Assembly: GCA_039928925.1 (NCBI GenBank)
Contig: JBDSSF010000001.1
Location: forward strand, 267,837-331,836
Length of the DNA stretch: 64,000 nucleotides
Origin: Candidatus Saccharimonadales bacterium
GTDB taxonomy: Bacteria > Patescibacteriota > Saccharimonadia > Saccharimonadales > Saccharimonadaceae
Direction of reading: 5' to 3'
The position numbers and the translations under genes are program-made. Numbering within the stretch: position 1 is the stretch's first letter; the number at the start of each line of letters is the position of its first letter. Under the pieces are notes generated by a model. That model saw only the letters and a list, made by a program, of their open reading frames with translations. It was not told where the DNA came from and made no database searches. Shown in pieces: positions 1 through 64,000 of this stretch.

Positions 1-2
1 GT

Positions 3-362
3 GACACTGTCCGTGTTCACCAGAAAATTAAAGAAGGTACTAAAGAACGTATTCAGATTTTTGAAGGCGTTGTTATTCGTACTGACCGAAATAATTCGCA
101 TACTGCACGTATCACAGTTCGAAAAATTGCTAGTGGTGTTGGCGTTGAGAAAAGTTTCTTAATCCACAGTCCACTTGTTGATAAGATCGAGATCGCTCGC
201 CGTGCGAAAGTACGCCGTAACTACCTTTCATTCCTACGTAGTCGTAGTGGTAAAAGTGCTCGTCTTACAGCGCAAGATTTTGACCGTGAAGCTGTCAACA
301 AAGTTAACGAAGCTCCTGCAAAAGAAGTTATTGCAGAACCTGCAACTGAAAAAGCAGAATAG
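3..362 (+). CDS. rplS: 50S ribosomal protein L19, C-terminal part (5' end cut by window edge)
   Basis: Frame 3 from the window edge reads [79 protein letters not shown], the conserved L19 core; stop TAG at 360-362. Confidence 0.9.
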
Positions 363-374
363 TCATTCTATAAG

Positions 375-406
375 AAAAAACGTCCGATGTATATCGGGCG
401 TTTTTT
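375..406 (+). terminator. Rho-independent terminator after rplS
   Basis: CGTCCGAT-GTAT-ATCGGGCG stem-loop (one G.U pair) flanked by an A-tract and a TTTTTT run. Confidence 0.7.
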
Positions 407-458
407 GTTTACGGAGCTATATTACTAATAATAGAGTACGTAGAGTGAGATGATCGTT

Positions 459-496
459 GGAGTGAGGGGCACGCAAATTCGCGCGCCCCTCACTCC
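459..496 (-). terminator. 12-bp GC-rich hairpin just downstream of the minus-strand ORF 499..687
   Basis: GGAGTGAGGGGC-N14-GCCCCTCACTCC perfect inverted repeat; no clear U-run. Confidence 0.45.
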
Positions 497-498
497 CG

Positions 499-687
499 CT
501 ACCGCCGGCTGAGGATTGCATCGACTTCGGATATCTCCTGTGCCGTGAGCTCTCTTCCGAGTACTCTGGTGAAAGCACGAAGAACGTTACTTCGGCTCTG
601 AGCCGTCGGTCTCCTGGAATAGTTACGCACCGTCGCCACGAGTCTTCCATTGTTGAAAGCGTCTTTCACTGATGGGATGTCCGCCAC
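499..687 (-). CDS. Hypothetical 62-aa protein in a high-GC insert between rplS and rnhB
   Basis: ORF track entry; local GC visibly above flanks; followed by a strong hairpin; no recognisable domain. Confidence 0.4.
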   Translation of the reverse strand: MADIPSVKDAFNNGRLVATVRNYSRRPTAQSRSNVLRAFTRVLGRELTAQEISEVDAILSRR

Positions 688-767
688 GTTAGTACCTTAC
701 TCTAGTAGGTTCTCATGTCGATAAACATGAGTTACTGCTACCATAGCAGTATATTCATATTCTGTCA

Positions 768-1397
768 ATGAGCTACAATAGAAATATGATTTTAGGAATT
801 GACGAAGTTGGGCGCGGACCTTGGGCGGGACCTCTTGTTGTGGGAGCTGTTGTTTTAGGCGATATTCCTATCGAAGGACTCACTGACAGTAAAAAGCTAA
901 CGAAAAAGCGTCGCGAAGAACTTGATGCTATTATTCGCCGAGATGCAGCCGGCTTTGGTCTAGGATGGGTGAGTGCTGATGAACTTGATAGTATTGGACT
1001 GTCAGCCGCACTAAGGCTTGCTACCCGCCGGGCTGTTGAACAGGTCACTTCAGCCTACAGTGAGATTATTATTGATGGAACAATAAACTTTCTTGCTAAC
1101 ACAAGTAGGGCTGCTTATGTCACGACGATTCCAAAAGCTGACCTGCTCGTTCCTAGCGTCTCTGCGGCATCAATTATAGCGAAGGTGGCTCGTGATGCCT
1201 TTATGACCGACCAAGACGCTGTGTATCCCGGCTATGGCTTCAAGACTCATGTTGGGTATGGCACACCAGCACATCGCCAAGCGATAGAGAACTTAGGTGT
1301 GACTCCACTTCACCGACTATCTTTTGCGCCACTAACAAAATACCGACTAGATACACCAAATCATAAAAAGTCTAAATCATCCACGAAGTATGTATAA
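768..1397 (+). CDS. rnhB: Ribonuclease HII
   Basis: ILGIDEVGRGPWAGPLVVGAVVL and DSKKLTKKRREEL motifs typical of RNase HII. Confidence 0.9.
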   Translation: MSYNRNMILGIDEVGRGPWAGPLVVGAVVLGDIPIEGLTDSKKLTKKRREELDAIIRRDAAGFGLGWVSADELDSIGLSAALRLATRRAVEQVTSAYSEIIIDGTINFLANTSRAAYVTTIPKADLLVPSVSAASIIAKVARDAFMTDQDAVYPGYGFKTHVGYGTPAHRQAIENLGVTPLHRLSFAPLTKYRLDTPNHKKSKSSTKYV

Positions 1398-1427
1398 GTG
1401 ATCGCAGGTACCAGACTCTACTCCAAA

Positions 1428-3950
1428 TTAAAGTGCCAGTAGCGCTGATATGACACTATCACGGTCTCGTTCAATCAGCTCGACGCGACCTTCTATTTCC
1501 GAAACTCCAATTGTAATAACACGACTCAGAGCTGGAATCTCCTTCTTAGGTGTGAAGAACTCAATATACTGAGCTAGTTGTTCTCGTGTTACAAGACTAC
1601 TTGCACTGTAGCGCGGGTAGTCATCGTAGCTTTTGTCACCAGCAAATGTATCAATGACCCACTGCCAGTTGTCTCGAATCCACTGCCAAGCGGCATCGCG
1701 ACTTTCTCTGCCACGAATGAGATACACGAACCAGCGTGCAGCATCCTGAGGCCGTATAACTAGCGGATCTTTTATTGCTTCAAGAAGTAGCAGTATTTTC
1801 TCTTTAGTTCGAGTTGATGTAATACCAAGACATATATCCTGCTGCAGTTCAGCTGACGATGATGACTTATATGTTGAAAATAGTGCATCAAATATCTTTC
1901 CATCATCATGCCGTACAACACTGCTAATAATAAGGGGTCGAAGCTCTGGGTCAAGATCGATGAGATCATTTGATTCAAATAGAGTCTTTGCTTTTTGAAG
2001 TGCATCGGGAGCTTCACCGTATAGTGTAAGCGCTAAAATCGTTGCACGAAGTTTCGAGTCTTCTTCTGATTCACCTGGTTTTGCATCCCATCCAAGTCGA
2101 GCATATTGCTCTGCCGCCATGTTTGCAGCAAATGTACGCAGCTTACTCTCAGCTATGGGGTTATCATCGACAAACTTTTTTAATTCACCAATAGCCATAC
2201 TCATAATCGTCCATACTGGTTCACTCGTTTCATTTTTATACCCACCGAGGAGGCTAATGAGCTGAATACTCGGAAGAATACCTGCTCTTGCAAGCATCGT
2301 TGATTCATCAAGCAGTTGGATACGATCAAGCATAGATAAGTTACCGGCACTCACCTCGCCGATTAATCGCTGGAGCAAATCGTCACTATAGTGAGTAATA
2401 AAATGAGCCGTATCTTGGTCGTTAAATCTGAGTGGTGTGGTGTGGTGACGCGTCACGACAACCGATCTTTCAGAAAGTATTTCTGGCATCTCGCTACAAG
2501 GAGAGGTGAGCGGAATTGGCCATAGTTTACTCGATGCTTCGTGTGGACCTACAAAGAATTGTTCCTGAGCGAGTGTTACTTGATCACCGTCCTGTGAGAC
2601 ATGGAGAACCGGATAGCCAGACTGTGAAATCCATGTATTCATAAGACCGGCAATATCTTTACCGCTAATCTTTGCTAATGCATTCCATAGGTCATCTTGA
2701 TCAGTGTTGCTGTAGGCATGTTCTTTAAAGTACAGCCCAAGACCAGTACGAAAGTCTTCTTTGCCTACGTAGTGTTCTAGCATGCGTAGGAGCCGAGCGC
2801 CTTTTGCGTAAACGATTGCACCGTCAAATAACGTACTAATCTCATCAGGATGGTTTACATCTACCTGAACAGCCTGTACACCGTCAACACTGTCTCGACG
2901 TAGGGCCATGACAACCTCACCTGATGCGAAATCAAGCCATATATTCCATTCAGGGTAAAGTGCATCAATGGCAATGTACTCCATCAGGGTTGCAAAACTT
3001 TCATTTAGCCAAAGATTATTCCACCACTTCATAGTGACAAGATTACCGAACCACTGATGAGATAGCTCATGCGCAACAACAGTTGCAATATACTGCTTAC
3101 TACTTATTGAAGTTGTCTTAGGATCTGCAAGGAGCGCAATTTCACGATAAGTAATGAGGCCCCAGTTTTCCATTGCACCAGATCCAAAATCTGGAAGTGC
3201 CACATGATCCGACTTAGGTAGCGGATAAGGGACACCGAAATACTCGTCAAAGAAATCAATCGTTCGAGTTGCAACGCCAAGAGCGAAATCAAGGCTTTCT
3301 GGTGGTTGAGCTGGTGTTGCCCAAACATTTACTTCGACGCCACTTTTCGTTGTTGCAGTCTTTTTATGCATTTCACCAACAACGAATGCGAGCAGATACG
3401 TGCTCATTTTTGGCGATGTCTTAAAAGAGGTCACAAGCTGGTCATCAGCCACAACTTGTCTCTCGACAGGCATATTTCCTAAAACTGTAATGTTTTGTTC
3501 GGTCGTGAGAGTGACGTCAAAAGTCGCCTTTGCTTCAGGTTCATCGATACACGGGAATACTTCACGGGTATGATGGCTTTCGAACTGCGTAGCTAGGAGC
3601 TCTTTTTTAACACCATTATATTCGTAGTAGCAGGGATAGAGTCCGTGCATGGGGTCGGTGATCGTACCTGAAAAACCGATAACAAGAATATGTGTTCCAC
3701 TATGGATATCTGGGTGAGTGATATGGAGCTCATCGTTGTCGCTGCTACCAAAATCTGCTTCTTTGCCATCTAGCGTAGCTGATTCAATTGCAAGATCCTT
3801 TGCATGAACGATGATAGTACCGGTACTATCGGGTGACACGCCGTGAATAGTAACTGTCCCACGGAAAGTTCGCTCAGCCCGGCCAAGCATTAATGAAAGG
3901 TCATAATGTGTTGGTGAAAATTGATCAATAAGTCGAGGTACTGTCTGCAT
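1428..3950 (-). CDS. pepN: M1-family aminopeptidase N
   Basis: GAMENWGLITYRE exopeptidase motif and HELSHQWFGNLVT...WLNESFA zinc-binding HEXXH-E motif; 840 aa. Confidence 0.9.
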   Translation of the reverse strand: MQTVPRLIDQFSPTHYDLSLMLGRAERTFRGTVTIHGVSPDSTGTIIVHAKDLAIESATLDGKEADFGSSDNDELHITHPDIHSGTHILVIGFSGTITDPMHGLYPCYYEYNGVKKELLATQFESHHTREVFPCIDEPEAKATFDVTLTTEQNITVLGNMPVERQVVADDQLVTSFKTSPKMSTYLLAFVVGEMHKKTATTKSGVEVNVWATPAQPPESLDFALGVATRTIDFFDEYFGVPYPLPKSDHVALPDFGSGAMENWGLITYREIALLADPKTTSISSKQYIATVVAHELSHQWFGNLVTMKWWNNLWLNESFATLMEYIAIDALYPEWNIWLDFASGEVVMALRRDSVDGVQAVQVDVNHPDEISTLFDGAIVYAKGARLLRMLEHYVGKEDFRTGLGLYFKEHAYSNTDQDDLWNALAKISGKDIAGLMNTWISQSGYPVLHVSQDGDQVTLAQEQFFVGPHEASSKLWPIPLTSPCSEMPEILSERSVVVTRHHTTPLRFNDQDTAHFITHYSDDLLQRLIGEVSAGNLSMLDRIQLLDESTMLARAGILPSIQLISLLGGYKNETSEPVWTIMSMAIGELKKFVDDNPIAESKLRTFAANMAAEQYARLGWDAKPGESEEDSKLRATILALTLYGEAPDALQKAKTLFESNDLIDLDPELRPLIISSVVRHDDGKIFDALFSTYKSSSSAELQQDICLGITSTRTKEKILLLLEAIKDPLVIRPQDAARWFVYLIRGRESRDAAWQWIRDNWQWVIDTFAGDKSYDDYPRYSASSLVTREQLAQYIEFFTPKKEIPALSRVITIGVSEIEGRVELIERDRDSVISALLAL

Positions 3951-3981
3951 ATATCTATTGTAACAAAGGTATACTAGATAT

Positions 3982-4671
3982 ATGAAACAAGGTTACGTAC
4001 TTCGACGGATCATTGGGGTAATTTTTATCCTCGCTACCGTAGCAGCTGTGTCTATTAACCATCCAAATATAATGCAGTCAGTGGCTCCGCCTCAATCCGT
4101 TAGTACGGCAACGGGACCAGCAATAGATGTACTAAATAGTCTTGCGGTTAAAGGTCGCTCTCCAAAAACAGGGTACGCGAGGACGCAATTTGGTGATGGC
4201 TGGACAATATCTAAAGGGTGTGACACTCGGGAGATTATTTTACGTAGGGACATGACGAATGTCACCGCGAATGACAAGTGCCAGGTAATAAGCGGTACGC
4301 TCAATGATCCGTATACTGGTAAAATAATTCTTTTTAGCCGAGGTGAATCATCAAGTAGCGCAGTGCAGATCGATCATGTTGTTGCGCTTAGTAATGCTTG
4401 GCAGACCGGTGCTCAGCAGCTTACTGTGGATCAGCGCGTGTCACTTGCTAATGATCCACTTGAGTTACTTGCCGTTGATGGTCCAACAAATCAACAAAAA
4501 TCTGATGGTGACGCTGCCACATGGTTACCCTCAAATAAGTTATATCGTTGTCAGTATGTCAGTCGTCAGGTTGCAGTGAAATCAAAATACAAACTGTGGG
4601 TGACTCAATCTGAAAAAAATGCGATCACAGCTATTCTCTCAACATGTCCAGGACAAATACTACCCCAGTAA
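3982..4671 (+). CDS. Secreted/membrane-anchored DUF1524 (GmrSD C-terminal, HNH-type) nuclease family protein
   Basis: N-terminal hydrophobic anchor; GCDTREIILRRD, DPYTG, QIDHVVALSNAWQTGA, ANDPLELLAVDGPTNQQKSD, WLPSN, C.Y pattern typical of DUF1524 proteins. Confidence 0.75.
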   Translation: MKQGYVLRRIIGVIFILATVAAVSINHPNIMQSVAPPQSVSTATGPAIDVLNSLAVKGRSPKTGYARTQFGDGWTISKGCDTREIILRRDMTNVTANDKCQVISGTLNDPYTGKIILFSRGESSSSAVQIDHVVALSNAWQTGAQQLTVDQRVSLANDPLELLAVDGPTNQQKSDGDAATWLPSNKLYRCQYVSRQVAVKSKYKLWVTQSEKNAITAILSTCPGQILPQ

Positions 4672-4698
4672 AAAATAAGTGGGCTTTTATATCTGCTT

Positions 4699-5379
4699 TT
4701 AGCGCACCGGTGGAATAATAAGCTGTGGGCCACTTGTTTTCATACTATTCACCTCAGGGTTTGCCATCTTTATCTGTAGCATGCCATCAGGGTGTGTACG
4801 CATACAATCATACAGTGAGCTGTAGTCGTCTACTGTCGGGTCGAGCCAAGTAGCTTCATCTTCAGGGCGTAAGATAACGGGCATTCGTGGGTTGATCGTT
4901 GCCATTTCTATATTTGAAACAACCGTTATGACGGCAAACATACCCCACTGTGTGCCTTCAGGATCTGTCCATGAAGAATAGATACCCGCAATCGAGAATA
5001 AGTCTTGGTCTTTGGGTTTAATATAAAATGGTCTTTTTCCATCTGGCGTTTTTTGCCATTCGTAGTAGCCATTTGATGGTATAAGGCACCGACTATTGCG
5101 GATTGCATGTTGCCAGCTTACTTTTTCAAATACATCTTCAGATTTAGCATCAAATGTTTTATAGCGAAAGACGCCATTTGTATCTTTAGCGCGTTCGGGA
5201 ATGAAGCCCCATTTCATCCGCTTTAGCTCAATAACACCATCTGAATTTGTAAATATAACTGGCGCAAGCTGTGTTGGGCTGATATTATAATTTTTCTTTA
5301 CACCCGGGGGAACGCCGTTAGGGAGCTTAAAACGATCACGTAGGTTTTCAATTTCAAATAGCGTATAGCGTTCGGACAT
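4699..5379 (-). CDS. SOS-response-associated peptidase (SRAP/YedK/HMCES family), with Ser instead of Cys at position 2
   Basis: NYNISPTQ, RCLIPSNGYYEWQK and NPRMPVIL family motifs; N-terminus reads MSERY instead of the canonical MCGR. Confidence 0.8.
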   Translation of the reverse strand: MSERYTLFEIENLRDRFKLPNGVPPGVKKNYNISPTQLAPVIFTNSDGVIELKRMKWGFIPERAKDTNGVFRYKTFDAKSEDVFEKVSWQHAIRNSRCLIPSNGYYEWQKTPDGKRPFYIKPKDQDLFSIAGIYSSWTDPEGTQWGMFAVITVVSNIEMATINPRMPVILRPEDEATWLDPTVDDYSSLYDCMRTHPDGMLQIKMANPEVNSMKTSGPQLIIPPVR

Positions 5380-5523
5380 ATTGCTATTATACCTTAGTTA
5401 ATCTGTTATGTGGTCTATCTATATTTAATTACTATTAAAACATTGCAACCGCGCCTATATAGATGACATAGATATCGTAAGATCTAGTAAAACAGAGGTC
5501 AAAAGGATACAATATATCAAGTT

Positions 5524-6756
5524 ATGCAGGACTCATTCTCTTTTACTATTCAGACAAAGCTTTCAAGTGATTCTTTAGCGCGAACAGGAACTATCCATAC
5601 TCCACATGGTGATATTCAAACACCAGCCTTTATTGTAGTCGGGACTAAAGCGGCAGTTAAAGCAATGGTACCAGAACAGGTCAAAGCTGTTCATGCTCAG
5701 GCTGTACTCGCCAACGCCTATCATCTTTATTTACAGCCAGGTCATGCACTTATCGAACAAGCCGGTGGTATTGGAAAGTTCATGAACTGGCAAGGCCCGA
5801 CATTTACTGACTCAGGTGGATTTCAAGTTTTGTCACTTGGAAGTGGTTTTAAAAAAGTACTTGCCATGGAGTCTGGAAGCGCAAAAGTGGTTGATTCAAT
5901 CGCACCGATGGGAGCGCGTCACGCATTTGTCGATAATGACGGCGTTACATTTAAATCGCATCTTGACGGAAGTATGCACCGATTTACACCAGAGCATTCT
6001 ATGCAAGTGCAGCATGGAATTGGCGCAGATATTACATTTGCTTTTGACGAACTCACCTCACTGGTTGATACATACGATTATCAAGTCGAGTCACTGAATG
6101 TTCGTACACATCCATGGGCAGAGCGAAGCCTTATAGAAGTCCAGCGATTACGAGAACAAGACCCAGGTCGTCCATACCAAGCATTATTCGGTGTCATACA
6201 GGGTGCCCAGTATGAAGACCTACGAAAGCAAGCAGCTACATTTATGGGTCAACTACCGTTTGATGGGTACGGCATAGGTGGTGCGCTTGAGAAAAGTCAA
6301 ATGGGTGAAATTATTAAATGGGTAAACACCATACTCCCAGAAAATAAACCTCGACATCTTCTTGGTATCAGTGAGCCTGATGATATTTTTCTCGCAATAG
6401 AACAAGGCATTGATACGTTTGACTGCGTGTCCCCAACAAGAGTTGGTCGTAACGGCGCAGTGTATACCTATGACGGAAGAGTAAACATTAAGGGCGCAAA
6501 ATATAAAACTGATTTTACGCCTCTACTTGAAGGTTGTGAGTGCTATACGTGTCAACATTACACACGTGCATATATACAACATTTATTTCGCGCGAAAGAA
6601 ACTCTTGCTGGAACACTGGTATCAATACATAATGAACATTTCATTATCAAACTTGTTGATGACATTCGTGTAAGTATTATCAATAAAACTTTTTATGAAC
6701 TCAAGGACTCTTGGCTTAGCCGGTATTACGCTAAAAAAGATATCGCTAAGTCGTGA
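5524..6756 (+). CDS. tgt: tRNA-guanine transglycosylase (queuine tRNA-ribosyltransferase)
   Basis: FTDSGGFQV, LFGVIQG, GYGIGG, LLGISEPDD and the CECYTC zinc motif. Confidence 0.9.
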   Translation: MQDSFSFTIQTKLSSDSLARTGTIHTPHGDIQTPAFIVVGTKAAVKAMVPEQVKAVHAQAVLANAYHLYLQPGHALIEQAGGIGKFMNWQGPTFTDSGGFQVLSLGSGFKKVLAMESGSAKVVDSIAPMGARHAFVDNDGVTFKSHLDGSMHRFTPEHSMQVQHGIGADITFAFDELTSLVDTYDYQVESLNVRTHPWAERSLIEVQRLREQDPGRPYQALFGVIQGAQYEDLRKQAATFMGQLPFDGYGIGGALEKSQMGEIIKWVNTILPENKPRHLLGISEPDDIFLAIEQGIDTFDCVSPTRVGRNGAVYTYDGRVNIKGAKYKTDFTPLLEGCECYTCQHYTRAYIQHLFRAKETLAGTLVSIHNEHFIIKLVDDIRVSIINKTFYELKDSWLSRYYAKKDIAKS

Positions 6757-7272
6757 CTAAGAATTATCTGCACAGTAGTCTTTACCTGATGTTAGTGGTA
6801 TCTGAAGCGCGAATTGTCTCGAATTGGTACTGAGTTGGACATCTCTGTCGCCTACACATATATATCCTCTTCTGTAGATTACACTCGTAAATCCATCGCT
6901 TACGACTGAGCTGAGGGTGTAAGGTTTATGTGTTACTGGATAAGCCAAGCCCTCCATGTATTTATTTTGGAATGTAGCAATTTCAGCTTCTGTTGCTGGG
7001 TATTTGCCATTGTTGTCGGACGAGTAAGACTCTAGGAGTGTGGTAATTCGTTTCATATCAGATTGAATAATAGTGTCGGTTGCGGCATTTTGAACTGTAG
7101 GCTGTGTTTTAGGCGGAGATGTTGAATCAGCGGGTTTCATTTCTGCCACTGTATTTGAAGAATCATCAACTAGAGGGCTATGTGGCGCTAACAGATCTAG
7201 CGCTTTAATAGTACCAAAAGCAATAAGTGGGATAGCGACTATAGAAACGGAAATAATAATAAGCTTTTTCAT
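6757..7272 (-). CDS. Hypothetical exported/membrane-anchored protein, C-terminal region pilin-like
   Basis: N-terminal hydrophobic segment MKKLIIISVSIVAIPLIAFG; LLESYSSDNNGKYPAT resembles the pilin-fold helix end, plus a C-terminal Cys pair; no prepilin G/FTLIE motif. Confidence 0.5.
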   Translation of the reverse strand: MKKLIIISVSIVAIPLIAFGTIKALDLLAPHSPLVDDSSNTVAEMKPADSTSPPKTQPTVQNAATDTIIQSDMKRITTLLESYSSDNNGKYPATEAEIATFQNKYMEGLAYPVTHKPYTLSSVVSDGFTSVIYRRGYICVGDRDVQLSTNSRQFALQIPLTSGKDYCADNS

Positions 7273-7383
7273 GAGACTTATTGTAACAGATTTTAGTAAT
7301 CAAAATTACTTGTATAAATTATAATAATAAGCTATAAATAAATTAACATGAGCGTAAACGTATTCACTGGAATTACATACTAG

Positions 7384-8166
7384 ATGATGGACCGACTGCT
7401 TGCGTCCAGCATGCAGTCGTACGCACACCTCCCGCCGCCAGATGCATGGAAAGAACCGGACAAATGGCTTAGTCCCGACAATAGACAAAAATTCTACGCG
7501 CCAATAGATGACCGCGGTTTTGTATTACCAGATGACACCGTTGAGACTGTTCTTGATTTATTTCATGATGATTATGAATGGCCGTACGATAAAGACGACC
7601 CAACAACAAAACCTGACGACCACCACTTTCACTGGGAAATGGATTCATACCTCCCAGTGCACCATCTAGGTAGTACCATCCCAATGGCCTTTCGTGAACT
7701 CGCAACCAATAGAGGACTTATGCCGCGGCAATTTCATAATGTTATTCACCATGTTACTTATGAGCCTGAAATTCCAGATCTATCCGATATGGAGCAATAT
7801 TTGCGGTCATACGTTCTTGCAAAACACGCCTTCCTACGTTTATTTGCGACTGCCAAACAGGCAGTAACGGCTCAGCGAACTTTCTCCGTTCGTCGTCAAG
7901 ATATTCTTGAACACCCAGATAGGATAAAAGGAGATTATGACGAAGTTGGTGAAGCATTCCATGCCCAGCAGTTTAATAAATATTTCACAACCTACCAACA
8001 ACTTATTTTAGCAACTCAGAATATTCCTTCGGATAACCCTGTTTTTTCAGACATCGATAGGATTAATAGGCGATTGAAACCCCACCATGCTGTAAAAATA
8101 TTAGGTCTTGCAGCGACACGAAAGTATGTTAATTTCGTACCATTAATTGTTGGTAAAGCTGCTTGA
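7384..8166 (+). CDS. Hypothetical protein with colicin-type HNH motif spacing (HH-x14-N-x8-H-x3-H)
   Basis: aa 93-122: VHHLGSTIPMAFRELATNRGLMPRQFHNVIH; start codon uncertain. Confidence 0.5.
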   Translation: MMDRLLASSMQSYAHLPPPDAWKEPDKWLSPDNRQKFYAPIDDRGFVLPDDTVETVLDLFHDDYEWPYDKDDPTTKPDDHHFHWEMDSYLPVHHLGSTIPMAFRELATNRGLMPRQFHNVIHHVTYEPEIPDLSDMEQYLRSYVLAKHAFLRLFATAKQAVTAQRTFSVRRQDILEHPDRIKGDYDEVGEAFHAQQFNKYFTTYQQLILATQNIPSDNPVFSDIDRINRRLKPHHAVKILGLAATRKYVNFVPLIVGKAA

Positions 8167-8223
8167 ATTAGAATATATTTCTTATGGTTGCACAAGCCCA
8201 CATGCTCGGAGTATTATCTTTCA

Positions 8224-8826
8224 ATGACGGATCACGAGAAAAATGGCAATTACTCTGGTGAAAACGACCCCTTATTTGCTCATTTAGATTTTGAAACACC
8301 TACTATTATGATTGATAGAGATGGGCAGCAGTGGATTCAAGTTAATTTTGAGACAGAGCGACAAAAACTACTTGATGATTTTTATGATCATATGCTTGCT
8401 TATACTCAGATGTACGGAGATGTAGATATGTCTAATGAAGAGTCATATCGGGCATTTGTACATAACCTTGGTGAACTAATGGCCGACGAAGAAGAAAAAA
8501 TCGAACTCTATATGGATGAATGGGTCCAGGTAGGTGGACTTGAGTATATTCTCCATGACGGCAAGCCGCATCGGTTCAAAAAAGGTGGTGTACTTCGTGG
8601 TCGATATCAAGGTATCGAGCTATACCCTTGTTACGATATATCTACAGGAAAATCTATCGAAACACTACCTATCGGTGTAAGTCTCGCTGTAACTGATCTT
8701 TGGCTTGTGAGCGATGACGGTGAAACGGAAGAGCAGTTTGATTTTCCCGAGGGTGATCATGTGCTGCTAACACTTCATGGTCCTGGAATAGAAGTACGAA
8801 AATTTGAGCCAGTCATTGCTGCATAG
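8224..8826 (+). CDS. Acidic hypothetical protein, paralog 1 of a local family
   Basis: Alignable by eye with 8937..9596 (MTDxEK..., DPL.AHLDF, RGRYQG, AVTD, LLTLHG); TTGCAC-N18-TATTAT-N6-ATG upstream, so I prefer ATG 8224 over the ORF-track start 8188. Confidence 0.6.
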   Translation: MTDHEKNGNYSGENDPLFAHLDFETPTIMIDRDGQQWIQVNFETERQKLLDDFYDHMLAYTQMYGDVDMSNEESYRAFVHNLGELMADEEEKIELYMDEWVQVGGLEYILHDGKPHRFKKGGVLRGRYQGIELYPCYDISTGKSIETLPIGVSLAVTDLWLVSDDGETEEQFDFPEGDHVLLTLHGPGIEVRKFEPVIAA

Positions 8827-8936
8827 TTTCCTTTTGAAAAGAATATGACTGCGCATAGATAAGTTGGTAGATACAATAAATGAGCTTTAATTTCTTATGC
8901 TTGCATCAGTTTGTGTAAGCGGAGTATTATCTCAAA

Positions 8937-9596
8937 ATGACAGATTACGAAAAATCTTACGGATACTCTCATGAGCAGGATCCTTTGGCTCATTTAGATT
9001 TTGATGAGCCGGTCGAAATCATCGACGAAGACGGCAGCCACTGGTTGCCGATTGATCTAGAAAATGAACGGCGAGTTATTCTTGAAAAATTTGCTGAACA
9101 TGTATCAAGTATGCAGCTAATCTGCGGGGAAGTCGACACGAATGATACTAATGAGTATCAGGCGTATTGCCACAATCTTTCAGACCTCATAGCCTCAGAT
9201 GAAGCGAGACTCAAACTCGTAGAGGGTGACTGGGTACAGCTAAAAGGGCTTAGCTATGTTGTCCATGTTGGTGGTGGGCATGCGATTGATCCATCCGCAG
9301 TAATTAGGGGGAGATATCAAGGAGTGACGCTTTTTCCATATTACGTCCAGTCTGGTGCAGATATGGTTGAAGAGCTTGCAGCTGGGCTTTATTTTGCCGT
9401 AACTGATGTATCAATGATTTCTGCAGACGGTACGATGAAGATTGAATACGAGCTTGAAGAGGGTAGTCCCGCATTATTAACGCTTCATGGAAAAGATGTG
9501 CAGGTTTACAAACTTGAGCCTCTTGATCGAGATAAAGGTAGGTCTGATCCAGCTGACTCATCGGGAACAAATGACATTGGTTATAGTGAGAACTAG
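8937..9596 (+). CDS. Acidic hypothetical protein, paralog 2 of a local family
   Basis: Same conserved blocks as 8224..8826; TTGCAT-N18-TATTAT-N6-ATG upstream. Confidence 0.65.
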   Translation: MTDYEKSYGYSHEQDPLAHLDFDEPVEIIDEDGSHWLPIDLENERRVILEKFAEHVSSMQLICGEVDTNDTNEYQAYCHNLSDLIASDEARLKLVEGDWVQLKGLSYVVHVGGGHAIDPSAVIRGRYQGVTLFPYYVQSGADMVEELAAGLYFAVTDVSMISADGTMKIEYELEEGSPALLTLHGKDVQVYKLEPLDRDKGRSDPADSSGTNDIGYSEN

Positions 9597-9682
9597 AATA
9601 TTGATAATAAGTATTTGCAGCCTAATTATATAAATATTTATAATTTGCCATCAACTATTTGAGTAGTATGCAAAGTTAAAAC

Positions 9683-9707
9683 GGCCGCGACAGAAATCGT
9701 CGCGGCC
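9683..9707 (-). terminator. Terminator hairpin downstream of 9763..10239
   Basis: GGCCGCGAC-N7-GTCGCGGCC followed on the minus strand by GTTTTAAC. Confidence 0.55.
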
Positions 9708-9762
9708 TACCGTTCTCGGTAAATGAGCTCACTGAAATGAGCGACGCATGGTCGAGTTTCTT

Positions 9763-10239
9763 CTAAATACTCTTGACCATTATTTTGATAGCCCCTAGGA
9801 GATCTTCGAGCTCCTTGATCCTTTTTCGGAGTTTTTCGACCTCGGACTCTTCTCTTTTAGGCATGGTTTCATGGGTTTCAACTGATATTGAACCAAACTT
9901 CACTGCAATATTGATTGCTCCAGAAAGTTCGTTTCGTATCAGTGTCCTGAAGCTAAACGACTGCGAGCGCACATATGCATCTCGCCTGTCTGAAAGAATT
10001 CCATAGCTCTCATTCATGTCCACGTTCAGGGCGTTATTGATGGCGTACGCGCTCTTCGCACCGGTCTTCGCAAGTTCGATACATATCGACTTTAACTTTT
10101 CTAAGACTTCCTGGGCAGTGTCGCAATTGAAGAGTCCACATTCCCAGCTGGAGACATCGTTGTCTCCAGCAAGTCCATTACCTCTGCAAACGCGCTGAAT
10201 GACCCTTACGCGCTCATCGATAGTCCTCTCGGAAATCAT
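9763..10239 (-). CDS. Hypothetical protein (158 aa), C-terminal coiled-coil-like tail
   Basis: ORF track entry; intermediate GC; terminator downstream; no recognisable domain. Confidence 0.5.
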   Translation of the reverse strand: MISERTIDERVRVIQRVCRGNGLAGDNDVSSWECGLFNCDTAQEVLEKLKSICIELAKTGAKSAYAINNALNVDMNESYGILSDRRDAYVRSQSFSFRTLIRNELSGAINIAVKFGSISVETHETMPKREESEVEKLRKRIKELEDLLGAIKIMVKSI

Positions 10240-10370
10240 AAAACCGCCTTCTGTCCTTACCTTATCTATCGCGGATTGCGAAAATATAGGTACTAATTTT
10301 ATTATAGCATATAATTAATATTAAATCAATAATCAGTATAACTACTAAGTTCAGGATATAATATAGAATA

Positions 10371-11651
10371 ATGAATGAAATAATTTGCCCTCACTGTAAA
10401 AAAGCTTTTAAGGTTGATGAAGCAGGATTTGCTGATATTTTAAAGCAAGTTCGTGATCATGAATTTGAGAGTGCTCTTCATGAACGCGTTGAGATGTTAA
10501 AAAAAGAAAAAGAGAACGCAATTAAGCTCGCTGAAGCGAACACAAAGAATCAGTTACAAGTAGATGCGGCAAAAAAAGATGCACAAATTGCTGAACTAAA
10601 AATGCAAAAAGAAGCTGAAATCGCAAAGTTAATTGCGACGAGAAATGCTGATGTATTAGCGATTCAAGCCGCAAAGGACACTGAGCTCGCTCGACTTCAA
10701 GCTCGACTTCAAGCAGCTGAAACTGAAAAGAAACTCGAACTTAGTGAGGCTCTTAATAAAATTGAAAAAGAACGTGATCATATTGCAAATGAACTCAAAA
10801 ATAAGGACACGGAACGCCAATTGCTAGAATCATCATTAAAGGACAAATACGAAGTTGAGCTTCGATCAAAAGATCAAATGATTTCATATTATAAAGATAT
10901 GAAGGCTAAACTATCTACAAAGATGGTAGGTGAGACTCTTGAGCAGCACTGCGAAACCGAGTTTAATAAACTGCGTGCAACTGCATTTCCAAATGCCTAT
11001 TTTGAAAAAGATAATGATGCTAAAACTGGGAGTAAAGGTGACTACATCTACCGTGAAGTAGACGAGTCTAGTAATGAAATTATCTCCATCATGTTTGAAA
11101 TGAAGAACGAGGGAGATGAGACGACTACAAAGCATAAAAATGAAGATTTCCTGCGAGAGTTGGATAAAGATAGAAATGAGAAAAAATGTGAGTATGGTGT
11201 ACTCGTGACACTTCTCGAATCTGAAAGTGAACTTTACAATACTGGTATCGTCGACGTCTCCCATAAATATCCAAAGATGTATGTGATACGTCCACAGTTT
11301 TTTATACCGATCATAACGCTTCTTCGTAACGCTGCTTTGAACTCTATGAAGTATAAATCTGAGCTCGCCCTCGTTAAAGCTCAAAATGTCGATATCACTC
11401 ATTTTGAAGATAATATTAATGCGTTTAAAGAGGGATTTGCAAAGAACTATGATCTTGCAAGCCGTAAGTTTAAAACAGCTATTGATGAGATAGATAAAAC
11501 TATTGATCATCTACAAAAGACTAAAGACGCTCTATTATCATCGGAGAACAATCTTCGCCTTGCTAATAACAAAGCGGAAGATCTAACAATTAAGCGACTA
11601 ACTCGCGGTAATCCAACTATGGCTGTAAAGTTTGAAGATCTTAATAACTGA
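10371..11651 (+). CDS. DUF2130 family protein (zinc ribbon + long coiled coil + PD-(D/E)xK-like C-terminal domain; RmuC-like architecture)
   Basis: N-terminal [32 protein letters not shown] is the DUF2130 signature; ~170 aa of heptad-rich K/E/A/L sequence; GDYIY...IMFEMK nuclease-like motif. Confidence 0.8.
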
Positions 11652-11732
11652 GTAATCTGAACCCTGTTTAATTTGCCTCGTTAATGACACTGCTGCTTGC
11701 ACACCGGTCCTGTTTGTTGCTATATTGTGCGG

Positions 11733-12341
11733 ATGACAAGTGCTGACAATAACGAATCGAAACTCTTTGCTGAGCTTGAAAATAGCATGGAGACAGATCT
11801 CTCATCGTGGCGTACAGCACTCTTTGTTTTCTTTGAACAATTTTTACCACTGGTTGTTGATGAATTGGGAAATAAGTTAGGCAGACAAGTCGACTTTCAG
11901 ATTGATACGGATAGGGCTGAAGTATGCGCGATGGTTAGAGAACTTATTGTAGATCACTGGAGATTAATAGGTGATCCACCTGCTGCGCGTGCTATGGTAA
12001 CGGCTTCTGGTCGTGGAATTTTTCAAGTTTATAATGACGTTTATAATAATTTTGATCCTGAGCAAACAAGTGAGTATGCAATATTATCAGGAATATTTAT
12101 AGGTTTCGACGTCCAGGCATATGTAGATCCAGCGTATTTAGATGTAATAAGTGAAGGTGAAGAGGTTAGTCTGGACGTCCAGAGACACTACCAAAAGCCA
12201 TTTGGCCTTCATCTAGTCCTTACTGACGTTAATGTTGTAGATCAGAATACTTATGAACCGCAAGCCTTTGGAGATAAATTAATCTATTTGCCACTCCATT
12301 ATCCTGAAGTTACGCTACGTTCAATATCAGCTCACAAGTAG
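11733..12341 (+). CDS. Hypothetical protein, probable distant third member of the 8224/8937 family
   Basis: C-terminal LHLVLTDVNVV...LIYLPLHYPEVTLRS parallels SLAVTDLWLV...HVLLTLHGPGIEVRK; same TTGCAC-N18-TATATT-N6-ATG promoter geometry. Confidence 0.5.
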   Translation: MTSADNNESKLFAELENSMETDLSSWRTALFVFFEQFLPLVVDELGNKLGRQVDFQIDTDRAEVCAMVRELIVDHWRLIGDPPAARAMVTASGRGIFQVYNDVYNNFDPEQTSEYAILSGIFIGFDVQAYVDPAYLDVISEGEEVSLDVQRHYQKPFGLHLVLTDVNVVDQNTYEPQAFGDKLIYLPLHYPEVTLRSISAHK

Positions 12342-12350
12342 AGCGACGTA

Positions 12351-13337
12351 TCAATTTCGCCGAGAAGCCTTTTTCTTATAATCAGTTTCATCTTCAATTT
12401 CATGTCCAAGAATTTCTTCGATTAAGTCTTCAATCGTTACAATACCAACAATATGGTCATCACGCTCGATTGGAATTAAGTGAGTATGCGCACTTATGAA
12501 TTTACGGAACATAGTATCAAGCGCGGTCATACTTCCAACTATTTTAACGGGATGAAGTGAGAGATCATCAACTGCGATTGGATCATCAAAATCATATGCA
12601 AGTAAATCTTTAATAAGAAGTACACCATAGCAACGTGTGAGATTTGTATCGAAAATTGGTATGCGACTGCGACCTTCACGTTTAATTTTTTCAATAGTTT
12701 TTGTATCGATAATGTAATCTGGGGTTACCCAAAAAACATCGTCAATACTTGTCATAATATCTCGAACTCGTTTTTCGCTCATTTGGAGGACACTTTTAAT
12801 AATTTCAGCCTCGTCTTCATCAAGTTCACTTTCATCGGCATCGATCTGCTCATTGATAATGATGCCCAGTTCACCGCGTGAATGTAGCTCTTGCTTGTGA
12901 TTCCCAACGAGCTTATTAAGTAGTAATTCGAGCGGACGAGAAATAATATATGTTACAAAGACGAGAAACTTTAAAAATGGTGCAAAACGTGCAGTAAATG
13001 CGAGTGCATTTTTAGCAAAAAGTGCTTGTGGGATGACTTCACCAAATATGACAATAAGTAGCGTGCTCACAATTCCGGCGATAAGACCATGAAAATGATC
13101 ATCGAGCACAAGAGATGTAGTCGAGATAACGGCCACGTTGGCAAGCAGGATGCTTGATAGCGTCAGGTGACTTTTACGACGAAGAGGGAGGACACGCTTA
13201 GCGCTTACGTCACCTAGTTTCGCTTTTCGCTTTAGGTCACCAAGTGATAAAGCCATGAGTGATATGTTGAGACCAGAGCAGAGCGCCGATATCGTAATAA
13301 GCGCTAATATTTCAAAAATAAGAATGAGGATACTCAT
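12351..13337 (-). CDS. CNNM/DUF21 transmembrane domain + CBS-pair protein (hemolysin/CorB-like, no CorC_HlyC domain)
   Basis: N-terminal DUF21 pattern (ALCSGLNISLMALS, multiple TM helices) followed by a CBS-type region (VRDIMTSIDDVFWV..., IVGIVTIEDLIEEILG). Confidence 0.85.
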   Translation of the reverse strand: MSILILIFEILALITISALCSGLNISLMALSLGDLKRKAKLGDVSAKRVLPLRRKSHLTLSSILLANVAVISTTSLVLDDHFHGLIAGIVSTLLIVIFGEVIPQALFAKNALAFTARFAPFLKFLVFVTYIISRPLELLLNKLVGNHKQELHSRGELGIIINEQIDADESELDEDEAEIIKSVLQMSEKRVRDIMTSIDDVFWVTPDYIIDTKTIEKIKREGRSRIPIFDTNLTRCYGVLLIKDLLAYDFDDPIAVDDLSLHPVKIVGSMTALDTMFRKFISAHTHLIPIERDDHIVGIVTIEDLIEEILGHEIEDETDYKKKASRRN

Positions 13338-13363
13338 GTAACTGAATAGGAATTATATAGTTG

Positions 13364-13837
13364 TTAGTCTTGTTTGTATAGACTTATTCTTGTTGATGAA
13401 GCGCTTGATTGTCGAACAACACAGACAGGCTCGAAGCCTTCGCTATCTTCTATTTCTGGCGACGCACAAACGATAACACCGAGGTATTGCCCACTTGGTA
13501 GTGTTCTTTGAAATACAACCGGACCAGCGCATTTAACAGCGTATTCACCCATCTGTTTCTTTATACTGATTATTTCAGCGTTAGTTTCCTCAATAGATTC
13601 ACCAAGCTCCCCGCGTAGTCGATGACTTATTTCATTAATTGATGAATCATCATCAGGTTCAGCCGACTTCCCGTGTTCTTCTTCGAAAATGATTTTTGCT
13701 TGCTGTTCGGGTTGATTGCCCATGCATGTCATGATATTTTCATCATTTTCTGTCTCAAGATCGGCAATTTCAATCATTGCGTTGTGCTGCACTGGACATG
13801 CCGCACAAACACGGGGGTTCATTAATTCCATAATCAC
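13364..13837 (-). CDS. Hypothetical acidic protein (157 aa)
   Basis: ORF track entry only; same strand and directly upstream of the CNNM gene. Confidence 0.4.
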   Translation of the reverse strand: MIMELMNPRVCAACPVQHNAMIEIADLETENDENIMTCMGNQPEQQAKIIFEEEHGKSAEPDDDSSINEISHRLRGELGESIEETNAEIISIKKQMGEYAVKCAGPVVFQRTLPSGQYLGVIVCASPEIEDSEGFEPVCVVRQSSASSTRISLYKQD

Positions 13838-13970
13838 ATATTTATATCATATTTACTGATCATTCTCAACTTGCAGATGAATTTATGTGCTAAATATTCT
13901 TTCCGTCCAAGGTAGTATTAAGACGAGCTAGGTAAAGTGACTAAAGAACACATATGAAAGGAGGGCATGA

Positions 13971-14234
13971 ATGAATAAAGTACAAAGACTAATTCTAGGA
14001 TCGGCCAGTATTGGAATATTTAGTGTATCAAGCATCAGTGCTATGGCAGCGCTTGCTGCAAGTACAGTGACATCCTCTACTGGGAGGACATCGAAAATAG
14101 TTGAATCGGAGGCTGTAAATACGACGAATACGATCGATGCTTATAGTGACGATACTAGTGAGGAAACAATCGCTATGGATATAACAGGCATAAGATCACT
14201 AAGTGATAGTCGGCAGAAAGAGGAATACAGCTAA
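13971..14234 (+). CDS. Small secreted hypothetical protein (87 aa)
   Basis: Strong SD (AAGGAGGgcatgaATG); signal-peptide-like N-terminus ending AMAALAAS. Confidence 0.5.
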   Translation: MNKVQRLILGSASIGIFSVSSISAMAALAASTVTSSTGRTSKIVESEAVNTTNTIDAYSDDTSEETIAMDITGIRSLSDSRQKEEYS

Positions 14235-14283
14235 CCAGTTATGGTTTTTATTTTTATTGAAATGCAGTAGGATTGAAAATACT

Positions 14284-14697
14284 ATGGGCATACAAGGCGG
14301 AGAACTCACTACACTAGCTGCATATAATAGACAGCTAGAACAGCGTATTAAAGAACAGGACATTAACAACGTTGATGTCTATAGCGCCATGCTACGACTT
14401 ACAAGTAAAAAGTATGAGGCGCTGAGGCTACCTGTAATGTTAGATAATATTACAGCTCGACCAAGCGGTGTCTATGTCGTAAGCCTCTGCATGCTCGATG
14501 AACATTTTAAGAAAATGCTGACAACAGGGGGCATGATGATTGATGGTATGTGGATGCCAGCAAGAGATGACCCTTTTAAATTTGAACGTCCAATAAACGG
14601 TAGAGCGGTTGAAGGATACCTTACGGACTATTCGGATGGCGTTGATATAAGTGAACTTATGAATAAAGAACTGATTTCTGCTTCAGTAACTGAATGA
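14284..14697 (+). CDS. Hypothetical protein (137 aa from internal ATG)
   Basis: ORF 14203..14697; I prefer ATG 14284 because it avoids overlap with 13971..14234; no domain recognised. Confidence 0.4.
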   Translation: MGIQGGELTTLAAYNRQLEQRIKEQDINNVDVYSAMLRLTSKKYEALRLPVMLDNITARPSGVYVVSLCMLDEHFKKMLTTGGMMIDGMWMPARDDPFKFERPINGRAVEGYLTDYSDGVDISELMNKELISASVTE

Positions 14698-14849
14698 TGA
14701 ATTGCTATAATACTATAATTATGTTATAGTTTTATCATAATCTAAACCTTTTTTGCATAGAATTGCTCGTTTACAATAATTGTCATTTTATATCCACTCA
14801 TCAAGTGGACCACATACTTTTGTGGAAGCGACTACAGATAGGAAATCAC

Positions 14850-15803
14850 ATGACTTGGTGGAATCGTCGCAAGACGGTACCCGAAGCAACACCCGTTTTT
14901 GCCACCGCGCAGCCAATGCCGTGCAAGACCATGGTGACGGGGCCGATGCAGATCAGGCGCTCTGTGCAGTACGGATACGATACCGGCAAGCCAGCCGTTG
15001 ATCTTTCCAAGCACGCTCCAGAAACCGTCCAGCTTGTGAAGGGCCCGTACTACGCGGCTCAAGCGGCACTGAAGGCGGTAGGACTCTTCGGTGTCCGAAT
15101 CAAGATCATCGTGATGGTCGATGGTTCGGGCTCGATGAAAGGGGCCTACGCGGAGCAGGATGTGCAGAAGATGCTCAATAGGGCACTCGGGTTCGCTCTG
15201 AACCTGGACCCGAGCAAATCCATCTCTGTATTCACATACGGCACAAGTGTTAGCCGTCCGGTTCTCATCGAACTCTCGAACTACAGCAGTGCGGGCACCC
15301 TGATCAAACCTGACTTTGGGTGCACAAACATGGCACTCGGGTTCGAGCAGGCTCTCGATATCGCTCGCAATTCCGAAATCCGGCTACCGACCATGGTGAT
15401 CAATATCACCGACGGTGATCCCAACGATGGGGTCAGTAAGATCATGGCTCAAAAGGCCATGACTCGCTCCGTAGTAAGTTCGTCATGCGAACCAATTCAG
15501 GTCAAGAACTTGGCTGTGAAGAGTGTTCCGTATCTCGAAACGATCGACGATCTACAGAGTTGGTACGAGGTTCGTAAGGACAACAGTGGAAACACAGTCC
15601 ATGATCATGAGGGTCACGTCATCCTCGACTACAATCCGAAAGGAGTACGACTGATCGACAACGTTGATTCACAGAAGGTCAGTCCTGGGGACTCGGACCA
15701 GAGATGGGCCGAAGCATTTGCCGGCGAGGTGCGTGACTGGCTCGATGCTAGTGCACAGGTTGGTTTGATCACTGGAGTTCCAGGGATCGACCGTCGCTAC
15801 TGA
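14850..15803 (+). CDS. von Willebrand factor A (vWA) domain protein, TerY-like, high-GC
   Basis: MIDAS motif VMVDGSGSM, later GCTNM and INITDGDPNDG; GC content jumps exactly at ATG 14850, while upstream sequence is AT-rich. Confidence 0.8.
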   Translation: MTWWNRRKTVPEATPVFATAQPMPCKTMVTGPMQIRRSVQYGYDTGKPAVDLSKHAPETVQLVKGPYYAAQAALKAVGLFGVRIKIIVMVDGSGSMKGAYAEQDVQKMLNRALGFALNLDPSKSISVFTYGTSVSRPVLIELSNYSSAGTLIKPDFGCTNMALGFEQALDIARNSEIRLPTMVINITDGDPNDGVSKIMAQKAMTRSVVSSSCEPIQVKNLAVKSVPYLETIDDLQSWYEVRKDNSGNTVHDHEGHVILDYNPKGVRLIDNVDSQKVSPGDSDQRWAEAFAGEVRDWLDASAQVGLITGVPGIDRRY

Positions 15804-15825
15804 TCGACATCTGTACGTCGCTGAC

Positions 15826-15858
15826 GATACACCCGGAGAAACGCTCTTCGGGTGTATC
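15826..15858 (+). terminator. Hairpin after the vWA gene
   Basis: GATACACCCG-N13-CGGGTGTATC. Confidence 0.5.
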
Positions 15859-16013
15859 GAATGCAACATTTTTATGATTGGATATAAGATGATATTTGAG
15901 CAAATTGATATATAACATACTTTAAAATACTATTGATCATAAAGCATAAATATGATATTATACTAATTATTGAAACAATAGTTTCATGTAGCCAAGTACA
16001 GAAAGAAGACGTC

Positions 16014-16634
16014 ATGTCTCTCTCGCTCATCAAGGGAACGCCCGCCGAGCCGCTCGTCAACCCCAACGGACACGCCGTCAGCAAGCTGACCGTCGGTGTC
16101 GGCTGGGACAAGTCGTCCGGCGGCAAGAAGGGCTTCGCAGGAATGCTCAGCCGTGCGAAAGGGATCGATCTCGATCTCGCCGGTCTGGTGTACGACAACA
16201 CCGGGTCGGGCGTACGAGTCTGCGGCTTCGACACCCCTGATCTCTTCGGCGGCGGCATGCACCACACTGGTGACAACAAGACCGGAAAGGGCGACGGAAT
16301 CGACGAGTCGATGGAAATCGATCTCGACCGACTGCCGCCCAACATCACCGGGATCGTCGTCACCCTGAACGCCTTCAAGAAGGGTGTGTCGTTCGCGAAC
16401 ATCGCCGGCGCCGACTGCTTCTTCTCCGAGAACTTCGGGAAGGATCTGTTCGGCCTCGGCCAGTTCGCCGTCCCGATCGACGATGCGACCAAGAACACCA
16501 TCTTCATGGCGCGCATCCTGCGCGACGCGACGAGTGGTGGTTGGACGATCAAGGTCGTCAATGCCATGGGCTCAGCGATCAACGGTGACCCGCGTCAGCT
16601 CCTCAGCGTCGGAAAGGCCTACCTGACGGTCTGA
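16014..16634 (+). CDS. terD: TerD-family (tellurium-resistance/Ca-binding TerD domain) protein, high-GC
   Basis: MSLSLIKG..., KLTVGVGWD, GIDLDLAGLVYD, HTGDNKTGKGDGIDESMEIDLDRLPPNITGIVVTLN match the TerD-domain pattern; G/C strongly preferred in third codon positions. Confidence 0.85.
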   Translation: MSLSLIKGTPAEPLVNPNGHAVSKLTVGVGWDKSSGGKKGFAGMLSRAKGIDLDLAGLVYDNTGSGVRVCGFDTPDLFGGGMHHTGDNKTGKGDGIDESMEIDLDRLPPNITGIVVTLNAFKKGVSFANIAGADCFFSENFGKDLFGLGQFAVPIDDATKNTIFMARILRDATSGGWTIKVVNAMGSAINGDPRQLLSVGKAYLTV

Positions 16635-16698
16635 CCGCTTCGCTAAGCGAGCAACGAGTCACCGCCTAGAAAACGAAAACTCAATCTGAAAGGCTACA

Positions 16699-16722
16699 CG
16701 GCCATCCCTTCTGGGATGGCCG
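16699..16722 (+). terminator. Terminator hairpin after terD
   Basis: CGGCCATCCC-TTCT-GGGATGGCCG followed by CTTTCAATTTC. Confidence 0.55.
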
Positions 16723-16755
16723 CTTTCAATTTCAGAAATAAGATAGATCTTTAAT

Positions 16756-16776
16756 GTACTATACAAAGTATAGTAC
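16756..16776. promoter_or_regulatory. Operator-like perfect palindrome overlapping the -35 region upstream of the FMN reductase gene
   Basis: GTACTATAC-AAA-GTATAGTAC; TATACT -10 box at 16783-16788. Confidence 0.4.
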
Positions 16777-16870
16777 TGGTGGTATACTTAGATTAGTAAT
16801 ACAGCTCGTGACCGAATGGTCCGCCGTATGCAAAGTTATTTATACAATCTAATCGAAGGAGTTATTACTA

Positions 16871-17413
16871 ATGTCAAACATTCTTATCGTCACAGGTAGC
16901 GCGCGCGAACTTAGCGTCGGCAATAAAATTGCAACAATCGTTCAAGAAGAACTTCAAAATTATGATGACGTCACCGCAACTATCGCAAATTTAAAAGAAA
17001 TTGATTTGCCATTCTTTGACAATGAAACAGCTCCATCAGCACCAAACTTTTCGACTAGTAATGAAAAAGTACTTTCATGGACAAAGATGGTAGCGGATGC
17101 TGATACAGTTCTTCTCCTTATGCCTGAGTACAACCACTCACTTAGCGGCATTCAGAAAAATGCAATCGACTGGATATCTGCAGAATGGAATGAAAAACCA
17201 GTTAGTATTATTGGTTACGGATGGGGTGGCGCGGCGCTTGCTCATATCACCGCTAAGGAAGTATTTAGTAACCTCAAAGCAAAGTTACTCCCAACAACAA
17301 CACACCTTCACTTCATGAAACAACTAAACCCAGATGGTTCAGCTGTAGATGGTCAGGATATCGCTGAGCAGATTAAATTAACTCTCGATGAACTTGTCGG
17401 CAACCTAAAGTAG
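16871..17413 (+). CDS. NAD(P)H-dependent FMN reductase (flavodoxin-like fold)
   Basis: ILIVTGSAR..., LLLMPEYNHSLSGIQKNAIDW family pattern; SD GGAG upstream. Confidence 0.8.
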   Translation: MSNILIVTGSARELSVGNKIATIVQEELQNYDDVTATIANLKEIDLPFFDNETAPSAPNFSTSNEKVLSWTKMVADADTVLLLMPEYNHSLSGIQKNAIDWISAEWNEKPVSIIGYGWGGAALAHITAKEVFSNLKAKLLPTTTHLHFMKQLNPDGSAVDGQDIAEQIKLTLDELVGNLK

Positions 17414-17437
17414 CCATCACCACGTCGTTATATGGAA

Positions 17438-17466
17438 AAGGCCACTCGAAACTATCGAGTGGCCTT
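17438..17466. terminator. Bidirectional terminator hairpin between convergent genes
   Basis: AAGGCCACTCGA-AACTA-TCGAGTGGCCTT, 12-bp perfect stem. Confidence 0.6.
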
Positions 17467-17491
17467 CGCCTTTTCTGCCTTGTTCTCCGCA

Positions 17492-17887
17492 TCAGTCGAT
17501 TTCGAGACTTTCAAGAAACATCTCGACAGTTAACTGGAATGCCTGGTGTGCTCGGACCCACGGGAAACATGAAGCAACCATGAGGTAGTGGTTGACGAGC
17601 GCCGGCCCTCGTTCGTACTCGTCAGCTCGTTGGAGACAGCGAATGAGATACTCTTCGCTGTCATCCTGCATGTTTTTCCGTAGCGTGATAAACCTCTTGT
17701 CACGCACGCTGACACTCGCAGCATCAGCTACAGTGTCAATGAATGGCATCATGTAGCATGACTGAATGGCTAATACGGACATAGCCATCCACGAGTTCTG
17801 AGCTGGAATCAATACCGGTGCGGGCCTTGGTTCCGATGGATCTTTGTAGCCGTCTGGGTACCACAGCCCTTCTTTGTAATGAACCAC
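17492..17887 (-). CDS. Hypothetical 131-aa protein, high-GC cassette
   Basis: ORF track entry; GC visibly higher than flanks; hairpin directly downstream; no domain recognised. Confidence 0.5.
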   Translation of the reverse strand: MVHYKEGLWYPDGYKDPSEPRPAPVLIPAQNSWMAMSVLAIQSCYMMPFIDTVADAASVSVRDKRFITLRKNMQDDSEEYLIRCLQRADEYERGPALVNHYLMVASCFPWVRAHQAFQLTVEMFLESLEID

Positions 17888-17947
17888 GACTTCTCCTTCG
17901 GGTAGGCATGAAAAGACGATAACTAGTATAATACAAGTATTTATTTA

Positions 17948-18733
17948 TTATGTCAAACGTACACTAAGACCTAGCCCGCCGTAAACTTTACATATAAAAA
18001 CTGGTATTTCTGGCGTGCTCATTTCGGTGCTAAATGCATAGCCCAACTCATTAAAATGCCAGAGATTTTTAGTAGACTCAATCCGATTACGGATGAGCCA
18101 ACTTGCAAAAGCACCTCGCGCAACTTTGGCATGAACTACAACAAACTTAGGCTCATTTGTTTTTGGATCAATAGTTAGAAATCTTGGTGATATGATATCT
18201 GCACCTTTAAGATGCGGCAAAACTACTTTGGTATATTCAGCGGCTGAAAGATTGATGATCGGAACATCACTTGGTAGTATTTTAGCTATGCTATCTCCCC
18301 AGTATGTATAGAGATTTTTGTATCGCTCATCACTTAATCGATAGCCCATTTCTAGTCGGTACGGCATGATGCTGTCTAACGCACGCAGTACCCCGTAGAG
18401 TCCAGATAAAATATAAAGATGATCATTTGCATACCGTCGATCATTATCAGTAAATAACTGGGATTGCAGTCCGCTATAAATGTCTCCCAAAAAAGCATCA
18501 ATAGCAGGTAGTTGCTCATGCGGATTAGTGTTCCATGATCTCATCATAGTCTGTGTAGTTGTAGCCATAGGAGACGAAAGTTGCATCGGCTTCATTAGTT
18601 GATCTGCTGAAAGAGTTGAGACAAAATTCGCTAATTCTACTGCGTTCTCGAGCAGTTGCGGTGCCTGATACGTGTTGTCGTCAGACTTTCTGCGCTGCAT
18701 TGTTTTGGATGAATGAAGCAAGATTGTTAGCAT
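17948..18733 (-). CDS. yaaA: Peroxide stress protein YaaA (UPF0246/DUF328)
   Basis: MLTILLHSSKTM, FLGDIYSGL, YILSGLYGVLRALDSIMPYRLEMG, INLSAAEY, HAKVARGAF family pattern. Confidence 0.85.
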   Translation of the reverse strand: MLTILLHSSKTMQRRKSDDNTYQAPQLLENAVELANFVSTLSADQLMKPMQLSSPMATTTQTMMRSWNTNPHEQLPAIDAFLGDIYSGLQSQLFTDNDRRYANDHLYILSGLYGVLRALDSIMPYRLEMGYRLSDERYKNLYTYWGDSIAKILPSDVPIINLSAAEYTKVVLPHLKGADIISPRFLTIDPKTNEPKFVVVHAKVARGAFASWLIRNRIESTKNLWHFNELGYAFSTEMSTPEIPVFICKVYGGLGLSVRLT

Positions 18734-18790
18734 AAGACTATCTTAACAGGAAACAAACAGTGTAAAATAGGGTAATAGAGGAGGTACAGT

Positions 18791-19129
18791 ATGGGAGCAC
18801 AGCAACAACGAACGGATGCCGGCACAATACGTCAGACAGCGAGCGGCAAACGGCAAGAAGCAGTAAAGTTTGTTCAAGCCGCGGCCGATGCTAGCGCAAA
18901 TGCACAATATGACCAAGCGCAGGCACATACATCTCAGGCTGATAAGTTAAATGGCGAAGCAGCTACACTCGAGCAACAAGCAATGGAGATGGAGAAACTA
19001 GCCGATTCATCCGAACAAGAAGCAGAGCGACTCGAACAAGAAGAGCAAAAGTTGCGACAACAAGCTGACGATATCAAACGCAAGAAAGATGAACTACGCG
19101 GTGATAGTGGCTCATTTGGTATATTTTAA
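18791..19129 (+). CDS. Hypothetical coiled-coil protein (112 aa, Q/E/A-rich)
   Basis: Strong SD (GAGGAGGtacagtATG); stop overlaps the next start (TAATG). Confidence 0.55.
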   Translation: MGAQQQRTDAGTIRQTASGKRQEAVKFVQAAADASANAQYDQAQAHTSQADKLNGEAATLEQQAMEMEKLADSSEQEAERLEQEEQKLRQQADDIKRKKDELRGDSGSFGIF

Positions 19130-19698
19130 TGGACGAAAAATTGACAATAGCCGTTCTCGGTGGCACTACACGGGTCCAGCGAGAATCGATAAAAGCCGCA
19201 CATTACGTTGCTGAATTTGGTAGGCAACTGCAAGGTGTTGATATCATATTTGTTGATCCCAAGGATCTCAATCTACCAGGTGACGGCAATGATCCAGAAG
19301 CAAAAGATCCAAAGTATAGTGAGATTACCGCAAAAGCCGATGCATTTTTCATTGTTACACCAGAATATAACCACAGTTTCCCCGGTAGCTTAAAACGGAT
19401 GCTTGATAGCGAACTTGGTAACTATAACCACAAACCTGTTGCTCTTGCGGGTGCGAGTAATGGTAACTGGGGCGGCATACGTGCGGTAGAGTCGTTAGTG
19501 CCAGCCATTCGCGAGACTGGACTCGTTGTCCTTAGTTGGGATGTGTATTTCCCATATGTGCAAAATATATTTAACGAAGATGGATCAATCAAAGATGAAT
19601 TTGCTGATCGATATAATATAAGTCTCAGTAAGCTTTATGCCGAACTGATATGGATGGCAAAACTACTCCGTCAAGGGCGACGCGAACTAACTTCTTAA
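19129..19698 (+). CDS. NAD(P)H-dependent FMN reductase, second copy
   Basis: IAVLGGTTR..., FFIVTPEYNHSFPGSLKRMLD; translationally coupled to 18791..19129. Confidence 0.8.
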   Translation: MDEKLTIAVLGGTTRVQRESIKAAHYVAEFGRQLQGVDIIFVDPKDLNLPGDGNDPEAKDPKYSEITAKADAFFIVTPEYNHSFPGSLKRMLDSELGNYNHKPVALAGASNGNWGGIRAVESLVPAIRETGLVVLSWDVYFPYVQNIFNEDGSIKDEFADRYNISLSKLYAELIWMAKLLRQGRRELTS

Positions 19699-19757
19699 AA
19701 GAATCGAGCGCATCTCTTTACTCTGCGGCGTCAAAGTAAAGAGAGGAATATTATAAC

Positions 19758-19787
19758 TTGCATTATATAAATATGCAGTGTTATAAT
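19758..19787 (+). promoter_or_regulatory. Putative nusA promoter
   Basis: TTGCAT-N18-TATAAT. Confidence 0.45.
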
Positions 19788-19800
19788 GACTAGAGTACAT

Positions 19801-19824
19801 TCCGGCCAGCAGGTCGGATTTTTT
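19801..19824 (+). terminator. Intrinsic terminator/attenuator inside the nusA leader
   Basis: UCCGGCC-AGCA-GGUCGGA (one G.U pair) followed by TTTTTT, located between the promoter and the nusA SD. Confidence 0.5.
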
Positions 19825-19846
19825 CATAGAAAAGGAGAACTATAGT

Positions 19847-20980
19847 ATGGAAGATATCAATGTAAAACAACTTACTCTCGCGGTTCGAACAATCGCTGAA
19901 GAGAAAAATCTACCTGAAGAAGTAGTCTTATCCGTTATTGAGCAGGCAATTGCTGCTGCGTGGCGCCGCGACAATGGTGAACGTGACCAAGAGGTTCGCG
20001 CTGAGCTAAATGTTAACGACGGTACTGCTAATGTATTTGTTGCTCGTGAAGTTGTTGAAGAAGTTGGATCCGACGCTGTTGAGATTAGTCTTGATGATGC
20101 AAAAAAAGTCAAAAAAGACGCTGTTATCGGTGATAGCATTGAAGAAAAACACGAAGTAATTAGCTTTGGCCGTGTCGCTGCCCAAACCGCAAAGCAAGTT
20201 GTATTGCAGCGCCTTCGTGAAGCAGAACGTGAAGTTGTGCTTGAAGAATATGAAGACAAGATAGGTACAATCGTTACTGGTACTGTCCAGCGTGTTGAAC
20301 CACGTGTCGTTCGTGTAGAACTTGGTAAGGCAACGGGTATTATTCCTCAGTCAGAACAAATACAAGGCGAATTTTATAGCATTGGGAGCCGTATCAAAGT
20401 ATTCATCAAAGATATTGAACGAGACAACCGTGGCCCACAGCTTATCCTTAGCCGTGGTAATGAAGCATTTGTTGAGTTCCTGTTCCGCCAAGAAGTTCCT
20501 GAAATGGAATCTGGTGCTGTCGAGATCAAAGCTATTGCTCGTGAAGCTGGTCGTCGTACTAAGTTAGCAGTTGCAAGTACTGTTCCAGGTGTTGATCCTG
20601 TTGGAACATTTGTTGGTGGTCATGGAACACGTGTCCAGGCCGTAATGAACGAAATTGGTGATCAAGAGAAGATTGACATCATTACATTTGATGAAAATAA
20701 CGAACAGTTCATCAAGAACGCTCTTAGCCCAGCTGAAGTAGCAAAAGTACAGATTGATGAAGATAAAAAACGCGCAACTGTCTATGTCAATGAAGACCAG
20801 CAATCAATCGCTATTGGCCGCGGTGGTCAAAACGTTCGCCTTGCAAGTCGACTAACAGGATACGAAATTGATATCGAAACTGCGGTAAAAACAGCAGATA
20901 AGCCTGCGAGCGAATCAAAGCCACGAAAGAACATCGAAGATGATCTTCTTAGTGCGGTCGAAGAATCAACTGAAGAATAA
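19847..20980 (+). CDS. nusA: Transcription termination/antitermination factor NusA
   Basis: N-terminal domain, S1 (IVTGTVQRVEPRVVRVELG) and two KH regions (VDPVGTFVGGHGTRVQAV, IGRGGQNVRLASRLTGYEIDI). Confidence 0.92.
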   Translation: MEDINVKQLTLAVRTIAEEKNLPEEVVLSVIEQAIAAAWRRDNGERDQEVRAELNVNDGTANVFVAREVVEEVGSDAVEISLDDAKKVKKDAVIGDSIEEKHEVISFGRVAAQTAKQVVLQRLREAEREVVLEEYEDKIGTIVTGTVQRVEPRVVRVELGKATGIIPQSEQIQGEFYSIGSRIKVFIKDIERDNRGPQLILSRGNEAFVEFLFRQEVPEMESGAVEIKAIAREAGRRTKLAVASTVPGVDPVGTFVGGHGTRVQAVMNEIGDQEKIDIITFDENNEQFIKNALSPAEVAKVQIDEDKKRATVYVNEDQQSIAIGRGGQNVRLASRLTGYEIDIETAVKTADKPASESKPRKNIEDDLLSAVEESTEE

Positions 20981-21004
20981 TCAAACAAGACTGATAAAAA
21001 ATCC

Positions 21005-21030
21005 ATCCACTCAAAAGGGTGGATTTTTTA
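21005..21030 (+). terminator. Terminator after nusA
   Basis: ATCCAC-N8-GTGGAT followed by TTTTTT. Confidence 0.6.
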
Positions 21031-21080
21031 GTGAAAAAGTATTCACTGCTTAATTTACATCATAATTTCATACTAGTATT

Positions 21081-21818
21081 ATGAATAAGCAACCATACAA
21101 CACATTTGATTTACCAACTCGTCATTTAACAAGTAACGATTATGTTCCACCAAAAGCACGTCGTTCAGAAGAAATTGAAAGGAGACATAATTTGCCAGCA
21201 GGTACCGTTCTTGCTGAACAACAGCGTGATGGGCTGATTGTCGCCCAGACAATGCTTGAGAACGTAGTAGAGCCAGAAGATATTGATTTTGTTACTAACA
21301 TCGTTGCCATGAGTGGTATTAATACTAGCTGGTATAGTTATGGCCGTGGCGCTGAAGTCATGCGTCGTCGACTAGATCTTCCTACACTTGCATCAGACGA
21401 TGAAGACTGGCGTGAAACTAGAGAAGGACTACTTATAAAAGCTAAAGAGGGGCTAGTCTCTGCTGTCATTCTTACCGATATTTTTGCTCGCTCAACTGCA
21501 GAGCGTGGTAGAACTACAGGGATAAAGCGACGCGTAGGTAGGCATATGGGTAACATATCACTCCAACTTGCCTGTGTCCGACTAGGTAATGCGCCAGCTG
21601 CACTCAGTGCATTTGACACACAAATTATAGTAAGAGACCATGCACTAGAAACACTCGAAGCATCTAGAGTAATGAGTCAACAAATAGGCCTTCATCCATC
21701 GATTGCTCAGTTTGCTGATCCAGACAGTGAAACTGCAATCTATCTTCGTAGACAGGCTCCGAACGGTACATATGACGCCTACGAACAGGCAGTTGCTGAG
21801 CTTCGTAGCGCAGCCTAA
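21081..21818 (+). CDS. Hypothetical protein (245 aa)
   Basis: ORF track entry; CATACT-N6-ATG upstream; no domain recognised. Confidence 0.5.
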   Translation: MNKQPYNTFDLPTRHLTSNDYVPPKARRSEEIERRHNLPAGTVLAEQQRDGLIVAQTMLENVVEPEDIDFVTNIVAMSGINTSWYSYGRGAEVMRRRLDLPTLASDDEDWRETREGLLIKAKEGLVSAVILTDIFARSTAERGRTTGIKRRVGRHMGNISLQLACVRLGNAPAALSAFDTQIIVRDHALETLEASRVMSQQIGLHPSIAQFADPDSETAIYLRRQAPNGTYDAYEQAVAELRSAA

Positions 21819-22483
21819 ATATGAAATGTTTTTTCGGTAAAAAATAATTTGTTTGTTTCGTAGAGACCAACAAGTGTCTGCATATTAGGAAGCATGTCTT
21901 TATTTGAAAAGTCAGGCGAACTGTCCCAATAATATTCTGCAAGTTCATTATCTGCCTCAAGTTCGCCTTGAATATCATCACAGCCAAGTAGGGTAAAGTG
22001 AGTAAAACTCTCCAATGCATCTCCTTGATAAACGCGAAAGTACCCACTTCCTCTTACTGTAAATTCGCCACTAAGCCCAGTTTTAATTTTGCATTCTTGT
22101 GCAGCAACCTCAATTGAACTCGCAGTAGGTGTTGGTTGAGCATGCATAAAACCAGTCATTCCCAGTAAAGGGTGAGTGCGTCGCTTGTAGAGTAGCCATG
22201 AGCCATCGCTTTTGCGTCGAATCGCAAGAAGAAGAACTGAATACGCACGGTCGATCAGTCGACTCTGTTGTTTCAGTGCTCCTTTACCAACGCGTCTTCC
22301 CTCGGGGGTTAATGCGTAGTGTCCGTCGGATGTTTTGATAACATATCCTTCTGAAATAACTTTTTTAAGATGATAGTTAAATAGTTTATTATCAATATCA
22401 TCAGGCTTCAGCTCACTAAAACGCATACTATCTGCGAATGCGAGGTGGTAGACGATTGATTTACCGATGTGATGATCAAGCAT
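21815..22483 (-). CDS. Winged-helix DNA-binding domain fused to a NUDIX-like domain
   Basis: N-terminal MRFSELKPDDIDNKLFNYHLKKVISEGYVIKTSDGHYALTPEG (wHTH-like); degenerate Nudix box GFMHAQPTPTASSIEVAAQECKIKTGL. Confidence 0.5.
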   Translation of the reverse strand: MLDHHIGKSIVYHLAFADSMRFSELKPDDIDNKLFNYHLKKVISEGYVIKTSDGHYALTPEGRRVGKGALKQQSRLIDRAYSVLLLAIRRKSDGSWLLYKRRTHPLLGMTGFMHAQPTPTASSIEVAAQECKIKTGLSGEFTVRGSGYFRVYQGDALESFTHFTLLGCDDIQGELEADNELAEYYWDSSPDFSNKDMLPNMQTLVGLYETNKLFFTEKTFHI

Positions 22484-22620
22484 GAATGTAGTATATCAGG
22501 TACTTAGTATCACTTGGTAAGACGAACATATTCATATAATTGACTTATGAGCAACAAGAAAGTATATTGCTTTTAGGTATGACGTGCCCAACGTCATGCA
22601 CGAGGCCCTAGGAGGATATT

Positions 22621-22995
22621 GTGTGTAAGGTTTGTGACAGAATTGGCCAGCCGCACTTCATCACCGAAGTTGCGGGCGATGAAGAAGTTGTCTGGTACCC
22701 TGAAGGTACAGTTGCCGATGATGGCACGATGACGAGGAACGAATGGATCCTCAAGTGCCCCGAGCCTGGTGAGCTGAAACAGCTTTACGACGCGCTTATC
22801 TACGTCGGTGGACTGGTGATATCGGAAGATGAGATCAGGTTCGATATCAAGCTTGATGATCTTGGGCAATTCCCGCCCCGCATCACTGAGCTTGCGATGC
22901 TGATCATGGACGTTCCGAGGATCAAGCGGGATTTTGCCGAAGTTGCTCGAAGCAATAAGGACAAGTTCCGAATCGTCGGCGGCTCATCCAACTAG
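22621..22995 (+). CDS. Hypothetical 124-aa protein, high-GC cassette (GTG start)
   Basis: AGGAGG 7 nt upstream of the GTG; TTGACT-N17-TATATT promoter at 22541-22569; hairpin downstream. Confidence 0.55.
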   Translation: MCKVCDRIGQPHFITEVAGDEEVVWYPEGTVADDGTMTRNEWILKCPEPGELKQLYDALIYVGGLVISEDEIRFDIKLDDLGQFPPRITELAMLIMDVPRIKRDFAEVARSNKDKFRIVGGSSN

Positions 22996-23003
22996 GGCCT
23001 CAA

Positions 23004-23037
23004 GGCCACTCCTCGGTCCTCGCGACCAGGAGTGGCC
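23004..23037 (+). terminator. Hairpin after 22621..22995
   Basis: GGCCACTCCT-N14-AGGAGTGGCC. Confidence 0.6.
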
Positions 23038-23111
23038 AAGAGCCAAGATATTATTGTAAAATACGCTCATGCTATTGACGCCCTACTGGTTGTCAGGCGT
23101 ATACTAAAGAA

Positions 23112-23338
23112 GGTCATGTGAGTACTGGTGGAGAACCTTTTTACCTACAGACCTTTATACCCAAAAACTAAAGCCCGTATACACACCTACTACTTCGGTG
23201 GTAAAGCGTCCCTACACGGCTTCATATTCAATCGCTACTTCAGGTGATACAGCAGATTTCATGGCGGTGAACATCTGTCTCCTCGTAGCTTACCCATAAA
23301 TTCCGCAACTGACACACTTTTCTTGCTGTCAGTTTTTT
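23112..23338 (+). ncRNA. Candidate structured RNA (~230 nt): stand-alone sRNA (6S-like closing helix possible) or cis-leader/riboswitch of 23382..23636
   Basis: TTGACG-N19-TATACT at 23075-23105; no ORF; internal ACUAC-UUCG-GUGGU tetraloop hairpin; 5' GUGAGUAC..GGAGA can pair with 3' UCUCC..GUAGCUUAC; ends in AACTGACA-N12-TGTCAGTT + TTTT. Confidence 0.35.
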
Positions 23339-23381
23339 GTTCATAAAAAATAAATCTTTTTATCTACGGGGAGTTCAGGAT

Positions 23382-23636
23382 ATGAAAACAGCAACAACAA
23401 TTAATCGACCAGTCGACGTAACAGCAATAGGATTTGGACGTGATCTACGTGTCTATCCACGCTGCATGGAGTATGGTGGCATCAGCTATCGATTCCTAGA
23501 CGCCGGACTTCGCACTGTCATTCGTAGCGGTGAACATATCGCACAAATCTTGACAATGAGCGATGGAATCAGCGATTTTCGCCTTCGAAGCGATAATCGC
23601 GGCGGAAGCTGGACGCTACTGAGTATGACTCAGTAG
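23382..23636 (+). CDS. Hypothetical 84-aa protein
   Basis: Internal ATG of ORF 23337..23636 preceded by GGGGAG; terminator GAGGGCC-TACG-GGCCCTC + TTTT at 23648-23669. Confidence 0.5.
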   Translation: MKTATTINRPVDVTAIGFGRDLRVYPRCMEYGGISYRFLDAGLRTVIRSGEHIAQILTMSDGISDFRLRSDNRGGSWTLLSMTQ

Positions 23637-23712
23637 CACGTGAACGGGAGGGCCTACGGGCCCTCTTTTCATGATAGAATGGAAAAAGATATTGGTAAGT
23701 AAAGAGGTGGGT

Positions 23713-23856
23713 ATGAGAAAAGAAATTATCATTGGCTCTATTGCGGTCGTAGTCCTTGCTGCTGTTAGTATATGGCTAATAGCTAATGCCTCAACTAAAG
23801 ACGAAACAGTGATGATGCAAACGAGCTCAAATGACAATGTACACAGTGCAAACTAA
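23713..23856 (+). CDS. Small membrane protein (47 aa)
   Basis: Strong SD (GAGGTGggtATG); single TM helix IIIGSIAVVVLAAVSIWLI. Confidence 0.45.
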   Translation: MRKEIIIGSIAVVVLAAVSIWLIANASTKDETVMMQTSSNDNVHSAN

Positions 23857-23929
23857 CATGTAAATAAATAGATATTTTAATGTGGGTGTATAATGGTATA
23901 CACAATAGTAAAACCAAAGGAGGTACATA

Positions 23930-24202
23930 ATGGATACAATGAATATCATAGGATGGATCGTCTTAGGCGGACTTGCAGGTTGGGTCGCTTCCATGATTAT
24001 GGGACGTGATGCACAGCAGGGTATTCTAGGTAATATCGTTGTCGGTATTATCGGAGCTTTTATCGGAGGATTTGTAATGAGTCTCTTCGGTGGATCAGGT
24101 GTTACAGGATTTAACTTTACGAGCTTCCTCGTAGCACTTCTAGGTGCTGTCATTGCACTATGGGTACTAAAGAAAGTCGGTGGAAAGAAATCTGTCGCCT
24201 AA
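23930..24202 (+). CDS. GlsB/YeaQ/YmgE family (transglycosylase-associated) stress membrane protein
   Basis: IIGWIVLGGLAGWVASMIMG...GILGNIVVGIIGAFIGGF family signature; SD GGAGG. Confidence 0.85.
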   Translation: MDTMNIIGWIVLGGLAGWVASMIMGRDAQQGILGNIVVGIIGAFIGGFVMSLFGGSGVTGFNFTSFLVALLGAVIALWVLKKVGGKKSVA

Positions 24203-24224
24203 TAACCATCTTATAAAAAATAAA

Positions 24225-24251
24225 TTAGCACTCGCTTGACCCGAGTGCTAA
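24225..24251. promoter_or_regulatory. CIRCE element (HrcA operator) overlapping the clpC promoter
   Basis: TTAGCACTC-gcTTGACCc-GAGTGCTAA matches the CIRCE consensus TTAGCACTC-N9-GAGTGCTAA at 18/18 positions; the spacer contains -35 TTGACC, 17 nt before TATAAT (24259-24264). Confidence 0.8.
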
Positions 24252-24333
24252 TTTTATTTATAATGGAATATAGTAAGCAAGCAAATATGATAAAACGCTT
24301 GCGCTACACTCACGGAGGATTGATAATAAAGTT

Positions 24334-26811
24334 ATGGCAGATGATTTCGCGGAATTCGTATCCCACTTAACGGATAATGCCCGGACCAGCTTGCAACACG
24401 CTGATGCGATTGCACGTGGATACGGGAGTGCCTATATAGGTACAGAGCATTTGCTACTTGGCGTGCTAGCTCAAGGTTCTTCAGTTGGTGCAAAATTACT
24501 TGCAGATGCAGGTGTCACACTTGATCGTGCAGAACTAGCGCTCAACTTAACTCCTCGAACACTTATTGTCAGTACTGGTGCTAAAGGCTTGTCTGAGACG
24601 GCAAAACTGACACTTAAAATGAGTTGGGACATTGCTCAAGAATTCAGCCAGGATTATCTTGGCACTGAGCATATTCTCTATAGTATTCTTAGCCAGAAAA
24701 ATGCACGTGCGACAATGTTACTCCGAGATATGAATGTTAACCTTGTTGAGCTAACCAGTGAACTTGAAGAGTTCTTTGATCGTGAGCACAGCCATTATCA
24801 GGAAGCAGATGCGGAGAATAGCCAAAAAACAAAGAAAAAAGCTGGTCGTGGTGGTGCCCTTGAAGTATTTGGTACTGATCTTACGGCACTTGCAAGGCGC
24901 GGAGAATTAGATCCTGTTGTTGGACGTGAAGCTCAGGTCGAGCGTATGGTGACTATCATTAGTCGCCGTACTAAGAATAACCCTGTCCTTATTGGCGAAC
25001 CAGGCGTTGGTAAGACTGCGATTGTTGAAGGCCTTGCTCAGCGCATAGTCAGTGAAGACGTGCCCGATCACTTACTTGATAAGCGAGTTGTCCTGTTGGA
25101 TCTTGCAGCGATGATAGCTGGTACAAAATATCGTGGTGAGTTTGAAGAGAGACTTAAAAAAGTTGTTACTGAATTAAAACAGCAGAATAATGTCATCATT
25201 TTTATCGATGAGTTACATCTTTTGGTTGGTGCAGGGGCTGCTGAAGGAGCACTTGATGCTGCCAATATGCTGAAACCAGCACTCGCACGTGGTGAACTTC
25301 ATATGATTGGTGCAACTACACTTGAAGAGTATCGTAAGCATATAGAAAAAGACAGCGCTCTAGAACGCCGCTTCCAGACAATTGTTGTTCCTGAACCGAC
25401 AATGAAAGAGACTATCGCCATTCTAAAAGGTCTTCGAAGTTACTACGAGCTTCATCATAGTGTCAAACTGAGTGATGAAGTACTCGAAGATGCTGCCTAT
25501 ATGGCTGATCGCTACGTTAGTGAACGTTTCATGCCAGACAAGGCTATTGATGTAATTGACGAAGCAGCAGCGCTTATACGTGTTAAATCTGGTCGAAAAC
25601 CTAGCAAGCTTCGTGACCTTAATCGTCAATTGAATAACTTGAACGAAAAAATGGAAGATGCTGTTGCGTCTGAAGATTACGAGCGGGCCGCTCTTTACAA
25701 AACACGTATTAGCCAAATAAATGACAAAATTAGCGATATTTCACAATCTGCTGAACAAAAGGCGCCTGTTACTGTGACGACAGACGATGTTGCACAAGCG
25801 GTAGCGACTATGACCGGCATTCCTGTAAAACGTATCCAAAAATCAGAAGCAAAGCTTTTACGTAATCTAGAAAAACACCTTGGCAAGTATATTATCGGAC
25901 AAAAAGAAGCTGTTGAGAAAGTAGCAAGGGCTATCAGGCGCTCTAGAAGTGGCGTCGCTAGCCAAAAGCGACCAATCGGCTCTTTTGTGTTTATGGGTCC
26001 AACCGGAGTTGGTAAAACGGAGCTTGCTCGTGTACTTGCGAGCGAAGTGTTCGGTAGCGATGACGCACTCATCAAAATTGACATGAGTGAATTTGGTGAA
26101 CGACACAATACGAGTCGCTTACTTGGTGCGCCTGCTGGATACGTAGGTTATGAAGATGGTGGACAGCTTACGGATAAGATTCGTCGTCAGCCATACAGTG
26201 TCGTACTATTTGATGAAATAGAGAAAGCTCATCCTGACGTATTCCAAATACTTCTTCAGTTGCTCGAAGACGGTAAGATGACAGACGCGAAAGGTCGTTC
26301 AGTCAATTTCAGTAATACAATCGTTATTTTAACGAGTAATCTAGGTGCTGAGCGAATGATGAAAGAATCAAGTCTTGGATTCCACGCCGTTACGAAACAG
26401 GACGAGAAGAAATTAGAAATTGCTCATGAGGAAAACCAAGCAGCTGCTAATGATGCACTGAGTGGTATGATGCGGCCAGAACTTATTAATCGTTTTGACG
26501 CAGTTCTTACATTCCGAGCTTTAACCCGCCAGGAAGTTGGACACATTTTTGATAACCTCATCGATGAACTCCAGACACGATTAGTTCGCAAAGGAATTCA
26601 TCTAGTAATAAAGCCATCTGCGAAAAAACTACTCATTAACAAAGGCTACGATGAAAAGTTTGGCGCAAGGCCCCTTCGACGTGCGATCCAAGACGAGCTT
26701 GAGCATCGACTTGCAGATGGTATGCTTTCTGGTGAATATGAGAAGGGTAGCGTTCTTACGATTGTGGCTAAGAAGGATGAAATTACGATAGATGTCACGC
26801 GCGAAGTCTAG
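24334..26811 (+). CDS. clpC: ATP-dependent Clp protease ATP-binding subunit ClpC
   Basis: Two Clp_N repeats, two AAA+ modules ([16 protein letters not shown]), short UVR-like middle domain ([10 protein letters not shown]), LGF ClpP-docking loop; 825 aa. Confidence 0.9.
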
Positions 26812-27778
26812 TCTCACTTCACTCATTATTTTACTTGTGTTTGCTGTGGTTGCCGGGGCACTATACTTTAACCGCCAATGGGTGGTAGATGAATTGAGTA
26901 TTTGGCAGTTTAAACCAAGCAGCGAAGTAACAGCGCTTGCCGAAGGTTCTAGCTTAAATGACAATGGCAAATTTATCTATTACGCGAGTCAGCCCAGCAT
27001 AGAAAGTACACAGCATTTTAATGATGTCTGCGGCACTACCGAACAGTCAACTGCGATTTTAGGATGTTACTCAGCTCAGAGAATATATGTATATAACGTC
27101 ACTGATGTGCGACTTGATGGTATTAAAGAAGTTACCGCTGCGCATGAAATGTTACATGCTGCTTACCAGCGCCTTAGTGATGCGGATAGAAAAAACGTCG
27201 ATTCATTACTGGATGTTGAATATAACAAGCTCAAAGATGATGCGAAATTTGCTGAGCGAATAGCATTCTATGCAAGAAGTGAACCAGGTGAGCGTGACAA
27301 TGAGCTCCATTCCATTATTGGTACTGAAGTTGACTCGGTGAGTCCAGCTCTTGAATCATACTACAGTCGCTATTTTACTGATCGTAAAGTAGTGCTTGGT
27401 CATTACAGTAAATACTCTACTGTATTTAAAGAAATTGAAGACAAATCGAATGCACTATCTGCGAGCTTAACAACGCTAGGATCTAAAATCGAAAAGAATA
27501 CTGCACAATATAATAGTGATGTTAAATCACTTAATCAAGATATTCTTGATTTCAATACAAGGGCAAATAACGGTAGCTTCTCCTCGCAATCAGAATTTGC
27601 GTCTGAACGTGCTGCCCTTTCTGCGAGGACATCAGCACTTGATGTAAAGCGAGCTCAAATAGCAGCTGATCTTGTGACGTACGATGCACAGCGCAAAGAG
27701 CTACAGGCAATATCAAGTGAGTCAGCGGCGCTTAATCGTAGTATAGATAGTAAGCTTGCCCCAGCTCCTAGTTTGTAA
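26792..27778 (+). CDS. Membrane-anchored hypothetical protein with HExxH motif
   Basis: N-terminal TM helix (LIILLVFAVVAGALYF); VTAAHEMLHAAY; C-terminal coiled-coil-like region; overlaps the clpC stop by 20 nt. Confidence 0.55.
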   Translation: MSRAKSSLTSLIILLVFAVVAGALYFNRQWVVDELSIWQFKPSSEVTALAEGSSLNDNGKFIYYASQPSIESTQHFNDVCGTTEQSTAILGCYSAQRIYVYNVTDVRLDGIKEVTAAHEMLHAAYQRLSDADRKNVDSLLDVEYNKLKDDAKFAERIAFYARSEPGERDNELHSIIGTEVDSVSPALESYYSRYFTDRKVVLGHYSKYSTVFKEIEDKSNALSASLTTLGSKIEKNTAQYNSDVKSLNQDILDFNTRANNGSFSSQSEFASERAALSARTSALDVKRAQIAADLVTYDAQRKELQAISSESAALNRSIDSKLAPAPSL

Positions 27779-27801
27779 TAATATCAGGTATAATAAGGAC
27801 A

Positions 27802-29151
27802 ATGGTTAAATCAAAATCTCTTTTCATATGTCAGAATTGTGGCTCTAGTTACCCTAAATGGACAGGAAAATGTGATAACTGCGGCGAGTGGAACTCGCTT
27901 GTTGAACAGGCAGTCTCGAATGGCAAATCTGTTGTAGCAAGGGGTGCTAGCAGCGGCAAAGTTTTACAGCCACAAACAATGCAGTCAATTTCACTTGAAG
28001 ATACAGTCGCCAGACTTGCGACTGGCTTCTTGGATCTTGATGATGTACTTGGTGGTGGAATTTTACCTGGTGGAGTTATCCTCATGGCAGGACAGCCAGG
28101 TATTGGTAAAAGTACACTTCTTCTTCAGATGAGTGCGTATATAGCTGGTTCAGTACCGGTGCTTTATGCAAGTGGCGAGGAGTCAGCATCACAAGTAAAA
28201 CTCAGAGCAGAACGTCTAGGGGCAAACAAGAGTGAAGCGCTCAGCTTTGTTGCAAGCACCAGTGCCGATGATATTGCCGCAACAATTAGATCAGGTATTT
28301 ATAAACTTGTTATTATCGATTCTATACAGACGTTGAGTCTTGATGAAATTACGTCAGCGCCTGGTACAGTCAGTCAAATCACAAATAGTAGTAATGTCAT
28401 TATTCGTGCTGCTAAAGAATCTGGGGCAGCGGTCGTTCTTGTTGGTCACGTGACGAAAGAAGGTAGTATTGCAGGGCCTAAGGTACTTGAGCACCTTGTT
28501 GACGTTGTTCTGCAGTTTGAAGGTGATCGGTATGGTGGTTTTAAAGTTGTACGTGCAATAAAGAACCGGTTTGGCTCAACTGCCGAAGCTGCTATTTTTG
28601 AAATGGACGAAGGAGGTCTTCGATTAGTAACGAATCCTTCAGCTGCGCTTCTTGCTGAGCGACAAAACTCAGACGGATCAGTTGTTCTTGCGACCATAGA
28701 AGGGACAAGGCCGCTCCTCGTAGAGATTCAGGCACTTGTCAATCCGACTAATTTCGGGTATCCTAAACGTACTGCCAGTGGATTTGATCTAAATCGTCTT
28801 AACCTGTTGATCGCTGTACTTGAGCGACGCACTAAGTTGAATTTATCGGATAAAGACATTTATATCAATGTTGTTGGTGGACTAAAGCTCAGTGACCCAG
28901 CCGCAGATCTTGCAATATGCATTGCAATCGCAAGTGCCGCTGCCGGACGCAGATTAGGCGACGAGATTGTTGTATTTGGTGAAGTCGGTCTTGGTGGTGA
29001 AATCCGCAGTGTCGTTAGTAGTGACCGTCGTATAGCTGAAGCAAAAAAACTCGGATTTAAAGAAGCAATTGCGCCTAAGTCTACAAAAAAGAACTCATTT
29101 ATAAAGGGTGTTGGCGATCTTCGTCAGGCTCTCATAGACTATTTACAGTAG
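27802..29151 (+). CDS. radA: DNA repair protein RadA/Sms
   Basis: CQNCGSSYPKWTGKCDNCGEWNSL zinc finger, Walker A GQPGIGKST, KNRFG motif, Lon-like C-terminal domain. Confidence 0.92.
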   Translation: MVKSKSLFICQNCGSSYPKWTGKCDNCGEWNSLVEQAVSNGKSVVARGASSGKVLQPQTMQSISLEDTVARLATGFLDLDDVLGGGILPGGVILMAGQPGIGKSTLLLQMSAYIAGSVPVLYASGEESASQVKLRAERLGANKSEALSFVASTSADDIAATIRSGIYKLVIIDSIQTLSLDEITSAPGTVSQITNSSNVIIRAAKESGAAVVLVGHVTKEGSIAGPKVLEHLVDVVLQFEGDRYGGFKVVRAIKNRFGSTAEAAIFEMDEGGLRLVTNPSAALLAERQNSDGSVVLATIEGTRPLLVEIQALVNPTNFGYPKRTASGFDLNRLNLLIAVLERRTKLNLSDKDIYINVVGGLKLSDPAADLAICIAIASAAAGRRLGDEIVVFGEVGLGGEIRSVVSSDRRIAEAKKLGFKEAIAPKSTKKNSFIKGVGDLRQALIDYLQ

Positions 29152-29166
29152 TCAGAAAGAACATAC

Positions 29167-30165
29167 ATGGAATCAATAAATATCTCATTATTTCTAGCTA
29201 TTATTTTGCTAGCAATTCTTGCCGAAGTCACATACCTAGTGGTTAAATTACCTCGTCAAAATATTAACCGTAAACAATCTAGGCCGATCTTGGTAGATAC
29301 CTCAGTTCTCATCGATGCTCGTATTATTGCCGTTGCTCAATCTGGTTTCATTGGAGACACACTTGTTATACCACGTAGTGTTATTGGGGAATTACAATTT
29401 CTAGCAGATAACGCTGATCATGAAAAACGCACGCGTGCACGTCACGGACTCGATGTCGTCAAAGAACTACAGTCGATGCCTGAAGTAGTCGTAGAGATCC
29501 TCCAGGACGGTAGTAAGGCCGAAGAAGGCGTCGATGAACGTCTTTTAAATCTTGCAAAAAAATACAATGCAGTGATATGCACAATTGACTTCAACCTCAA
29601 TAAAGTCGCAACTGTCGAGGGTATCACAGTACTCAATGTTAATGAACTCGCAAAAAGTCTTCGTATGGCGTACCTTCCAGGTGAAAGAATGCTACTCGAG
29701 GTGACACAAAAAGGCCAGGACAAACATCAAGCTGTCGGGCACCTTACTGACGGCACGATGGTTGTCGTTGAACATGCATTTAAGCAAATAGGGAAAACAG
29801 TTGAAATAGAATTTATCCGAAGTTTACAAACGGCTGCTGGAAAGATGATGTTCGCAAGACTCGTTGAACTTGAAAAACCAGAGCCAAAGCAAACACCTGT
29901 AGAGGTGGTTATCGCAAAAGTTGAACGACCAGTTAAACAGCATATTGATCATTCAGATAGACAAACGAAAAAACCTGCCGGGAGACAGCAACCTGTAGTT
30001 TTCCATAGTGATGACCGTGATCAAAAACGTGTCGAGAGAACAAATCGTCCTTCTCGTGGTCCAAAAAATGATACCAAGAATCAACAGCCTCGTGTTTCTC
30101 ATAAACCAAAAACATCCGCTCAGCGTGAAGCAGCCTTGATTAACCTTGTCGATAGCCAAGATTAA
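29167..30165 (+). CDS. PIN + TRAM domain protein (YacL-like) with basic C-terminal tail
   Basis: N-terminal TM helix, PIN (ILVDTSVLIDARI...ICTIDFNLNKVA), TRAM (GERMLLEVTQKG...GKTVEIEF); position after radA as in Firmicutes. Confidence 0.8.
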   Translation: MESINISLFLAIILLAILAEVTYLVVKLPRQNINRKQSRPILVDTSVLIDARIIAVAQSGFIGDTLVIPRSVIGELQFLADNADHEKRTRARHGLDVVKELQSMPEVVVEILQDGSKAEEGVDERLLNLAKKYNAVICTIDFNLNKVATVEGITVLNVNELAKSLRMAYLPGERMLLEVTQKGQDKHQAVGHLTDGTMVVVEHAFKQIGKTVEIEFIRSLQTAAGKMMFARLVELEKPEPKQTPVEVVIAKVERPVKQHIDHSDRQTKKPAGRQQPVVFHSDDRDQKRVERTNRPSRGPKNDTKNQQPRVSHKPKTSAQREAALINLVDSQD

Positions 30166-30198
30166 TCGCTACTAGTTTTTCTTACTACCGTGTGCACT

Positions 30199-32847
30199 TC
30201 AAGGTGCAGCGACGAAGGTAGTTGTTGCTCCACCGGTATAGTAACCACTGTCTGTGGCTGTTGCTGTAACTGATACTGTTCCTGCAGCAGTTGGAGTGTA
30301 ACTTGTCACGTAGCTTCCGCCAGCTGGTAAGGTAGCTACGGCTGCACCACCAGCTGTGACATCAACTTGCTGAATTGGATCGGTACCTTGCGATACAGTG
30401 ATAGTTATCTTGTAAGAGTTTGCACCACCTGACCCAGAGCCTTTACCGCCGATAACTATATTGGAAACAGTTGGTTTAACGTCGGTACACTTATGGAAAT
30501 CATCATCTGCAGTTGCGTCGTATCCGTCAGGTGCAGTGATAACTTCTTTATTTGTAATCGGATCAATGATCTTATTAACATTCACATCAATCTTTGCACC
30601 ATCAGGTGTGCATGCTGCTGCTTTTTTCTTTGAAACCTTATCGAATGTTATTGACGCATTTGTTTGTGACTGAGCTTTGTTGTACCAAGAAGGGTATAGC
30701 TCGCCGTTTATTGTTTGGATACCGGCAGGGGCAGTAAACCAATCTCCAGGTTTCCATTTACCTTCCTGTTGGTAAACTTCTTTATGTGCGTACTCCATAA
30801 CCTTACCGATAATGATGGCAGGAAGTGAAGAGTTACCGTTTTTAAGAATCTGTGTATCTGGGTTACCAAGCCATACGCCCATTGTGATGGCTGTGCTATA
30901 GCTCATGTTCCAGATATCTTTAGCTTGTCCGTCTTTGTCTGAAGTACCAGTCTTAGTGGCTGTACGCACTCCTGGAACGACAAGGCCGTAGAAGTTGCGA
31001 CCATAGAGCCCCGAACGTGCATTATCATCGTTTAGGATATCACTGACTATATAAGCAGCTTGTGGGTCAACGATTTGTTTACTTTCATCTTTCCACTGCT
31101 TAATGACCTCGCCGCCGCTATTTTTAACTTCAAGAACAGTGCTTGTTGGCTTATAGACACCACCACGTGAGAGTGACGCAAATGCGTTGACGTGATCGAT
31201 TTGTCTCGTTCCACATCCACCAATAGCAGCTGAGAGCCCAGCTTGAGCATCGGCACCTTGTGTACAGTAATTTGTATCACCCATATCACGAATTGTCTTC
31301 ATCGTTGCGTCTTGTCCTGCAACGTACATTGCTTTAACCGCAGGAACATTTCTTGATAGGGCTAAGCTTTTGCGGATAGGTATGTTGCCCAGGAACTTGC
31401 CATCTGCATCGCGGAGCGGAGCACCGTATTGTTTTGCGAAGTCATTTGCGTCAGACAAAATACTCCCACTACCGTAGTTTTGCTTGCCAGCTGGTTGCTT
31501 AGAAAAGAGCTGAGCATAGACAAGAGGCTTGATGGTTGAACCTGGCTGGATATATGCCATGGCTGCGTTATCTTGGCCGAACCCTGGATAGTTGAAGTCC
31601 CTACTGCCGACCATTGCTATAATTTGTCCAGTTTGACTATCTTCGACAGTTGCCGCACCATTTGAGAATCCTGCACTTACTGGTGTCTTGGAGTTGAACA
31701 TATCAGTCATAGCTTGTTCTGTCTTTGTCTGAATACGAAGGTCGAGCGTCGTCTTTACTGTAAGGCCACCGCGACCAACAGTAGCTTTACCTAGCTCTTG
31801 TTCTAACTGTGAGCGAACCATTTGCACAAAGTGAGGTGCTTTAATATCTTTGAACTGATCACTTTCTGGTTTGATTGTGTCAAGGATAGGGTACTTTTTA
31901 GCATCGTCACCCTCTTTTTGCGTGACGTATCCCTGGGTCACCATGTTATCTATGACCTTATGCTGGCGTGAGATTAGGGCATCATGACCCTCAGTGTTAT
32001 ATGGATCATATAGTCCAGGTTGGTTTGGAATTGCTGCGAGAAGAGCTGCTTCTGGTAATGTCAGATCTTTTGATGATTTACCAAAATAAGTCTGTGCACC
32101 GGACTCAACTCCGTTACGGCGTCCACCATAAGGAGATTCATTTAGGTACAGATCAAGAATTTGATCCTTGTCGTACATGCGTTCAACTTCGATAGCTAAG
32201 ATAATTTCCTTAATTTTTCGAGGTATACCATCAAGCCCACGCGCTTGAGCCTGGTCGGCGAAAAAGACCTGCTTAACTAATTGTTGCGTCAGAGTTGAAC
32301 CACCCTGGACGCTTTGACCACTTGCATTATTAAGAAGTGATCGAGCGATACCACTTGGACTAATTCCACCGTGCTTATAAAAATCCTGGTCCTCGATAGC
32401 GACGGTTGCTTCTTTCATTAGCTTGCTAATGTTATTACCATCAACTACTAGAGTATAGTTGCCGTCACCCTTATCTTCCCAGAGAAGCTGATCATTACGG
32501 TCATAATACTTCGTGACAGTTGTCTGAACTCGTTTTGCAAGTTCACCGGGACGAATCGCATCAAGATCTTTGCGGTAATAGGCAAATAGTGCACCAACTG
32601 CAAGAACCATGAACAGGACACCGATACCAACGATCTTAAGTGCCATAAATGCACCCTTTTTACTAAACCAGTATCCAGCAACGCGTTTTGGATGCAGTCG
32701 ATAGAGAAGACGCTTAACGGGATGCTTTGGAAGCGTAGCTAAATACTCAGCACGTTTTCGTGCTGCGCCGTCTTTTTTCGTTTTACGTTTATGAGCTAAG
32801 TTAGAGTACACGCTCATGTTGCGTGATTTAGTAGATTTTTTGGTCAC
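30199..32847 (-). CDS. Class A penicillin-binding protein (PBP1A-type transglycosylase/transpeptidase) with C-terminal extension
   Basis: GT51 motifs EDQDFYKHGG and GGSTLTQQ; transpeptidase GSTIKP (SxxK); N-terminal TM anchor; Thr/Gly-rich tail; start codon (GTG 32847) uncertain. Confidence 0.9.
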   Translation of the reverse strand: MTKKSTKSRNMSVYSNLAHKRKTKKDGAARKRAEYLATLPKHPVKRLLYRLHPKRVAGYWFSKKGAFMALKIVGIGVLFMVLAVGALFAYYRKDLDAIRPGELAKRVQTTVTKYYDRNDQLLWEDKGDGNYTLVVDGNNISKLMKEATVAIEDQDFYKHGGISPSGIARSLLNNASGQSVQGGSTLTQQLVKQVFFADQAQARGLDGIPRKIKEIILAIEVERMYDKDQILDLYLNESPYGGRRNGVESGAQTYFGKSSKDLTLPEAALLAAIPNQPGLYDPYNTEGHDALISRQHKVIDNMVTQGYVTQKEGDDAKKYPILDTIKPESDQFKDIKAPHFVQMVRSQLEQELGKATVGRGGLTVKTTLDLRIQTKTEQAMTDMFNSKTPVSAGFSNGAATVEDSQTGQIIAMVGSRDFNYPGFGQDNAAMAYIQPGSTIKPLVYAQLFSKQPAGKQNYGSGSILSDANDFAKQYGAPLRDADGKFLGNIPIRKSLALSRNVPAVKAMYVAGQDATMKTIRDMGDTNYCTQGADAQAGLSAAIGGCGTRQIDHVNAFASLSRGGVYKPTSTVLEVKNSGGEVIKQWKDESKQIVDPQAAYIVSDILNDDNARSGLYGRNFYGLVVPGVRTATKTGTSDKDGQAKDIWNMSYSTAITMGVWLGNPDTQILKNGNSSLPAIIIGKVMEYAHKEVYQQEGKWKPGDWFTAPAGIQTINGELYPSWYNKAQSQTNASITFDKVSKKKAAACTPDGAKIDVNVNKIIDPITNKEVITAPDGYDATADDDFHKCTDVKPTVSNIVIGGKGSGSGGANSYKITITVSQGTDPIQQVDVTAGGAAVATLPAGGSYVTSYTPTAAGTVSVTATATDSGYYTGGATTTFVAAP

Positions 32848-32954
32848 GTATATTTACTTCCCATAAGCAGTATTATCATCCATTATAGCACTTTTATTCG
32901 CGTGACTAGGTCTTTTTTTGCTATACTGACAGGTAATGACAGATAGGAGATAAA

Positions 32955-34169
32955 ATGACACTTTCCGAAGAATTAGCCTGGCGTGGGTTTGTAAATCAAA
33001 TGACTTTTACCGACATAACTGAACTTGACGGTAAGCCTATCTCTTTTTATTTTGGCGTGGATCCAAGTGCTGATAGTATGACTATCGGTAATTTAGCTGC
33101 AGCAATGATGGTTCGACACTTTATTGATCATGGGCATAAGGCATATCTGCTTGTCGGTGGTGCTACGGGTATTATTGGAGATCCTGATGGCAAAAAAGAT
33201 GAAAGAAACCTAAAAACCCTTGATGAAATTGCTAAAAATAAGGCTGGGATTGCAGCGCAGTATAACCAGGTTTTTGCAGGTAAAGATTTCACAATTGTCG
33301 ATAACTACGATTGGTTCAAAAATATTAATTTCATTGATTTTCTAAGAGACGTTGGAAAAAATGTCCCAACGAGTCAAATGCTTGGTCGTGATTTCGTACA
33401 GTCACGGCTTGGTGACGGCGGTGCTGGCATTAGCTATGCTGAGTTTAGCTACTCACTCATTCAGGGGTATGACTTCGTTCATTTATCAAGAGAATATAAT
33501 GTTACTCTGCAACTTTGTGGAGCTGATCAATGGGGCAACTCACTTGCTGGAGTCGATCTCATACGTCGCATGGATGGTAAAGAAGCACACGTATACTCAA
33601 TACCACTCGTTATTAATAAATCAACAGGCGTTAAGTTTGGTAAGAGCGAAGGTGGTGCTATTTGGCTTGATCCTAGAAAAACAAGTGTTTACCAGTTTTA
33701 TCAATTCTGGCTTAACGTCGATGATGCTGGAGTTATCGATTATGCTAAGGTATACACAATCCTTGGTAAAGACGAGCTTGAAGCTCTTGAGAGCAAGCAC
33801 CAAAGTAATCCCGGCGCTCGTGATGCTCAAAAAGCGCTCGCGCATGAAGTGACGACACTAGTTCACGGTAAGGCTCGCACGGAATCTGTCGAGCGTGTGA
33901 CTAATGTTCTCTTTGGAGATCTAAAAGTAAATGCACTCAGTGATGACGATCTAGACGCACTCGCAGCAGAGATTCCATCTGTCGATGCTGGTAAGTCTGT
34001 CGTAGAGGCGCTTATCTTAGCTGGAGCAGCGACAAGTAATGGTGGAGCACGACGCCTAATCGAAAGTGGTGCGGTGTCAGTGAATAGTGAAAAAGTGACC
34101 GTTGATCATGCAATCACGGCACTATCACTTCTTAAAAAAGGTAAAAATAACTTTATCCTTGTTCGTTAA
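32955..34169 (+). CDS. tyrS: Tyrosyl-tRNA synthetase
   Basis: Class I core with KFGKSEG (KMSKS-type) motif and C-terminal S4-like domain; SD GGAG upstream. Confidence 0.92.
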   Translation: MTLSEELAWRGFVNQMTFTDITELDGKPISFYFGVDPSADSMTIGNLAAAMMVRHFIDHGHKAYLLVGGATGIIGDPDGKKDERNLKTLDEIAKNKAGIAAQYNQVFAGKDFTIVDNYDWFKNINFIDFLRDVGKNVPTSQMLGRDFVQSRLGDGGAGISYAEFSYSLIQGYDFVHLSREYNVTLQLCGADQWGNSLAGVDLIRRMDGKEAHVYSIPLVINKSTGVKFGKSEGGAIWLDPRKTSVYQFYQFWLNVDDAGVIDYAKVYTILGKDELEALESKHQSNPGARDAQKALAHEVTTLVHGKARTESVERVTNVLFGDLKVNALSDDDLDALAAEIPSVDAGKSVVEALILAGAATSNGGARRLIESGAVSVNSEKVTVDHAITALSLLKKGKNNFILVR

Positions 34170-34213
34170 GCCGCCTGGCGGAAATGCGGCTCTTTGTTAC
34201 ACTAGTAGCAGTC

Positions 34214-36247
34214 ATGAACATGTCAACATCGCTCGACAAGGTTAAAGGCATCGGTCCAAAGACCGGTGAGCAGTTTGCTCTTGCTGGTCTACGAACAGTT
34301 GGGGATCTTATCGATTTTCTTCCCCGAGCGCATGAGGACTTCTCGGAGGTGGTATCAATTATCGATGCAACTCCAGGTAAGATGACCATTAAAGCGAGAT
34401 GCGAAAAAATTGCCACTCGACCAGTTCGTCGTGGGCTGCGTATTACAACTGCAACTCTTGCTGACGACACAGGTAAGCTACAAGCAGTTTGGTTTAATCA
34501 GCCATATAGAGCAACGCAGCTTGCGAAGTCAGAAGGCGAATTCTATTTTTCTGGCGAGTTTGAATTTAACTACAATAGATATCAACTTACTAACCCGAGT
34601 GCGGAAAAAGTTAGTGACATGCCCGTACAAACCGATCGTCTACTCCCGGTCTACCGTGCAATCAAAGGGCTAAAGAGCCCACTTGTGCGTAAGATTTTAG
34701 CTGAGCTACGCCCGCTCATGACAATGCTACCCGATACACTTCCAGATAACATTGTTACATCCGAGAAACTATTAACACGATCCAATGCTGTTCTTGGGAT
34801 GCATTTTCCAAAAACAGCCCAGGATATCAAAGATGCAAGGGAAAGACTCGCTTTCGAGGAACTGTTTCAGTTACTTCTTGCGAGTCAGTTCAACCGACAA
34901 GAAAATGCAGCGCTTGTTGGATGGCACATACCATTTGATCAATCAATCGTTGCGGGATTCGTAAAGCAATTGCCATTTGAGTTAACCGGAGCTCAGCGCC
35001 GGGCTGCATGGGAAATTATTCAGGACTTTGAGCGCAAAGTGCCCATGAACCGTTTACTTCAGGGTGATGTCGGGTCGGGAAAGACAGTAGTTGCTGGTCT
35101 TGCGGCCAGGCAGGCAGCCCACGCAGGATTTCAAACTGCTCTCATGGCACCGACTGAGATCCTCGCAACGCAGCATGCTGAGACGCTCTCAAGACTTCTT
35201 GAACCATTCGATGTAAAAGTAGGTTTACTTACGGGTAGCGTAAAAGGTGTCGCACGTAAAACACTTTATGAGCAGATATATAATGGCTCAGTTGATGTTG
35301 TCGTAGGGACACACGCCCTTATTCAAGAAACGGTACACTTTAATAAACTTGGTTTCGTTGTCATTGACGAACAACATAGATTCGGAGTTGCTCAGCGACA
35401 GGAACTACTTAAAAAATCCAAGCACATGCCACATCTACTTGCGATGACGGCGACGCCAATTCCTCGTAGCCTCGCGCTAACAGTTTATGGAGAGTTAGAT
35501 GTATCTATTCTCAATGAACTGCCAAAAGGCAGAAAGCCAATTGAAACTAAAATCTGGTCTCCCAATAGTCGCGCTCAGTTATACGATAAAGTTGATATTG
35601 AAATCGCTAGCGGCAGGCAGGCATATGTTATTTGTACATTGATTGATGATAACCCAGATAATGAAATAAAGAGTGTACAGGCTGAATTCAAGAAGCTGCA
35701 AAATTCAGTATTTAAACATCGTCGTATCGGGTTACTGCATGGCAAATTAAAATCTGAAGAAAAAGAAGCAGTCATGTCGTCGTTTTCTAGAGGTGATATA
35801 GACATTCTTGTGAGTACAACTGTTGTTGAGGTGGGCGTTGATGTACCAAATGCTACCATTATGCTCATTGAAAACGCAGATCGATTTGGTCTCAGCCAGC
35901 TGCACCAGTTACGTGGACGCGTCGGGCGTTCATCACATCAAAGTTATTGTTATCTAATTATGAGCGATAGCAGCAAGCCAACAGCAAGATTAAAAGAGGT
36001 AGAAAAATCAAATGATGGTTTTTATCTTGCCGAGGTTGATCTGAAGCTACGTGGACCGGGCGAGATCTATGGGCGATCGCAGCACGGGGCTTTAAACCTA
36101 CAAATTGCAACTCTTGGTGACACGAAGCTAATTGCAAGAGCACAAAAGCAAGCTCGTCGATTCGTCGAAAGTGGTGCTGATTTGCTACAATATAAACAGT
36201 TAGCTGATCAAGTGTCTAAATATCAAAGGTTAACGACGCTAAATTAA
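34214..36247 (+). CDS. recG: ATP-dependent DNA helicase RecG
   Basis: Wedge domain plus SF2 helicase motifs (GDVGSGKT, DEQHRFG, TATPIPR, QLHQLRGRVGR); ORF track start is 34184, but ATG 34214 lies after a hairpin (GCCGC-N11-GCGGC) and is preferred. Confidence 0.9.
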   Translation: MNMSTSLDKVKGIGPKTGEQFALAGLRTVGDLIDFLPRAHEDFSEVVSIIDATPGKMTIKARCEKIATRPVRRGLRITTATLADDTGKLQAVWFNQPYRATQLAKSEGEFYFSGEFEFNYNRYQLTNPSAEKVSDMPVQTDRLLPVYRAIKGLKSPLVRKILAELRPLMTMLPDTLPDNIVTSEKLLTRSNAVLGMHFPKTAQDIKDARERLAFEELFQLLLASQFNRQENAALVGWHIPFDQSIVAGFVKQLPFELTGAQRRAAWEIIQDFERKVPMNRLLQGDVGSGKTVVAGLAARQAAHAGFQTALMAPTEILATQHAETLSRLLEPFDVKVGLLTGSVKGVARKTLYEQIYNGSVDVVVGTHALIQETVHFNKLGFVVIDEQHRFGVAQRQELLKKSKHMPHLLAMTATPIPRSLALTVYGELDVSILNELPKGRKPIETKIWSPNSRAQLYDKVDIEIASGRQAYVICTLIDDNPDNEIKSVQAEFKKLQNSVFKHRRIGLLHGKLKSEEKEAVMSSFSRGDIDILVSTTVVEVGVDVPNATIMLIENADRFGLSQLHQLRGRVGRSSHQSYCYLIMSDSSKPTARLKEVEKSNDGFYLAEVDLKLRGPGEIYGRSQHGALNLQIATLGDTKLIARAQKQARRFVESGADLLQYKQLADQVSKYQRLTTLN

Positions 36248-36257
36248 ACACAAATTT

Positions 36258-37067
36258 ATGTATTCTGGAACTACACTACGTACAAAATCTGGTCTATTGA
36301 TGGGTGTGCATCAAAAGATTGATCGTGTCGCTCGTCGCCACATCAAGCCGTACCTCTCAAGGGAGGCTCATTTTCCAGTTATTCACGACATCCTTCATTT
36401 CGAAGGATTAAATGGTCCAGACGGTATCAAACGCAAAAGCCCTGCACGTGACGAGCCGTGGCACTACGTTGATCCATCAAACGGATCAGATCGTGAACTT
36501 ATTACTATGATTCTCGACCACATCGAGAACTTATCTGTCGCACTGCGTGACAATAACAATGAACGTGCTGCGTTTGAAGCTGCATGGATGGCTCATGCTA
36601 TTACAGATGGTCTCACGCCAGCTCATCACTACCCACTTGAAGAAAAATTAGAGGAACTTCGTGGCGGTGAAGGACTTGAAACGCGTACATCGACAAAAGA
36701 TAAACTTGTCATTCCTGGCAAAAATCGTCGCGAACAACTACGTAATAACTGGGAATTTTGGGGTGCTAAGGGAGTCATGACGACACACCTTGCATTCGAA
36801 ATGGGCGTTGCGACAACGATCGTTTCAGCACGTTTTGAGGATGCTGGTCCATCTCAAAATGATATTATTCGACTTCAAAGTGACGGATTTGAAGCATTGT
36901 TTCACGAAGCTCTTCAGCGTGTGGCTCATATGAAAATGTATGAAGAGTTTGGCCGACTTGGCTGGACTCGGCACCTAGCGATTGAAACAAACGAAACGCT
37001 TATACCTGAAATTATTAAAACAGTTGTACTTGGTTGGTATCAGGCAACGATTAAAGCCAAAAAATAG
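36258..37067 (+). CDS. Hypothetical His-rich protein (possibly zinc-dependent phospholipase C / S1-P1 nuclease-like fold)
   Basis: Scattered conserved-looking His (HQKIDRVARRH, PWHYVD, AHAITDGLTPAHH); assignment weak. Confidence 0.45.
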   Translation: MYSGTTLRTKSGLLMGVHQKIDRVARRHIKPYLSREAHFPVIHDILHFEGLNGPDGIKRKSPARDEPWHYVDPSNGSDRELITMILDHIENLSVALRDNNNERAAFEAAWMAHAITDGLTPAHHYPLEEKLEELRGGEGLETRTSTKDKLVIPGKNRREQLRNNWEFWGAKGVMTTHLAFEMGVATTIVSARFEDAGPSQNDIIRLQSDGFEALFHEALQRVAHMKMYEEFGRLGWTRHLAIETNETLIPEIIKTVVLGWYQATIKAKK

Positions 37068-37069
37068 AT

Positions 37070-37618
37070 ATGAACATTCGAATCATAAGCGGGACATATG
37101 GTGGTCGCCAAATTGAGGCACCTGACGGCTCTCAAACACATCCAATGAGTGAGCGAATTCGAAACGCGCTATTTAATAGTTTGGGTCAGTTAGTAAAAGA
37201 TGCCACTGTGCTCGACGCATTTGCGGGTACGGGTGCTGTCGGGTTAGAAGCGCTAAGTCGTGGAGCGAAAAAGGTGACATTTGTTGAGCGTGATCGTATA
37301 GCACAAAAAGTACTCGCGCGTAATATTGAAGTGCTCGGAGCAGCTGATCAGGCAAACATTATCAGGTCGAGTCTTGGTAGTTGGTTACAAAAAAATGACG
37401 TACAAAAGTACGATATTATTTTCGCTGATCCACCCTATCATGACACACAGTTTTCCACAGTATCAGAATTATTTGCACTATTAAAACCAAGTGGATATAT
37501 GATATTATCACATCCAGGTAGGGGTGAGTTGCCAACCAAAAACGGAGTTGTTGTGGTGGACAATCGTAGTTATGGAAACGCGGTACTCACCTTCTACCGC
37601 CGTGATAGCGCTGTTTAG
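37070..37618 (+). CDS. rsmD: 16S rRNA (guanine966-N2)-methyltransferase RsmD
   Basis: RIISGTYGGR, DAFAGTGAVGLEALSRGA, FADPPY motifs. Confidence 0.85.
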   Translation: MNIRIISGTYGGRQIEAPDGSQTHPMSERIRNALFNSLGQLVKDATVLDAFAGTGAVGLEALSRGAKKVTFVERDRIAQKVLARNIEVLGAADQANIIRSSLGSWLQKNDVQKYDIIFADPPYHDTQFSTVSELFALLKPSGYMILSHPGRGELPTKNGVVVVDNRSYGNAVLTFYRRDSAV

Positions 37619-37773
37619 GCGTTTTTTTTATGACTCAAAATAATCCCTCGAAATTTCGAGGGATTACAGACTTATGACGTATCCAAAGTCGTCGATAACA
37701 TCAACGCATTTGGATACGAGAGGCGGGGGCCATCTCGCACCACCAAGAGCCAGGTATCGCTCAGGTCGTCGGC

Positions 37774-38076
37774 CTACTTGTAGGATGTGACTCTGACGGT
37801 GAGATCTTCCAGCCTGTAGAGGCTCAGCTTCGTGTTGCCCTGTCGGGTCACCACGACCGCTTTAGCTCTGCGCCAGGAGCCAAACCACCAGTACTTTTCG
37901 TAGATCTCGAAGGTGATCGACTCACCGTTAGGGAAGACGTTGTCATCGAGAACGACGAACTCCTCTTCGAGGAGATCTCCCTGATGATGGAACTTGATGA
38001 CATCGACCATCGGAAATGCTTCTCTGATCGTGTAGCAGCTGGACTGCCCCGATCGGACGAGCTTGTAACCGAACAT
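37774..38076 (-). CDS. Hypothetical 100-aa protein, high-GC cassette
   Basis: ORF track entry; GAGGCGGGAGA upstream of the ATG; GC above flanks; hairpins at 37643-37666 and 37679-37719 downstream. Confidence 0.5.
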   Translation of the reverse strand: MFGYKLVRSGQSSCYTIREAFPMVDVIKFHHQGDLLEEEFVVLDDNVFPNGESITFEIYEKYWWFGSWRRAKAVVVTRQGNTKLSLYRLEDLTVRVTSYK

Positions 38077-38314
38077 ACGATCTCCCGCCTCTAAAGTCCT
38101 GCAGTTAGCAGGTAGTATGTATTAAACCACAGAATTATTAAGTTAGCAAAAGTAGTATATAAAAAGCAGCCCCCAAGATTTCTCTTAGGGGTGCGATCAT
38201 AACGTAGGACTGTTATAGATCTATAGTAGCATCAACATCTAAAAAATACAAGTGTGGCTCCATCAAAGTGGCGTGATGATGATAAAAATAGATTACATTT
38301 ATATTTTACTTGAA

Positions 38315-38349
38315 ATAGAAAATAGAGACCATTTGGTCTCTATTTTCTA
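38315..38349 (-). terminator. Terminator directly after tRNA-Leu(UAG)
   Basis: ATAGAAAATAGAGACC-ATTT-GGTCTCTATTTTCTAT perfect long hairpin. Confidence 0.6.
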
Positions 38350-38434
38350 TGGTACGCGAGAAAGGACTTGAACCTTCACGCCCGGAGGCACTAGCTCCTA
38401 AGGCTAGCGTGTCTACCAATTCCACCACTCGCGC
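38350..38434 (-). tRNA. tRNA-Leu (anticodon UAG), class II with long variable arm, CCA encoded
   Basis: Reverse complement GCGCGAG-TG-GTG-GAATTGGTAGA-CAC-G-CTAGC-CTTAGGA-GCTAG-variable arm-GAAGG-TTCAAGT-CCTTT-CTCGCGT-A-CCA folds as a cloverleaf. Confidence 0.9.
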
Positions 38435-38537
38435 GTTCAACTATTATATCAAAGATAGTCTGAGAGATAAAGCTCACAAAAGTATGGTGCTTGTGCTATG
38501 ATATAAAAATGATAGTATCAGGGAGACAGAGAGGGTT

Positions 38538-40160
38538 ATGAGTAAAGTAGCGACGTACCTACAGGAGCATATTCAAGGTGAGGTTTCGACTGATCCAGCA
38601 ACCCTTAGTCATATGAGCACTGATCTCAGTGTCCTTAGTATTAAGCCTGAAATGGTTGTATATCCACGATCATCGAGCGATATTCGCAAAATAGCCAGAT
38701 TCTCATGGCAGCTTGCTGAAAAAGGACATATCTTACCTTTAACAGTTCGTGGTGACGGAAGTGACCTTACTGGCGCAGCAATCGGTAGCGGTATTATTAT
38801 TGCAACAACTGCCCATCTAAATAGCCTATTTGAATTTGATCAAAAACAGAAGCTAATTAGACTTCAACCTGGCCTTAGCCTCAAAAGTCTTAACGATGCT
38901 TTGTCTCTGCAAGGCATGGCCGTTCCGCCGCTTTCAAACGTTGCCTACGGAACGATTGGCGGTGCTGTCGGTAACAACGCTACAAGCCCATTATCTGGCA
39001 AGTACGGTGACATCAGAGAATGGACTCATCAACTCGAGGTTGTACTTGCTAGTGGGGACATGCTACAGACAGGGAGACTTTCAAAAAGAGACTTAAACAA
39101 GAAAAAAGGTCTCCAAGGCTTCGAAGGTCAAATATATAGAGAACTAGATCATCTCATCGAAGACAACAAAGTTCTTATTGATAATAATGCGCCTGAAAAT
39201 GTCCGAGATAATGTTGGATATACATCGCTCGCAAAAGTTAAAAAACATGACGGATCGTTTGACCTCACTCCACTTATCGTTGGTAGTCAGGGGACACTTG
39301 GCATTGTATCTGAGCTTATTTTAAAGACTGATTTTGTCAGTGATAAGTGGGCAGCAGCAGCAATCTCGTTTGGCGATCTTACTGAAGCTCGGGACGCTGT
39401 CGATCAACTGCGTAAGTACGATCCGACTATCTTAGAGTTCTATGATGGTGAATTATTTGCGGACGCATTAGAACGCGGCAAAAAATATGATTTTTACGAT
39501 GAGACAATAACAAAAGCAGTCGTGATCATAGGTTTTGATGACTTTAGTGATCGTGCTAGGGCAAAGAAACTCAAGAAGTTAACAAAATGGGCACAAAATT
39601 TACCAGTTAAACTCTTGACCGGACTAGACACTGAAGCAGCCGCAGTCCTCGCTCTAAGAGAAGTTACGATATTTAGGGTTAATCCGAATAAAAAGGATAT
39701 ATCATCGCCACCACTATTTGATGGTGCCTATGTACCGTGGGAGCGATTTGAAGATTTCTCAATAGCGGCAAGACAGCTCGCAGAAAAGCATCGTGTTTCA
39801 TTGCCTCTCTATGGTCGTCCCATAGAAAATGTCTACTCAACACGGCCCCTTCTAGAGCTTAAAAAAGTGGGTGATAAACAAAAAGTCTTTAAACTACTTG
39901 ATGAATACTCAAATCTTGTTGTACACCACGGCGGTCACTTGATCGGCCAGGATGGTGAAGGTCGTTTGAAGGCACGTTTTGCCCATAAACAACTTGATGA
40001 TGACATTCTTGCCGTCTTTAATGAAGTAAAGCGAATTTTCGACCCGCATGGAATTTTGAATCCGGGTGTCAAACAATCGACCGATATGAAAGACCTTGTA
40101 TCTCATCTTCGTCCAGACTATGACACAAGTAAGTTCGCCGACTACTCAATCTATAACTAG
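38538..40160 (+). CDS. FAD-binding oxidoreductase (GlcD / D-lactate dehydrogenase-like, PCMH-type FAD domain)
   Basis: VVYPRSSSDIRKIARF...LTVRGDGSDLTGAAIG FAD_binding_4 pattern; C-terminal FDPHGILNPG. Confidence 0.85.
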   Translation: MSKVATYLQEHIQGEVSTDPATLSHMSTDLSVLSIKPEMVVYPRSSSDIRKIARFSWQLAEKGHILPLTVRGDGSDLTGAAIGSGIIIATTAHLNSLFEFDQKQKLIRLQPGLSLKSLNDALSLQGMAVPPLSNVAYGTIGGAVGNNATSPLSGKYGDIREWTHQLEVVLASGDMLQTGRLSKRDLNKKKGLQGFEGQIYRELDHLIEDNKVLIDNNAPENVRDNVGYTSLAKVKKHDGSFDLTPLIVGSQGTLGIVSELILKTDFVSDKWAAAAISFGDLTEARDAVDQLRKYDPTILEFYDGELFADALERGKKYDFYDETITKAVVIIGFDDFSDRARAKKLKKLTKWAQNLPVKLLTGLDTEAAAVLALREVTIFRVNPNKKDISSPPLFDGAYVPWERFEDFSIAARQLAEKHRVSLPLYGRPIENVYSTRPLLELKKVGDKQKVFKLLDEYSNLVVHHGGHLIGQDGEGRLKARFAHKQLDDDILAVFNEVKRIFDPHGILNPGVKQSTDMKDLVSHLRPDYDTSKFADYSIYN

Positions 40161-40201
40161 GTTGAAATAAAGCTTTCGCTCGGATATTATACTTTTGGTA
40201 T

Positions 40202-40287
40202 GCACGAGTGGCGGAATGGTAGACGCGCTAGCTTCAGGTGCTAGTGTCCTTTGGGATGTGGAAGTTCGAGTCTTCTCTCGTGTACCA
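40202..40287 (+). tRNA. tRNA-Leu (anticodon CAG), class II, CCA encoded; integration target
   Basis: GCACGAG-TG-GCG-GAATGGTAGA-CGC-G-CTAGC-TTCAGGT-GCTAG-variable arm-GGAAG-TTCGAGT-CTTCT-CTCGTGT-A-CCA. Confidence 0.9.
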
Positions 40288-41895
40288 AACAGAACGAACG
40301 TCGTTTATTGCGACGTTCTTTCTCTTGTCAGAGTAGGTTACGACATCTATCGGTGCGGTCACCATCGTCTGTTTCATAGTCTGAACCGGTTCAAGATATT
40401 TAATGGGTTGAATTCGTATGCTTCCATTAGCAAAGATCATGCGTTCGCCGAGTTTTGACAGTACTTCGCGTTGTTTGATCGGATCGTTACTGTCGAAATC
40501 TGATTTTGCATATTTTGCTAGGTCGAAATACTCACGTGCTTCCTCGTGAACATGTCTTTCAGTATCGTTCGTATTTTCAGATTGTTGTCGTAACATCTTG
40601 AGTCGCTGCTCAATCTTTTTCCTCTCACCGTCATAGAACACCTCATCACATCGTCCAGTGTAGAGCATGCGCTGTAAACCATACATTTCCCCCTCAGTGT
40701 CGTTAAGGGCTTTCTGCTGCGCTGTGCGGACTGTTTCACGCTGTTTTTCTTGCTCATCATTCCATTGGTTTAGGTGTTTTATTGCGAACTGATAAAACTC
40801 ATCACGGATTGTATATCGTGATAGCTCATTTTTTACCATGTCGGATAATTGTTGCGGCTTTAACTTTACTTTATTCGGACAATCAAAATTCTGTCGTTTA
40901 TTGGTGCAATAGATGTATTCAAAAGCCTGCTCATTGCCGTTTTTGTATTTACGTATTTTTCTTGTATAAGTGATCGAACAGCCACATTCCCCACACTGGA
41001 TCATTCCACGATATACACTGAAATAATCAAAACCACGTTCGATCATAGGCCGTTGATGACTTATTTTACTTAATCGCGCCTGTACCTTATCGAATTCAAC
41101 TTTCGTAATCATAGGCAAATGTTGACCTGGATGTAACTCTTTGTTGAAGTTGAGCATGCCATAGTAAAAGGGATTGCGAAACATTGCATATACCCCAGAC
41201 ACGCTTAGTGGAGTTCCGCCCCGCTTCCTTCTTTGGATAGATTTCAATCCTAACTCTTTGTCTGCTTTGCGAGCTATCTCGCTAATTGTCAACGATGGAT
41301 CCATTGCCCATGTCCATAATTGTTTGTATGACTGCCAGCGTTCATCGTCAGGCACAATAATATTTCCACGTAGAGGGTCAGTCGTATTTAAGTACCCCAT
41401 AGGTGCAAGATGCGGTAACCAGCCTTTTGCTACCTTGCTACTCATGCCGCGTTTGATATCACGTTGCAAATCACGGCTAAATTGCGTGGCCATGCCCGCT
41501 TCGACAGTAAACATCAAAACGTTGTCTTCGGGAAAATAATCACGTTCGGCTGTGGCAAACATCTTCAGTCTACCCTCTATAAGAAGTTGTTGAATCAGAC
41601 CCGATTCCAGAGGGTTTCGAGCAATACGGTTTAACTTCCAGCAAAGAATACCATCAACTTTTCCAGACTGAATCATTTCAACTAGTCGGTCGAATTCTTG
41701 TCGCCGGCCGGGTATTTTAGCAGATCTGGATTCGGACAATATGGCGTCATTGGCAATTGTAATGCCACGATGAGATGCGATACTACGCATAATATCAATC
41801 TGGTCACCGATTGACTGAACTTGTCTATCTTCATCTTCAGTAGACTTACGTGCATATATCACAAAACGTAATTTACTTATATCTCTATCATGCAT
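40234..41895 (-). CDS. Large serine recombinase (integrase)
   Basis: Resolvase-type catalytic domain (FVIYARKSTEDEDRQVQSIGDQ, WKLNRIARN), recombinase domain (GWLPHLAPMGY), zinc ribbon (CGECGCS...CTNK...CPNK), C-terminal coiled coil; ATG 41895 preceded by GGAGAA; the 3' end runs antisense into the tRNA. Confidence 0.9.
   Translation of the reverse strand: MHDRDISKLRFVIYARKSTEDEDRQVQSIGDQIDIMRSIASHRGITIANDAILSESRSAKIPGRRQEFDRLVEMIQSGKVDGILCWKLNRIARNPLESGLIQQLLIEGRLKMFATAERDYFPEDNVLMFTVEAGMATQFSRDLQRDIKRGMSSKVAKGWLPHLAPMGYLNTTDPLRGNIIVPDDERWQSYKQLWTWAMDPSLTISEIARKADKELGLKSIQRRKRGGTPLSVSGVYAMFRNPFYYGMLNFNKELHPGQHLPMITKVEFDKVQARLSKISHQRPMIERGFDYFSVYRGMIQCGECGCSITYTRKIRKYKNGNEQAFEYIYCTNKRQNFDCPNKVKLKPQQLSDMVKNELSRYTIRDEFYQFAIKHLNQWNDEQEKQRETVRTAQQKALNDTEGEMYGLQRMLYTGRCDEVFYDGERKKIEQRLKMLRQQSENTNDTERHVHEEAREYFDLAKYAKSDFDSNDPIKQREVLSKLGERMIFANGSIRIQPIKYLEPVQTMKQTMVTAPIDVVTYSDKRKNVAINDVRSVWYTREDSNFHIPKDTST
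40281..40288 (+). repeat. Putative attL core (TGTACCAA)
   Basis: Last 7 nt of the tRNA plus 1 nt; identical octamer at 47763-47770. Confidence 0.4.
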
Positions 41896-42203
41896 GGCTT
41901 TCTCCAACTAAAAAGGCGGCTTGGTTGTTGACACAGTACATAGCACGAAGCCATTTTCCGATACCAAGCCGCCATTTCAGACGGAAAACAAAAGGCTCGC
42001 GCCAGATATGTACAGTGTCAACATGTATTATTGTAATGCAATTATTAATCATTGTTAAGCTCTCGTGGTTGTAATCCAGCGACAAGTGCTATTAGATTTG
42101 ATGCTTCGATGCTCGCGATATCATCGCTCAATTGAACTCCATACTGACGATAGTATATCGCTTGAAATTCTTTTATTGTTTCGTCATTCAACCGCATAAA
42201 ACC

Positions 42204-42845
42204 TTAAAAAGGGATGTCCTTCAGATATTCAGCTATGGGATCATGTGCATCGTTAGCATTAGGTTGCGTATCCAAATTACGATACGCTTCGTCCAAGTCC
42301 TTGGTGTATTGTTCGTGACTAAAATTATCCATCTCTTCGAGGGTGGGAGAATGATCACGTTGCATCTTTTCGTTTCGCATGTACGATGACGTGGGAATAA
42401 GAAAATCGGCTTCGTAATCATGTCGTGCAACTTGTTCTGCACGTTTACGATATTCATTTTGACGTCGTTCTTGTAAGATACGCGAGTCTATTTCAACACC
42501 AGGTTGGTATGATTTGGGTATATACTGACCTTCTTTGGCACGTGCATTTTTCACGTATATACCAAACAAAGCACCTGGATTATTAACTCGCCTGCCTGTT
42601 AAAACGGTATGCAACCAGTATTCTACGCGTTCCGTACCGAATTGATTAATAACCCCACAATACCACGTTCGCCATTGCGCATTATCAAAGGTATCGACCA
42701 ATTTATCAGCCAATTTATCAACTGCTTCAACGTCAGTATTCAATTGGTTTTCTGTGTATGTGGACAGTTGTGTACGATTGCCATTAACCAGGTACTCAAT
42801 TGGTTTATTGGAATCATTTGTATCAGTTTGGTTTACAGTAGGCAT
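42204..42845 (-). CDS. Element ORF, hypothetical (213 aa)
   Basis: ORF track entry; same strand as the integrase; no domain recognised. Confidence 0.5.
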   Translation of the reverse strand: MPTVNQTDTNDSNKPIEYLVNGNRTQLSTYTENQLNTDVEAVDKLADKLVDTFDNAQWRTWYCGVINQFGTERVEYWLHTVLTGRRVNNPGALFGIYVKNARAKEGQYIPKSYQPGVEIDSRILQERRQNEYRKRAEQVARHDYEADFLIPTSSYMRNEKMQRDHSPTLEEMDNFSHEQYTKDLDEAYRNLDTQPNANDAHDPIAEYLKDIPF

Positions 42846-42898
42846 ATGTCAATTGTTGAACATAATGGCCATTTCACCCGTAACGTTTAAAGAGTTGT

Positions 42899-43483
42899 TT
42901 AAATGTTACGATTTTTCGGTTGGTGTCGGTTATAATACAGCCTCATTTCCGCATAATGTGGGTAAAGACGAGCTATCCTTTCGTCGTAAATGTCCGAATC
43001 TTCATCTGTTAATGCGGCATGAATTTGCTTGTATGATCTTCCGGCTCGTAATCCCTTGAAAACAGCATATGTTACGAAAGGGTATGCAGGTTCTTTCGCT
43101 TTAGGTTTTTTAGTACCAGACTTACGTGCGGTTTGTATCGTTCGCCAGGCGCGCATAAGTTGCGCTTCTGTGGCATTGTCATCAAGAACGATGGTTGTCT
43201 TATTTTCTTTGATGTCATAGCCAATTTTTACCCCTTGTTTAGAAGTGCCAACAGGTAGAGTTTGTGCCCAAGCCAAATGACGAAATTCGTCAATACTCAG
43301 TCCCCATCTTTCTGAGAACCCCAGATATATTTCATAAAGTCGTGAATGATCTGTGGGGTGGCGTCGCTTCCACTCATAGACAATCTTCGCATCATAATGA
43401 AACTCAGGGTCGTCATGGACGTTCTGAAGAAAATGCTCGCGGTCAGTTATGGGTTCGTTCCTACCGGTACCTTTTTTTGTCAT
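42899..43483 (-). CDS. Element ORF, hypothetical (194 aa)
   Basis: ORF track entry; first gene of the leftward int-containing gene string. Confidence 0.5.
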   Translation of the reverse strand: MTKKGTGRNEPITDREHFLQNVHDDPEFHYDAKIVYEWKRRHPTDHSRLYEIYLGFSERWGLSIDEFRHLAWAQTLPVGTSKQGVKIGYDIKENKTTIVLDDNATEAQLMRAWRTIQTARKSGTKKPKAKEPAYPFVTYAVFKGLRAGRSYKQIHAALTDEDSDIYDERIARLYPHYAEMRLYYNRHQPKNRNI

Positions 43484-43721
43484 GAATCAATGATACCATC
43501 ACATGTCCTGTATAATGATGCACATGTGGCATGTCCACTTGACCTAAAGCCACGCGCAAGCGAAGGTATGGCCAAAACAAATCCAACGACAAGAAACAGC
43601 TCATCGTCAGAGCCTTCTTGTCGTTGGTTGCACCGGAAACGGTGTAGGCGGCTTAGGCCGTCCTGGCGGTGGGCTTTTTTGTTTGCCTAGCACGGTAGTC
43701 TTAGTCATAAAAGGAGATGGA

Positions 43722-44246
43722 ATGTTTCGACGGAAGAAGACAATTGAAGCAAAGCAAGTAGCGTTTATTTACATGGAAAACTACATGGAAAGGCGCGATG
43801 AAATACTTGGCACACTTGAGATGATATTGGTTAAGCAATTTGGCGAGGACAAAAAGCGGCAAATTTTCTTAAGTCGACAAGCAATGAACTATGTTGAAGC
43901 ATGGATAATTGCATTCGACATAATGCCATTATTCTCTTTGCCTATATTTAAGGGTAAAAGAGTGGACGGTTGGATTTTGCGTCTTGCCAGTGAATATTTA
44001 CAGGTAGAGAAAGATTGGTTGTTTGACCTGGTTAAGGATTTTATTGTAGACATTAATTTTGATAATGACGACAGAACTAAGGCACGGTCACAAGGCTTAT
44101 TCTCCCGTAAAATCAATCAACTTGTATTTAATGTCAAGGGTGATCCGCTATTCATGACCCAGCTTGATATGTTCATAACCGAAAACACGACCCATGAATG
44201 GAAGCTCATAGAGGAGCATTACAAAATCATTCCCACTAATGAATAG
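43722..44246 (+). CDS. Element ORF, hypothetical (174 aa)
   Basis: ATG 43722 preceded by AAAGGAGAtggaATG; the ORF-track start 43683 lacks an RBS. Confidence 0.5.
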   Translation: MFRRKKTIEAKQVAFIYMENYMERRDEILGTLEMILVKQFGEDKKRQIFLSRQAMNYVEAWIIAFDIMPLFSLPIFKGKRVDGWILRLASEYLQVEKDWLFDLVKDFIVDINFDNDDRTKARSQGLFSRKINQLVFNVKGDPLFMTQLDMFITENTTHEWKLIEEHYKIIPTNE

Positions 44247-44256
44247 TAGTAGTGAA

Positions 44257-44610
44257 TTACATCAGATTGATGTTTAACAAAACTGTTTCTGTTGGCTTCT
44301 CTCTCGTGTGAGCTAACATGCTATATGCCTTCATTGCCATCTCGACGGCTTTTAGACGAACTATTGTAGGCTCGTTTTCGTTATGAATAATATCCGTTAA
44401 TCGCTGCATGATTTCATCTGGTTTTATAACCGACAATTTACCGATATTTTCCGATAACCATTCAGGTTGAAGATGTGTCATATTCCGTGCTGTTTGATCC
44501 GAATAGCCTGCTTGTAATGCGCTGCGATATGAATTACCAAATGATGGGCTATCGGGGTTGCTGTACGCTGTAATGTATGTCGTTTGGCGTGGAGTAATGT
44601 GTTTTATCAT
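44257..44610 (-). CDS. Phage small-terminase-like (Terminase_2-type HTH) protein
   Basis: ITPRQTTYITAYSNPDSPSFGNSYRSALQAGYSDQTARNMTHLQPEWLSENI follows the TerS N-terminal pattern (L/ITPkQ..F..Y......GN...A...AGYS..tA). Confidence 0.6.
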   Translation of the reverse strand: MIKHITPRQTTYITAYSNPDSPSFGNSYRSALQAGYSDQTARNMTHLQPEWLSENIGKLSVIKPDEIMQRLTDIIHNENEPTIVRLKAVEMAMKAYSMLAHTREKPTETVLLNINLM

Positions 44611-44654
44611 GGTTTTGGTTTCTCAATCGTTTGTTAAGACGTATTATATATGAT

Positions 44655-45542
44655 ATGACACAAAAAAAGCTATCACAGAAAGAAATGGATGAAATTACTA
44701 ATCGCTCTCACGAAGAAGCAGAGCGCGATTTTAAAGATTTCAAAGAACATATTGCGCGTGGTGAATGCGGAATTTGCGACGAACCTTTGAGTAGCTTTGA
44801 TGAAATGGAGCCATGTATGCATTGGTTATTAATGCCACCGGGTTTTCGAAAAAAACACATGAAATCTGTATTCGAGATATTCACTTATGACCGCATCGAA
44901 GCATATCTTCGATGGTATGCAAATTCACACAGTCCACTTATGAACATAAATGACCTAGTTGAGGAGCACGACGGAACAAAATTGCGCGCTCTCACAATTA
45001 AACATGGTCAACTGGAATGGTCATTTTCATTTGCACAAGGATGCTTGGAAGGTAAAGACGGAAATCATGGACCGCATTACCACTTTCAAATGCGCATTGA
45101 TGGCAAGCCATTCCATAACTATAGTGACCGTCATATCAAAATGAACGACTATGAACTTTGGATGTTCGATATTGATATTGGTCAAAACCCTCAATTCAAA
45201 CGTAACCAAGGCTTTGGAGCCGGAATGCAAAGTACAGTTGACAATATTGAAACTGGCGAACTATTAAAAACCTTCAAATACACCGAAGACTATGAAAATG
45301 CAGCCTTCAATACCAGTACGATTGTCATGGCCGAAGAAGGTAAAACTATTGATGTCGATGAAATAATTGCTATGTATAAAATTGCGCGTGAAACTGGTAC
45401 ACCTGTTCATCAGCAAATAAAAAACCTGAAAAACGTCGCTACAACAAAAGTCATTGTCGAGCCTGGAGAGGGTGTGCCGCATCCTGCTCAGCGCAACCCT
45501 GTGCGTCCAGGCCGTAAGAAAAATAAAGACAAAAAACACTAA
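44655..45542 (+). CDS. Element ORF, hypothetical with Cys/His cluster (295 aa)
   Basis: GECGICDEPLSSFDEMEPCMHW zinc-ribbon-like; HGPHYHFQ; basic C-terminal tail. Confidence 0.5.
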   Translation: MTQKKLSQKEMDEITNRSHEEAERDFKDFKEHIARGECGICDEPLSSFDEMEPCMHWLLMPPGFRKKHMKSVFEIFTYDRIEAYLRWYANSHSPLMNINDLVEEHDGTKLRALTIKHGQLEWSFSFAQGCLEGKDGNHGPHYHFQMRIDGKPFHNYSDRHIKMNDYELWMFDIDIGQNPQFKRNQGFGAGMQSTVDNIETGELLKTFKYTEDYENAAFNTSTIVMAEEGKTIDVDEIIAMYKIARETGTPVHQQIKNLKNVATTKVIVEPGEGVPHPAQRNPVRPGRKKNKDKKH

Positions 45543-45682
45543 GCTAGGGATCCGTAACGGCTAACTCACTCGTTCGAGTATAGTTTTATCATTGTCTGTG
45601 TTTCATTCGGCAGTACACACAACAAACAGGAACTGTATGATTTGAGAATATCTGAATAATCGAAGTGTGGGATAATAGGCGC

Positions 45683-46600
45683 ATGAGAATCGAGAGAACA
45701 AAAGCCAAAGAGAACCAAATACCCACAAGGCAATACCCGTCCTATACTGCCGATGGTAAAGTTCGTCGAATTACACTTGGAAAATCTTCATTCACAGTTC
45801 CATATCGATGGACTTACTACCAGTATTTGATACTTGGGGTGTATACAATGGTTTTTTCTAAGGAGTTTTTGAACGACGACAATAATGACTCTGTATTACG
45901 AAAGATGTACAAAGCACATATTGACAAAGTCCAGTCTGAGACAAGCCTCTTTATACTAACCAATGCGGATGCATACCTCATATATCTGGCATCGGATCTG
46001 GAGCAGCTGGTTGCAAAAAATTCTTTACCAGAAGGAATTATTAAAAGGTTAAGGTCTACTAATGATGGTGAGATGAGGGGTGCTATATATGAAATCACTA
46101 TGGCTGCTGCGGTAACGCGCACAGGTTATAAGATTGATTGGCTAACTGAACCATCCAGACCTGAATTTACCGCATATGGGAAAGAGGTACTTATTGATTT
46201 TGAAGCAAAGCGGCGTGACAGGACGGGCAGAATTAACTACGACTTGGAGATTGAAGTGAGAGCAATCGAAAAAAATCTCAGAAAAGCGTTAAAGAAAAAG
46301 ACCATGAATCAGTATGTGATTTTTATGGATACAGATTTACCTCCTGGACCCGCACAAAAATATAATGAAATCATGGAAGCAATGATGAAAAAGATTGGCT
46401 TACATGAACAAAAGAAAATAGTAGTTGTTACAACCAACACCGGATATGAACATGACCCAACTGTTACCGACTTTGGCAAAAATTCAGTAGCAATGTACAA
46501 ATCTGATGACGGAGTAAACTTGCATGAAGTGAAGAAAATAATATTACAGATGCACGCAAAATTACCAAAAGATGCCTCTTCAAGCGGATGGCCAATATAA
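45683..46600 (+). CDS. Element cargo ORF with PD-(D/E)xK-like motif (putative nuclease); start uncertain (45665/45683/45848)
   Basis: GAIYEITMAAAV helix followed by PEFTAYGKEVLIDFEAKRR (PE-x12-EAK); GATAAT-N6-ATG at 45683; stop abuts the next ATG. Confidence 0.45.
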   Translation: MRIERTKAKENQIPTRQYPSYTADGKVRRITLGKSSFTVPYRWTYYQYLILGVYTMVFSKEFLNDDNNDSVLRKMYKAHIDKVQSETSLFILTNADAYLIYLASDLEQLVAKNSLPEGIIKRLRSTNDGEMRGAIYEITMAAAVTRTGYKIDWLTEPSRPEFTAYGKEVLIDFEAKRRDRTGRINYDLEIEVRAIEKNLRKALKKKTMNQYVIFMDTDLPPGPAQKYNEIMEAMMKKIGLHEQKKIVVVTTNTGYEHDPTVTDFGKNSVAMYKSDDGVNLHEVKKIILQMHAKLPKDASSSGWPI

Positions 46601-47608
46601 ATGACAAAAGACAGATCGGACAAATCAAAATCACGGCATCACTATGTTCAAAAAGCATACCTGAATGGATTTGCTGTAAACGAAAAAATTGATGTAATTA
46701 ATCGTGAAGATGGTACCGTAAGGATAACTCAACGTACATCCTCAGTTGCAAATGAAAGAGGCTTATATACGATACAGCGAGAAAATGGCGACAAGGACGG
46801 AATACTTGAAGATATATTTGCCGAAAAAGTGGAATCACCAGCAATAAAAATCATAAGAAACATGACATCAGTACTACCTTATGTTCCACGACAGAATGAA
46901 CGTCAAGTAATCGCGGAATATATGGCGTTACAGTATCTACGTACGCCAGAGGCTAAGCGACGATTTGAAGCGGAGGCGGGAAGATTTGAAGCCATTGAAA
47001 TATTTAATATGGCCAATGATTCTAAAAAGGTAGGTGTTTATCTCGGTAAAAAAGGTGAAAAAAATGATAATGATTCGGTTGCTGCATATCGTGACAAGGT
47101 CATTAAATCACTTCACGACAACGAGATAATTCCGAACAGTACGATGTGGTATCGACAGATAATAAAGAGTCTACCGCATATTGCAGATATTATGACTGCA
47201 AGATACGGTTGGCATCTCCTGTATTATGACGATCCTGTTTTACTGACAGGTGATCATCCTGTAATACTTCGACAGATAAGGGAAAGCTGGATGGGTACTG
47301 GGTTTATGAATGCGGATGAAATAATATTTCCGTTAAATGTTCGATACGCACTTTTGCTTTCCACTGACTTTGGAATCAAAGAGCAGGTTAACACAAACGC
47401 CAACCCATCAACTGCGAAAATGATAAATTGGTATGTAAAGCGCAATAGCTATATGGAAGTATATTCGCATCCATCTCTTACGAGTGAATATGCTGGTGAG
47501 GCACTAGGTCAAAAGATTCTCACAGAAACTACAGGCATGGATATGCAAGAAATTGGATTTTTGAATAACTACAGTGGGGTTTTGTTACGCAAAAAACCAA
47601 TGAGATAG
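46601..47608 (+). CDS. DUF4238 domain protein
   Basis: N-terminal HHYVQKAYLNGFA, later QYLRTPEAKRRFE, WHLLYYDDPVLLTGDHPVIL, IIFPLNVRYALLL: the characteristic DUF4238 blocks. Confidence 0.8.
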   Translation: MTKDRSDKSKSRHHYVQKAYLNGFAVNEKIDVINREDGTVRITQRTSSVANERGLYTIQRENGDKDGILEDIFAEKVESPAIKIIRNMTSVLPYVPRQNERQVIAEYMALQYLRTPEAKRRFEAEAGRFEAIEIFNMANDSKKVGVYLGKKGEKNDNDSVAAYRDKVIKSLHDNEIIPNSTMWYRQIIKSLPHIADIMTARYGWHLLYYDDPVLLTGDHPVILRQIRESWMGTGFMNADEIIFPLNVRYALLLSTDFGIKEQVNTNANPSTAKMINWYVKRNSYMEVYSHPSLTSEYAGEALGQKILTETTGMDMQEIGFLNNYSGVLLRKKPMR

Positions 47609-47762
47609 TAGGTTCTAATGCTTCGCTATATTATGTATTTGAATATGGAACCTAGCAGCCAAGCTGGAACGGGGGTGGGTAGATCAAACTGTAATGTCTA
47701 TACCAACACCTGTGAATTGATGATGTCGTTGTGAATGCAGGTTACAACTTCTTGCACGGTGC

Positions 47763-47770
47763 TGTACCAA
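47763..47770 (+). repeat. Putative attR core (TGTACCAA)
   Basis: Identical to 40281-40288. Confidence 0.4.
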
Positions 47771-47809
47771 TAAAAACAGAGGCCTAGCGGTCTCCTTTTT
47801 TATTGGTAC
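47764..47809. terminator. Long bidirectional terminator, probably the original tRNA-Leu terminator
   Basis: GTACCAATAAAAA-CA-GAGGCC-TAGC-GGTCTC-C-TTTTTTATTGGTAC. Confidence 0.6.
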
Positions 47810-47818
47810 ACTATAGTA

Positions 47819-48421
47819 ATGAACGAAGTAGAAATCGGGGTTGGTCCTCATGAAAAACCTTGGCCTAGTGGGCTGATGTACGATACAGACCTATTAGAGA
47901 AGGGCGATCGCCGTAACGTTGAGGATAAATATCGCTACTGGACAGTTGAAGCTATAGTAAATGACCTCGATAAAAGTCGTAGTGGACTTCATGTTGCAAT
48001 TGAAAACTGGCAGCATGATAGCAATATTGGGACAATTGTTCGTAGTGCAAATGCATTCAACGTGACAAGTGTGCATATTATCGGTAAACGTCATTGGAAT
48101 CGCCGTGGAGCTATGGTAACGGACAGGTATCTCCATATTTTTCACCACCAAACGGTTGAAGATTTCGTGATTGCGATGAATGAACGGCGTATAATTGCCA
48201 TAGATAACATTAAAGGCGCAACGCCCCTTGCAAAGGCTAAGTTACCAAAAAAAGCCGTACTAGTGTTCGGCGGTGAAGGACCAGGACTTAGCGTTGAAAT
48301 GCAAAAATGCGCTGAGCAAATGGTCATGATTGAACAATTTGGCAGTACGCGCTCAGTAAATGTAGGAGTTGCAGCAGGTATTGTCATGTATCAGTGGACT
48401 CGTCAACATCTTATAGTGTGA
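47819..48421 (+). CDS. SpoU/TrmH-family RNA 2'-O-methyltransferase
   Basis: HDSNIGTIVRSANAFNV, LVFGGEGPGLS, SVNVGVAAGIVMYQW motifs. Confidence 0.85.
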   Translation: MNEVEIGVGPHEKPWPSGLMYDTDLLEKGDRRNVEDKYRYWTVEAIVNDLDKSRSGLHVAIENWQHDSNIGTIVRSANAFNVTSVHIIGKRHWNRRGAMVTDRYLHIFHHQTVEDFVIAMNERRIIAIDNIKGATPLAKAKLPKKAVLVFGGEGPGLSVEMQKCAEQMVMIEQFGSTRSVNVGVAAGIVMYQWTRQHLIV

Positions 48422-48443
48422 ACGTGCTACAATATAATCACAA

Positions 48444-49061
48444 ATGACCGATCGAGAGACTCAACCCTCAGAAAGAATGGCCAGTGGTAGGTCAGTCGCT
48501 CGAATAGTGTTTTCTCCAAGTGAAAATTTAAAATCTGTACTGCAAAAATTCTCTCTTTCAAAAAGGTCACCCGTGCTACGCACAAGCCGAATGGTCGAGC
48601 TTAGTTATGAGGGTGGTGATAGCGATGGTCCGCGTTACACTCCCGACGATGCTCGTTGGCTAAGTGATACAGAAAAGCGGCTACGTGTCGTCACTGATCA
48701 TCATCAGCCACTTGCTTCTTATGTCCTGACGAAAACTTTATCTCGTGGTGATCTTGGTATTGATTTACGGTTGCTACCCAGTAATGATGATCTGGAGAGA
48801 CTGCATGATTTTACTCGCAATGAGGCTGGAGTTCCAGTGAAATATCTTGATGTTCACGCTATCATACCTGTAAACGATAGAGCTCCAGTTAATAGTATGC
48901 ATCTTGATTATGCGATTGATGAACTCGAGCAACTTCTCGCAACGCATCATCCTGCATTTCAAAGACCTGATCAATTAATACCAGCACCCCGCATCAATAA
49001 AGCGTATGCATTTGGCGCAAATATTATGAGTAGAGTGACACAGTTTCGTTCAGTCCGCTAA
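48444..49061 (+). CDS. Hypothetical protein (205 aa)
   Basis: ORF track entry only. Confidence 0.45.
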   Translation: MTDRETQPSERMASGRSVARIVFSPSENLKSVLQKFSLSKRSPVLRTSRMVELSYEGGDSDGPRYTPDDARWLSDTEKRLRVVTDHHQPLASYVLTKTLSRGDLGIDLRLLPSNDDLERLHDFTRNEAGVPVKYLDVHAIIPVNDRAPVNSMHLDYAIDELEQLLATHHPAFQRPDQLIPAPRINKAYAFGANIMSRVTQFRSVR

Positions 49062-49108
49062 CATGCACATGCTTGCAAATAACAGATAAAAATGCAAGAA
49101 TAGCTGTA

Positions 49109-50446
49109 ATGAGTACGCTATCTTCACAACCCTATAAAGGCACGCGTGATTACTATCCCGAAGACAAACGGGTTCAAAACTATATTTTCTCAACATGGAG
49201 ACGTGTCATGGAACGACATGGGTACGAAGAGTACGGTGCGCCCATGCTAGAGCCACTTGAAGTATACGCTGCAAAATCTGGTCAAGAGCTAGCCAGTGAG
49301 CAGACATACACTTTTTCAGATCGCGGCGGACGTACCGTAGCTATTCGACCGGAAATGACTCCGAGTATTAGTCGTATGGTTGCCGCTCGTCGTCAGGAAA
49401 TGGGCTACCCAGCTCGGCTATACTCAATCGCAAATTTCATGCGGTATGAGCGTCCTCAGAGAGGACGTGAGCGTGAGTTCTGGCAACTCAATACTGATAT
49501 TTTTGGTGCTGAAGGTGCAGTTGCAGAAGCCGAAATCATAGGGCTGGCATCTCAACTCATGAAAGCATTTAGCGCTGATGAAAAAATGTTTACGATTAAA
49601 ATTAATAACCGTAAATTAATAAATTTCATGATGGCACAATATCTTAGCCTTGATGCAATACAAGCGCAGTTGATGGTTAAACTATTTGATCGTAAGAATA
49701 AGATAAGTAATGAGGATTTTCGTGATCAAGCTATTGAGATTTTTGGTCAGGATATGGCTCCAGCTGGTCTCGGTAAGATTTCCGCACTTCTCGTAGCGAA
49801 AAGTATGGCAGATCTACCAGAAGAGATTCGTGAGAGTGCTGCTGTTCGTGAAGTACAGGAGTTATTTACATTACTTGAACAAGCTGGTGTGAAAAATGCC
49901 ATGTTTGACATCACTCTTATGCGAGGACTTGATTACTATACTGGTACTGTCTTTGAGGTCTACGATAACCACCCAGATAATAATCGTTCACTGTTTGGTG
50001 GAGGTCGCTACGACGGACTAGTTGGTTTATTCGGTGCAGAGCCTATTTCTGCAGTTGGCATGGCTCCTGGCCTTACAATGACAGAACTATTTCTACAGAC
50101 TCATGATTTACTTCCAAAGCTCGTATCGACAACAGAAGTTGGTGTTGTTGTTCTCGGAGATACACTTAAAAATGCTTTAAAACTTGCGAGCGATATGCGT
50201 GACGAGGGTATCAACGTAGAAGTTGATATAAGTGGGCGTAAATTTGATCGTCAACTAAAAGCTGTACTCAAAAAACAGATACCATTTATTGTTTTTATCG
50301 GTGAAGATGAAGTTAAGAGCGGGATGTATCAGTTTAAAGACACCGCTTCCTCTGAAGAGCAAAAATTAAGTTTTGAGCGAATTGTGAGTAGTGTCAAGGA
50401 CCGTAGGCGCAATCCAACTGGCGATATTGACGATCTATTCAGCTAG
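49109..50446 (+). CDS. hisS: Histidyl-tRNA synthetase
   Basis: KGTRDYYPED, class II motifs (RPEMTPS, YERPQRGREREFWQ, GGGRYDGL), C-terminal anticodon-binding domain; first ATG in frame is at 49109. Confidence 0.9.
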   Translation: MSTLSSQPYKGTRDYYPEDKRVQNYIFSTWRRVMERHGYEEYGAPMLEPLEVYAAKSGQELASEQTYTFSDRGGRTVAIRPEMTPSISRMVAARRQEMGYPARLYSIANFMRYERPQRGREREFWQLNTDIFGAEGAVAEAEIIGLASQLMKAFSADEKMFTIKINNRKLINFMMAQYLSLDAIQAQLMVKLFDRKNKISNEDFRDQAIEIFGQDMAPAGLGKISALLVAKSMADLPEEIRESAAVREVQELFTLLEQAGVKNAMFDITLMRGLDYYTGTVFEVYDNHPDNNRSLFGGGRYDGLVGLFGAEPISAVGMAPGLTMTELFLQTHDLLPKLVSTTEVGVVVLGDTLKNALKLASDMRDEGINVEVDISGRKFDRQLKAVLKKQIPFIVFIGEDEVKSGMYQFKDTASSEEQKLSFERIVSSVKDRRRNPTGDIDDLFS

Positions 50447-50520
50447 TACGCTGTGTTTTCGTCAACTTATCATTACTAGCAGATGACGCGTTACTCACAA
50501 TCTGATATAGTAGTTCGAGT

Positions 50521-51813
50521 ATGAAAACAATTGTTAAAAACCTATCAGATACAAAAGTCGAACTGACTATTACCCTTGGTAAAGAGGAACTTCACTTTGC
50601 AGAACAAGTAGCGCTCTCTAAACTTGCAAAAAACATTAAAGTTGCAGGTTTTCGTAAAGGTAAGGTCCCACTTGCTATTGCAGCTAAGAATCTTGACCCT
50701 GCAGCACTTGCGGAGCAGACACTTGATGACGCCTTGTCAAAAGCAGTTGCTGAAGCATTTACGAGCGAAAAAATTCAAGCACTTGAACGTCCATCAGTTG
50801 ATGTTAAGAAGTTTGTCCCAGGCCAGACGCTTGAATTTACTGCTGAGACTCAAATACTTCCGGTTGTTACGCTTGGCAACTACAAGAAACTAAAAGTTCC
50901 AACACAGGAACTAAAAGTAGCAGCTAAAGATGTTGAAGAGATTATTGAGCGTATGCGTGCAGGATTTGCTGAGAAAAAAGATGTGAAGCGTGCTGCGGTA
51001 CTTGGCGATGAAACTGTTATTGATTTTGTTGGTAAAAAAGATGACGTAGCATTTGATGGCGGGACTGGAACAGACTACAGTCTAACTCTTGGAAGTAACT
51101 CATTTATCCCAGGCTTTGAAGAAGGAATTGTCGGCAAAGAAGTAGGTGAAACATTTGATCTTAAGCTAAAGTTTCCAGATAGCTATCATGTGGCTGACCT
51201 TAAAGGTGCCGATGTGGTATTCACGACGACGCTTAAGGCAGTCAAAGAAGTTGTTCTTCCAGTAATTGATGATGCATTTGCAAAAAGTGCAGGTGCAGAA
51301 AATATCAATACAGTCAAAGAGCTGAAAGATGATATTACCCGTGAACTGAAATCACAAAAAGAGCGTGAAGCGGTAGATAAGGTTAAAGATAATCTTGTCG
51401 CTCAACTTATAGAAATTAGTACAATCCCAGTTCCTGAAATTCTCCTCAAGGACCAGGAAGAGTCAATCGAACGTGACATGACGCAGAATCTTACCTACCA
51501 AGGTATGACATTAGACATGTATCTTGAATCAAAAAACCTGACTAAAGAGAAGTGGCTAGAAACTGAAGTGCGCGAAGCTGCAATGAACCGTGTTAAAGCG
51601 GGCCTAGCGCTAGCAGAACTTAGTAAGGTTGAAAAAATTACAGCTACAAACGAGGAGCTTGATGCTCATGTAGAGACATATAAGAAGCAGTACGGTAATA
51701 ATCCGGAAGCTTTGAAGCAGTTCGAACAAGCTGAAGTTCGCAGAGATATTGCAAATCGTCTTCTCACTGAAAAGACCGTTGATCACCTCGTTTCATTAAA
51801 CTCAAAGAAATAG
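50521..51813 (+). CDS. tig: Trigger factor
   Basis: Ribosome-binding GFRKGKVP motif, FKBP-type PPIase region (DFVGKKDDVAFDGG...FIPGFEEG), C-terminal domain. Confidence 0.9.
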   Translation: MKTIVKNLSDTKVELTITLGKEELHFAEQVALSKLAKNIKVAGFRKGKVPLAIAAKNLDPAALAEQTLDDALSKAVAEAFTSEKIQALERPSVDVKKFVPGQTLEFTAETQILPVVTLGNYKKLKVPTQELKVAAKDVEEIIERMRAGFAEKKDVKRAAVLGDETVIDFVGKKDDVAFDGGTGTDYSLTLGSNSFIPGFEEGIVGKEVGETFDLKLKFPDSYHVADLKGADVVFTTTLKAVKEVVLPVIDDAFAKSAGAENINTVKELKDDITRELKSQKEREAVDKVKDNLVAQLIEISTIPVPEILLKDQEESIERDMTQNLTYQGMTLDMYLESKNLTKEKWLETEVREAAMNRVKAGLALAELSKVEKITATNEELDAHVETYKKQYGNNPEALKQFEQAEVRRDIANRLLTEKTVDHLVSLNSKK

Positions 51814-51891
51814 CTAATCTACGTACGGCAATACAGTACGTAAGCATTGTTTCTGGATGCTGTGTTGCTCTGAAGGTTGCAATATAATTTA

Positions 51892-51918
51892 TTAGCACTC
51901 ACTTGCAACGAGTGCTAA
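51892..51918. promoter_or_regulatory. CIRCE element (HrcA operator) overlapping the clpP promoter
   Basis: TTAGCACTC-acTTGCAAc-GAGTGCTAA, 18/18 to consensus; spacer carries -35 TTGCAA, 18 nt before TATAAT (51927-51932), which lies 6 nt before the clpP ATG. Confidence 0.8.
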
Positions 51919-51938
51919 TTTTTGTGTATAATGAATAT

Positions 51939-52535
51939 ATGAGCAAACCAAGCAATTATCTAGTTCCAACAGTTATTGAAAAATCATCAGACGGTGAGCG
52001 TGCGTTTGACATCTACAGCCGCCTCTTAAAAGAACGTATTATTTTTCTTGGTGAAGATGTAAATGAGCACACTGCTAACATTGTTGTCGCTCAGTTAATT
52101 CATCTTGCCTACGATGATCCGAAAAAAGACATCAAGCTATATATTAATAGTCCTGGTGGTAGTGTCTATGATGGTATGGCAATCTACGATACGATTCAAT
52201 ATATTGCGCCTGATGTTCAGACAATTGGAATCGGTCTACAGGCGAGTATGGGAGCATTCCTCCTAAGTAGTGGAGCGAAGGGTAAACGGTTTGCATTACC
52301 AAATAGTCGCATTATGATTCACCAACCATCAAGTGGTACTCAGGGTAAGGTCACTGACCAGGAGATTACGCTTCGTGAAAGTATTTATCTTAAGAAGCGA
52401 CTCAATGAAATTCTTGCAAAAAATACTGGTCAGAAACTGTCTAAAATTGAAAAAGATGTTGAGCGTGACTACTGGATGAGTAGCGAAGAGGCAAAAGCAT
52501 ACGGTCTTATTGATGACGTCATTACTAAAGCATAG
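51939..52535 (+). CDS. clpP: ATP-dependent Clp protease proteolytic subunit ClpP
   Basis: [38 protein letters not shown] (active-site Ser), MIHQPS (His); ATG 51939 preferred over the TTG at 51903. Confidence 0.92.
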
Positions 52536-52555
52536 CTCCACCACTGTTTTGCTTA

Positions 52556-52584
52556 TTGACATATAAATACTAAAATTATATAAT
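52556..52584 (+). promoter_or_regulatory. Consensus sigma70-type promoter of the high-GC ORF 52591..52965
   Basis: TTGACA-N17-TATAAT, then 6 nt, then ATG. Confidence 0.55.
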
Positions 52585-52590
52585 CCCGCT

Positions 52591-52965
52591 ATGGTCAATA
52601 ACCTGAGCGCACTTCTGGCGCACACGATGTCCTTGTCCGATTCGAGCGTTGCCCAGGAAAGGGGCAGCAGGTATGGAGCTTTCGGTTTTGCTTCGTCGAC
52701 GATTGCAGTTCTTGTAACCATCTTCGTGGCACTTGTCGTAGCGTCTGTCATTTTGGCAACGGTGACCGACTTGGTGTTCACGGCGTGCTTCGTGGTCATC
52801 GCCACCATCGTGATCGAAATGATGCTGCTGGTGACATGGTGGACTTCGTTTTCATGGTCATCGAAGGGCGATGGAGGCACTGGCGTCGTCGTCGGAAGTA
52901 TCATTGCCATCGTCGCCACGGGCATCGGTGTGTGTTACTTCATCGAAGAAGTCAGGGACAAGTAG
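52591..52965 (+). CDS. Hypothetical multi-pass membrane protein (124 aa), high-GC cassette
   Basis: Three to four hydrophobic helices; perfect promoter upstream; hairpin TCTCCAGGAA-N27-TTCCTGGAGG at 52984-53030. Confidence 0.55.
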   Translation: MVNNLSALLAHTMSLSDSSVAQERGSRYGAFGFASSTIAVLVTIFVALVVASVILATVTDLVFTACFVVIATIVIEMMLLVTWWTSFSWSSKGDGGTGVVVGSIIAIVATGIGVCYFIEEVRDK

Positions 52966-53133
52966 CCCTTGTTGCCGGCCTAGTCTCCAGGAACAGTAGA
53001 GTGAGCAACAGCTCCTTCTCTTCCTGGAGGCGATATGTTCTCAGTAGCTGTAAGCTATTCTGATGAGTCCAAGAGGACGAAAGAACATACATCTATAGAT
53101 TATATATAGCAAAGATGGTATAATAAGTATATT

Positions 53134-53766
53134 ATGACAAATTCTATTGAGCTACGACAGTTACACATTGATCATTTAAGCACTGACGACCAGTATATAA
53201 CTGCACATCGTGTCCAACAGTTACTATGGGAAGATTTTGTACGTCTGAGCGGAGTTAATCCTGAAGATCTTCGTACGGCTGTAGACCCTGAAAGTGATGA
53301 AAAAGTCTCTCAACAGGTTGAAAAAATCCTTGCCGCTGGTCAAAATGATAGCGTTTATGCTGGAGTTTATCGAACTGATGCAAACGAAGATGAATCATTA
53401 CAGGGAATTATAAAGATAGGTTCATGGAAACGTGGTGACCAAAAACCGTTTGGTTATGCAGTATTAAACAGTCTTGTGCATGGTGCAGATCCGCTCGCTT
53501 CACCGCAAAGAGGACTTCACGCATTTGCCATGAGTGATAGCTCTCGCGAAATGACAGGCGAAACAGTCAATCGCTTACTCGATGATCCAACTGACCAAAT
53601 ATTAAATCGCTATTCTGAGCTACGTGTTGCAGTTGATGAAAGTGATACCGAATTATCGCTGGCACTTGTAAATAGAAGTGCTAAAATTGGACGCCATGGC
53701 ATTATTAGCCTTGCAGGATACGATCGATCGTACAGACTTCATAAAGTCGCTCCTCGTAATAGTTAA
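53134..53766 (+). CDS. Hypothetical protein (210 aa)
   Basis: ORF track entry only. Confidence 0.45.
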   Translation: MTNSIELRQLHIDHLSTDDQYITAHRVQQLLWEDFVRLSGVNPEDLRTAVDPESDEKVSQQVEKILAAGQNDSVYAGVYRTDANEDESLQGIIKIGSWKRGDQKPFGYAVLNSLVHGADPLASPQRGLHAFAMSDSSREMTGETVNRLLDDPTDQILNRYSELRVAVDESDTELSLALVNRSAKIGRHGIISLAGYDRSYRLHKVAPRNS

Positions 53767-53979
53767 GAAACTTGTCCGTATTCTTCAATTTTGATTATTA
53801 TCACTCAGTTACATCTTGACTATTTGCAAAAAAAGCTTCACAATGAGTACTAAGAAGTAGTGTACTGTGGTTGATTGTGTTTTTTTGTGGGTGGCACCTC
53901 TAAAGAACCAAACTGCACGTAAGGGAATCTTCGGCGCCGATTATCCCAACTAAATTAAATCCATGCGAGGAGCAACTAT

Positions 53980-56900
53980 ATGGCAAAACCAACGCCTAGT
54001 AGCGCTAAGCGTGTTTTCTTTACAAAAGACGACACAGCTTTACCGTTACCGAACCTTATTGCGCATCAGAAAGACAGCTGGCGAGAATTCGTCGAAACTG
54101 GTCTGAGCGAAATTTTTGCGGAACTTAACCCAATCGAGGACTATACTGGTCAAAAACTCGAGCTAAGATTTAAACAGTACGCATTCCAGGATCCAAAAAC
54201 AGGCGAACAGGATGCCAAAGAAAACAACCTCACATTTGACGCTCCGCTACATGCGACAGTTGAACTAACAAATAAAGTTACAGGTGAAGTCAAAGAACAA
54301 GAAATCTATCTTGGTGATTACCCATGGATGACTGATCGTGGAACATTTGTAATTAACGGTACTGAACGTGTCGTTGTTTCACAACTTATCCGTAGCGCCG
54401 GTATCTTCTTTACTGCAGATGCAGTTGTTGGCCGAAACAACTACGGTGCAAAACTAATTCCTGGCCGTGGTGCATGGCTTGAGTTTGAAACAGCCAGTAA
54501 TGGTACGATCTATGTAAAGATTGATCGCCGCCGCAAGCTACCTGTGACGACACTTCTGCGCGCGCTTGGTTACAATAAAACAAGTGAAATCAAAGCTCTC
54601 TTTGCAGACACAGACACTGGCGATGTTAAATATATCGATGCTACTCTCGAAAAAGATGCTGCTCGTGGTGCCAACGAAGCATTAATCGAAGTCTACCGCC
54701 GCCTCCGACCAGGCGACCTTGCCACTGTAGATAACGCTCGAACAATGATTGAGCGTATGTTCTTTGATTTCAAACGATTTGACTACTCTCGTGTTGGTCG
54801 TTACAAATTGAATCAACGTCTTGGTATTGATGTACCAAACACGACTGAAAACCGCGTGTTCCAAATGACTGATCTCGTCGCTATTATCCGTGAGATTATC
54901 CGTCTTAATAATACTCAGGATCTCCCTGACGATATTGATGCACTATCAAACCGCCGTGTGAAATTAGTCGGTGAACTAGTTGCACGCCAATTCCGTGTTG
55001 GTATGCTTCGTATGCAGCGTAACGCCATGGACCGTATGTCTATGTCTGACATCGAAAACGTAACACCTGGACAACTAATTAACGCTCGTCCTGTTGTGGC
55101 TGCTGTTCGCGAATTCTTTGCTAGCTCACAATTGTCACAGCTCCTTGATGAGACAAACCCACTTGCAGAGCTCGCTCACAAGCGCCGTCTTTCATCAATG
55201 GGACCTGGTGGATTGTCACGCGAACGTGCTGGATTTGATGTGCGCGACGCACATCCTACTCACTACGGACGACTATGTTCTGTAGAGACTCCAGAAGGTG
55301 CAAACATTGGGCTTGTGCTTAACCTTGCAACATATGCTCGTGTGAATGAATATGGTTTTATTGAAACTCCATATCTAAAAGTCAAAAATGGTAAAGTGAG
55401 CGACGAAGTTGTTTATCTTGATGCATCACAAGAAGCTGTTGAAGTTATTGCAGATGCTGGTGCTGAACTTACGGATGACAATAAATTCGTCGCAGAACGC
55501 GTTAGTGCACGTAATGGACCACTTCCTGAGCAAGTGGACGTATCAGAAGTCACATACATGGACGCAGCTCATAAGCAAATCCTTGGATCAACTGCGAGCC
55601 TAGTGCCTTTTGTTGAGAAAAACCGTGTCGACCGTAGCTTGATGGCTGCAAGCATGCAGAAGCAAGCCGTTCCACTGCTCGATCCTGAGTCACCAGTTGT
55701 TGGTACGGGTATTGAGGCTGAACTTGCTAAAAATACGAGTCAATTAGTCGTTGCAGAAGGCGATGGTGAAGTTGTTCGTGCTGATGGCGATGAAATCCAT
55801 GTTAAGTACAAAGATGGTGTTAAAGCCTACGAACTCGTACACTTTGCAAAGTCGAACGATGATCGCTCGATTAACCAAAAAGTTCGCGTAACTCGTGGCC
55901 AAAAAGTAAAAGCAGGCGATATCCTTATTGAAGGAGCTTCAGTTGCTAACGGAGAACTTGCACTTGGACGTGACCTTACTGTGGCCTTTATGCCATGGAA
56001 CGGATATAACATGGACGACGCGATCGTTCTTTCTGATCGTATCGTTAAAGAAGATGCACTTACGAGTATCAACATTAAAGATTACACTGTTGAAGTTCGT
56101 GAGACAAAACTAGGTCCAGAAATTGTTACTCGTGACATTCCAAATGTAAACGAAGAATCACTTCGTCACCTTGATGAAAATGGTATCGTGCAAATTGGTT
56201 CTGAAGTAAAATCTGGTGACGTTCTCGTTGGTAAGATTACACCTAAGGGTGAGCAAGAACTAAGCTCAGAAGAGCGCCTACTCCGTGCTATCTTTGGTGA
56301 GAAAGCTAAAGATGTTCGTGATACATCACAGCGAATGAACAATGCTGGTGGTGGTAAAGTTGTCGGTGTTAAGATCTTCTCACGTGAGAATGGTCATGAG
56401 CTAAAAGCCGGTGTTTTGATGCAAATTCAAATCTTTGTTGCTCAACTTCGTAAAATTAGCGTCGGTGACAAGCTTGCTGGTCGCCACGGTAACAAGGGTG
56501 TTGTCGCAAGAATCCTTCCAGTCGAGGATATGCCATTCATGGAAGACGGAACAGCTGTTGATGTTGTCCTAAACCCACTCGGTATTCCTTCTCGTATGAA
56601 TATGGGTCAGTTGTTTGAAACTCACCTTGGTATGGCTGCACGTGCACTTGGCTACAAAGTAGCAACACCTCCGTTTAATGGTGTTCCAAATGAAACAATT
56701 GGTGACGAACTTGAGAAAGCTGGTTTTGCCCGAGATGGTAAATCACAACTATTCGATGGTCGTACTGGTGAAGCATTTGAAGAGCGCACAACAGTCGGTG
56801 TCATGCACATGCTTAAACTGCATCATATGGTAAGTGACAAGATTCACGCACGTTCAACTGGGCCATACACAATGGTTACTCAGCAGCCGCTTGGTGGTAA

Positions 56901-57333
56901 AGCACAAAACGGTGGACAGCGATTTGGTGAAATGGAAGTCTGGGCACTTGAGGCCTATGGTGCTGCAACAACGTTGCAGGAAATGCTTACTATTAAGTCA
57001 GACGATGTCTATGGTCGTGCTAAAGCATATGAATCAATTATCAAAAATGAACCAATCGTTGGTCCAAAACTACCTGAATCATTCAACGTTCTTGTAAAAG
57101 AGCTCCAGGGACTTGGTCTTCGTGTTGATCTTCTTGATGAGTCAGAGGACGCAGTCATTGATGCCGAGCAAGTCATTGCCGCATCAGGCCCAGCCGATAA
57201 AACTGTTCCAGTTGTACTTGATGATGATGTTGAAACAATCATGGACGAAGCAGACGCTGAAATGGACGACCTTGAAGAGGGAATTAGTATTCAGGATATT
57301 GATGAAATAGAAGAAATTAAGGAGGAGGCGTAA
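53980..57333 (+). CDS. rpoB: DNA-directed RNA polymerase subunit beta
   Basis: Universally conserved blocks (FVINGTERVVVSQL, SQLSQLLDETNPL, GRHGNKGVV, GEMEVWALEAYGAA); SD GAGGAG. Confidence 0.95.
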   Translation: MAKPTPSSAKRVFFTKDDTALPLPNLIAHQKDSWREFVETGLSEIFAELNPIEDYTGQKLELRFKQYAFQDPKTGEQDAKENNLTFDAPLHATVELTNKVTGEVKEQEIYLGDYPWMTDRGTFVINGTERVVVSQLIRSAGIFFTADAVVGRNNYGAKLIPGRGAWLEFETASNGTIYVKIDRRRKLPVTTLLRALGYNKTSEIKALFADTDTGDVKYIDATLEKDAARGANEALIEVYRRLRPGDLATVDNARTMIERMFFDFKRFDYSRVGRYKLNQRLGIDVPNTTENRVFQMTDLVAIIREIIRLNNTQDLPDDIDALSNRRVKLVGELVARQFRVGMLRMQRNAMDRMSMSDIENVTPGQLINARPVVAAVREFFASSQLSQLLDETNPLAELAHKRRLSSMGPGGLSRERAGFDVRDAHPTHYGRLCSVETPEGANIGLVLNLATYARVNEYGFIETPYLKVKNGKVSDEVVYLDASQEAVEVIADAGAELTDDNKFVAERVSARNGPLPEQVDVSEVTYMDAAHKQILGSTASLVPFVEKNRVDRSLMAASMQKQAVPLLDPESPVVGTGIEAELAKNTSQLVVAEGDGEVVRADGDEIHVKYKDGVKAYELVHFAKSNDDRSINQKVRVTRGQKVKAGDILIEGASVANGELALGRDLTVAFMPWNGYNMDDAIVLSDRIVKEDALTSINIKDYTVEVRETKLGPEIVTRDIPNVNEESLRHLDENGIVQIGSEVKSGDVLVGKITPKGEQELSSEERLLRAIFGEKAKDVRDTSQRMNNAGGGKVVGVKIFSRENGHELKAGVLMQIQIFVAQLRKISVGDKLAGRHGNKGVVARILPVEDMPFMEDGTAVDVVLNPLGIPSRMNMGQLFETHLGMAARALGYKVATPPFNGVPNETIGDELEKAGFARDGKSQLFDGRTGEAFEERTTVGVMHMLKLHHMVSDKIHARSTGPYTMVTQQPLGGKAQNGGQRFGEMEVWALEAYGAATTLQEMLTIKSDDVYGRAKAYESIIKNEPIVGPKLPESFNVLVKELQGLGLRVDLLDESEDAVIDAEQVIAASGPADKTVPVVLDDDVETIMDEADAEMDDLEEGISIQDIDEIEEIKEEA

Positions 57334-57334
57334 T

Positions 57335-60300
57335 ATGAGTCGCGTTATCGCCAACAACGGAATTGCCGACTTTGATGCAGTCCGACTTGCAGTTGCAAGT
57401 CCAGAGGACATCCTCAAATGGAGCAATGGTGAAGTCACAAAGCCTGAGACGATTAACTATCGTACTCAGAAGCCAGAACGAGATGGCTTGTTCTGCGAAA
57501 GAATCTTTGGCCCAGTCAAAGACATTAACCCACACGACAATAAACTAAAGGGTGTTCGTTCACGCGAAGCTGCGATTGATAAGAATGGTGAGCTTGTCAC
57601 TAAATCAATCGTGCGACGTGAACGCATGGCTCATATCAGCCTTGCCGCACCTGTTGCGCACATTTGGTTCATGCGCGGTACACCGAGTGCCATGTCACTA
57701 CTACTTGGTATTACTGTCCGCAACCTTGAACGCATTGCATACTTTGCAACATACGTTATCTTGAAATCGAACACTGAAAAACGTGATCAGTTCCTTGCTG
57801 ACCTTGAAGCTGAAACTGAAGCTGGCCGCATGGCAATTAAAATGCGTTATGAAAAAGAAGCCGACGTTGACGGTGCTGATATTAAAGAACTTGCACAGGC
57901 ACAGTCACGTGAAGTTGAAGAACTTAATGACAGTTACACTGTGAAAAAAGCACAGCTTGATAGCCTCATTAAAGGCGCTCTTATGAACGAAACTGATTAT
58001 CGTAATCTTCCTGAAGAATACGAAGAACTAGTTGAAGTTGGTATGGGTGGTACTGCACTTAAAGCTCTTCTTGATGAAATTGAACTACCGCAGCTCATCG
58101 CTCAGTTATCTGAAGAAGTTGCCGGCGCAAAAGGTCAACGAGAGAAGAAACTTCTTAAGCGCCTTAAGGTTCTTGAGGGTATGCTTGCAGCTGGTATCAA
58201 ACCAAACAGTCTTACGCTAACAGTTCTACCAGTTATTCCACCGGACCTTCGTCCAATGGTGCAGCTAACAGGTGGCCGTTTTGCGACATCAGACTTAAAT
58301 GATCTTTACCGACGTGTTATTAACCGTAACAACCGTCTAAAGAAACTCATAGACCTTAATGCACCTGAAGTTATCTGTCGAAATGAAATGCGTATGCTTC
58401 AAGAAGCAGTTGACGCACTTGTCGATAACAGTTCTGCTCGTGGTGGCCGCGCAGTGAATGCAACAGGTGGTCGCCGCCGCTTGAAATCAATCAGTGATAT
58501 GTTAAAGGGTAAACAGGGACGATTCCGCCAGAACCTTCTTGGTAAACGTGTGGATTACTCTGGACGTTCAGTTATTGTTGTTGGTCCAAAGCTTAAAATT
58601 AACCAATGTGGTCTGCCGAAGCAGATGGCTCTTGAATTATTCAAGCCATTCGTTATTAGCTGGTTGATTCGTGGCGAGCACGCACACAACATTCGTAGCG
58701 CGACTCGTTTAATTGAATCAGGTGATGCACTCGTATGGGACGCACTTGATGCTGTGATTGAGGGCAAGTACGTTCTTTTGAACCGTGCACCATCACTTCA
58801 CCGTCTATCAATTCAAGCATTCATGCCAAAACTAGTCGAAGGTAAAGCGATTCAGCTACACCCACTCGTTGCAAACGGATTTAATGCCGATTACGACGGT
58901 GACCAAATGGCTGTTCACTTGCCACTGTCAGATGACGCTCAGCGTGAAGCTCGCGAGCTCATGACAGCAACAAGAAACCTTCTAAAGCCTGCGGACGGTG
59001 CTCCAGTTCTAAGTATTGGACAGGATGTTGTTCTTGGTAACTATTACATTACATATGAAAAACCTAGTGCACAAACTGCTGCAGTTAAAGCATATAGCTC
59101 TGTTTATGAAGCTGAAATGGCATACGATCAAGGTGTTTTGCAACTTCAAAGCCCAATTCGTGTCCATACACGAGGTGAAATCCGTAATACAACTCTTGGT
59201 CGTGTTTTCTTCAATGAAATTCTACCAAAAGATTTCCCATACGATAACGGTGTTCAGAATAAGAAACAGTTGAAAAAAGTGCTTGCACAGATTTTCAACA
59301 TGTACGATGCTGAAACGACCGCTCAGACTGCAGACCGTATGAAAGGTCTTGCCTTCCGATTTGCAACAATCGCCGCAGTTTCAACAGGTATGGATGACTA
59401 CATCAGCTTCGACGAGACTGCAGAGTTTATCGCTGAAGGTGATGCTAAGACGACACTTATATCTGAGCAATTCGACGAAGGTCTTATTACAGAGGAAGAA
59501 CGATACAGCCTTACTGTTGGCGCATGGCGTGGTGTTGACCGTCAGATTACTGAATTCCTACAACAACAAATGAAGAACATGGATACGAGTATTAGTGTCA
59601 TGGTCAACTCTGGTGCGCGTGGTGATATTAGTAACATTAAGCTTGCTAGTGCCATGGTCGGTATCATGGTGGATGCAACAAACCGTGAAATCGAACTTCC
59701 TATTCGATCAAGCTATAAAAAAGGACTAAGCTCACTTGAATCATTCGTGGCAACACGTGGTGCTCGTAAGGGTCTGATCGATACAGCGCTTAAGACAGCT
59801 GACTCAGGTTACCTGACTCGTCGTCTTGTTGATGTGTCACAGGACGTGTTCACTGTTGCTGATCAACCTGATAGTGATGATGGTTTTGCTATCCAACGTT
59901 CAGAGTCAGAACTCACTATGATCGACTTCGGTAACCGTCTCTTTGGTCGTTACACTGCAGAAGCTGTCGGAGACTATATTAAGAAAGACGAGCTGATCAC
60001 ACGTGAAATCGCAGATGCAATTCACAATGATGCAAGCATTACTGAAGTAAAAATTCAATCAGTTCTATCAACCAAGAACCTACGCGGTATTCCAACAAAG
60101 AGTTACGGTATCGATATGGCAACAGGCCACCTCGTTGCTGCTGCTCAACCTGTTGGTGTTATTGCTGCACAATCTGTCGGTGAGCCTGGTACACAGCTTA
60201 CGCTTCGTACCTTCCATGCCGGTGGTGTTGCTGGTGGTGACATTACGCAAGGTCTTCCTCGTGTTGAAGAGTTGTTTGAAGCCCGCTCACCAAAAGGTCA

Positions 60301-61168
60301 AGCGTTTATGACTGAACTTGCAGGAACAGTAGATGTTTGGGAAGATGGCAAAAAATATATTGTCCAAGTCACTCCATCTGTTGGTCACGTCGAACGTATC
60401 CCACTTGGTGGCCGTACGGTGACTGTTAAAGCCGGTAGCAACGTCAAGGTTGGTGATGTGCTTGCAACTGGTGAAAGCGAAAGCAAGCCACTTGTTGCAC
60501 CATTCGACGGAGTCGTTGAAGTTGCGGAAAATACATTAGTTCTCGCTGCTAACGCTGGCGCGCCTGTTCGTTACGAAGTGCCAGGCACAACTCAGCTTGT
60601 TGTTAAAGCTAACGACCAAGTTGAAGCAGGTGATCGTCTAACGATAGGTTCGCTCAACCTACACGACCTCATGCGTCTTAAAGGAACTGAGGCAACTCAG
60701 CGCTATATCATCAACGAAGTGCTTCGTATTTACGCAGCACAGGGACAAGATGTTGCAGATAAGCACCTTGAGATCATCGTTCGACAGATGTTTAGTCGTG
60801 TTCAGATCGAAGATCCAGGTGACAGCGCATTTGTAACTGGCGACATTGTCAGTAAAGCATCTGTCGTTGAAGCGAACGCGAAACTTGTCGAAGAAGGTAT
60901 GACTGAACTAGTTGGCTACACTCAACTGCTTCTTGGTATTACTAAGGTGTCAATCTGGAGCGATAGCTGGCTATCAGCTGCATCATTCCAGGATACGACT
61001 CGTGTATTAATCAACGCTGCCGTCAGTGGCCGCGCTGACCGACTCCATGGCCTAAAGGAGAATGTGATCATTGGTCGCAAGATCCCAGTTGGTACTGGTG
61101 CTCGGGACCTCGTTGAAAACGAAGTTTCAGAGGAAGATATCGCAAACGATTTCGAACTCGCAGCCTAG
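57335..61168 (+). CDS. rpoC: DNA-directed RNA polymerase subunit beta'
   Basis: NADYDGDQMAVH catalytic motif, LLGKRVDYSGRSVIVVGP, bridge helix/trigger loop blocks. Confidence 0.95.
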   Translation: MSRVIANNGIADFDAVRLAVASPEDILKWSNGEVTKPETINYRTQKPERDGLFCERIFGPVKDINPHDNKLKGVRSREAAIDKNGELVTKSIVRRERMAHISLAAPVAHIWFMRGTPSAMSLLLGITVRNLERIAYFATYVILKSNTEKRDQFLADLEAETEAGRMAIKMRYEKEADVDGADIKELAQAQSREVEELNDSYTVKKAQLDSLIKGALMNETDYRNLPEEYEELVEVGMGGTALKALLDEIELPQLIAQLSEEVAGAKGQREKKLLKRLKVLEGMLAAGIKPNSLTLTVLPVIPPDLRPMVQLTGGRFATSDLNDLYRRVINRNNRLKKLIDLNAPEVICRNEMRMLQEAVDALVDNSSARGGRAVNATGGRRRLKSISDMLKGKQGRFRQNLLGKRVDYSGRSVIVVGPKLKINQCGLPKQMALELFKPFVISWLIRGEHAHNIRSATRLIESGDALVWDALDAVIEGKYVLLNRAPSLHRLSIQAFMPKLVEGKAIQLHPLVANGFNADYDGDQMAVHLPLSDDAQREARELMTATRNLLKPADGAPVLSIGQDVVLGNYYITYEKPSAQTAAVKAYSSVYEAEMAYDQGVLQLQSPIRVHTRGEIRNTTLGRVFFNEILPKDFPYDNGVQNKKQLKKVLAQIFNMYDAETTAQTADRMKGLAFRFATIAAVSTGMDDYISFDETAEFIAEGDAKTTLISEQFDEGLITEEERYSLTVGAWRGVDRQITEFLQQQMKNMDTSISVMVNSGARGDISNIKLASAMVGIMVDATNREIELPIRSSYKKGLSSLESFVATRGARKGLIDTALKTADSGYLTRRLVDVSQDVFTVADQPDSDDGFAIQRSESELTMIDFGNRLFGRYTAEAVGDYIKKDELITREIADAIHNDASITEVKIQSVLSTKNLRGIPTKSYGIDMATGHLVAAAQPVGVIAAQSVGEPGTQLTLRTFHAGGVAGGDITQGLPRVEELFEARSPKGQAFMTELAGTVDVWEDGKKYIVQVTPSVGHVERIPLGGRTVTVKAGSNVKVGDVLATGESESKPLVAPFDGVVEVAENTLVLAANAGAPVRYEVPGTTQLVVKANDQVEAGDRLTIGSLNLHDLMRLKGTEATQRYIINEVLRIYAAQGQDVADKHLEIIVRQMFSRVQIEDPGDSAFVTGDIVSKASVVEANAKLVEEGMTELVGYTQLLLGITKVSIWSDSWLSAASFQDTTRVLINAAVSGRADRLHGLKENVIIGRKIPVGTGARDLVENEVSEEDIANDFELAA

Positions 61169-61184
61169 TATCTGCAAGATATAA

Positions 61185-61214
61185 ACAACCCGCTCAGATG
61201 AGCGGGTTGTTTTA
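61185..61214 (+). terminator. Terminator after rpoC
   Basis: AACCCGCT-N6-AGCGGGTT followed by GTTTT. Confidence 0.7.
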
Positions 61215-61287
61215 GTATAATATATATGATATAATATTAAATGGATTAATGTAGCTACGGTGCTACGCCATACAGAGAGGTGTTTAC

Positions 61288-61572
61288 ATGACACATCCGT
61301 TTGGAGAGAAGTTGTCAACGAGTGGTGACACTCGGCCACTACCGATTACCGTCCCCGGTCGAACGCGGTACCAGCAGTATATCCACCGGAGAACCAAGCA
61401 TCTCTTCGGTGACGTGCCTGGCTTCCTGTACGAGATCAAGAACGGTCGCTATAGCCAGGCATGTGTGATCTTGGATGCACACCTCGCGTCGACGACCCGG
61501 ATCACACAACTGGACCGGAGGATTGCAGCCAGTTGGCTGCGCAAGCACCGGTCCTACTACCCCAACAACTGA
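61288..61572 (+). CDS. Hypothetical 94-aa basic protein, high-GC cassette (strand assignment tentative)
   Basis: GAGAGGTG 6 nt upstream of the ATG; a mirror ORF of equal length exists on the minus strand. Confidence 0.4.
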   Translation: MTHPFGEKLSTSGDTRPLPITVPGRTRYQQYIHRRTKHLFGDVPGFLYEIKNGRYSQACVILDAHLASTTRITQLDRRIAASWLRKHRSYYPNN

Positions 61573-61577
61573 GTCAA

Positions 61578-61656
61578 CGAAAATGAGCATGCCGAATCGG
61601 CTCGACCATTGTGGTCGCCGCATTCACGCGAGCCTTTTCGGTGGCTCATTTTTCGT
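61578..61656. other. Long nested hairpin (~24 bp in three stem segments) between convergent genes
   Basis: AACGAAAATGAGC..CCGAA..GGCTCG-loop-CGAGCC..TTCGG..GCTCATTTTTCGTT. Confidence 0.5.
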
Positions 61657-62132
61657 TAGTAATTGCCAGCTCCCTGAAGTCCAGTAGTGATAAGGCTTAT
61701 TATTGGCCCCGCAATGAAACCAAGTCCAATCACAACAAGAGACGCTATCGTAAGTACTTTTGGTGTACCTGTAGGTTTTCTCTTTGTAAGAAAAAGAATA
61801 TCAAGAACAATAGCTCCCACGGATACGATCATATCAAGGACACCAATAAAAGCTAAAATAATAAAAGCGACTACAATCGCTCCAAGTGAATCTGAAAATC
61901 CTTTTAATACGCCAGATACAGCAAGAATAAATCCTACAATAAGAAGTATCACGAATCCGAAATGGACGCAGTTTACAATAAGCGTCCAAAGTCTTAAGTG
62001 GTCGGTATTTGTTGGTTTAGCTGAAGATACCTGGACTGTAGAAGTACTAACAGCAGGAGCTATCGAAACTTCTGTAGGTTCTGGCATTGTTGGTGGCATA
62101 TAAGGTGGAGGAGTAGGTGGGCTTTGATCCAT
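61656..62132 (-). CDS. Hypothetical membrane protein with Pro-rich N-terminus (158 aa)
   Basis: MDQSPPTPPPYMPPTMPEP followed by four hydrophobic helices. Confidence 0.55.
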   Translation of the reverse strand: MDQSPPTPPPYMPPTMPEPTEVSIAPAVSTSTVQVSSAKPTNTDHLRLWTLIVNCVHFGFVILLIVGFILAVSGVLKGFSDSLGAIVVAFIILAFIGVLDMIVSVGAIVLDILFLTKRKPTGTPKVLTIASLVVIGLGFIAGPIISLITTGLQGAGNY

Positions 62133-62348
62133 AATACCTTAAGTATACCACTGAGCGCGTGAACATTGCATATAGCACTCAAATTTGGTATAGTAACAAG
62201 TGAGTTTCCTCTGTTTGGATTACTTGGTGTATTGAATGTGTACACACCAGGTAGACGCTAAGCAGGACGACATAGCGAGGCGATGCTGAAGCCAGACTAT
62301 ACACGAGATACATCTTATCTCAAATAATGTGAATTAACAGGAGTATTA

Positions 62349-62762
62349 ATGCCAACAATCAACCAATTGGTGCGAAAACCACGCAAGATTGCTATTAAAA
62401 AAAGTAAGTCTCCTGCGCTCGGTCGTATCCACAATGCACTAAAGACTCGTTACTACGATCAAGATGCTCCACTAAAACGTGGCGTATGTATCAAAGTAAC
62501 GACTAAAACACCTAAGAAACCGAACTCTGCACTTCGTAAAGTCGCTCGTGTGCGTCTTACAAATGGTCAAGAAGTTTGGGCATACATTGGCGGCGAAGGT
62601 CATAACCTTCAGGAACACGCTGTTGTGCTTGTTCGTGGTGGCCGTGTTCCAGATCTTCCAGGTGTTCGTTACCACATCGTTCGTGGTGCGCTTGACCTTC
62701 AAGGTGTTGCAAAACGCCAACAAGGCCGCTCTAAATATGGCGCTAAAAAGGAGGACAAGTAA
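62349..62762 (+). CDS. rpsL: 30S ribosomal protein S12
   Basis: [12 protein letters not shown]..., [35 protein letters not shown]. Confidence 0.95.
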
Positions 62763-63241
62763 TGCCTCGTAAAGTAACTAAGTCGCTACAGCGCATTCCA
62801 GGTCCAGATCGTAAATATCAGAGTCCAATGGTACAACGACTTATCAACAAATCAATGATTGATGGTAAGAAATCTATCGCTGAGTCAGCAGTTTACTCAG
62901 CACTTGAAATAGCTGCAAAAAAACTTGACTCTGAGGATCCACTTGAAGTCTTTGAGCGCGCTCTAAAAAACATCTCACCAAACTTCGAGGTTAAATCTCG
63001 TCGTGTTGGTGGCGCAAACTACCAGATTCCATTCCCAGTTTCTGGTCATCGCCAATTACACTATGCATTTAGCTGGTTGGTTCAGTCTGCCCGCGGTCGT
63101 AAAGGTATCCCATATTCACAGCGCTTAGCGCTTGAAATTGTTGATGCATACAACCAAGCAGGTGCTGCATACAAGAAAAAAGAAGATACCCACAAAATGG
63201 CCGAAGCAAACCGTGCTTTCGCTCACTTTGCTCGAACATAG
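62762..63241 (+). CDS. rpsG: 30S ribosomal protein S7
   Basis: MPRK..., DGKKSIAESAVYSALE, VKSRRVGGANYQIP, AEANRAFAHF. Confidence 0.95.
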   Translation: MPRKVTKSLQRIPGPDRKYQSPMVQRLINKSMIDGKKSIAESAVYSALEIAAKKLDSEDPLEVFERALKNISPNFEVKSRRVGGANYQIPFPVSGHRQLHYAFSWLVQSARGRKGIPYSQRLALEIVDAYNQAGAAYKKKEDTHKMAEANRAFAHFART

Positions 63242-63265
63242 TAATATATTCGATGTTTCTTCACA

Positions 63266-63299
63266 AAATACCCGCTACGAATATGTGGCGGGTATTTTA
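63266..63299 (+). terminator. Terminator after rpsG
   Basis: AATACCCGC-N12-GCGGGTATT followed by TTAT. Confidence 0.65.
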
Positions 63300-63358
63300 T
63301 GTAAGTATACCTGAGCACGGTTGCATAAGTCTTTGACATAGAATAGGATATATAGTAT

Positions 63359-64000
63359 ATGAGTGAAAATGAATTTTCGATGCCAGATATGGATAGATCT
63401 TCTGTCGATAAATCATTTGGTGATATCACAAGACCACACGGAGCTATGCCAGACCTAGATATCGACTTTATGACACTCACAAGAGATGATGCGGCATTCG
63501 AGCGATATCTAGAAAACGCACCGTCAATAGTCACTGCACTGGATACTCAGAACGCCTTGAAAGATGTTGTATGGTCAAATGAAAAAGAGCTGACCACTGT
63601 GATGGATCAACTCGTTCGAGATCTTACGAGACGCGCAAGAGCAGATCTGTTGATCGGTGAATTAGTTATTATAAGTGGAACGACTCTCGTCCTTCCTCAG
63701 GGTGAAAAAAATGATATACGAGAAGGTGTTAGTTTTTATCCACGCAATATTGAATCTGATGAATTTGTCCCACAGCTTATTACTGGCCAGTCAGGTAGGT
63801 TTTATAGCTTTTATTATAGAATAGTTGAAAATCCAAACAACACATATAGTGCAAGGATTGTCTACAGAGTTTCCGTTGGAGAATCTGATACACCGTTTCA
63901 ACATACGTTCGTGTGCGCGTCAGCAGATGTAGACTACACAACAAGATTGGAGTTCGATAAAGATGAAATAAATCGAGATGTCCGTGACGCTAAAGATGTG
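63359..64000 (+). CDS. Hypothetical protein, 3' end cut by window edge
   Basis: Open frame from ATG 63359 to the window end (214 codons, no stop); not in the ORF track because it is unterminated. Confidence 0.45.
   Translation, partial: MSENEFSMPDMDRSSVDKSFGDITRPHGAMPDLDIDFMTLTRDDAAFERYLENAPSIVTALDTQNALKDVVWSNEKELTTVMDQLVRDLTRRARADLLIGELVIISGTTLVLPQGEKNDIREGVSFYPRNIESDEFVPQLITGQSGRFYSFYYRIVENPNNTYSARIVYRVSVGESDTPFQHTFVCASADVDYTTRLEFDKDEINRDVRDAKDV

Follow-up and report, generated by a model that had tools for sequence, protein, structure and literature searches.

The seven short GC-rich islands scattered among the housekeeping genes of the window (the whole stretch of 64,000 nucleotides analyzed here) seem on balance to be recombinase-free accessory modules of the lineage's flexible gene pool, exchanged between conserved core-gene flanks. 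The source genome is that of a Saccharimonadales (CPR) bacterium, and the syntenic loci are all from Candidatus Saccharimonadales or Saccharibacteria. The overall GC content of the window is 43.2%; the seven segments (C1 to C7) have 51-57% and are its strongest local GC peaks, with z-scores of 2.2-4.8 against all windows of the same length, 0.01-2.9% of which are equally high. The scattered high-GC segments described in the initial annotation are therefore real, while its interpretation, that single foreign high-GC genes are repeatedly captured and wired to native promoters, is partly supported.

Pooled native genes have a GC3 of 0.34, compared with 0.57-0.84 for the eight cassette ORFs in the seven segments (C3 0.57, C1 0.59, C4 0.62, vWA 0.64, C7 0.68, C6 0.69, C5 0.74, and TerD 0.84). 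The surplus is confined to codon position 3: the cassettes have a GC1 of 0.56, GC2 of 0.42, and GC3 of 0.68, whereas the actinobacterial values are 0.77, 0.52, and 0.97, and GC1 and GC2 are native-like. This pattern matches GC-richer Saccharimonadales, not Actinobacteria, and speaks against genes that are foreign in the sense first proposed. TerD copies separated by a dS of ~1 both hold a GC3 near 0.8; persistence across this synonymous divergence excludes simple amelioration, and the surplus is not a decaying relic. Across 148 loci, 10.7% of singleton ORFs in low-GC genomes exceed background GC3 by more than 0.15, compared with 0.2% of widely conserved ORFs, and singleton ORFs in high-GC genomes are GC3-depleted. 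A shared Saccharimonadales pool would be expected to have an intermediate GC3 of about 0.45-0.5; the mean of the C4 alleles (~0.63) and the value for TerD (~0.8) are above every sampled Saccharimonadales background and count against this, and gene flow by itself is not enough to explain the cassette composition.

The units share a common build. A sigma-70-like promoter candidate is present at each; those of C6, C4, C3, and both C2 genes come from a promoter scan tool, and those of C1, C5, and C7 from a separate scan of our own. All cassettes are followed by a 3' hairpin, and the 70 nt downstream fold with a mean of -27.9 kcal/mol, compared with -12.9 for native genes (p = 3e-5). These hairpins had been called perfect, but most are imperfect (75-93% complementary), the exceptions being that of C3 and one of the two downstream of C5. 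The GC borders coincide with those of the transcription unit, without spill-over into the neighbors. Searches of the borders found no flanking direct repeats, TSD, TIR, or common motif of at least 8 nt, so a junction motif of the kind initially suggested is not seen. No mobility gene was found adjacent to any cassette, in agreement with the first reading, but a serine recombinase of 557 aa is encoded elsewhere in the window (40234-41907), where it adjoins tRNA-Leu. None of the cassette ORFs other than vWA and TerD could be assigned to a Pfam, PHROG, or PADLOC family; the orphan ORFs have no match in 50,697 phage genomes, and the islands have no Rfam match even at E < 0.5.

The C1 unit (459..768, minus strand, segment GC 0.57) has a promoter-like sequence, TTGACA-N17-TATGGT, at about 740-768, 5'UTR stem-loops, and a hairpin at 459-496 with 19-nt arms (dG -35.9). 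Its coding call is uncertain: the 62-aa ORF at 499-687 overlaps an alternative minus-strand ORF at 417-650 in a different frame, codon periodicity is weak, and the only match is to DUF2267, below threshold (E = 0.033). The C3 unit (17438..17956, minus strand) has the promoter TTGACA-N17-TATTAT (17956-17928; 11/12), a strong Shine-Dalgarno (SD) sequence (GGAGAA) ahead of an orphan ORF of 131 aa (17492-17887), and, at 17438-17466, a perfect 12-bp hairpin that it shares with the convergent upstream gene. No homolog of C3 was found by a word-indexed search of 5.8 billion proteins or in phage genomes; in L329 the corresponding place beside yaaA is taken by a different high-GC ORF. Since C1, C3, C6, and C7 have no homolog, their coding status is judged from ORF length, SD sites, and codon periodicity.

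C2 holds two genes on the plus strand, each with its own unit. C2a (14752..15859) has a promoter-like site (14752-14780; 9/12), a vWA-TerF-like ORF of 317 aa (14850-15803), and a hairpin (15825-15859), while C2b (15933..16736) has a TG-extended promoter (15933-15961; 9/12), a 5'UTR stem-loop between promoter and ORF, a TerD ORF of 206 aa (16014-16634), and a terminator (16699-16722, with extended arms 16685-16736). The original assignment of 14850-16722 to a vWA and a TerD protein, a pairing typical of Ter clusters, is confirmed by matches to PF10138 (5e-12) and phrog_5359 (1.5e-20) for the former and PF02342 (6.6e-15) for the latter. Homologs of vWA within phages are limited to Streptomyces, Gordonia, and Rhodococcus phages (26-31% identity), and TerD relatives among phages are almost only from actinophages; these affinities suggest a distant actinobacterial or actinophage origin for both genes. 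One TerD relative (58% identical) sits in a genome of 76% GC, but each of the nearest relatives is a lone copy in another genome of low or mid GC. The TerD unit has five copies including that of the window, all in low- or mid-GC contexts, and the other four (L162, L163, L411, and L412) are 52-67% identical to it. Its promoter region is homologous to those of L411 and L162 (with the leader also homologous in L162) and its 3'UTR/terminator to those of L163 and L412 (z = 5-13 for flank homology), while the flanks of the actinobacterial homolog show no such similarity. Sharing its promoter with two copies and its terminator with two others, the unit appears to move as a whole module. Demonstrably different neighborhoods surround the copies in the window, L162, and L163; that of L411 is too short to judge, and L412 may share synteny with L163. 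L162 belongs to an unclassified MAG, and the L163/L412 and L162/L411 pairs may be orthologs and not independent insertions.

Comparative coverage is good at three sites (C4, C6, and C7) and essentially nil for C1, vWA, and C3. The C4 unit (22540..23042, plus strand) has the promoter TTGACT-N17-TATATT (22540-22568; 10/12), with the -35 box in DNA conserved among relatives, a 5'UTR stem-loop (about 22579-22597), an ORF of 124 aa preceded by an SD (22621-22995), and a hairpin (22999-23042). Homology to the sister genome L309 stops at about 22565 and returns at about 23035, the borders thus being the -10 box and a point just past the hairpin. Related genomes have six alleles at this one site, all pairs of which are 30-40% identical. 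In L327 and L329, NusA, ClpB, and p84 are 98, 99, and 100% identical, but the C4 alleles are 40% identical; at the terminator, DNA identity falls from 92-100% to about 50% within 50 nt. Among 1.84 billion proteins, only six further representative clusters belong to the C4 family, including one spurious repeat protein, and the contexts examined are all Saccharimonadales. Its AF2 model (pLDDT 80) has no fold match.

The C5 unit (37641..38149, minus strand) has a promoter-like TTGCTA-N17-TTTAAT (about 38121-38149), a 5'UTR stem-loop between promoter and ORF, an ORF of 100 aa (37774-38076), and hairpins at 37678-37718 and 37641-37666, of which the second also belongs to rsmD. It has a divergent homolog in L309 (1405-1683; SW z = 12, phmmer E = 7e-4), with a GC3 of 0.60 against a background of 0.42. 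C4 and C5, judged by these sequences, are not fresh captures; presence at the same or an equivalent place in sister genomes, which the initial annotation itself had listed as evidence against its proposal, is found for both as very divergent homologs.

C6 and C7 come closer to what was proposed. The C6 unit (52556..53029, plus strand) has the full consensus promoter TTGACA-N17-TATAAT (52556-52584; 12/12), so the consensus-type promoters first reported here and at C4 are upheld, a predicted membrane protein of 124 aa (52591-52965), and a hairpin (52985-53029). The -10 box stops 6 nt before the ATG, suggesting that C6 is leaderless or starts further downstream. No C6 homolog was found in the fetched loci or phages. 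The closest relative, L082, has an empty site in which 55 bp separate the clpP stop from the next gene, with no remnant and no such promoter; C6 thus carries its own and is not wired to a native one. The C7 unit (61207..61647, plus strand) has a promoter-like TTGTTT-N17-TATAAT (61207-61235), a 5'UTR stem-loop between promoter and ORF, an orphan ORF of 94 aa (61288-61572), and a structured 3' region (61590-61647) with a terminator at 61630-61647. Its rpoC-rpsL slot varies from 186 bp to 4.2 kb over about 55 Saccharimonadales, being empty (186-363 bp) in about 10 and holding varied content in others, including a different high-GC ORF in L084; the junctions that carry the window cassettes also hold other high-GC ORFs in relatives. 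Empty sites, then, are seen for C6 and C7, while the C4 and C5 sites are filled in sister genomes, and the claim of one orphan ORF per segment holds for C3, C6, and C7 but not strictly for C4 and C5, with C1 uncertain.

In the favored reading of exchangeable accessory modules, each module is self-contained, with a sigma-70-type promoter, in most cases a short structured leader bearing an SD site, a GC3-rich ORF, and a strong GC-rich terminator hairpin, and the units would be expressed. DNA would be taken up by natural transformation with no dedicated recombinase, homologous recombination within the conserved genes on either side would swap the intervening DNA, and new slots may arise by rare illegitimate insertion. 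Among close relatives, the same slot can be empty, filled by another module, or filled by a strongly diverged allele of the one seen here. Competence and recombination between homology arms of about 1 kb have been shown experimentally in Saccharibacteria (PMC10633639).

It is unlikely that the islands are instead native, vertically inherited, fast-evolving genes in which transcript-level selection (on mRNA stability, structure, expression level, or a special translation regime) keeps synonymous sites GC-rich and patchiness reflects rapid divergence past the point of recognition and occasional loss. Such selection may account for the GC3 surplus itself and is compatible with horizontal exchange. 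The surplus affects position 3 only, amino-acid composition is native, the surplus lasts over saturated or roughly unit synonymous divergence and ends with the transcription unit, the 3' hairpins are very strong, and dN is 3-30 times that of the neighbors. In C4, a conserved 10-bp helix between the 5'UTR and the stop-codon region (22602-22611 with 22991-23000) has compensatory changes, which shows selection on RNA. In-situ evolution of C4 alleles to 40% identity between flanks of 98-100%, with a sharp DNA breakpoint, would however require mutation to run more than 100-fold faster within a stretch of about 450 bp; purely vertical descent is also opposed by the clean C6 site in the closest relative and by the TerD module, whose neighborhoods demonstrably differ in at least three cases.

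Less probable still is recent, repeated capture of single high-GC genes, for example from the actinobacterial host or host phages through competence or phage injection, each placed behind a pre-existing native promoter. The strong GC3 anomaly, the empty C6 site, the C7 hotspot, the phage relatives of TerD and vWA, nearly all from actinophages, and the TerD relative in the 76% GC genome are as this would predict, and Saccharibacteria in culture are competent and have Actinobacteria as hosts (PMC10633639), with one Saccharibacterium being bound and weakly infected by a host prophage (PMC13578794). Opposed to it are the native-like GC1 and GC2, the lack of GC3 decay with divergence, the positionally conserved C4 and C5 families, the former small and confined to Saccharimonadales in the contexts examined, the orphans without phage matches, and the low- or mid-GC genomes of the nearest TerD relatives; moreover, the TerD promoter and leader, being homologous to those of copies elsewhere, are not local native sequences. 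That the islands are non-coding (structured RNAs, chance ORFs, or assembly chimeras) is very improbable: long reading frames do arise on both strands of GC-rich DNA, overlapping ORF pairs are present in C1 and in C7, four cassettes have no homolog, and stable transcript hairpins are predicted, but C4, C5, TerD, and vWA are conserved as protein without DNA similarity, the C4 fold is confident, C3-C7 have codon periodicity with GC3 far above GC2, strong SD sites lie at the correct distance, Rfam matches are lacking, and the same architecture in independent assemblies (L309, L324, L327, L329, L162, L163, L411, and L412) excludes chimerism.

Several known systems resemble the modules in part. TerD and vWA (TerF/TerY-like) proteins of the Ter (tellurite-resistance/stress) systems are common in Actinobacteria and actinophages, and the C2 ORFs match the corresponding Pfam and PHROG families; however, C2 has two genes only, with separate promoters and terminators and no terABCEZ context, and the closest relatives of its TerD are lone copies outside high-GC genomes. 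Like integron gene cassettes, the units are compact, mostly single-ORF, often orphan, and followed by an imperfect inverted repeat, but they have their own promoters, are dispersed and not arrayed, have hairpins without a conserved motif, and adjoin no IntI-type integrase, the sole recombinase found being the serine recombinase elsewhere in the window. Phage 'morons' (attributed to Hendrix, Juhala and colleagues, 2000) are reportedly single genes inserted between genes adjacent in relatives, and are said to have their own promoter, a factor-independent terminator, and a composition unlike their surroundings. The cassettes share these features, and the TerD unit moves as one piece from promoter to terminator; unlike morons, they lie in a cellular chromosome and not a phage or prophage, with no phage genes nearby and orphans lacking phage homologs.

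Minimal mobile elements (MMEs) of Neisseria (Saunders & Snyder 2002; Snyder et al. 2007), going by the definition quoted in PMC3787668, are similar in having no associated mobility genes and in the behavior seen at the C4, C6, and C7 slots. A further likeness is a naturally transformable host, which makes homologous recombination in the flanks the natural exchange mechanism, here a presumed one. The organism differs in being an ultrasmall CPR epibiont, and the cassettes differ in being nearly all single-gene with a uniform promoter-ORF-hairpin build, in being GC-richer than the genome at codon position 3 only and over long divergence, and in that the C4 alternatives are hyperdivergent alleles of one family instead of unrelated genes. 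The favored modules may thus follow the logic of MMEs with the architecture of morons, and they resemble either of these more closely than freshly captured host genes.

Against a window GC of 43.2%, the seven segments singled out in the initial annotation are the strongest local GC peaks, with 51-57% GC (z = 2.2-4.8; 0.01-2.9% of all same-length windows are equally GC-rich). They hold eight ORFs (putative genes in the case of C1, C3, C6, and C7): C1 at 499-687(-), the vWA (14850-15803(+)) and TerD (16014-16634(+)) genes of C2, C3 at 17492-17887(-), C4 at 22621-22995(+), C5 at 37774-38076(-), C6 at 52591-52965(+), and C7 at 61288-61572(+). The split is clean at the gene level, GC3 being 0.57-0.84 in these ORFs and 0.34 in the pooled native (non-cassette) genes. 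A sigma-70-like promoter in AT-rich DNA is predicted for every unit, with consensus matches of 12/12 for C6 (52556), 11/12 for C3 (17956(-)), 10/12 for C4 (22540), and 9-10/12 at various positions for the remaining cassettes; most units have a good Shine-Dalgarno (SD) site, and all have a GC-rich hairpin on the 3' side. Folding of the 70 nt 3' of the cassettes gives a mean of -27.9 kcal/mol, compared with -12.9 kcal/mol for native genes (p = 3e-5). Given the GC peaks, GC3, promoters, and hairpins, the observation as first made is therefore confirmed, with small corrections. A 5'UTR stem-loop is not a hallmark of the cassettes, the leaders being no different from those of native genes (p = 0.23), and pairing between the 5' and 3' parts of the mRNA is present in C4 alone. 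A 158-aa ORF at 9763-10239(-), with moderately raised GC3 (0.52), a GC of 0.46, no family, and no homolog among the fetched loci, may be an eighth, weaker island.

Syntenic loci found with YaaA, RpoC, and PBP anchors all belong to MAGs of Candidatus Saccharimonadales or Saccharibacteria. Among species representatives, JBBQDN010000003.1 (loci L082 and L309) is the closest; it has RpoB and RpoC ~96% identical to those of the window and is collinear with it at 21-37.6 kb and 50-61 kb. Synonymous sites are saturated in most genes between the two: NG86 dS is ~1.0 for rpoB and rpoC and undefined or >1.3 elsewhere, while most genes have a third-position identity of 0.41-0.47. A scan anchored on yaaA gave no synteny, DUF2130 was too widely conserved to be an informative anchor, and a metagenome scan with RpoB returned mostly distant taxa. 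The C1 site has no relative for comparison because rplS is cut by the window edge. The DUF2130 gene (10371-11651(+)) has a low GC of 0.37 and relatives with 60-78% identity across Patescibacteria, Bacteroidota, and Pseudomonadota; this unusually high cross-phylum conservation may be a sign of horizontal spread.

Empty sites were found in relatives for both C6 and C7. L082 has only a 55-bp spacer between the clpP stop and the next gene, while the window has 598 bp at the same site, comprising the consensus promoter, the C6 ORF, and the hairpin. The rpoC-rpsL spacer that holds C7 varies in content and in length (186 bp to 4.2 kb) among ~55 Saccharimonadales genomes, is empty (186-363 bp) in ~10 of them, and contains a different high-GC ORF in the comparison locus L084. 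For C5, a divergent homolog (z = 12) is present in the equivalent neighborhood of the sister genome, and for C3 another locus, L329, carries a different high-GC ORF adjoining yaaA. The supposition that the cassettes are not conserved at the same loci across the lineage stands for C6, absent from L082, and for the variable C7 slot, but not for C4, which occupies the same slot in the sister genome and other members of the clade, or for C5.

Several further features of these slots were observed. The perfect consensus -10 box of C6 ends 6 nt upstream of the ATG (52584-52593), and an SD sequence is absent, implying either a leaderless mRNA or a downstream start such as the ATG at 52627; the predicted product, judged by eye from long hydrophobic stretches, resembles a small membrane protein. 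GC3 is 0.48 in the last 60 codons of rpoC (60989-61168), compared with 0.35 in the rest of the gene, and this is the sole native flank with raised GC3; it could mark a recombination breakpoint reaching into rpoC beside the C7 hotspot. When 800-4300 of L329 is compared with 11700-17900 of the window, a 698-aa gene and a 173-aa high-GC ORF take the place of the whole stretch from the 11697-12341 homolog to yaaA, which puts the C2 and C3 cassettes within a larger variable region rather than between neighbors that are strictly conserved. Relatives have small high-GC ORFs of their own (L327 1302-1589; L324 ~1280-1480; L084 1751-2215 and 11647-12030; L329 3737-4258 and 6025-6540), which are intergenic, have a GC of 0.53-0.61, and adjoin NusA, clpP, rpoC, or yaaA. 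None is related to the cassettes of the window, so the phenomenon extends across the clade. The vWA unit is bracketed, from just 3' of its -10 box to just 3' of its hairpin, by AT-rich 27-nt imperfect inverted repeats (14778-14804 and 15871-15897; 81% complementary), which may be due to chance in AT-rich DNA.

In the sister genome the C4 slot contains a 92-aa ORF with a GC3 of 0.76 against a background of 0.42, and DNA homology spans the conserved -35 box, stops at ~22565, and restarts at ~23035, directly 3' of the hairpin. The two C4 proteins give nothing by BLASTP, and their homology is clear from a Smith-Waterman score of 106 (shuffles 25.5 +/- 4.5; z = 18) and from phmmer (E = 7e-8). Searched exhaustively with HMMER, 1.84 billion representatives yielded just six further clusters, of which one is a spurious repeat protein, and the readable contexts (L324, L326, L327, and L329) are all from the same clade and the same slot. 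Between conserved flanks this slot has six alleles, every pair of which is 30-40% identical. Such divergence is found even between L327 and L329, despite identities of 98% for NusA, 99% for ClpB, and 100% for p84; at the terminator, a stretch of 50 nt is enough for their DNA identity to drop from 92-100% to ~50%. Read from these alignments, C4 is a hypervariable locus at which whole alleles appear to be replaced, not one of clock-like divergence, and the hypervariability suggests diversifying selection. The model of the C4 family is alpha/beta and confident (pLDDT 80, pTM 0.70), yet it has no structural match in PDB or BFVD, so that no function could be taken from structure.

Two RNA features were seen near this locus. 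The C4 leader just 5' of the SD site (22602-22611) pairs with the stop-codon region (22991-23000), GAGGCCCTAG with CTAGGGCCTC. The helix is retained in four other alleles; between the window and L326, the proteins of which are only ~35% identical, three pairs are altered on both sides, pointing to an mRNA that forms a closed loop or masks its SD site. A highly conserved non-coding block (23100-23335(+)) separates C4 from an 84-aa gene (ATG at 23382); it has its own TTGACG-N17-TATACT promoter (~23074-23105), a terminator at its end, and 85-100% identity among five relatives. Of the 67 pairs in its RNAalifold consensus, 8 show compensatory changes, and Rfam gave no match to the block even at E < 0.5. 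The block is a candidate for a new structured sRNA or cis-regulatory leader.

The two C2 ORFs are, as initially named, members of Ter stress-response families: TerD matches PF02342 with 55.5 bits (curated cut-off 25.3), and the vWA-TerF-like protein matches PF10138 with 46.8 bits (cut-off 29.4). The nearest TerD relatives, 52-67% identical, are in four further low- or mid-GC loci (L162, L163, L411, and L412), where TerD is a lone gene with a GC3 of 0.79-0.86, AT-rich flanks, and a GC-rich hairpin at its end; the neighborhoods of the window, L162, and L163 are clearly different. A 58% identical homolog in a contig of 76% GC has a composition that matches its neighbors, while the closer relatives (66-67%) are in low-GC genomes. 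The initial annotation had the cassettes wired to native promoters, which the TerD flanks contradict: the promoter of the window is homologous to that of L411 (z 7.8), promoter plus leader to L162 (z 5.0), and 3'UTR plus terminator to L163 and L412 (z 11.6 and 13.1), whereas both flanks have z below 0 against the high-GC homolog L164. As the non-coding homology is shared among the low-GC copies, the unit moves with its own promoter and terminator; judged by its flanks, TerD appears to be a travelling module. Identity of TerD and vWA to actinophage proteins is only ~30%, and IMG/VR has no close relative of either; the C4 alignment was too divergent for an IMG/VR scan. Searches for C3 and C4 found no actinobacterial or actinophage homologs at substantial identity, and a phage origin of the orphan ORFs is rejected, as tblastn gave no match in 50,697 phage genomes at E < 0.05. 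For the distantly actinophage-like TerD and vWA a host-phage route is no more than conceivable (PMC13578794).

The composition of the cassettes is not that of foreign high-GC genes, contrary to the initial proposal. Pooled cassettes have GC1 0.56, GC2 0.42, and GC3 0.68, while native genes have 0.57, 0.38, and 0.34, a high-GC contig of actinobacterial type has 0.77, 0.52, and 0.97, and the GC-rich Saccharimonadales locus L093 has 0.60, 0.43, and 0.68. Amino-acid composition is therefore native-like and GC-richness is confined to synonymous sites; the cassettes do not resemble a donor at every codon position, nor does their composition show decay with residence time. In a GC3 survey of 2,347 ORFs from 148 loci, GC3 was >0.15 above background in 10.7% of singleton ORFs but only 0.2% of widely conserved ORFs of low-GC genomes, and accessory ORFs of high-GC genomes were ~0.05 below background. 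A shared pool of accessory genes with intermediate composition leaves just such a signature. Gene flow is not sufficient to account for the GC3 values of the modules, however: C4 alleles are 0.17-0.34 above background in five of the six genomes, and TerD has a higher GC3 than any sampled Saccharimonadales background. Neutral amelioration of an ancestral import is rejected for TerD and is unlikely for C4 and C5. Between the TerD copies of L162 and L411, dS is 0.97, with differences at 46 of 90 four-fold sites (19 being C<->G), while the AT-rich UTRs are 96% identical; despite a dS of ~1, GC3 stays at 0.79 and 0.86, and neutral decay toward ~0.35-0.4 would require an ancestral GC3 >1. Biased gene conversion, a recombination hotspot, or local GC-biased mutation is argued against by unraised GC1 and GC2 and by native flanking genes in which GC3 does not rise except for the last 60 codons of rpoC. 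Structured RNA and defense-system identity are dismissed, as Rfam at gathering and permissive thresholds gave no match in the cassettes even at E < 0.5 (the only matches in the window are one LOOT RNA and two tRNA-Leu genes), PADLOC gave zero matches, and cassette ORFs other than vWA-TerF-like and TerD belong to no Pfam, PHROG, or PADLOC family.

A stronger proposal, put forward tentatively and on balance improbable, is that Saccharimonadales have recombinase-free, promoter-to-terminator, single-gene modules with synonymous GC actively held far above genome equilibrium. In this view, GC3 may be held by selection on transcripts, favoring for instance mRNAs that are hyper-stable or translated in a special way, perhaps even matched to the codon usage of a high-GC actinobacterial host; the modules may mostly reside, in evolutionary terms, in an unsampled GC-rich replicon that shuttles them between genomes; or hypervariable slots such as C4 may be places where hosts or phages drive diversifying selection. 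The excess is gene-specific, synonymous-only, survives ~1 synonymous substitution per site, and is unpredicted by standard amelioration theory; it provides a tractable example of selection or some other force acting on synonymous GC, testable now that Saccharibacteria are transformable.

The CPR comprises a large share of bacterial diversity, and gene gain and exchange in its tiny genomes are poorly known. The present results suggest that the flexible genome of CPR is organized as self-expressing single-gene modules in swap-prone slots between core genes, the exchange of which would need no integrases, in line with the natural competence recently demonstrated for the group. In low-GC Saccharimonadales, GC3 outliers offer an inexpensive way to find modules and hypervariable loci of the C4 kind, both of which are candidates for host- or phage-interaction genes. 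The initial gene-capture interpretation is supported in part: the cassettes are single-gene elements of alien appearance that occupy variable slots and have no mobility genes beside them, but in general they are not host genes captured recently and wired to native promoters.

Borders of the cassettes share no motif of >=8 nt, contrary to the junction motif looked for, and have no target-site duplications or terminal repeats; the adjacent genes are housekeeping or hypothetical, none for mobility. The claimed absence of integrases and flanking repeats stands beside the cassettes, but the window as a whole does have a 557-aa serine recombinase (40234-41907; PF00239, E = 9e-17) overlapping the 3' end of tRNA-Leu(CAG). 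Past the recombinase follows an AT-richer stretch with hypothetical genes, a LOOT RNA (43541-43662), and a DUF4238 gene, and 40202-47700 is probably a classical integrated element. This only recombinase of the window is at least 2 kb from every cassette and has no plausible connection with seven dispersed sites without a common att sequence. Phage morons have the same promoter-ORF-terminator build with deviant composition. Given also that Saccharibacteria are naturally competent, integrating DNA via ~1-kb homology arms (PMC10633639), the islands are therefore read as moron-like modules that act as minimal mobile elements (MMEs) in a CPR chromosome, with natural transformation and recombination in the flanks as the exchange route that we infer.

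Among known systems, the MMEs of Neisseria are similar in having variable content between the same conserved flanks (C6 presence or absence, the C7 spacer, C4 alleles) and no element-encoded mobility, repeats, or target duplications; exchange by transformation and flank recombination is consistent with the sharp breakpoints and the allele/genome discordance of C4. Like morons, single-gene phage inserts, the cassettes are at the sequence level autonomous units with their own promoter and intrinsic terminator, and C6 and C7 lie, with deviant composition, between genes adjacent in relatives; unlike morons, they do not reside in a phage or prophage, being flanked by rplS/rnhB, NusA, rsmD, clpP, and rpoC/rpsL. 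Integron cassettes differ, since the hairpins share no k-mer of >=8 nt, nor downstream 7-mers, as attC core motifs would, and the units have their own promoters and are dispersed over 61 kb, not arrayed promoterless beside intI/attI/Pc; no tyrosine integrase is among the annotated genes (Pfam E <= 1e-8; NCBIfam E <= 1e-3). Targets of diversity-generating retroelements also differ, as variation here covers the whole unit including the UTRs, no TR/VR-like direct repeat is in or near the cassettes, and no RT domain is among the annotated genes. What is new relative to known MMEs and morons is the CPR setting and the apparently maintained synonymous GC excess, the latter being the reason for follow-up.

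Follow-up and report, generated by a model that had tools for sequence, protein, structure and literature searches.

Two G/C-rich genes, probably separate cassettes, for a copine-type vWA protein and a TerD-family protein side by side in a low-GC Saccharimonadales genome

Two neighbouring G/C-rich genes, encoding a vWA protein and a TerD-family protein, were found in the low-GC genome of a Candidatus Saccharimonadales bacterium. On balance, it is probable that they are two separate cassettes, placed side by side in a variable region between corC and nusA, which were gained horizontally and likely derive from the CPR accessory gene pool. An earlier origin of both genes in high-GC bacteria resembling Actinomycetota is plausible. 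The first-pass annotation had described them as a TerY-like vWA and TerD pair, acquired from a high-GC donor that might be the host of an epibiont. All coordinates given below refer to the window, i.e. the whole analyzed stretch of 64,000 nucleotides (contig JBDSSF010000001.1, positions 267,837 to 331,836).

Composition and layout of the corC–nusA region

The features of the region are as follows.

12351–13337, minus strand: corC/CBS-type transporter gene, conserved, bounding the variable region on the left
14698–14849, plus strand: AT-rich upstream region of the vWA cassette, 30% GC, homologous in L072, L071, L069 and L054
14702–14730 and 14752–14780, plus strand: sigma-70-like sites upstream of vWA
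14778–14804, plus strand: left arm of a 27-nt inverted repeat of the vWA cassette
14794–14808 and 14810–14825, plus strand: two small leader hairpins before vWA
14824–14845, plus strand: vWA leader motif GGAAGCGACTACAGATAGGAAA
14850–15803, plus strand: vWA gene (TerF-C-terminal/copine type), 317 aa, PF10138 5e-12
15825–15859, plus strand: hairpin 3' of vWA with 15-nt arms, 93% complementary, probable terminator
15861–16013, plus strand: AT-rich promoter/leader of the TerD cassette, 24% GC, homologous in L001 and L075
15871–15897, plus strand: right arm of the imperfect 27-nt inverted repeat around the vWA cassette, z = 3.1
15933–15961, plus strand: promoter-like site of TerD, TTGATC-17-TATTAT with TG
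15990–16009, plus strand: TerD leader AGCCAAGTACAGAAAGAAGA
16014–16634, plus strand: TerD-family gene, 206 aa, GC3 0.84, PF02342 6.6e-15
16685–16736, plus strand: extended 3' hairpin of the TerD cassette, homologous in L023/L003, L001 and L075
16699–16722, plus strand: core of the TerD hairpin, 10 bp, followed by CTTTCAATTT
16871–17413, plus strand: NADPH-dependent FMN reductase gene of native composition, outside the cassettes, PF03358 3.9e-27, GC3 0.35
17948–18733, minus strand: YaaA-type peroxide stress protein gene, native, NF002542 1.3e-60, below the curated cut-off of the model
19847–20980, plus strand: nusA, conserved, bounding the variable region on the right

The source genome comprises 984,634 bp with 42.3% GC, and its 940 ORFs, used as the background, have a median GC3 of 0.34 (sd 0.08). 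The TerD coding sequence (GC 0.620) has the highest GC3 of all 940 (z = +5.9) and the fifth lowest native codon-usage score (z = −4.95). The vWA coding sequence (GC 0.546, GC3 0.64) has a GC3 z-score of +3.5, equalled or exceeded by 19 ORFs, and a native codon-usage score of z = −2.84. Both genes therefore show the deviant composition and codon usage of an acquired islet. The G/C-rich character initially noted from hand counts, which proved exact (G+C 40/60 at 16021–16080 and 20/60 at 12361–12420), was thus confirmed by the GC3 comparison.

The DNA around the genes is of a different kind: GC is 0.30 in the spacer upstream of vWA, 0.24 in the AT-rich stretch before TerD, and 0.32 downstream of the TerD hairpin (16725–16870). 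The GC content climbs at ∼14800–14860 and drops past the hairpin core at 16699–16722, and the boundaries of the G/C-rich blocks match start codons and terminators. Each gene does lie behind its own AT-rich region (24–30% GC), as had been proposed, and is followed by its own hairpin. The spacer between the genes, previously given as 210 bp at 15860–16013, does measure 210 bp when the whole intergenic region (15804–16013) is taken, while its AT-rich part covers only 153 bp.

The borders of the region are conserved and its content varies. The corC product is 86% identical in the congener G005 and 56% identical in G002; corC directly adjoins nusA in G002, and G005 holds other cargo between them, with the YaaA-type gene at the same place. 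NusA is 90% identical to NusA of a MAG named Candidatus Saccharibacteria bacterium MCT-ROC-43. A search of positions 13300–19900 found no integrase, transposase or other mobility genes, att sites or direct repeats, the sole candidate being the weak 27-nt inverted repeat of the vWA cassette. Arms of this repeat occur at equivalent positions in L072 (z = 3.4) and L054 (z = 4.8); at any one locus the repeat is weak (z of 3–5). No terminal inverted repeats were found at TerD cassettes, and no other copies of the three AT-rich spacers were found elsewhere in the genome.

The leaders were also examined at the RNA level. Single-sequence folds gave the same two-hairpin layout in three of four vWA leaders with weak z-scores, and RNAalifold returned no supported consensus structure for five of them (−0.74 kcal/mol). 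Only two chance-level matches to Rfam families, and no hammerhead, were obtained in 14600–16900 at E ≤ 5. A metagenome scan with the 15-mer GGAAGCGACTACAGA yielded chance matches only, and none of the 80 listed loci encodes vWA or TerD.

Protein families and likeness to Ter systems

The vWA protein matches the vWA-TerF-like profile PF10138 with 46.8 bits (cut-off 29.4), and its MIDAS is complete, with a DGSGSM motif and the residues D91-x-S93-x-S95, T159 and D188, all unchanged in 21 relatives. In its AlphaFold model (pLDDT 86.6), the N-terminal ∼25 residues are disordered, a ∼20-residue helix is present and the C-terminus is extended by beta/alpha elements, features that distinguish it from TerF and the copines/RGLG. 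The best fold matches were the BON1 copine, the RGLG1/2 vWA domains and other vWA domains (E 1e-8 to 1e-6). A MIDAS-containing vWA was therefore correctly recognized, and the label TerY-like has to be replaced by TerF-C-terminal/copine type, since PF10138 is the best match and PF00092, at 22.5 bits, does not reach its cut-off (23.8). TerY-type proteins, as Anantharaman, Iyer and Aravind reportedly described in 2012, have a generic PF00092-type vWA with an adjoining PP2C phosphatase and Ser/Thr kinase; no kinase or phosphatase domains were found among the scanned neighbour genes.

The assignment of the second product to the TerD family was borne out by profile and fold. PF02342 matches it over residues 1–183 with 55.5 bits (cut-off 25.3), PDB entry 2KXT matches at 1.4e-16, and the model (pLDDT 81.7, pTM 0.83) adopts the TerD beta-sandwich, with Foldseek matches to 9A6R_B, 2QNG, 2QZ7, 3IBZ and 2KXT at E-values from 3e-13 to 8.5e-10. 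A genome-wide search identified this TerD locus only.

In TerD of K. pneumoniae, the Ca2+ sites lie at positions 40, 41, 42, 78, 79 and 89 and at positions 29, 82, 84 and 88 (PMC8779313). Residues D52, L53, D54, D87, N88 and E98, together with W31/D32, G91, G93 and D97, align with these Ca1/Ca2 positions and are invariant across the subfamily. From its sequence, the protein is thus a predicted Ca2+-binding beta-sandwich protein.

The TerD domain and beta-sandwich are shared with the TerDs of K. pneumoniae (2KXT) and S. coelicolor (3IBZ, 2QZ7) and with the 9A6R chain, a 199-residue chain labelled SCP2 (TM 0.63–0.80). As in canonical TerDs, the Ca1/Ca2 ligand positions and the GDN-TG-GDG-DE loop are kept, the latter reading TGKGDGIDE instead of TGEGDGDDE (two substitutions). 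It differs from them in falling into a small subfamily on a long stem (length 1.88), with only ∼25–35% identity to canonical TerDs, and in containing a basic insertion of ∼10 residues (within 34–50, with a low-confidence helix at 41–49). Its gene stands alone as a cassette, outside any terZABCDE operon.

TerF consists of a TerD domain fused to a C-terminal PF10138 vWA, and eukaryotic copines combine Ca2+-binding C2 domains with a copine-type vWA. With TerF, copines and RGLG the vWA protein shares the PF10138-type domain and the full MIDAS, as well as a Ca2+-binding beta-sandwich partner, which would here be the predicted product of the adjoining gene. Unlike TerF, a single polypeptide with TerD first, the arrangement described here comprises two ORFs 210 bp apart, with vWA first and a hairpin and promoter-like region in between, and the two genes differ in their evolutionary history.

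The same protein families occur in the terZABCDEF clusters of IncHI2 plasmids and enterobacterial islands and in actinobacterial Ter neighbourhoods, and a TerC association is seen in G029, G034 and L072, where TerD/vWA adjoin TerC. Unlike in those clusters, TerA, TerB, TerZ and TelA are absent here (no TerB or TelA families were detected among the scanned neighbours), and TerC lies in a native TerC–ZIP pair on another contig (C4:50923-52762). TerC itself is present in all 10 congeners. TerB, TerC and several TerD paralogues, which are co-located in a canonical ter operon, are thus not found together at this locus. NCBIfam and PADLOC defence-system models gave no match to either protein. Published work connects the ter operon with resistance against phages and colicins as well as with tellurite and oxidative stress (PMC8123226; references cited in PMC8779313), the Ter family being associated with tolerance of both stresses.

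Distribution, relatives and flank homology

Neither gene was found in any of the 10 congeners, and both are rare beyond them. TerD occurs in 5 of 401 genomes of the class and 10 of 401 of the family, and the same TerD subfamily is present in only one other genome among those searched; vWA occurs in one of 36 other genomes of the family. A literature search found no papers linking TerD to Saccharibacteria genomes. Because the genes are accessory, not found in the 10 congeners, rare, and located in a variable corC–nusA region, the proposed horizontal acquisition is supported, in line with their foreign composition and with the differing content of this region between congeners.

The closest proteins are encoded by low-GC CPR-type contigs (67% identity for TerD, 47–50% for vWA). 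The nearest high-GC relative of TerD, at 57% identity, is from Aquipuribacter (Intrasporangiaceae, Actinomycetota), a similar copy lies in a contig of 76% GC, and in the TerD tree the subfamily has a Cellulomonas paralogue as its sister. This tree does not resolve its three subclades, and its support for CPR monophyly is only 39/0. An AU-test rejection of CPR monophyly was discarded, since it arose only from forcing P0010, a sequence with no DNA evidence, outside its clade.

The vWA subfamily is very small: of 1.84 billion cluster representatives, 11 match at E ≤ 1e-30. It was seen only in metagenome contigs and CPR MAGs. None of 400 sampled genomes of the class to which the Aquipuribacter genome belongs has a vWA relative above 35% identity (best matches ≤34% and confined to the vWA core), and the Aquipuribacter genome itself has no vWA relative. 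Plasmid matches to vWA reach 24–32% identity.

The suggestion that the two genes were acquired as a pair did not hold. Their GC3 values lie 0.20 apart, and their nearest relatives are not the same: this TerD groups with the solo TerD cassettes L001/L075, and this vWA is sister (97/96) to the solo vWA genes of L002/L068. Relatives of each occur without the other, and the TerDs found beside vWA relatives elsewhere are canonical, with only ∼25% identity to this TerD.

Homology between loci extends beyond the coding sequences. The vWA upstream region is homologous to that of L072 (score 102, z = 20.5) and also to those of L071, L069 and L054, and the vWA 3' hairpin is kept in L072 with compensatory changes. 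The TerD upstream region is homologous to those of L001 (z = 7.5) and L075 (z = 5.4); in a control with the genome's 158 native AT-rich upstream regions, a single one scored as high, and this is probably TerD's own. Homologues of the TerD 3' hairpin that carry compensatory changes exist in L023/L003 (z = 14.1/12.0), L001 (z = 9.4) and L075 (z = 4.7), scores reached by none of 400 native downstream regions.

The carriers of homologous flanks are other low-GC Saccharibacteria/CPR genomes, in which the genes lie at unrelated sites; the flanks of the Aquipuribacter TerD, the closest actinobacterial one, are not homologous. Since the flanks are homologous among low-GC CPR copies, each gene appears to be a mobile promoter–gene–terminator cassette of the CPR accessory pool. 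The moved unit thus included the AT-rich regulatory flanks, and the immediate source is therefore most likely this pool. The idea of a high-GC donor survives in part: the nearest high-GC TerD relatives are Actinomycetota, but an immediate donor of high GC is unlikely.

Codon style and origin of the cassettes

TerD genes have a host-like GC3 of 0.30–0.50 in low-GC Proteobacteria, Bacteroidota and Bacillus, and a GC3 of 0.70–0.95 at the measured Saccharibacteria/CPR-type loci. All TerD copies seen in the family and the class exceed their own surroundings in G+C. The codons are G/C-rich from codon 2 to the last, and a few bases away the homologous flanks have 24–34% GC. Patchwise replacement of the coding sequence by host DNA was ruled out by this pattern, in which the ends are undecayed.

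The TerD genes of L001 and L075 are near saturation at 4-fold sites (49% identity), and yet keep a GC3 of ∼0.8 between flanks that are 72–82% identical. Their synonymous differences comprise 19 G<->C changes versus 26 S/W changes, compared with 4 versus 38 in the native MetRS, an excess that fits divergence in a GC-favouring regime. Persistence of G/C-rich codons in synonymously saturated cassettes is not easily explained by neutral decay. In two vertically related pairs, L023–L003 TerD and L002–L068 vWA, the ratio of G<->C to S/W changes is ∼0.2, which is native-like, and GC3 falls in parallel. A long stay in low-GC genomes should erase G/C third positions, an expectation that runs against a CPR-pool source, and such erasure was not seen. 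It is possible, if not the likelier case, that the G/C codon style is upheld while the cassettes move among low-GC Saccharibacteria, and is not the fading trace of a recent import. For G/C codons to be upheld in a reduced epibiont genome, synonymous-site selection or some other process specific to coding DNA would be needed.

A direct, recent import of the vWA–TerD pair from the high-GC actinobacterial host of the epibiont would agree with the actinobacterial style of the codons, most marked in TerD, with the Aquipuribacter, 76% GC and Cellulomonas relatives, with the G<->C-rich synonymous differences, and with the phage collection, in which vWA matches only actinophages and TerD mostly Streptomyces phages. 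We nevertheless consider it improbable. The AT-rich flanks resemble those of other CPR copies and not actinobacterial ones, the closest proteins lie in low-GC CPR-type contigs, the 400 sampled class genomes and Aquipuribacter lack a close vWA relative, and the two genes are dissimilar in GC3 and in relationships. The host is accordingly not upheld as the direct donor. A somewhat better, though still doubtful, case can be made for long-resident accessory genes whose G/C codons are actively maintained, so that composition would be silent on the recent donor. The uninterrupted G/C-rich coding sequences next to AT-rich homologous flanks, the nearly saturated L001–L075 cassettes and the consistent G+C excess of the TerD copies observed in the family and class speak for such maintenance; the L023–L003 and L002–L068 pairs, however, fit plain neutral decay, TerD codons are host-like in other low-GC phyla, the distribution is very sparse, and no mechanism is known.

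Phage families outscore Pfam for both proteins (phrog_5698 4e-29 for TerD, phrog_5359 1.5e-20 for vWA), and many actinophages carry solitary homologues without a common neighbourhood. With its promoter-like region, terminator hairpin, unrelated neighbours and deviant composition, each cassette also has the layout of a phage moron. Unlike morons, the cassettes have no prophage around them (13.4–19.8 kb holds no genes for phage structural proteins, integrases or repressors), their flanks are conserved between distant carriers, and vWA has a weak terminal inverted repeat; moreover, phage copies are only 26–36% identical and the neighbour genes are native in composition. That the genes were left by or copied from a phage is thus very unlikely. 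The very sharp compositional boundaries could also reflect a chimeric or contaminated assembly, with a high-GC fragment misjoined into the contig. This explanation is close to negligible given that two G/C-rich blocks are split by a 24% GC spacer inside a 388-kb contig, genome contamination is 0.27%, the boundaries coincide with start codons and terminators, and homologous junctions of AT-rich flank and G/C-rich coding sequence recur in L001, L075, L023 and L072, which were assembled independently from other samples.

Taking the two-cassette reading, high-GC bacteria of the Actinomycetota type may have been the earlier source of the G/C-rich coding sequences, as suggested by their codon style and by their closest relatives outside the CPR. 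Each coding sequence, together with its AT-rich promoter/leader and its terminator hairpin, would have moved as one cassette, spread within the Saccharibacteria/CPR accessory pool, and then been inserted beside the other between corC and nusA. The vWA and TerD proteins may form a split, TerF-like, Ca2+/divalent-metal-dependent module for stress response or envelope sensing, which would cooperate with the native TerC-family membrane protein and ZIP transporter.

For Saccharibacteria, whose hosts are Actinomycetota, G/C-rich genomic islets are an obvious hunting ground for host-derived genes. At this locus the simple reading can mislead: the imported genes seem to travel as full expression cassettes inside the CPR gene pool, and their foreign codons outlast the neutral expectation. 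If true, the locus would offer a system for studying how single genes spread between ultra-small bacteria without classical mobile-element genes, what keeps codon composition off the genomic equilibrium, and which role Ter-type Ca2+/metal modules (TerD, copine-like vWA, TerC) play in an epibiont. Should the upkeep of G/C codons also prove true, composition-based calls of transfer from the host would be misleading for this class of genes.

Composition and layout of the two genes

The window covers C1:267837-331836 of a genome of 984,634 bp in five contigs (relatives compared, 0.5–1.3 Mb). This genome has a G+C content of 42.3%, and the GC3 of its 940 ORFs has a median of 0.34 (sd 0.08). Against this background, the TerD gene ranks at the top of all 940 ORFs (z = +5.9) and the vWA gene stands at z = +3.5, the gap between the two being 0.20. 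The region is arranged as follows:

14698-14849: spacer upstream of vWA, G+C 0.30
14850-15803 (+): vWA coding sequence, G+C 0.546, GC3 0.64
15804-15860: post-vWA region with a hairpin at 15825-15859, G+C 0.54
15861-16013: AT-rich spacer between vWA and TerD, G+C 0.24
16014-16634 (+): TerD coding sequence, G+C 0.620, GC3 0.84
16635-16724: TerD 3' region with a hairpin at 16699-16722, G+C 0.56

Native composition resumes 3' of the last segment. The hand counts of G+C in the first-pass annotation (40/60 and 20/60) were identical upon recount, and the reported jump at the gene start and its end after the hairpin were confirmed, the boundaries coinciding with start codons and terminators. Sigma-70-like sites are present in both AT-rich spacers (eight in the region, compared to 2.8±1.8 in shuffled sequences). 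A chimera, i.e., a high-GC fragment joined into the contig, is very unlikely, because there are two G/C-rich blocks with a spacer of 24% GC between them, the composition changes where a start codon or terminator lies, contamination of the genome is 0.27% and the contig measures 388 kb, and homologous junctions are found in independent assemblies.

Proteins, relatives and genomic site

The vWA product (317 aa) matches PF10138, the vWA domain of the TerF C terminus, above the cut-off. Its MIDAS residues (D91, S93, S95, T159 and D188) are invariant across 21 relatives, in agreement with the initial description of a MIDAS-containing protein. The predicted model (pLDDT 86.6) shows a vWA fold preceded by a disordered N-terminus and extended at the C-terminus; among solved structures, it is closest to plant copine BON1 and to the copine-like vWA domains of RGLG. 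Given these matches, the protein is of the TerF/copine type, and the original label "TerY-like" has to be replaced. The TerD product (206 aa) matches PF02342, and solved TerD proteins were matched by both sequence and fold. At the sequence level, it keeps all positions forming the two Ca2+ sites of Klebsiella pneumoniae TerD (listed in PMC8779313). In the tree, a long stem leads to the small subfamily that contains it, which has a basic insertion of ~10 residues and TGKGDGIDE replacing TGEGDGDDE. Among phage families, vWA matched phrog_5359 (1.5e-20) and TerD phrog_5698 (4e-29), each scoring above the respective Pfam match. In the phage collection, all matches were 26–36% identical; those of vWA came only from Streptomyces, Gordonia and Rhodococcus phages, and 28 of the 33 for TerD from Streptomyces phages. 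Neither protein matched the defence-system models.

The vWA subfamily has 11 representatives among 1.84 billion (E ≤ 1e-30), found only in metagenome contigs and CPR MAGs. The sister group of the window gene (97/96) consists of the solo vWA genes at L002 and L068, loci of two syntenic low-GC genomes whose housekeeping genes are colinear with C1:73.7-82.2 kb of the window's genome. Other vWA relatives (loci L052, L054, L071 and L072) adjoin canonical TerD genes that are ~25% identical to the window TerD. The closest relatives of the latter are solo genes at unrelated sites of low-GC genomes: L001, on a 470-kb MAG contig, has an RHS protein on one side and MazG/def on the other, L075 is another close relative, and L023, L003 and L055 are further members (GC3 0.76–0.86 in all five). 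No second instance of the window's vWA and TerD combination was found among the loci seen. By these comparisons and the GC3 gap, the two genes differ in history, as two independent cassettes and not one pair.

Neither gene was found in the 10 congeners. TerD carriers number 5/401 genomes of the class and 10/401 of the family (counts including the window's genome), and the same TerD subfamily occurs in one other family member only (G866, identical to G441; 54% identity); vWA was found in 1 of 36 other family genomes. In the congener G002, a gap of 230 bp, with nothing else in it, separates the counterparts of the corC-like gene (window 12351-13337) and nusA (window 19847-), while in another, G005, the interval holds ~5 kb of other genes (acidic-paralogue, RadC-like, Fic-like and others, named from translations only), followed by the shared yaaA. 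Window 13.4-19.8 kb therefore varies between congeners; it yielded no integrase, no transposase and no direct repeats at its flanks. Besides the Ter cassettes, its cargo in the window comprises redox genes (yaaA and two for FMN reductases). The nusA product is 90% identical to NusA of the Candidatus Saccharibacteria bacterium MCT-ROC-43 MAG, which, with the small genomes of the relatives, marks the organism as a Saccharibacterium. Horizontal acquisition, as first proposed, is thus upheld by composition, the lack of hits in the congeners searched and the variable site, but for two independent cassettes.

Within the genus, the corC-nusA interval (window 13338-19846) acts as a hotspot for cargo. 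In L002 as in L068, a Cu-oxidase_4 gene and metRS flank the solo vWA cassette. These two genes are adjacent in the window's genome, where a different G/C-rich islet occupies the gap from ksgA to the Cu-oxidase_4 gene just upstream (C1:77.7-78.5 kb; region compared, C1:77.6-79.2 kb). Downstream of both solo cassettes (L002 2585-3226, L068 8391-9026) is a gene for a membrane protein of 211–213 aa, also G/C-rich (GC3 0.60–0.62 vs. 0.36), with no homologue in the window's genome and no Pfam family on record. About 28 ORFs of this genome have GC3 >0.60, in small scattered islets (outside the window at C1:13.4-16.1, C1:155.8, C1:182.5, C1:206.7, C3:189.7, C3:284.3-286.4, C4:47.3-49.7 and C4:60.0 kb). 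The products of several are of secreted or surface type, bearing PT-rich linkers and signal peptides like those of actinobacteria; examples of islet ORFs are a 686-aa repeat protein (GC3 0.84) and a GNAT acetyltransferase, the latter giving the only Pfam match among islet products.

Origin of the cassettes

For the TerD 3' element (window 16685-16736), alignments were obtained with L023 and L003 (z = 14.1 and 12.0; exact 13-nt block CTGAAAGGCTACA), as well as with L001 (z = 9.4) and L075, and its stem shows compensatory changes (CGGCCATCCC/GGGATGGCCG vs. CGGCCACCCC/GGGGTGGCC); out of 400 native downstream regions in the genome, not one reached the same score. The AT-rich region upstream of TerD can be aligned to its L001 (z = 7.5) and L075 (z = 5.4) counterparts, and 1 of 158 native AT-rich upstream regions, probably TerD's own, scores as high. 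The vWA upstream region aligns with L072 (score 102, z = 20.5), L071, L069 and L054, and the vWA terminator hairpin and the sequence 3' of it with L072 (z = 10.6). The gene order at L072 is TerD-vWA-TerD-vWA, with TerC-TerC-ZIP directly downstream.

The initial reading, acquisition from a high-GC donor that might be the host, is partly supported, direct import from such a host being unlikely. A high-GC origin is favoured by a third, actinobacterial TerD subclade (Aquipuribacter hungaricus and a 76% GC contig; GC3 0.96–0.97, 57% identity) and by a Cellulomonas paralogue that is sister to the TerD subfamily in the tree. Moreover, GC3 is host-like (0.30–0.50) in the TerD genes that low-GC Methylococcales, Flammeovirga, Cytophagaceae and Bacillus carry, and therefore the family has no intrinsic need for G/C-rich codons, while every TerD copy found in Saccharibacteria exceeds its own flanks in G+C. 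However, the non-coding flanks travel with the genes and match low-GC CPR copies, the flanks of actinobacterial TerD are unrelated to those of the window TerD, and L072, with its homologous vWA flanks, carries a TerC 72% identical to the native TerC of the window's genome. The best TerD tree places CPR copies on one side of a branch, without support (39/0). In TM7x, no strong signal of host-derived genes was reported (McLean et al. 2020; PMC7427843). The simplest reading is that each gene would be a promoter-CDS-terminator cassette that belongs to the accessory pool of Saccharibacteria/CPR and has a high-GC root further back; the immediate source of both was most likely other CPR bacteria and not directly a high-GC host.

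A leader motif, AAGC-N-A-NN-ACAGA(A/T)AG, precedes the start codons of vWA (14824-14845), TerD (15990-16009, looser form) and an ORF starting at 44685 within a tRNA-Leu integrative element (44667-44687). The 0.98-Mb genome contains just two instances of its strict form. The motif is also found before TerD at L001 and L075 and before vWA at L072, L071, L054 and L052; mobile cassettes may share it as a leader for translation or regulation. The vWA cassette is bracketed by an imperfect 27-nt inverted repeat (14778-14804 and 15871-15897), whose arms recur at matching relative positions in L072 and L054 (z 3.1–4.8 in each) and could be the cassette ends; no comparable bracketing repeat was found for TerD cassettes. 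The vWA leader also contains two adjoining small hairpins (14794-14825; CCACT...AGTGG and CCACA...TGTGG). These show compensatory differences in L072, L071 and L054 (e.g., CCGC...GCGG), and single-sequence folds agree in 3/4; RNAalifold gave no supported consensus, and there was no Rfam match.

Persistence of G/C-rich codons and likely function

Cassette pairs are near synonymous saturation (same-codon fraction 0.55–0.67 vs. 0.52–0.57 by chance). The TerD genes of L001 and L075, with flanks 72–82% identical, share only 49% of 4-fold sites, yet their GC3 is near 0.8. Their 4-fold differences comprise 19 G<->C and 26 S/W changes, and those between the window and L075 15 and 14, compared to 4 and 38 in the native MetRS of L002/L068; such an excess of G<->C is what divergence under a regime favouring GC would produce. 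The vertically related L023-L003 TerD and syntenic L002-L068 vWA pairs, in contrast, behave like plain decay: their ratio of G<->C to S/W differences is ~0.2, and both copies drop together in GC3, to 0.60 (flanks 0.36). Either the cassettes may keep re-entering low-GC genomes from an unsampled G/C-rich reservoir with the same AT-rich flanks, or selection may hold G/C-ending codons.

TerF combines TerD and vWA, and the window's adjoining genes for a Ca2+-binding-type beta-sandwich and a MIDAS vWA protein would reproduce this architecture in split form; copines, in which C2 domains are combined with vWA, offer a parallel to this beta-sandwich and copine-type vWA. In related Saccharibacteria (G029, G034 and L072), TerD/vWA genes lie next to TerC, which was found in 10/10 congeners. 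The window's genome has a native TerC-ZIP pair (C4:50923-52762; lipoprotein-like G/C-rich ORFs sit just upstream), and the neighbours of the cassettes are redox-stress genes. On the basis of the TerF/copine parallel, TerC adjacency, the native TerC-ZIP pair and the redox neighbours, we favour the view that vWA and TerD would work with TerC as a stress or envelope module dependent on divalent cations. The ter operon has been linked to resistance to phages and colicins as well as to oxidative and tellurite stress (PMC8123226; PMC8779313); in the literature searched, no paper connecting TerD with Saccharibacteria genomes was found. The module is of a known kind (Ter), present here in an unusual mobile and compositionally persistent form.

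Follow-up and report, generated by a model that had tools for sequence, protein, structure and literature searches.

A serine-recombinase integrative element with a small terminase homologue and satellite-like features at a tRNA-Leu gene of a Saccharimonadales bacterium

Introduction

PICI are roughly 10-15 kb in size, and the immunity of satellite P4 is RNA-based. PICMI of Vibrio and the tycheposons of Prochlorococcus combine tyrosine recombinases with primase/replication functions. Five core components make up the PICI scheme: an integrase, an AlpA/MerR/Stl regulator, a primase-replicase, a capsid-morphogenesis gene and the small terminase TerS (PMC10085698). Serine and tyrosine integrases are treated as interchangeable within it.

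Here we describe a small mobile element in a stretch of 64,000 nucleotides (the window) from a Candidatus Saccharimonadales bacterium. An initial annotation had likened its architecture to that of PICI-type satellites, which holds for the integrase and TerS, two of the five core components. No AlpA/MerR/Stl gene was detected in Pfam, PHROG or NCBIfam and no primase-replicase or capsid-remodelling (capsid-morphogenesis) gene in these libraries or PADLOC, five ORFs carrying no annotation, and because replication, capsid-remodelling and AlpA/Stl genes were not detected we do not count the element as a PICI member. As in PICI and SaPI, the element is site-specifically integrated, pairs an integrase with a phage-homologous TerS without TerL, capsid, tail or lysis genes, bears defence-type accessory cargo at one end and is far smaller than a phage. 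In contrast to these systems it has a large serine recombinase, a CPR host and a LOOT RNA at its control region, and the element and its relatives measure 3.7-7.5 kb, below the PICI size given above.

Satellite P4 resembles the element in being tRNA-integrated with defence cargo hotspots, and a small RNA unit likewise heads one arm of the divergent control region; one relative (L013) carries a gene with a P4_cII domain. However, the element is devoid of psu/delta/sid, epsilon and alpha primase homologues (Pfam, PHROG), its recombinase is of the serine and not the tyrosine type, and Rfam does not link LOOT to the CI or C4 RNAs of P4, its likening to the P4 immunity RNA being one of analogy. With the phiC31/Bxb1 integrases, SCCmec Ccr and XisF elements it shares the combination of Resolvase, Recombinase and Zn ribbon domains and a short att core identity, and as in other large serine recombinase elements unidirectional integration and a directionality factor are expected. 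The differences are that its targets are tRNA/tmRNA 3' ends, the classical niche of tyrosine integrases, that the recombinase gene itself would contain the attP core, at its last codons, and that a conserved structured leader precedes this gene. PICMI and tycheposons are comparable in that they too are hitchhikers, either very small or aimed at tRNA genes, with a reduced gene repertoire plus cargo.

Results

The element occupies positions 40289-47770 of the window (7,482 bp) and is inserted at the 3' end of tRNA-Leu(CAG) (40202-40287, plus strand; ARAGORN; Rfam tRNA, 51 bits), which supplies the left half of attB and is still intact with the insert in place. Both element ends share the 8-bp core TGTACCAA. 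A repeat search recovered the two copies previously reported, attL at 40281-40288, consisting of the tRNA acceptor 3' strand, CCA and one further nucleotide, and attR at 47763-47770, which was also placed by junction alignment with L002. By itself this repeat is weak evidence, because the octamer occurs six times in the window versus about two expected and 2 of 100 shuffles reached six. The right-hand copy forms the 5' arm of a 22-nt hairpin that is 86% complementary (47763-47784 / 47789-47810) and followed by a T-run. This hairpin (47763-47810, plus strand; inverted repeat I4 and terminator scan) can be aligned to the terminator next to the tRNA in L002 and is the original tRNA-Leu terminator, the right half of attB, moved by 7.5 kb; the right end is indeed the old tRNA-terminator junction, as had been suggested. 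A hairpin and T-run borne by the element within the 3' end of the recombinase ORF (40296-40318, plus strand; terminator scan) stands in for the displaced terminator, a design also seen in L023, L024, L025 and L014.

Decisive support for insertion comes from empty or intact junctions in related genomes. We rebuilt the empty site by joining 40150-40288 to 47771-47900, and it aligned with both L002 and L003. In L003 the tRNA is followed by the terminator and directly adjoining SpoU methylase gene (SpoU 72% identical), and in L002 the alignment runs across the junction (...TGTACCAA joined to TAAAAATTGAGATC..GGTCTCAATTTTTATTG), where tRNA and terminator are undivided. The integrative element proposed by the initial annotation, which had suggested looking for an empty site in relatives, is borne out by these loci. 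In L002 the same interval contains unrelated genes for a GDSL lipase-like protein, an IS200 transposase, DHODH and NUDIX. The insert is also atypical in composition, with a GC content of 40.7% versus 43.5% and a tetranucleotide distance of 0.22 versus 0.128 +/- 0.024, the maximum of any other segment of equal size being 0.188. We are highly confident that 40289-47770 is a serine-recombinase integrative element.

The recombinase gene (40234-41895, minus strand) encodes 553 aa from the ATG at 41895; the mechanically called ORF comprises 557 codons (40234-41907, minus strand) with a TTG start at 41907. Its domain content identifies the product as a large serine integrase and not a DNA invertase. 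Resolvase (8.6e-17), Recombinase (1.2e-7) and Zn_ribbon_recom (4.6e-7) each score above the Pfam cut-off, and phrog_95 integrase is matched at 1e-57; NCBIfam scores for XisF and CcrA/B/C are far under their cut-offs. It has 2163 homologues, and the names of many place them in Saccharibacteria or Patescibacteria. The gene had been described as abutting the tRNA; in fact the ORF runs into it, and the last 16-18 codons are antisense tRNA-Leu. A comparison of the C-termini of P0015-P0017 revealed a conserved ..WY encoded by the att core TGGTAC. In all five clade-A loci the element adjoins a tRNA with the 3' end GTGTACCA or GCGTACCA, and in each case (5/5) the recombinase ORF overlaps, at its end, a convergent tRNA whose last bases are GTACCA. 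Overlap likewise occurs with tRNA-Lys in L014 and with tmRNA in L019, and related recombinases in this pose on tRNA/tmRNA 3' ends number seven.

This arrangement suggests that the element was integrated by its own recombinase at TGTACCAA, within the terminal bases of tRNA-Leu(CAG), and that the codons for ..WY at the end of the recombinase gene hold the putative attP core. An attP core at that position would leave the tRNA intact and set the element-borne terminator behind it, while the host terminator would be shifted 7.5 kb to the right and the C-terminal tail of the recombinase swapped for antisense-tRNA codons.

A previously undescribed structured RNA forms the conserved leader 5' of the recombinase (41900-42023, minus strand; inverted repeats I2 and I14). 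It consists of a long stem, GGCGGCUUGG/CCAAGCCGCC, and a U-run, followed by the RBS and ATG. RNAalifold on alignment A8 of five loci yielded 33 pairs with compensatory changes in 11, and no Rfam match was found at E<=1. A mechanical ORF at the leader (41888-42085) is probably not a gene.

The second conserved RNA is LOOT (Rfam RF03000, 43541-43662), which together with a 3' extension ending in a U-run spans 43541-43682 on the plus strand. The covariance-model match is full length (model positions 1-121 of 121) and scores 63 bits versus a gathering score of 46.4. The extension pairs with the P2 loop to give a 13-bp long-range helix supported by covariation, 97% paired and with both sides changed in six pairs, and a conserved TATAAT-like promoter box is located about 25 nt upstream of the RNA. 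Eight loci, the one in the window and seven related ones, have LOOT at their divergent control region with a score exceeding the gathering score, always on the strand opposite TerS and opposite the recombinase where one is present. The Rfam entry lists LOOT as a metagenome-derived sRNA only, and GenBank phages contained no match. At L013 the Phage_P4_cII-domain gene lies downstream of LOOT.

Altogether the insert contains nine protein ORFs and two conserved RNA elements. The initial annotation had counted eight ORFs and overlooked LOOT, the recombinase leader, the DUF4238 cargo and the membership of a recurrent family, but was right that structural genes are missing: no insert ORF matched capsid, portal, tail, TerL or lysis families in Pfam, PHROG, NCBIfam or PADLOC. 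Just 5' of the recombinase, a 50-aa ORF (42045-42197, minus strand) is conserved in relatives (49% identity to a 49-aa ORF of L009, 48% to L023), and its conserved position makes it a candidate directionality or regulatory factor. The recombinase operon further includes a 213-aa ORF (42204-42845, minus strand) that matched nothing in Pfam, PHROG, NCBIfam or PADLOC and whose AF2 single-sequence model (pLDDT 44) was unusable. A 194-aa ORF (42899-43483, minus strand) belongs to a fast-evolving core family with weak homology to ORFs of 195 aa in L005 and 186 aa in L009 (alignment A6); the family has the conserved C-terminal motif P..LxYAIF..R..G....IF...YYNRYRP and no PDB or Pfam match.

Downstream of LOOT, a 187-aa ORF (43683-44246, plus strand) likely starts at an ATG near 43722, behind AAGGAG. 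It had no match in Pfam, PHROG, NCBIfam or PADLOC, and its slot is variable: the proteins encoded there in L005, L021 and L014 are unrelated and either small or of membrane type. The cargo on the plus strand begins with a 303-aa ORF (44631-45542), equally without a match in these four libraries, and a 311-aa ORF (45665-46600) with only a weak PADLOC match to HEC-02B (0.0067). The latter is probably co-transcribed with the DUF4238 gene (46601-47608, plus strand), since its stop directly abuts the next start (46600/46601). The DUF4238 product matched Pfam PF14022 at 2.4e-33 over profile positions 1-279 of 281; neither PADLOC nor a tblastn search of GenBank phages returned a match. A DUF4238 protein from an E. 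coli P2 hotspot protects against T7 (PMC9122126), and the cargo gene is a candidate single-gene anti-phage defence. The equivalent slot of L005 holds a KAP NTPase.

The ORF at 44257-44610 (minus strand, 117 aa) had been singled out for an N-terminal small terminase signature, which profile, structure and context comparisons uphold; by homology it is a real, though shortened, TerS of the Terminase_2 / SF6 G1P family. It matched phrog_51 at 8.5e-5, and the profile from alignment A1 matched SF6 G1P (3zqp) at 5.5e-5, with some 35 residues of the central region absent from the alignment. With profile A4 the match to SF6 G1P improved to 2.3e-11 and became nearly full length, so that the homology reaches beyond the HTH. 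Against Pfam Terminase_2 (PF03592) the protein scored 19.7 bits, under the 26.1 cut-off; 29 of 61 relatives did match this family. Among the 20 best Foldseek matches in BFVD, small terminases accounted for 13 of the 14 named proteins (best 4e-5), and the best PDB matches were also small terminases, none of them significant (E 0.07-0.8). All six matches in GenBank phages fell on annotated terS genes. The nearest homologue outside the elements sits in a phage packaging block, on contig L020, where the gene for a 29%-identical protein precedes those for TerL, portal and capsid, with TerL 2.3 kb downstream. The element itself contains no TerL by Pfam and PHROG, and hence none adjoining TerS.

The window element is one of a modular Saccharimonadales family located at tRNA/tmRNA 3' ends and measuring ~3.7-8 kb where ends can be placed. 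Its parts are the serine integrase with its structured leader, small conserved ORFs, a phage-derived TerS, LOOT and variable cargo. The recombinases fall into three divergent clades, each accompanied by TerS. Sister elements of the same clade lack TerS (L024, L025) or LOOT (L023, L025), showing that neither is needed for integration. The minimal relative, L023, is 3.7 kb long and has no room for a primase-replicase. An HTH_17 gene upstream of the recombinase occurs in the relative L005 only.

Discussion

We favour an integrative element driven by a serine recombinase and spreading in a satellite-like manner, a pair of claims that jointly we judge slightly more probable than its opposite. Satellite-like spread is the most likely mode because structural, TerL and detectable replication genes are missing and yet TerS is strongly conserved. 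After excision, TerS would single out the element's DNA for packaging by a helper phage, with that phage's large terminase and capsids. For the narrower statement that the window element is a phage satellite, our assessment is evenly poised or a shade lower.

A doubtful though serious alternative is an integrative island that is no satellite and spreads by natural transformation or vertical descent; its TerS would then have been repurposed to regulate as a DNA-binding protein, to assist recombination or to interfere with phages. The shortened TerS of 117 aa, the two TerS-free sisters with the same recombinase clade and the defence-type cargo, which fits a defence island, are compatible with this scenario, as is the failure to find a helper, a replication module or a capsid-remodelling gene. 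Scans of IMG/VR viral contigs likewise returned no TerS relatives and no close recombinase relatives, and one conserved LOOT sequence pattern was absent in an exact-match scan. However, no protein of the family is as conserved as TerS, which remains 51-69% identical across elements whose recombinase clades share a mutual identity of only ~20%. This argues that TerS works with some partner besides the recombinase, and is not expected of a directionality factor, since such a protein has to match the recombinase of its own element. Homology covering nearly all of SF6 G1P, and a nearest non-element homologue within a packaging block, also speak against repurposing.

Much less probable is a decayed prophage: a temperate phage with an LSR-type integrase would have entered the tRNA-Leu site and then shed its structural genes, so that integrase, terS and a handful of other ORFs survive. 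The integrase and terS genes are phage-derived, and the distant TerS homologue of L020 does lie within a complete morphogenesis block. Decay is difficult to reconcile with a compact layout of intact ORFs that recurs in at least eight independent loci and three recombinase clades, terS being frameshifted in L019 only. Moreover, both ends are precise att junctions beside an undisturbed host terminator, and thus there is no deletion scar; nor did we find any structural-gene fragment (Pfam, PHROG) or a full-length prophage with these modules. That there was no insertion at all, with a chance octamer repeat, native variable genes and an invertase/resolvase acting on nearby inverted repeats, is scarcely credible: the six octamer copies, with which the repeat is not significant by itself, and the unrelated genes in the same interval of L002 would allow it, but it is contradicted by the L003 empty site, the junction alignment, the outlying composition, the Recombinase and Zn-ribbon domains typical of large serine integrases and the pose shared by seven related recombinases.

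Returning to satellite-like spread, the combination of a phage packaging gene, the orphan LOOT RNA and a likely anti-phage gene makes the element a good candidate to represent the first family of phage satellites from a CPR lineage. LOOT gains a genomic context, the recombinase/TerS elements of Saccharimonadales, and its 13-bp 3' extension helix is an addition outside the Rfam model. A more speculative proposal, which we consider unlikely at present, is that tRNA/tmRNA serine-integrase elements with LOOT and a short TerS constitute unrecognised minimal CPR satellites, in which structured RNAs, and not protein repressors, would run the switch, with LOOT acting at the divergent control region and an attenuator-like leader before the integrase, and TerS alone would redirect helper packaging. 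If this is true, CPR satellites of 3.7-8 kb would be among the smallest known.

Insertion at the tRNA 3' end

The initial annotation had placed an integrative element at the 3' end of tRNA-Leu(CAG) (40202-40287, + strand; ARAGORN and Rfam), with the old terminator of the tRNA displaced to its right-hand end. The octamer TGTACCAA occurs at 40281-40288 and 47763-47770, but also at four other sites in the window. Because these six copies compare with ∼2 expected, the recurrence proves nothing alone, and we rejected it as stand-alone proof of insertion. The right-hand copy forms the 5' arm of a 22-nt hairpin (47763-47784 with 47789-47810) followed by a T-run. Housekeeping genes flank the site, with RecG, RsmD and an FAD-linked oxidase to the left and SpoU methylase, HisRS, trigger factor and ClpP to the right.

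When one genome per species was scanned with the oxidase as query, three Saccharimonadales relatives were found, and all three displayed the identical order of tRNA-Leu(TAG), oxidase and tRNA-Leu(CAG). In the window this second leucine tRNA lies upstream of the oxidase gene (38350-38434, − strand). One relative, L003, is a clean empty site: a terminator follows the tRNA, and a SpoU gene, 72% identical to that of the window, begins 58 nt past it. The closest relative, L002, whose oxidase is 82% identical, has a tRNA that continues directly through TGTACCAA into TAAAAATTGAGATC..GGTCTCAATTTTTATTG, which is the junction of window 47763-47810. Joining window position 40288 to 47771 resulted in a rebuilt sequence that aligns across the junction with both relatives, whereas the actual left junction departs from them exactly after TGTACCAA. 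The proposed insertion and its displaced terminator are thereby borne out by the empty-site comparison that the initial annotation had called for. The 7,482-bp insert (40289-47770) has a GC content of 40.7%, against 43.5% in the rest of the window, and a tetranucleotide distance of 0.22 from it, compared with 0.128±0.024 (maximum 0.188) for other equal-sized windows. A large serine recombinase (LSR)-type insertion has rebuilt the tRNA end and supplied a substitute terminator, and the insert is almost certainly a serine-recombinase integrative element.

The predicted attP reads ..GCACGGTGC-TGTACCAA-ACAGAACGAACG.. and the predicted attB ..CTCTCG-TGTACCAA-TAAAAACAGAGG... Exact-protein look-ups for other assemblies of the strain, in which attB or attP forms were sought, returned one Logan contig only, with the same integrated arrangement; SRR26386597 holds the same element. 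Between the tRNA-Leu(CAG) terminator and SpoU, L002 (11811-17365) carries no element but a GDSL-lipase-like 756-aa protein, an IS200-type Y1 transposase, DHODH and NUDIX genes. These genes are unrelated, and the interval is therefore a variable hotspot regardless of the element. Elsewhere in the window, GC content rises to 49-54% at 15001-17000 (∼43% otherwise), and no Rfam match was found there.

The recombinase and its leader RNA

The recombinase ORF (40234-41907, − strand) contains Resolvase, Recombinase and Zn_ribbon_recom domains, all over Pfam cut-offs, and matches PHROG 95 'integrase' at 1e-57, which identifies an LSR and not a small invertase. The DNA invertase that had been raised as an alternative was rejected on this domain content and on the tRNA context. 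Translation probably starts at ATG 41895 behind a GGAG box, giving a 553-aa product identical to the database protein P0015. The enzyme had been described as abutting the tRNA on the opposite strand; the strand was correct, but the genes overlap, since the stop codon lies at 40234 and the final 18 codons are antisense tRNA. The P0015 C-terminus represents the integrated form, and the relatives P0016 and P0017 end in ..WYR and ..WYT. In clade A, the clade of the window's own recombinase, the conserved C-terminal 'WY' is encoded by TGGTAC, the core itself. The attP core therefore sits in the last codons of the integrase, and the protein tail varies with integration state. At E≤1e-30 the enzyme has 2163 homologues, many of them named Saccharibacteria or Patescibacteria, and no close relative was found in GenBank phages. 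The LSR would catalyse attP × attB integration at the ..GTACCA core and, together with a directionality factor, excision.

Upstream of the LSR start lies a leader (∼41900-42023, − strand) whose nucleotide sequence is conserved throughout the five clade-A loci. In the relatives it lies directly upstream of the LSR start at ∼9880-10000 in L023, L024 and L025 and at ∼11560-11690 in L009. Its terminator-like layout comprises a long stem (GGCGGCUUGG...CCAAGCCGUCC), UUUU, AGGAG and the ATG. The stem shows compensatory changes, with CUUGG/CCAAG replaced by CACGG/CCGUG in L024 and by UAUGG/CCAUA in L025, and RNAalifold returned 33 pairs, 11 with double changes. Interleaved with the long stem is a second pairing of 17 nt (42023-42007 with 41942-41926), and the two together look like an attenuator with alternative structures. 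A promoter-like TTAACA-17-TACAAT lies upstream at 42058-42030. The leader matched no Rfam family at E≤1. Given this conserved structure, the mechanically called ORF at 41888-42085 is probably not a gene. The leader RNA would limit integrase expression.

Gene content and cargo

The element ORFs were annotated with Pfam, PHROGs, NCBIfam and PADLOC. An operon on the LSR strand encodes 194-, 213- and 50-aa ORFs, followed by the structured leader and the LSR. Read along the LSR strand, LOOT RNA (43541-43662) and a 187-aa ORF (43683-44246) form a leftward unit. The small terminase (TerS) homologue (44257-44610) lies on the LSR strand. The cargo block, on the opposite strand, consists of a 303-aa ORF (44631-45542), a 311-aa ORF (45665-46600) and a DUF4238 protein (46601-47608), whose start is directly preceded by the stop of the 311-aa ORF.

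None of the element ORFs matched a capsid, portal, tail, TerL, lysis, primase, helicase, relaxase or repressor gene in these four libraries. Five ORFs had no match whatsoever, and PADLOC returned nothing beyond a weak HEC-02B match. The DUF4238 match (2.4e-33) spans the whole domain. One DUF4238 protein, encoded in a P2 prophage hotspot, suffices for strong T7 resistance (PMC9122126), and DUF4238 is among the defence systems mapped in a Pseudomonas island survey (PMC12629846); the cargo is thus predicted to be of defence type. The 194-aa core ORF had no homologues in a word-indexed search. Profiles of its family and of a 113-136-aa family had no PDB or Pfam match, and a first impression that the latter resembled SpoVG was dropped for lack of such support. 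The 213-aa ORF gave a single-sequence AF2 model with a pLDDT of 44 and showed no relation to the 113-aa ORF of L009 or to the A7 family.

A genuine small terminase homologue

When searched alone, the TerS protein scored 19.7 bits against Pfam Terminase_2, below the cut-off of 26.1, and matched PHROG 51 'terminase small subunit' at 8.5e-5. A profile (A1) built from 12 homologues at 48-69% identity matched the SF6 small terminase G1P (3zqp) at 5.5e-5, in two collinear stretches with ∼35 central residues absent. HMMER, run in full over 1.84 billion representative proteins, collected 835 relatives, mostly of 130-180 aa. Terminase_2 was matched by 29 of 61 sampled relatives (best 2.4e-10), and a wider profile (A4) matched 3zqp at 2.3e-11 from residues 21 to 154. 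The best PDB matches of the AlphaFold model (pLDDT 81.6) were small terminases (PaP3, NV1 and Sf6), none of them significant (E 0.07-0.8). Among the 20 best structure matches in BFVD, 13 of the 14 named proteins were small terminases, the top one at E=4e-5. In GenBank phages all six tblastn matches fell on genes annotated as terminase small subunit.

The phage contig L020, from a metagenome, encodes a 29%-identical TerS 2.3 kb upstream of TerL (phrog_2, 6.6e-25), together with an SU10-type portal and a capsid gene, and is a candidate relative of helper phages. Along 9929-18189 of this 43.8-kb contig lie TerS, a Big_2-domain protein, TerL, the portal and the capsid gene. The element therefore carries a genuine TerS homologue: the small terminase initially called at 44257-44610 is upheld by profiles, structure matches, phage genes and the L020 context, and profile searching did not point to the unrelated HTH protein considered as its alternative.

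LOOT RNA in a divergent gap

The LOOT model RF03000 matched window 43541-43662 over its full length with 63 bits (gathering score 46.4), placing the RNA in the gap from which the 194-aa operon and the 187-aa ORF diverge. With its 3' extension the RNA occupies 43541-43682 (+ strand). Seven related loci also scored above the gathering score, all on the − strand: L005 (11482-11602), L009 (9810-9921), L013 (14077-14199), L014 (11376-11496), L019 (11203-11327), L021 (2402-2524) and L024 (8915-9027). LOOT always lies on the strand opposite to TerS and, if an LSR is present, opposite to the LSR; in most cases variable small ORFs follow it in a leftward unit. The phage contig L020 lacks LOOT, and GenBank phages gave no match to it.

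Conserved flanking features are a TATAAT-like box ∼25 nt upstream and, downstream, a U-run. Outside the Rfam model, a 3' tail (CUGGCGGCGAGCU) just ahead of the U-run is able to base-pair with the conserved apical loop of P2 (AGCUCGUCGUCAG). This helix of 13 bp is 97% paired across the eight copies, with six pairs changed on both sides. It is in competition with the apical stem of P2 (4 bp) and would result in either a pseudoknot or a closing helix that resembles a terminator. For the whole LOOT structure, none of 500 column shuffles and no slid control attained the observed values. By-eye inspection found no consistent pattern of complementarity or co-variation linking LOOT to the recombinase leader, and the idea was dropped.

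In Rfam, LOOT is a plain sRNA known from metagenomes, and the literature searched held no paper giving it a genomic context. It would act at the divergent switch and may be an sRNA or an attenuator. Satellite P4 has RNA-based immunity, and LOOT may follow a comparable logic; the one observation behind this comparison is a P4_cII-domain gene downstream of LOOT in L013.

A recurrent, modular element family

All TerS homologues in a Saccharimonadales-type context with enough downstream DNA are followed, at a distance of 1.3-3 kb, by an LSR on their own strand. TerS across these elements is 51-69% identical to that of the window, whereas their LSRs fall into three clades that are mutually only ∼20% identical. 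L005-L008, from the complete 1.13-Mb genome CP060232 and three other samples, have an LSR abutting ychF, an HTH_17 gene upstream of it and a KAP NTPase cargo. In CP060232 the clade-B recombinase ORF overlaps the annotated 5' end of ychF (L005 14921-14997) and not a tRNA; the recombinase clades therefore differ in the targets they choose. In L009-L012 the LSR is 42% identical to that of the window and overlaps tRNA-Arg(GCG) at its end; the corresponding overlap is with tRNA-Lys(CTT) in L014 and with a tmRNA in L019, where terS is frameshifted. L021 has the gene order of the window. The L019 recombinase/LOOT element on the tmRNA 3' end has coordinates 11795-13426 (+) and 13383-13775 (−). The tmRNA 3' end shares 16 matching nt with a tRNA-Ala 3' end 11.4 kb away at 1923, which may mark the other boundary of the element.

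Three further clade-A loci, L023, L024 and L025, were reached from LSR homologues, and in each of them the LSR 3' end overlaps a convergent tRNA. The target tRNAs of all five clade-A loci end in GTGTACCA or GCGTACCA, and in all five the core is followed by an element-borne hairpin and T-run. L023 is a bare 3.7-kb string of TerS, 189-, 128- and 49-aa ORFs and LSR, without LOOT; L024 has LOOT and lacks TerS; and L025, sized at ∼5 kb by a 12-bp boundary repeat, has neither. Integration therefore needs neither TerS nor LOOT. In a search for direct repeats that might delimit the sister elements, L025 showed its 12-bp repeat and L019 the 16-bp match between tmRNA and tRNA-Ala; the remaining elements showed none, in line with expectation for serine recombinases. 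The element thus belongs to a recurrent modular family.

The LOOT end adjoins a Y-family polymerase (IMS), a small ORF and an SRAP (abasic-site processing) gene in two different elements (L009 6244-8420 and L024 6142-8520); this set may be cargo common to both, serving mutagenesis or repair, and not host genes. L013 (10001-14200) holds a 48%-identical TerS and LOOT beside HigB, M78 peptidase, Beta_protein and the Phage_P4_cII-domain gene, with a 3037-aa ABC-toxin-like gene lying upstream. The 7 kb present showed no recombinase. From this setting, the TerS-LOOT pair may extend beyond Saccharimonadales elements.

Discussion

The element is a member of the large-serine-recombinase integrative elements, among which its tRNA/tmRNA 3'-end niche and an attP core inside the integrase stop region are unusual. 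Initially it had been likened to PICI-type phage satellites. The integrase, TerS and cargo of that architecture are present, and TerS-encoding PICI/SaPI elements are closest in working, but with only two of the five PICI core components it is not a member (core list in PMC10085698). It has nothing in common with the marker sets of P4, PLE and cfPICI.

As a satellite, the element would use TerS to direct the TerL of a helper phage to its own DNA. We regard spread in this manner as about an even proposition, if anything slightly short of it. It is favoured by the conservation of TerS independently of recombinase clade, by the absence of transfer, replication and structural genes, and because we know of no function for TerS-family proteins other than packaging. 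It is weakened by the shortened TerS, by the existence of TerS-less sister elements, by the lack of a helper phage or packaging evidence among our findings, and by the absence of the family from IMG/VR, where scans with the recombinase, TerS, the TerS alignment and a LOOT pattern gave no matches. The main rival, an integrative defence island that has repurposed its TerS, accords with the DUF4238 cargo and the TerS-less sisters and has the conservation of TerS across clades to account for; we judge it unlikely, and less probable than satellite spread. A prophage remnant, of which TerS would be a vestige, is highly improbable.

Saccharibacteria and other CPR bacteria have tiny genomes, and to our knowledge their mobile elements are little characterised. 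In a full-text literature search, Saccharibacteria, phage satellites and small terminases did not come together in any paper. A large survey reports satellites mainly from Proteobacteria and Firmicutes and to some extent from Actinobacteria, and the word Patescibacteria is absent from it (PMC10085698).

The added value of the finding lies in the LOOT context and the leader RNA. Even if the elements are not satellites, an orphan RNA now has a definite genomic setting and roles that can be tested, another conserved RNA stands ahead of the integrase, and predicted defence-type cargo (DUF4238, KAP NTPase) is seen to move on these elements. The analysis also defines a clade of large serine integrases whose att sites are short, embedded in tRNAs and predictable (..GTACCA), and this may interest genome engineers and Saccharibacteria geneticists. 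If they are satellites, these elements would be among the smallest known and would extend phage parasitism to episymbiotic ultra-small bacteria.
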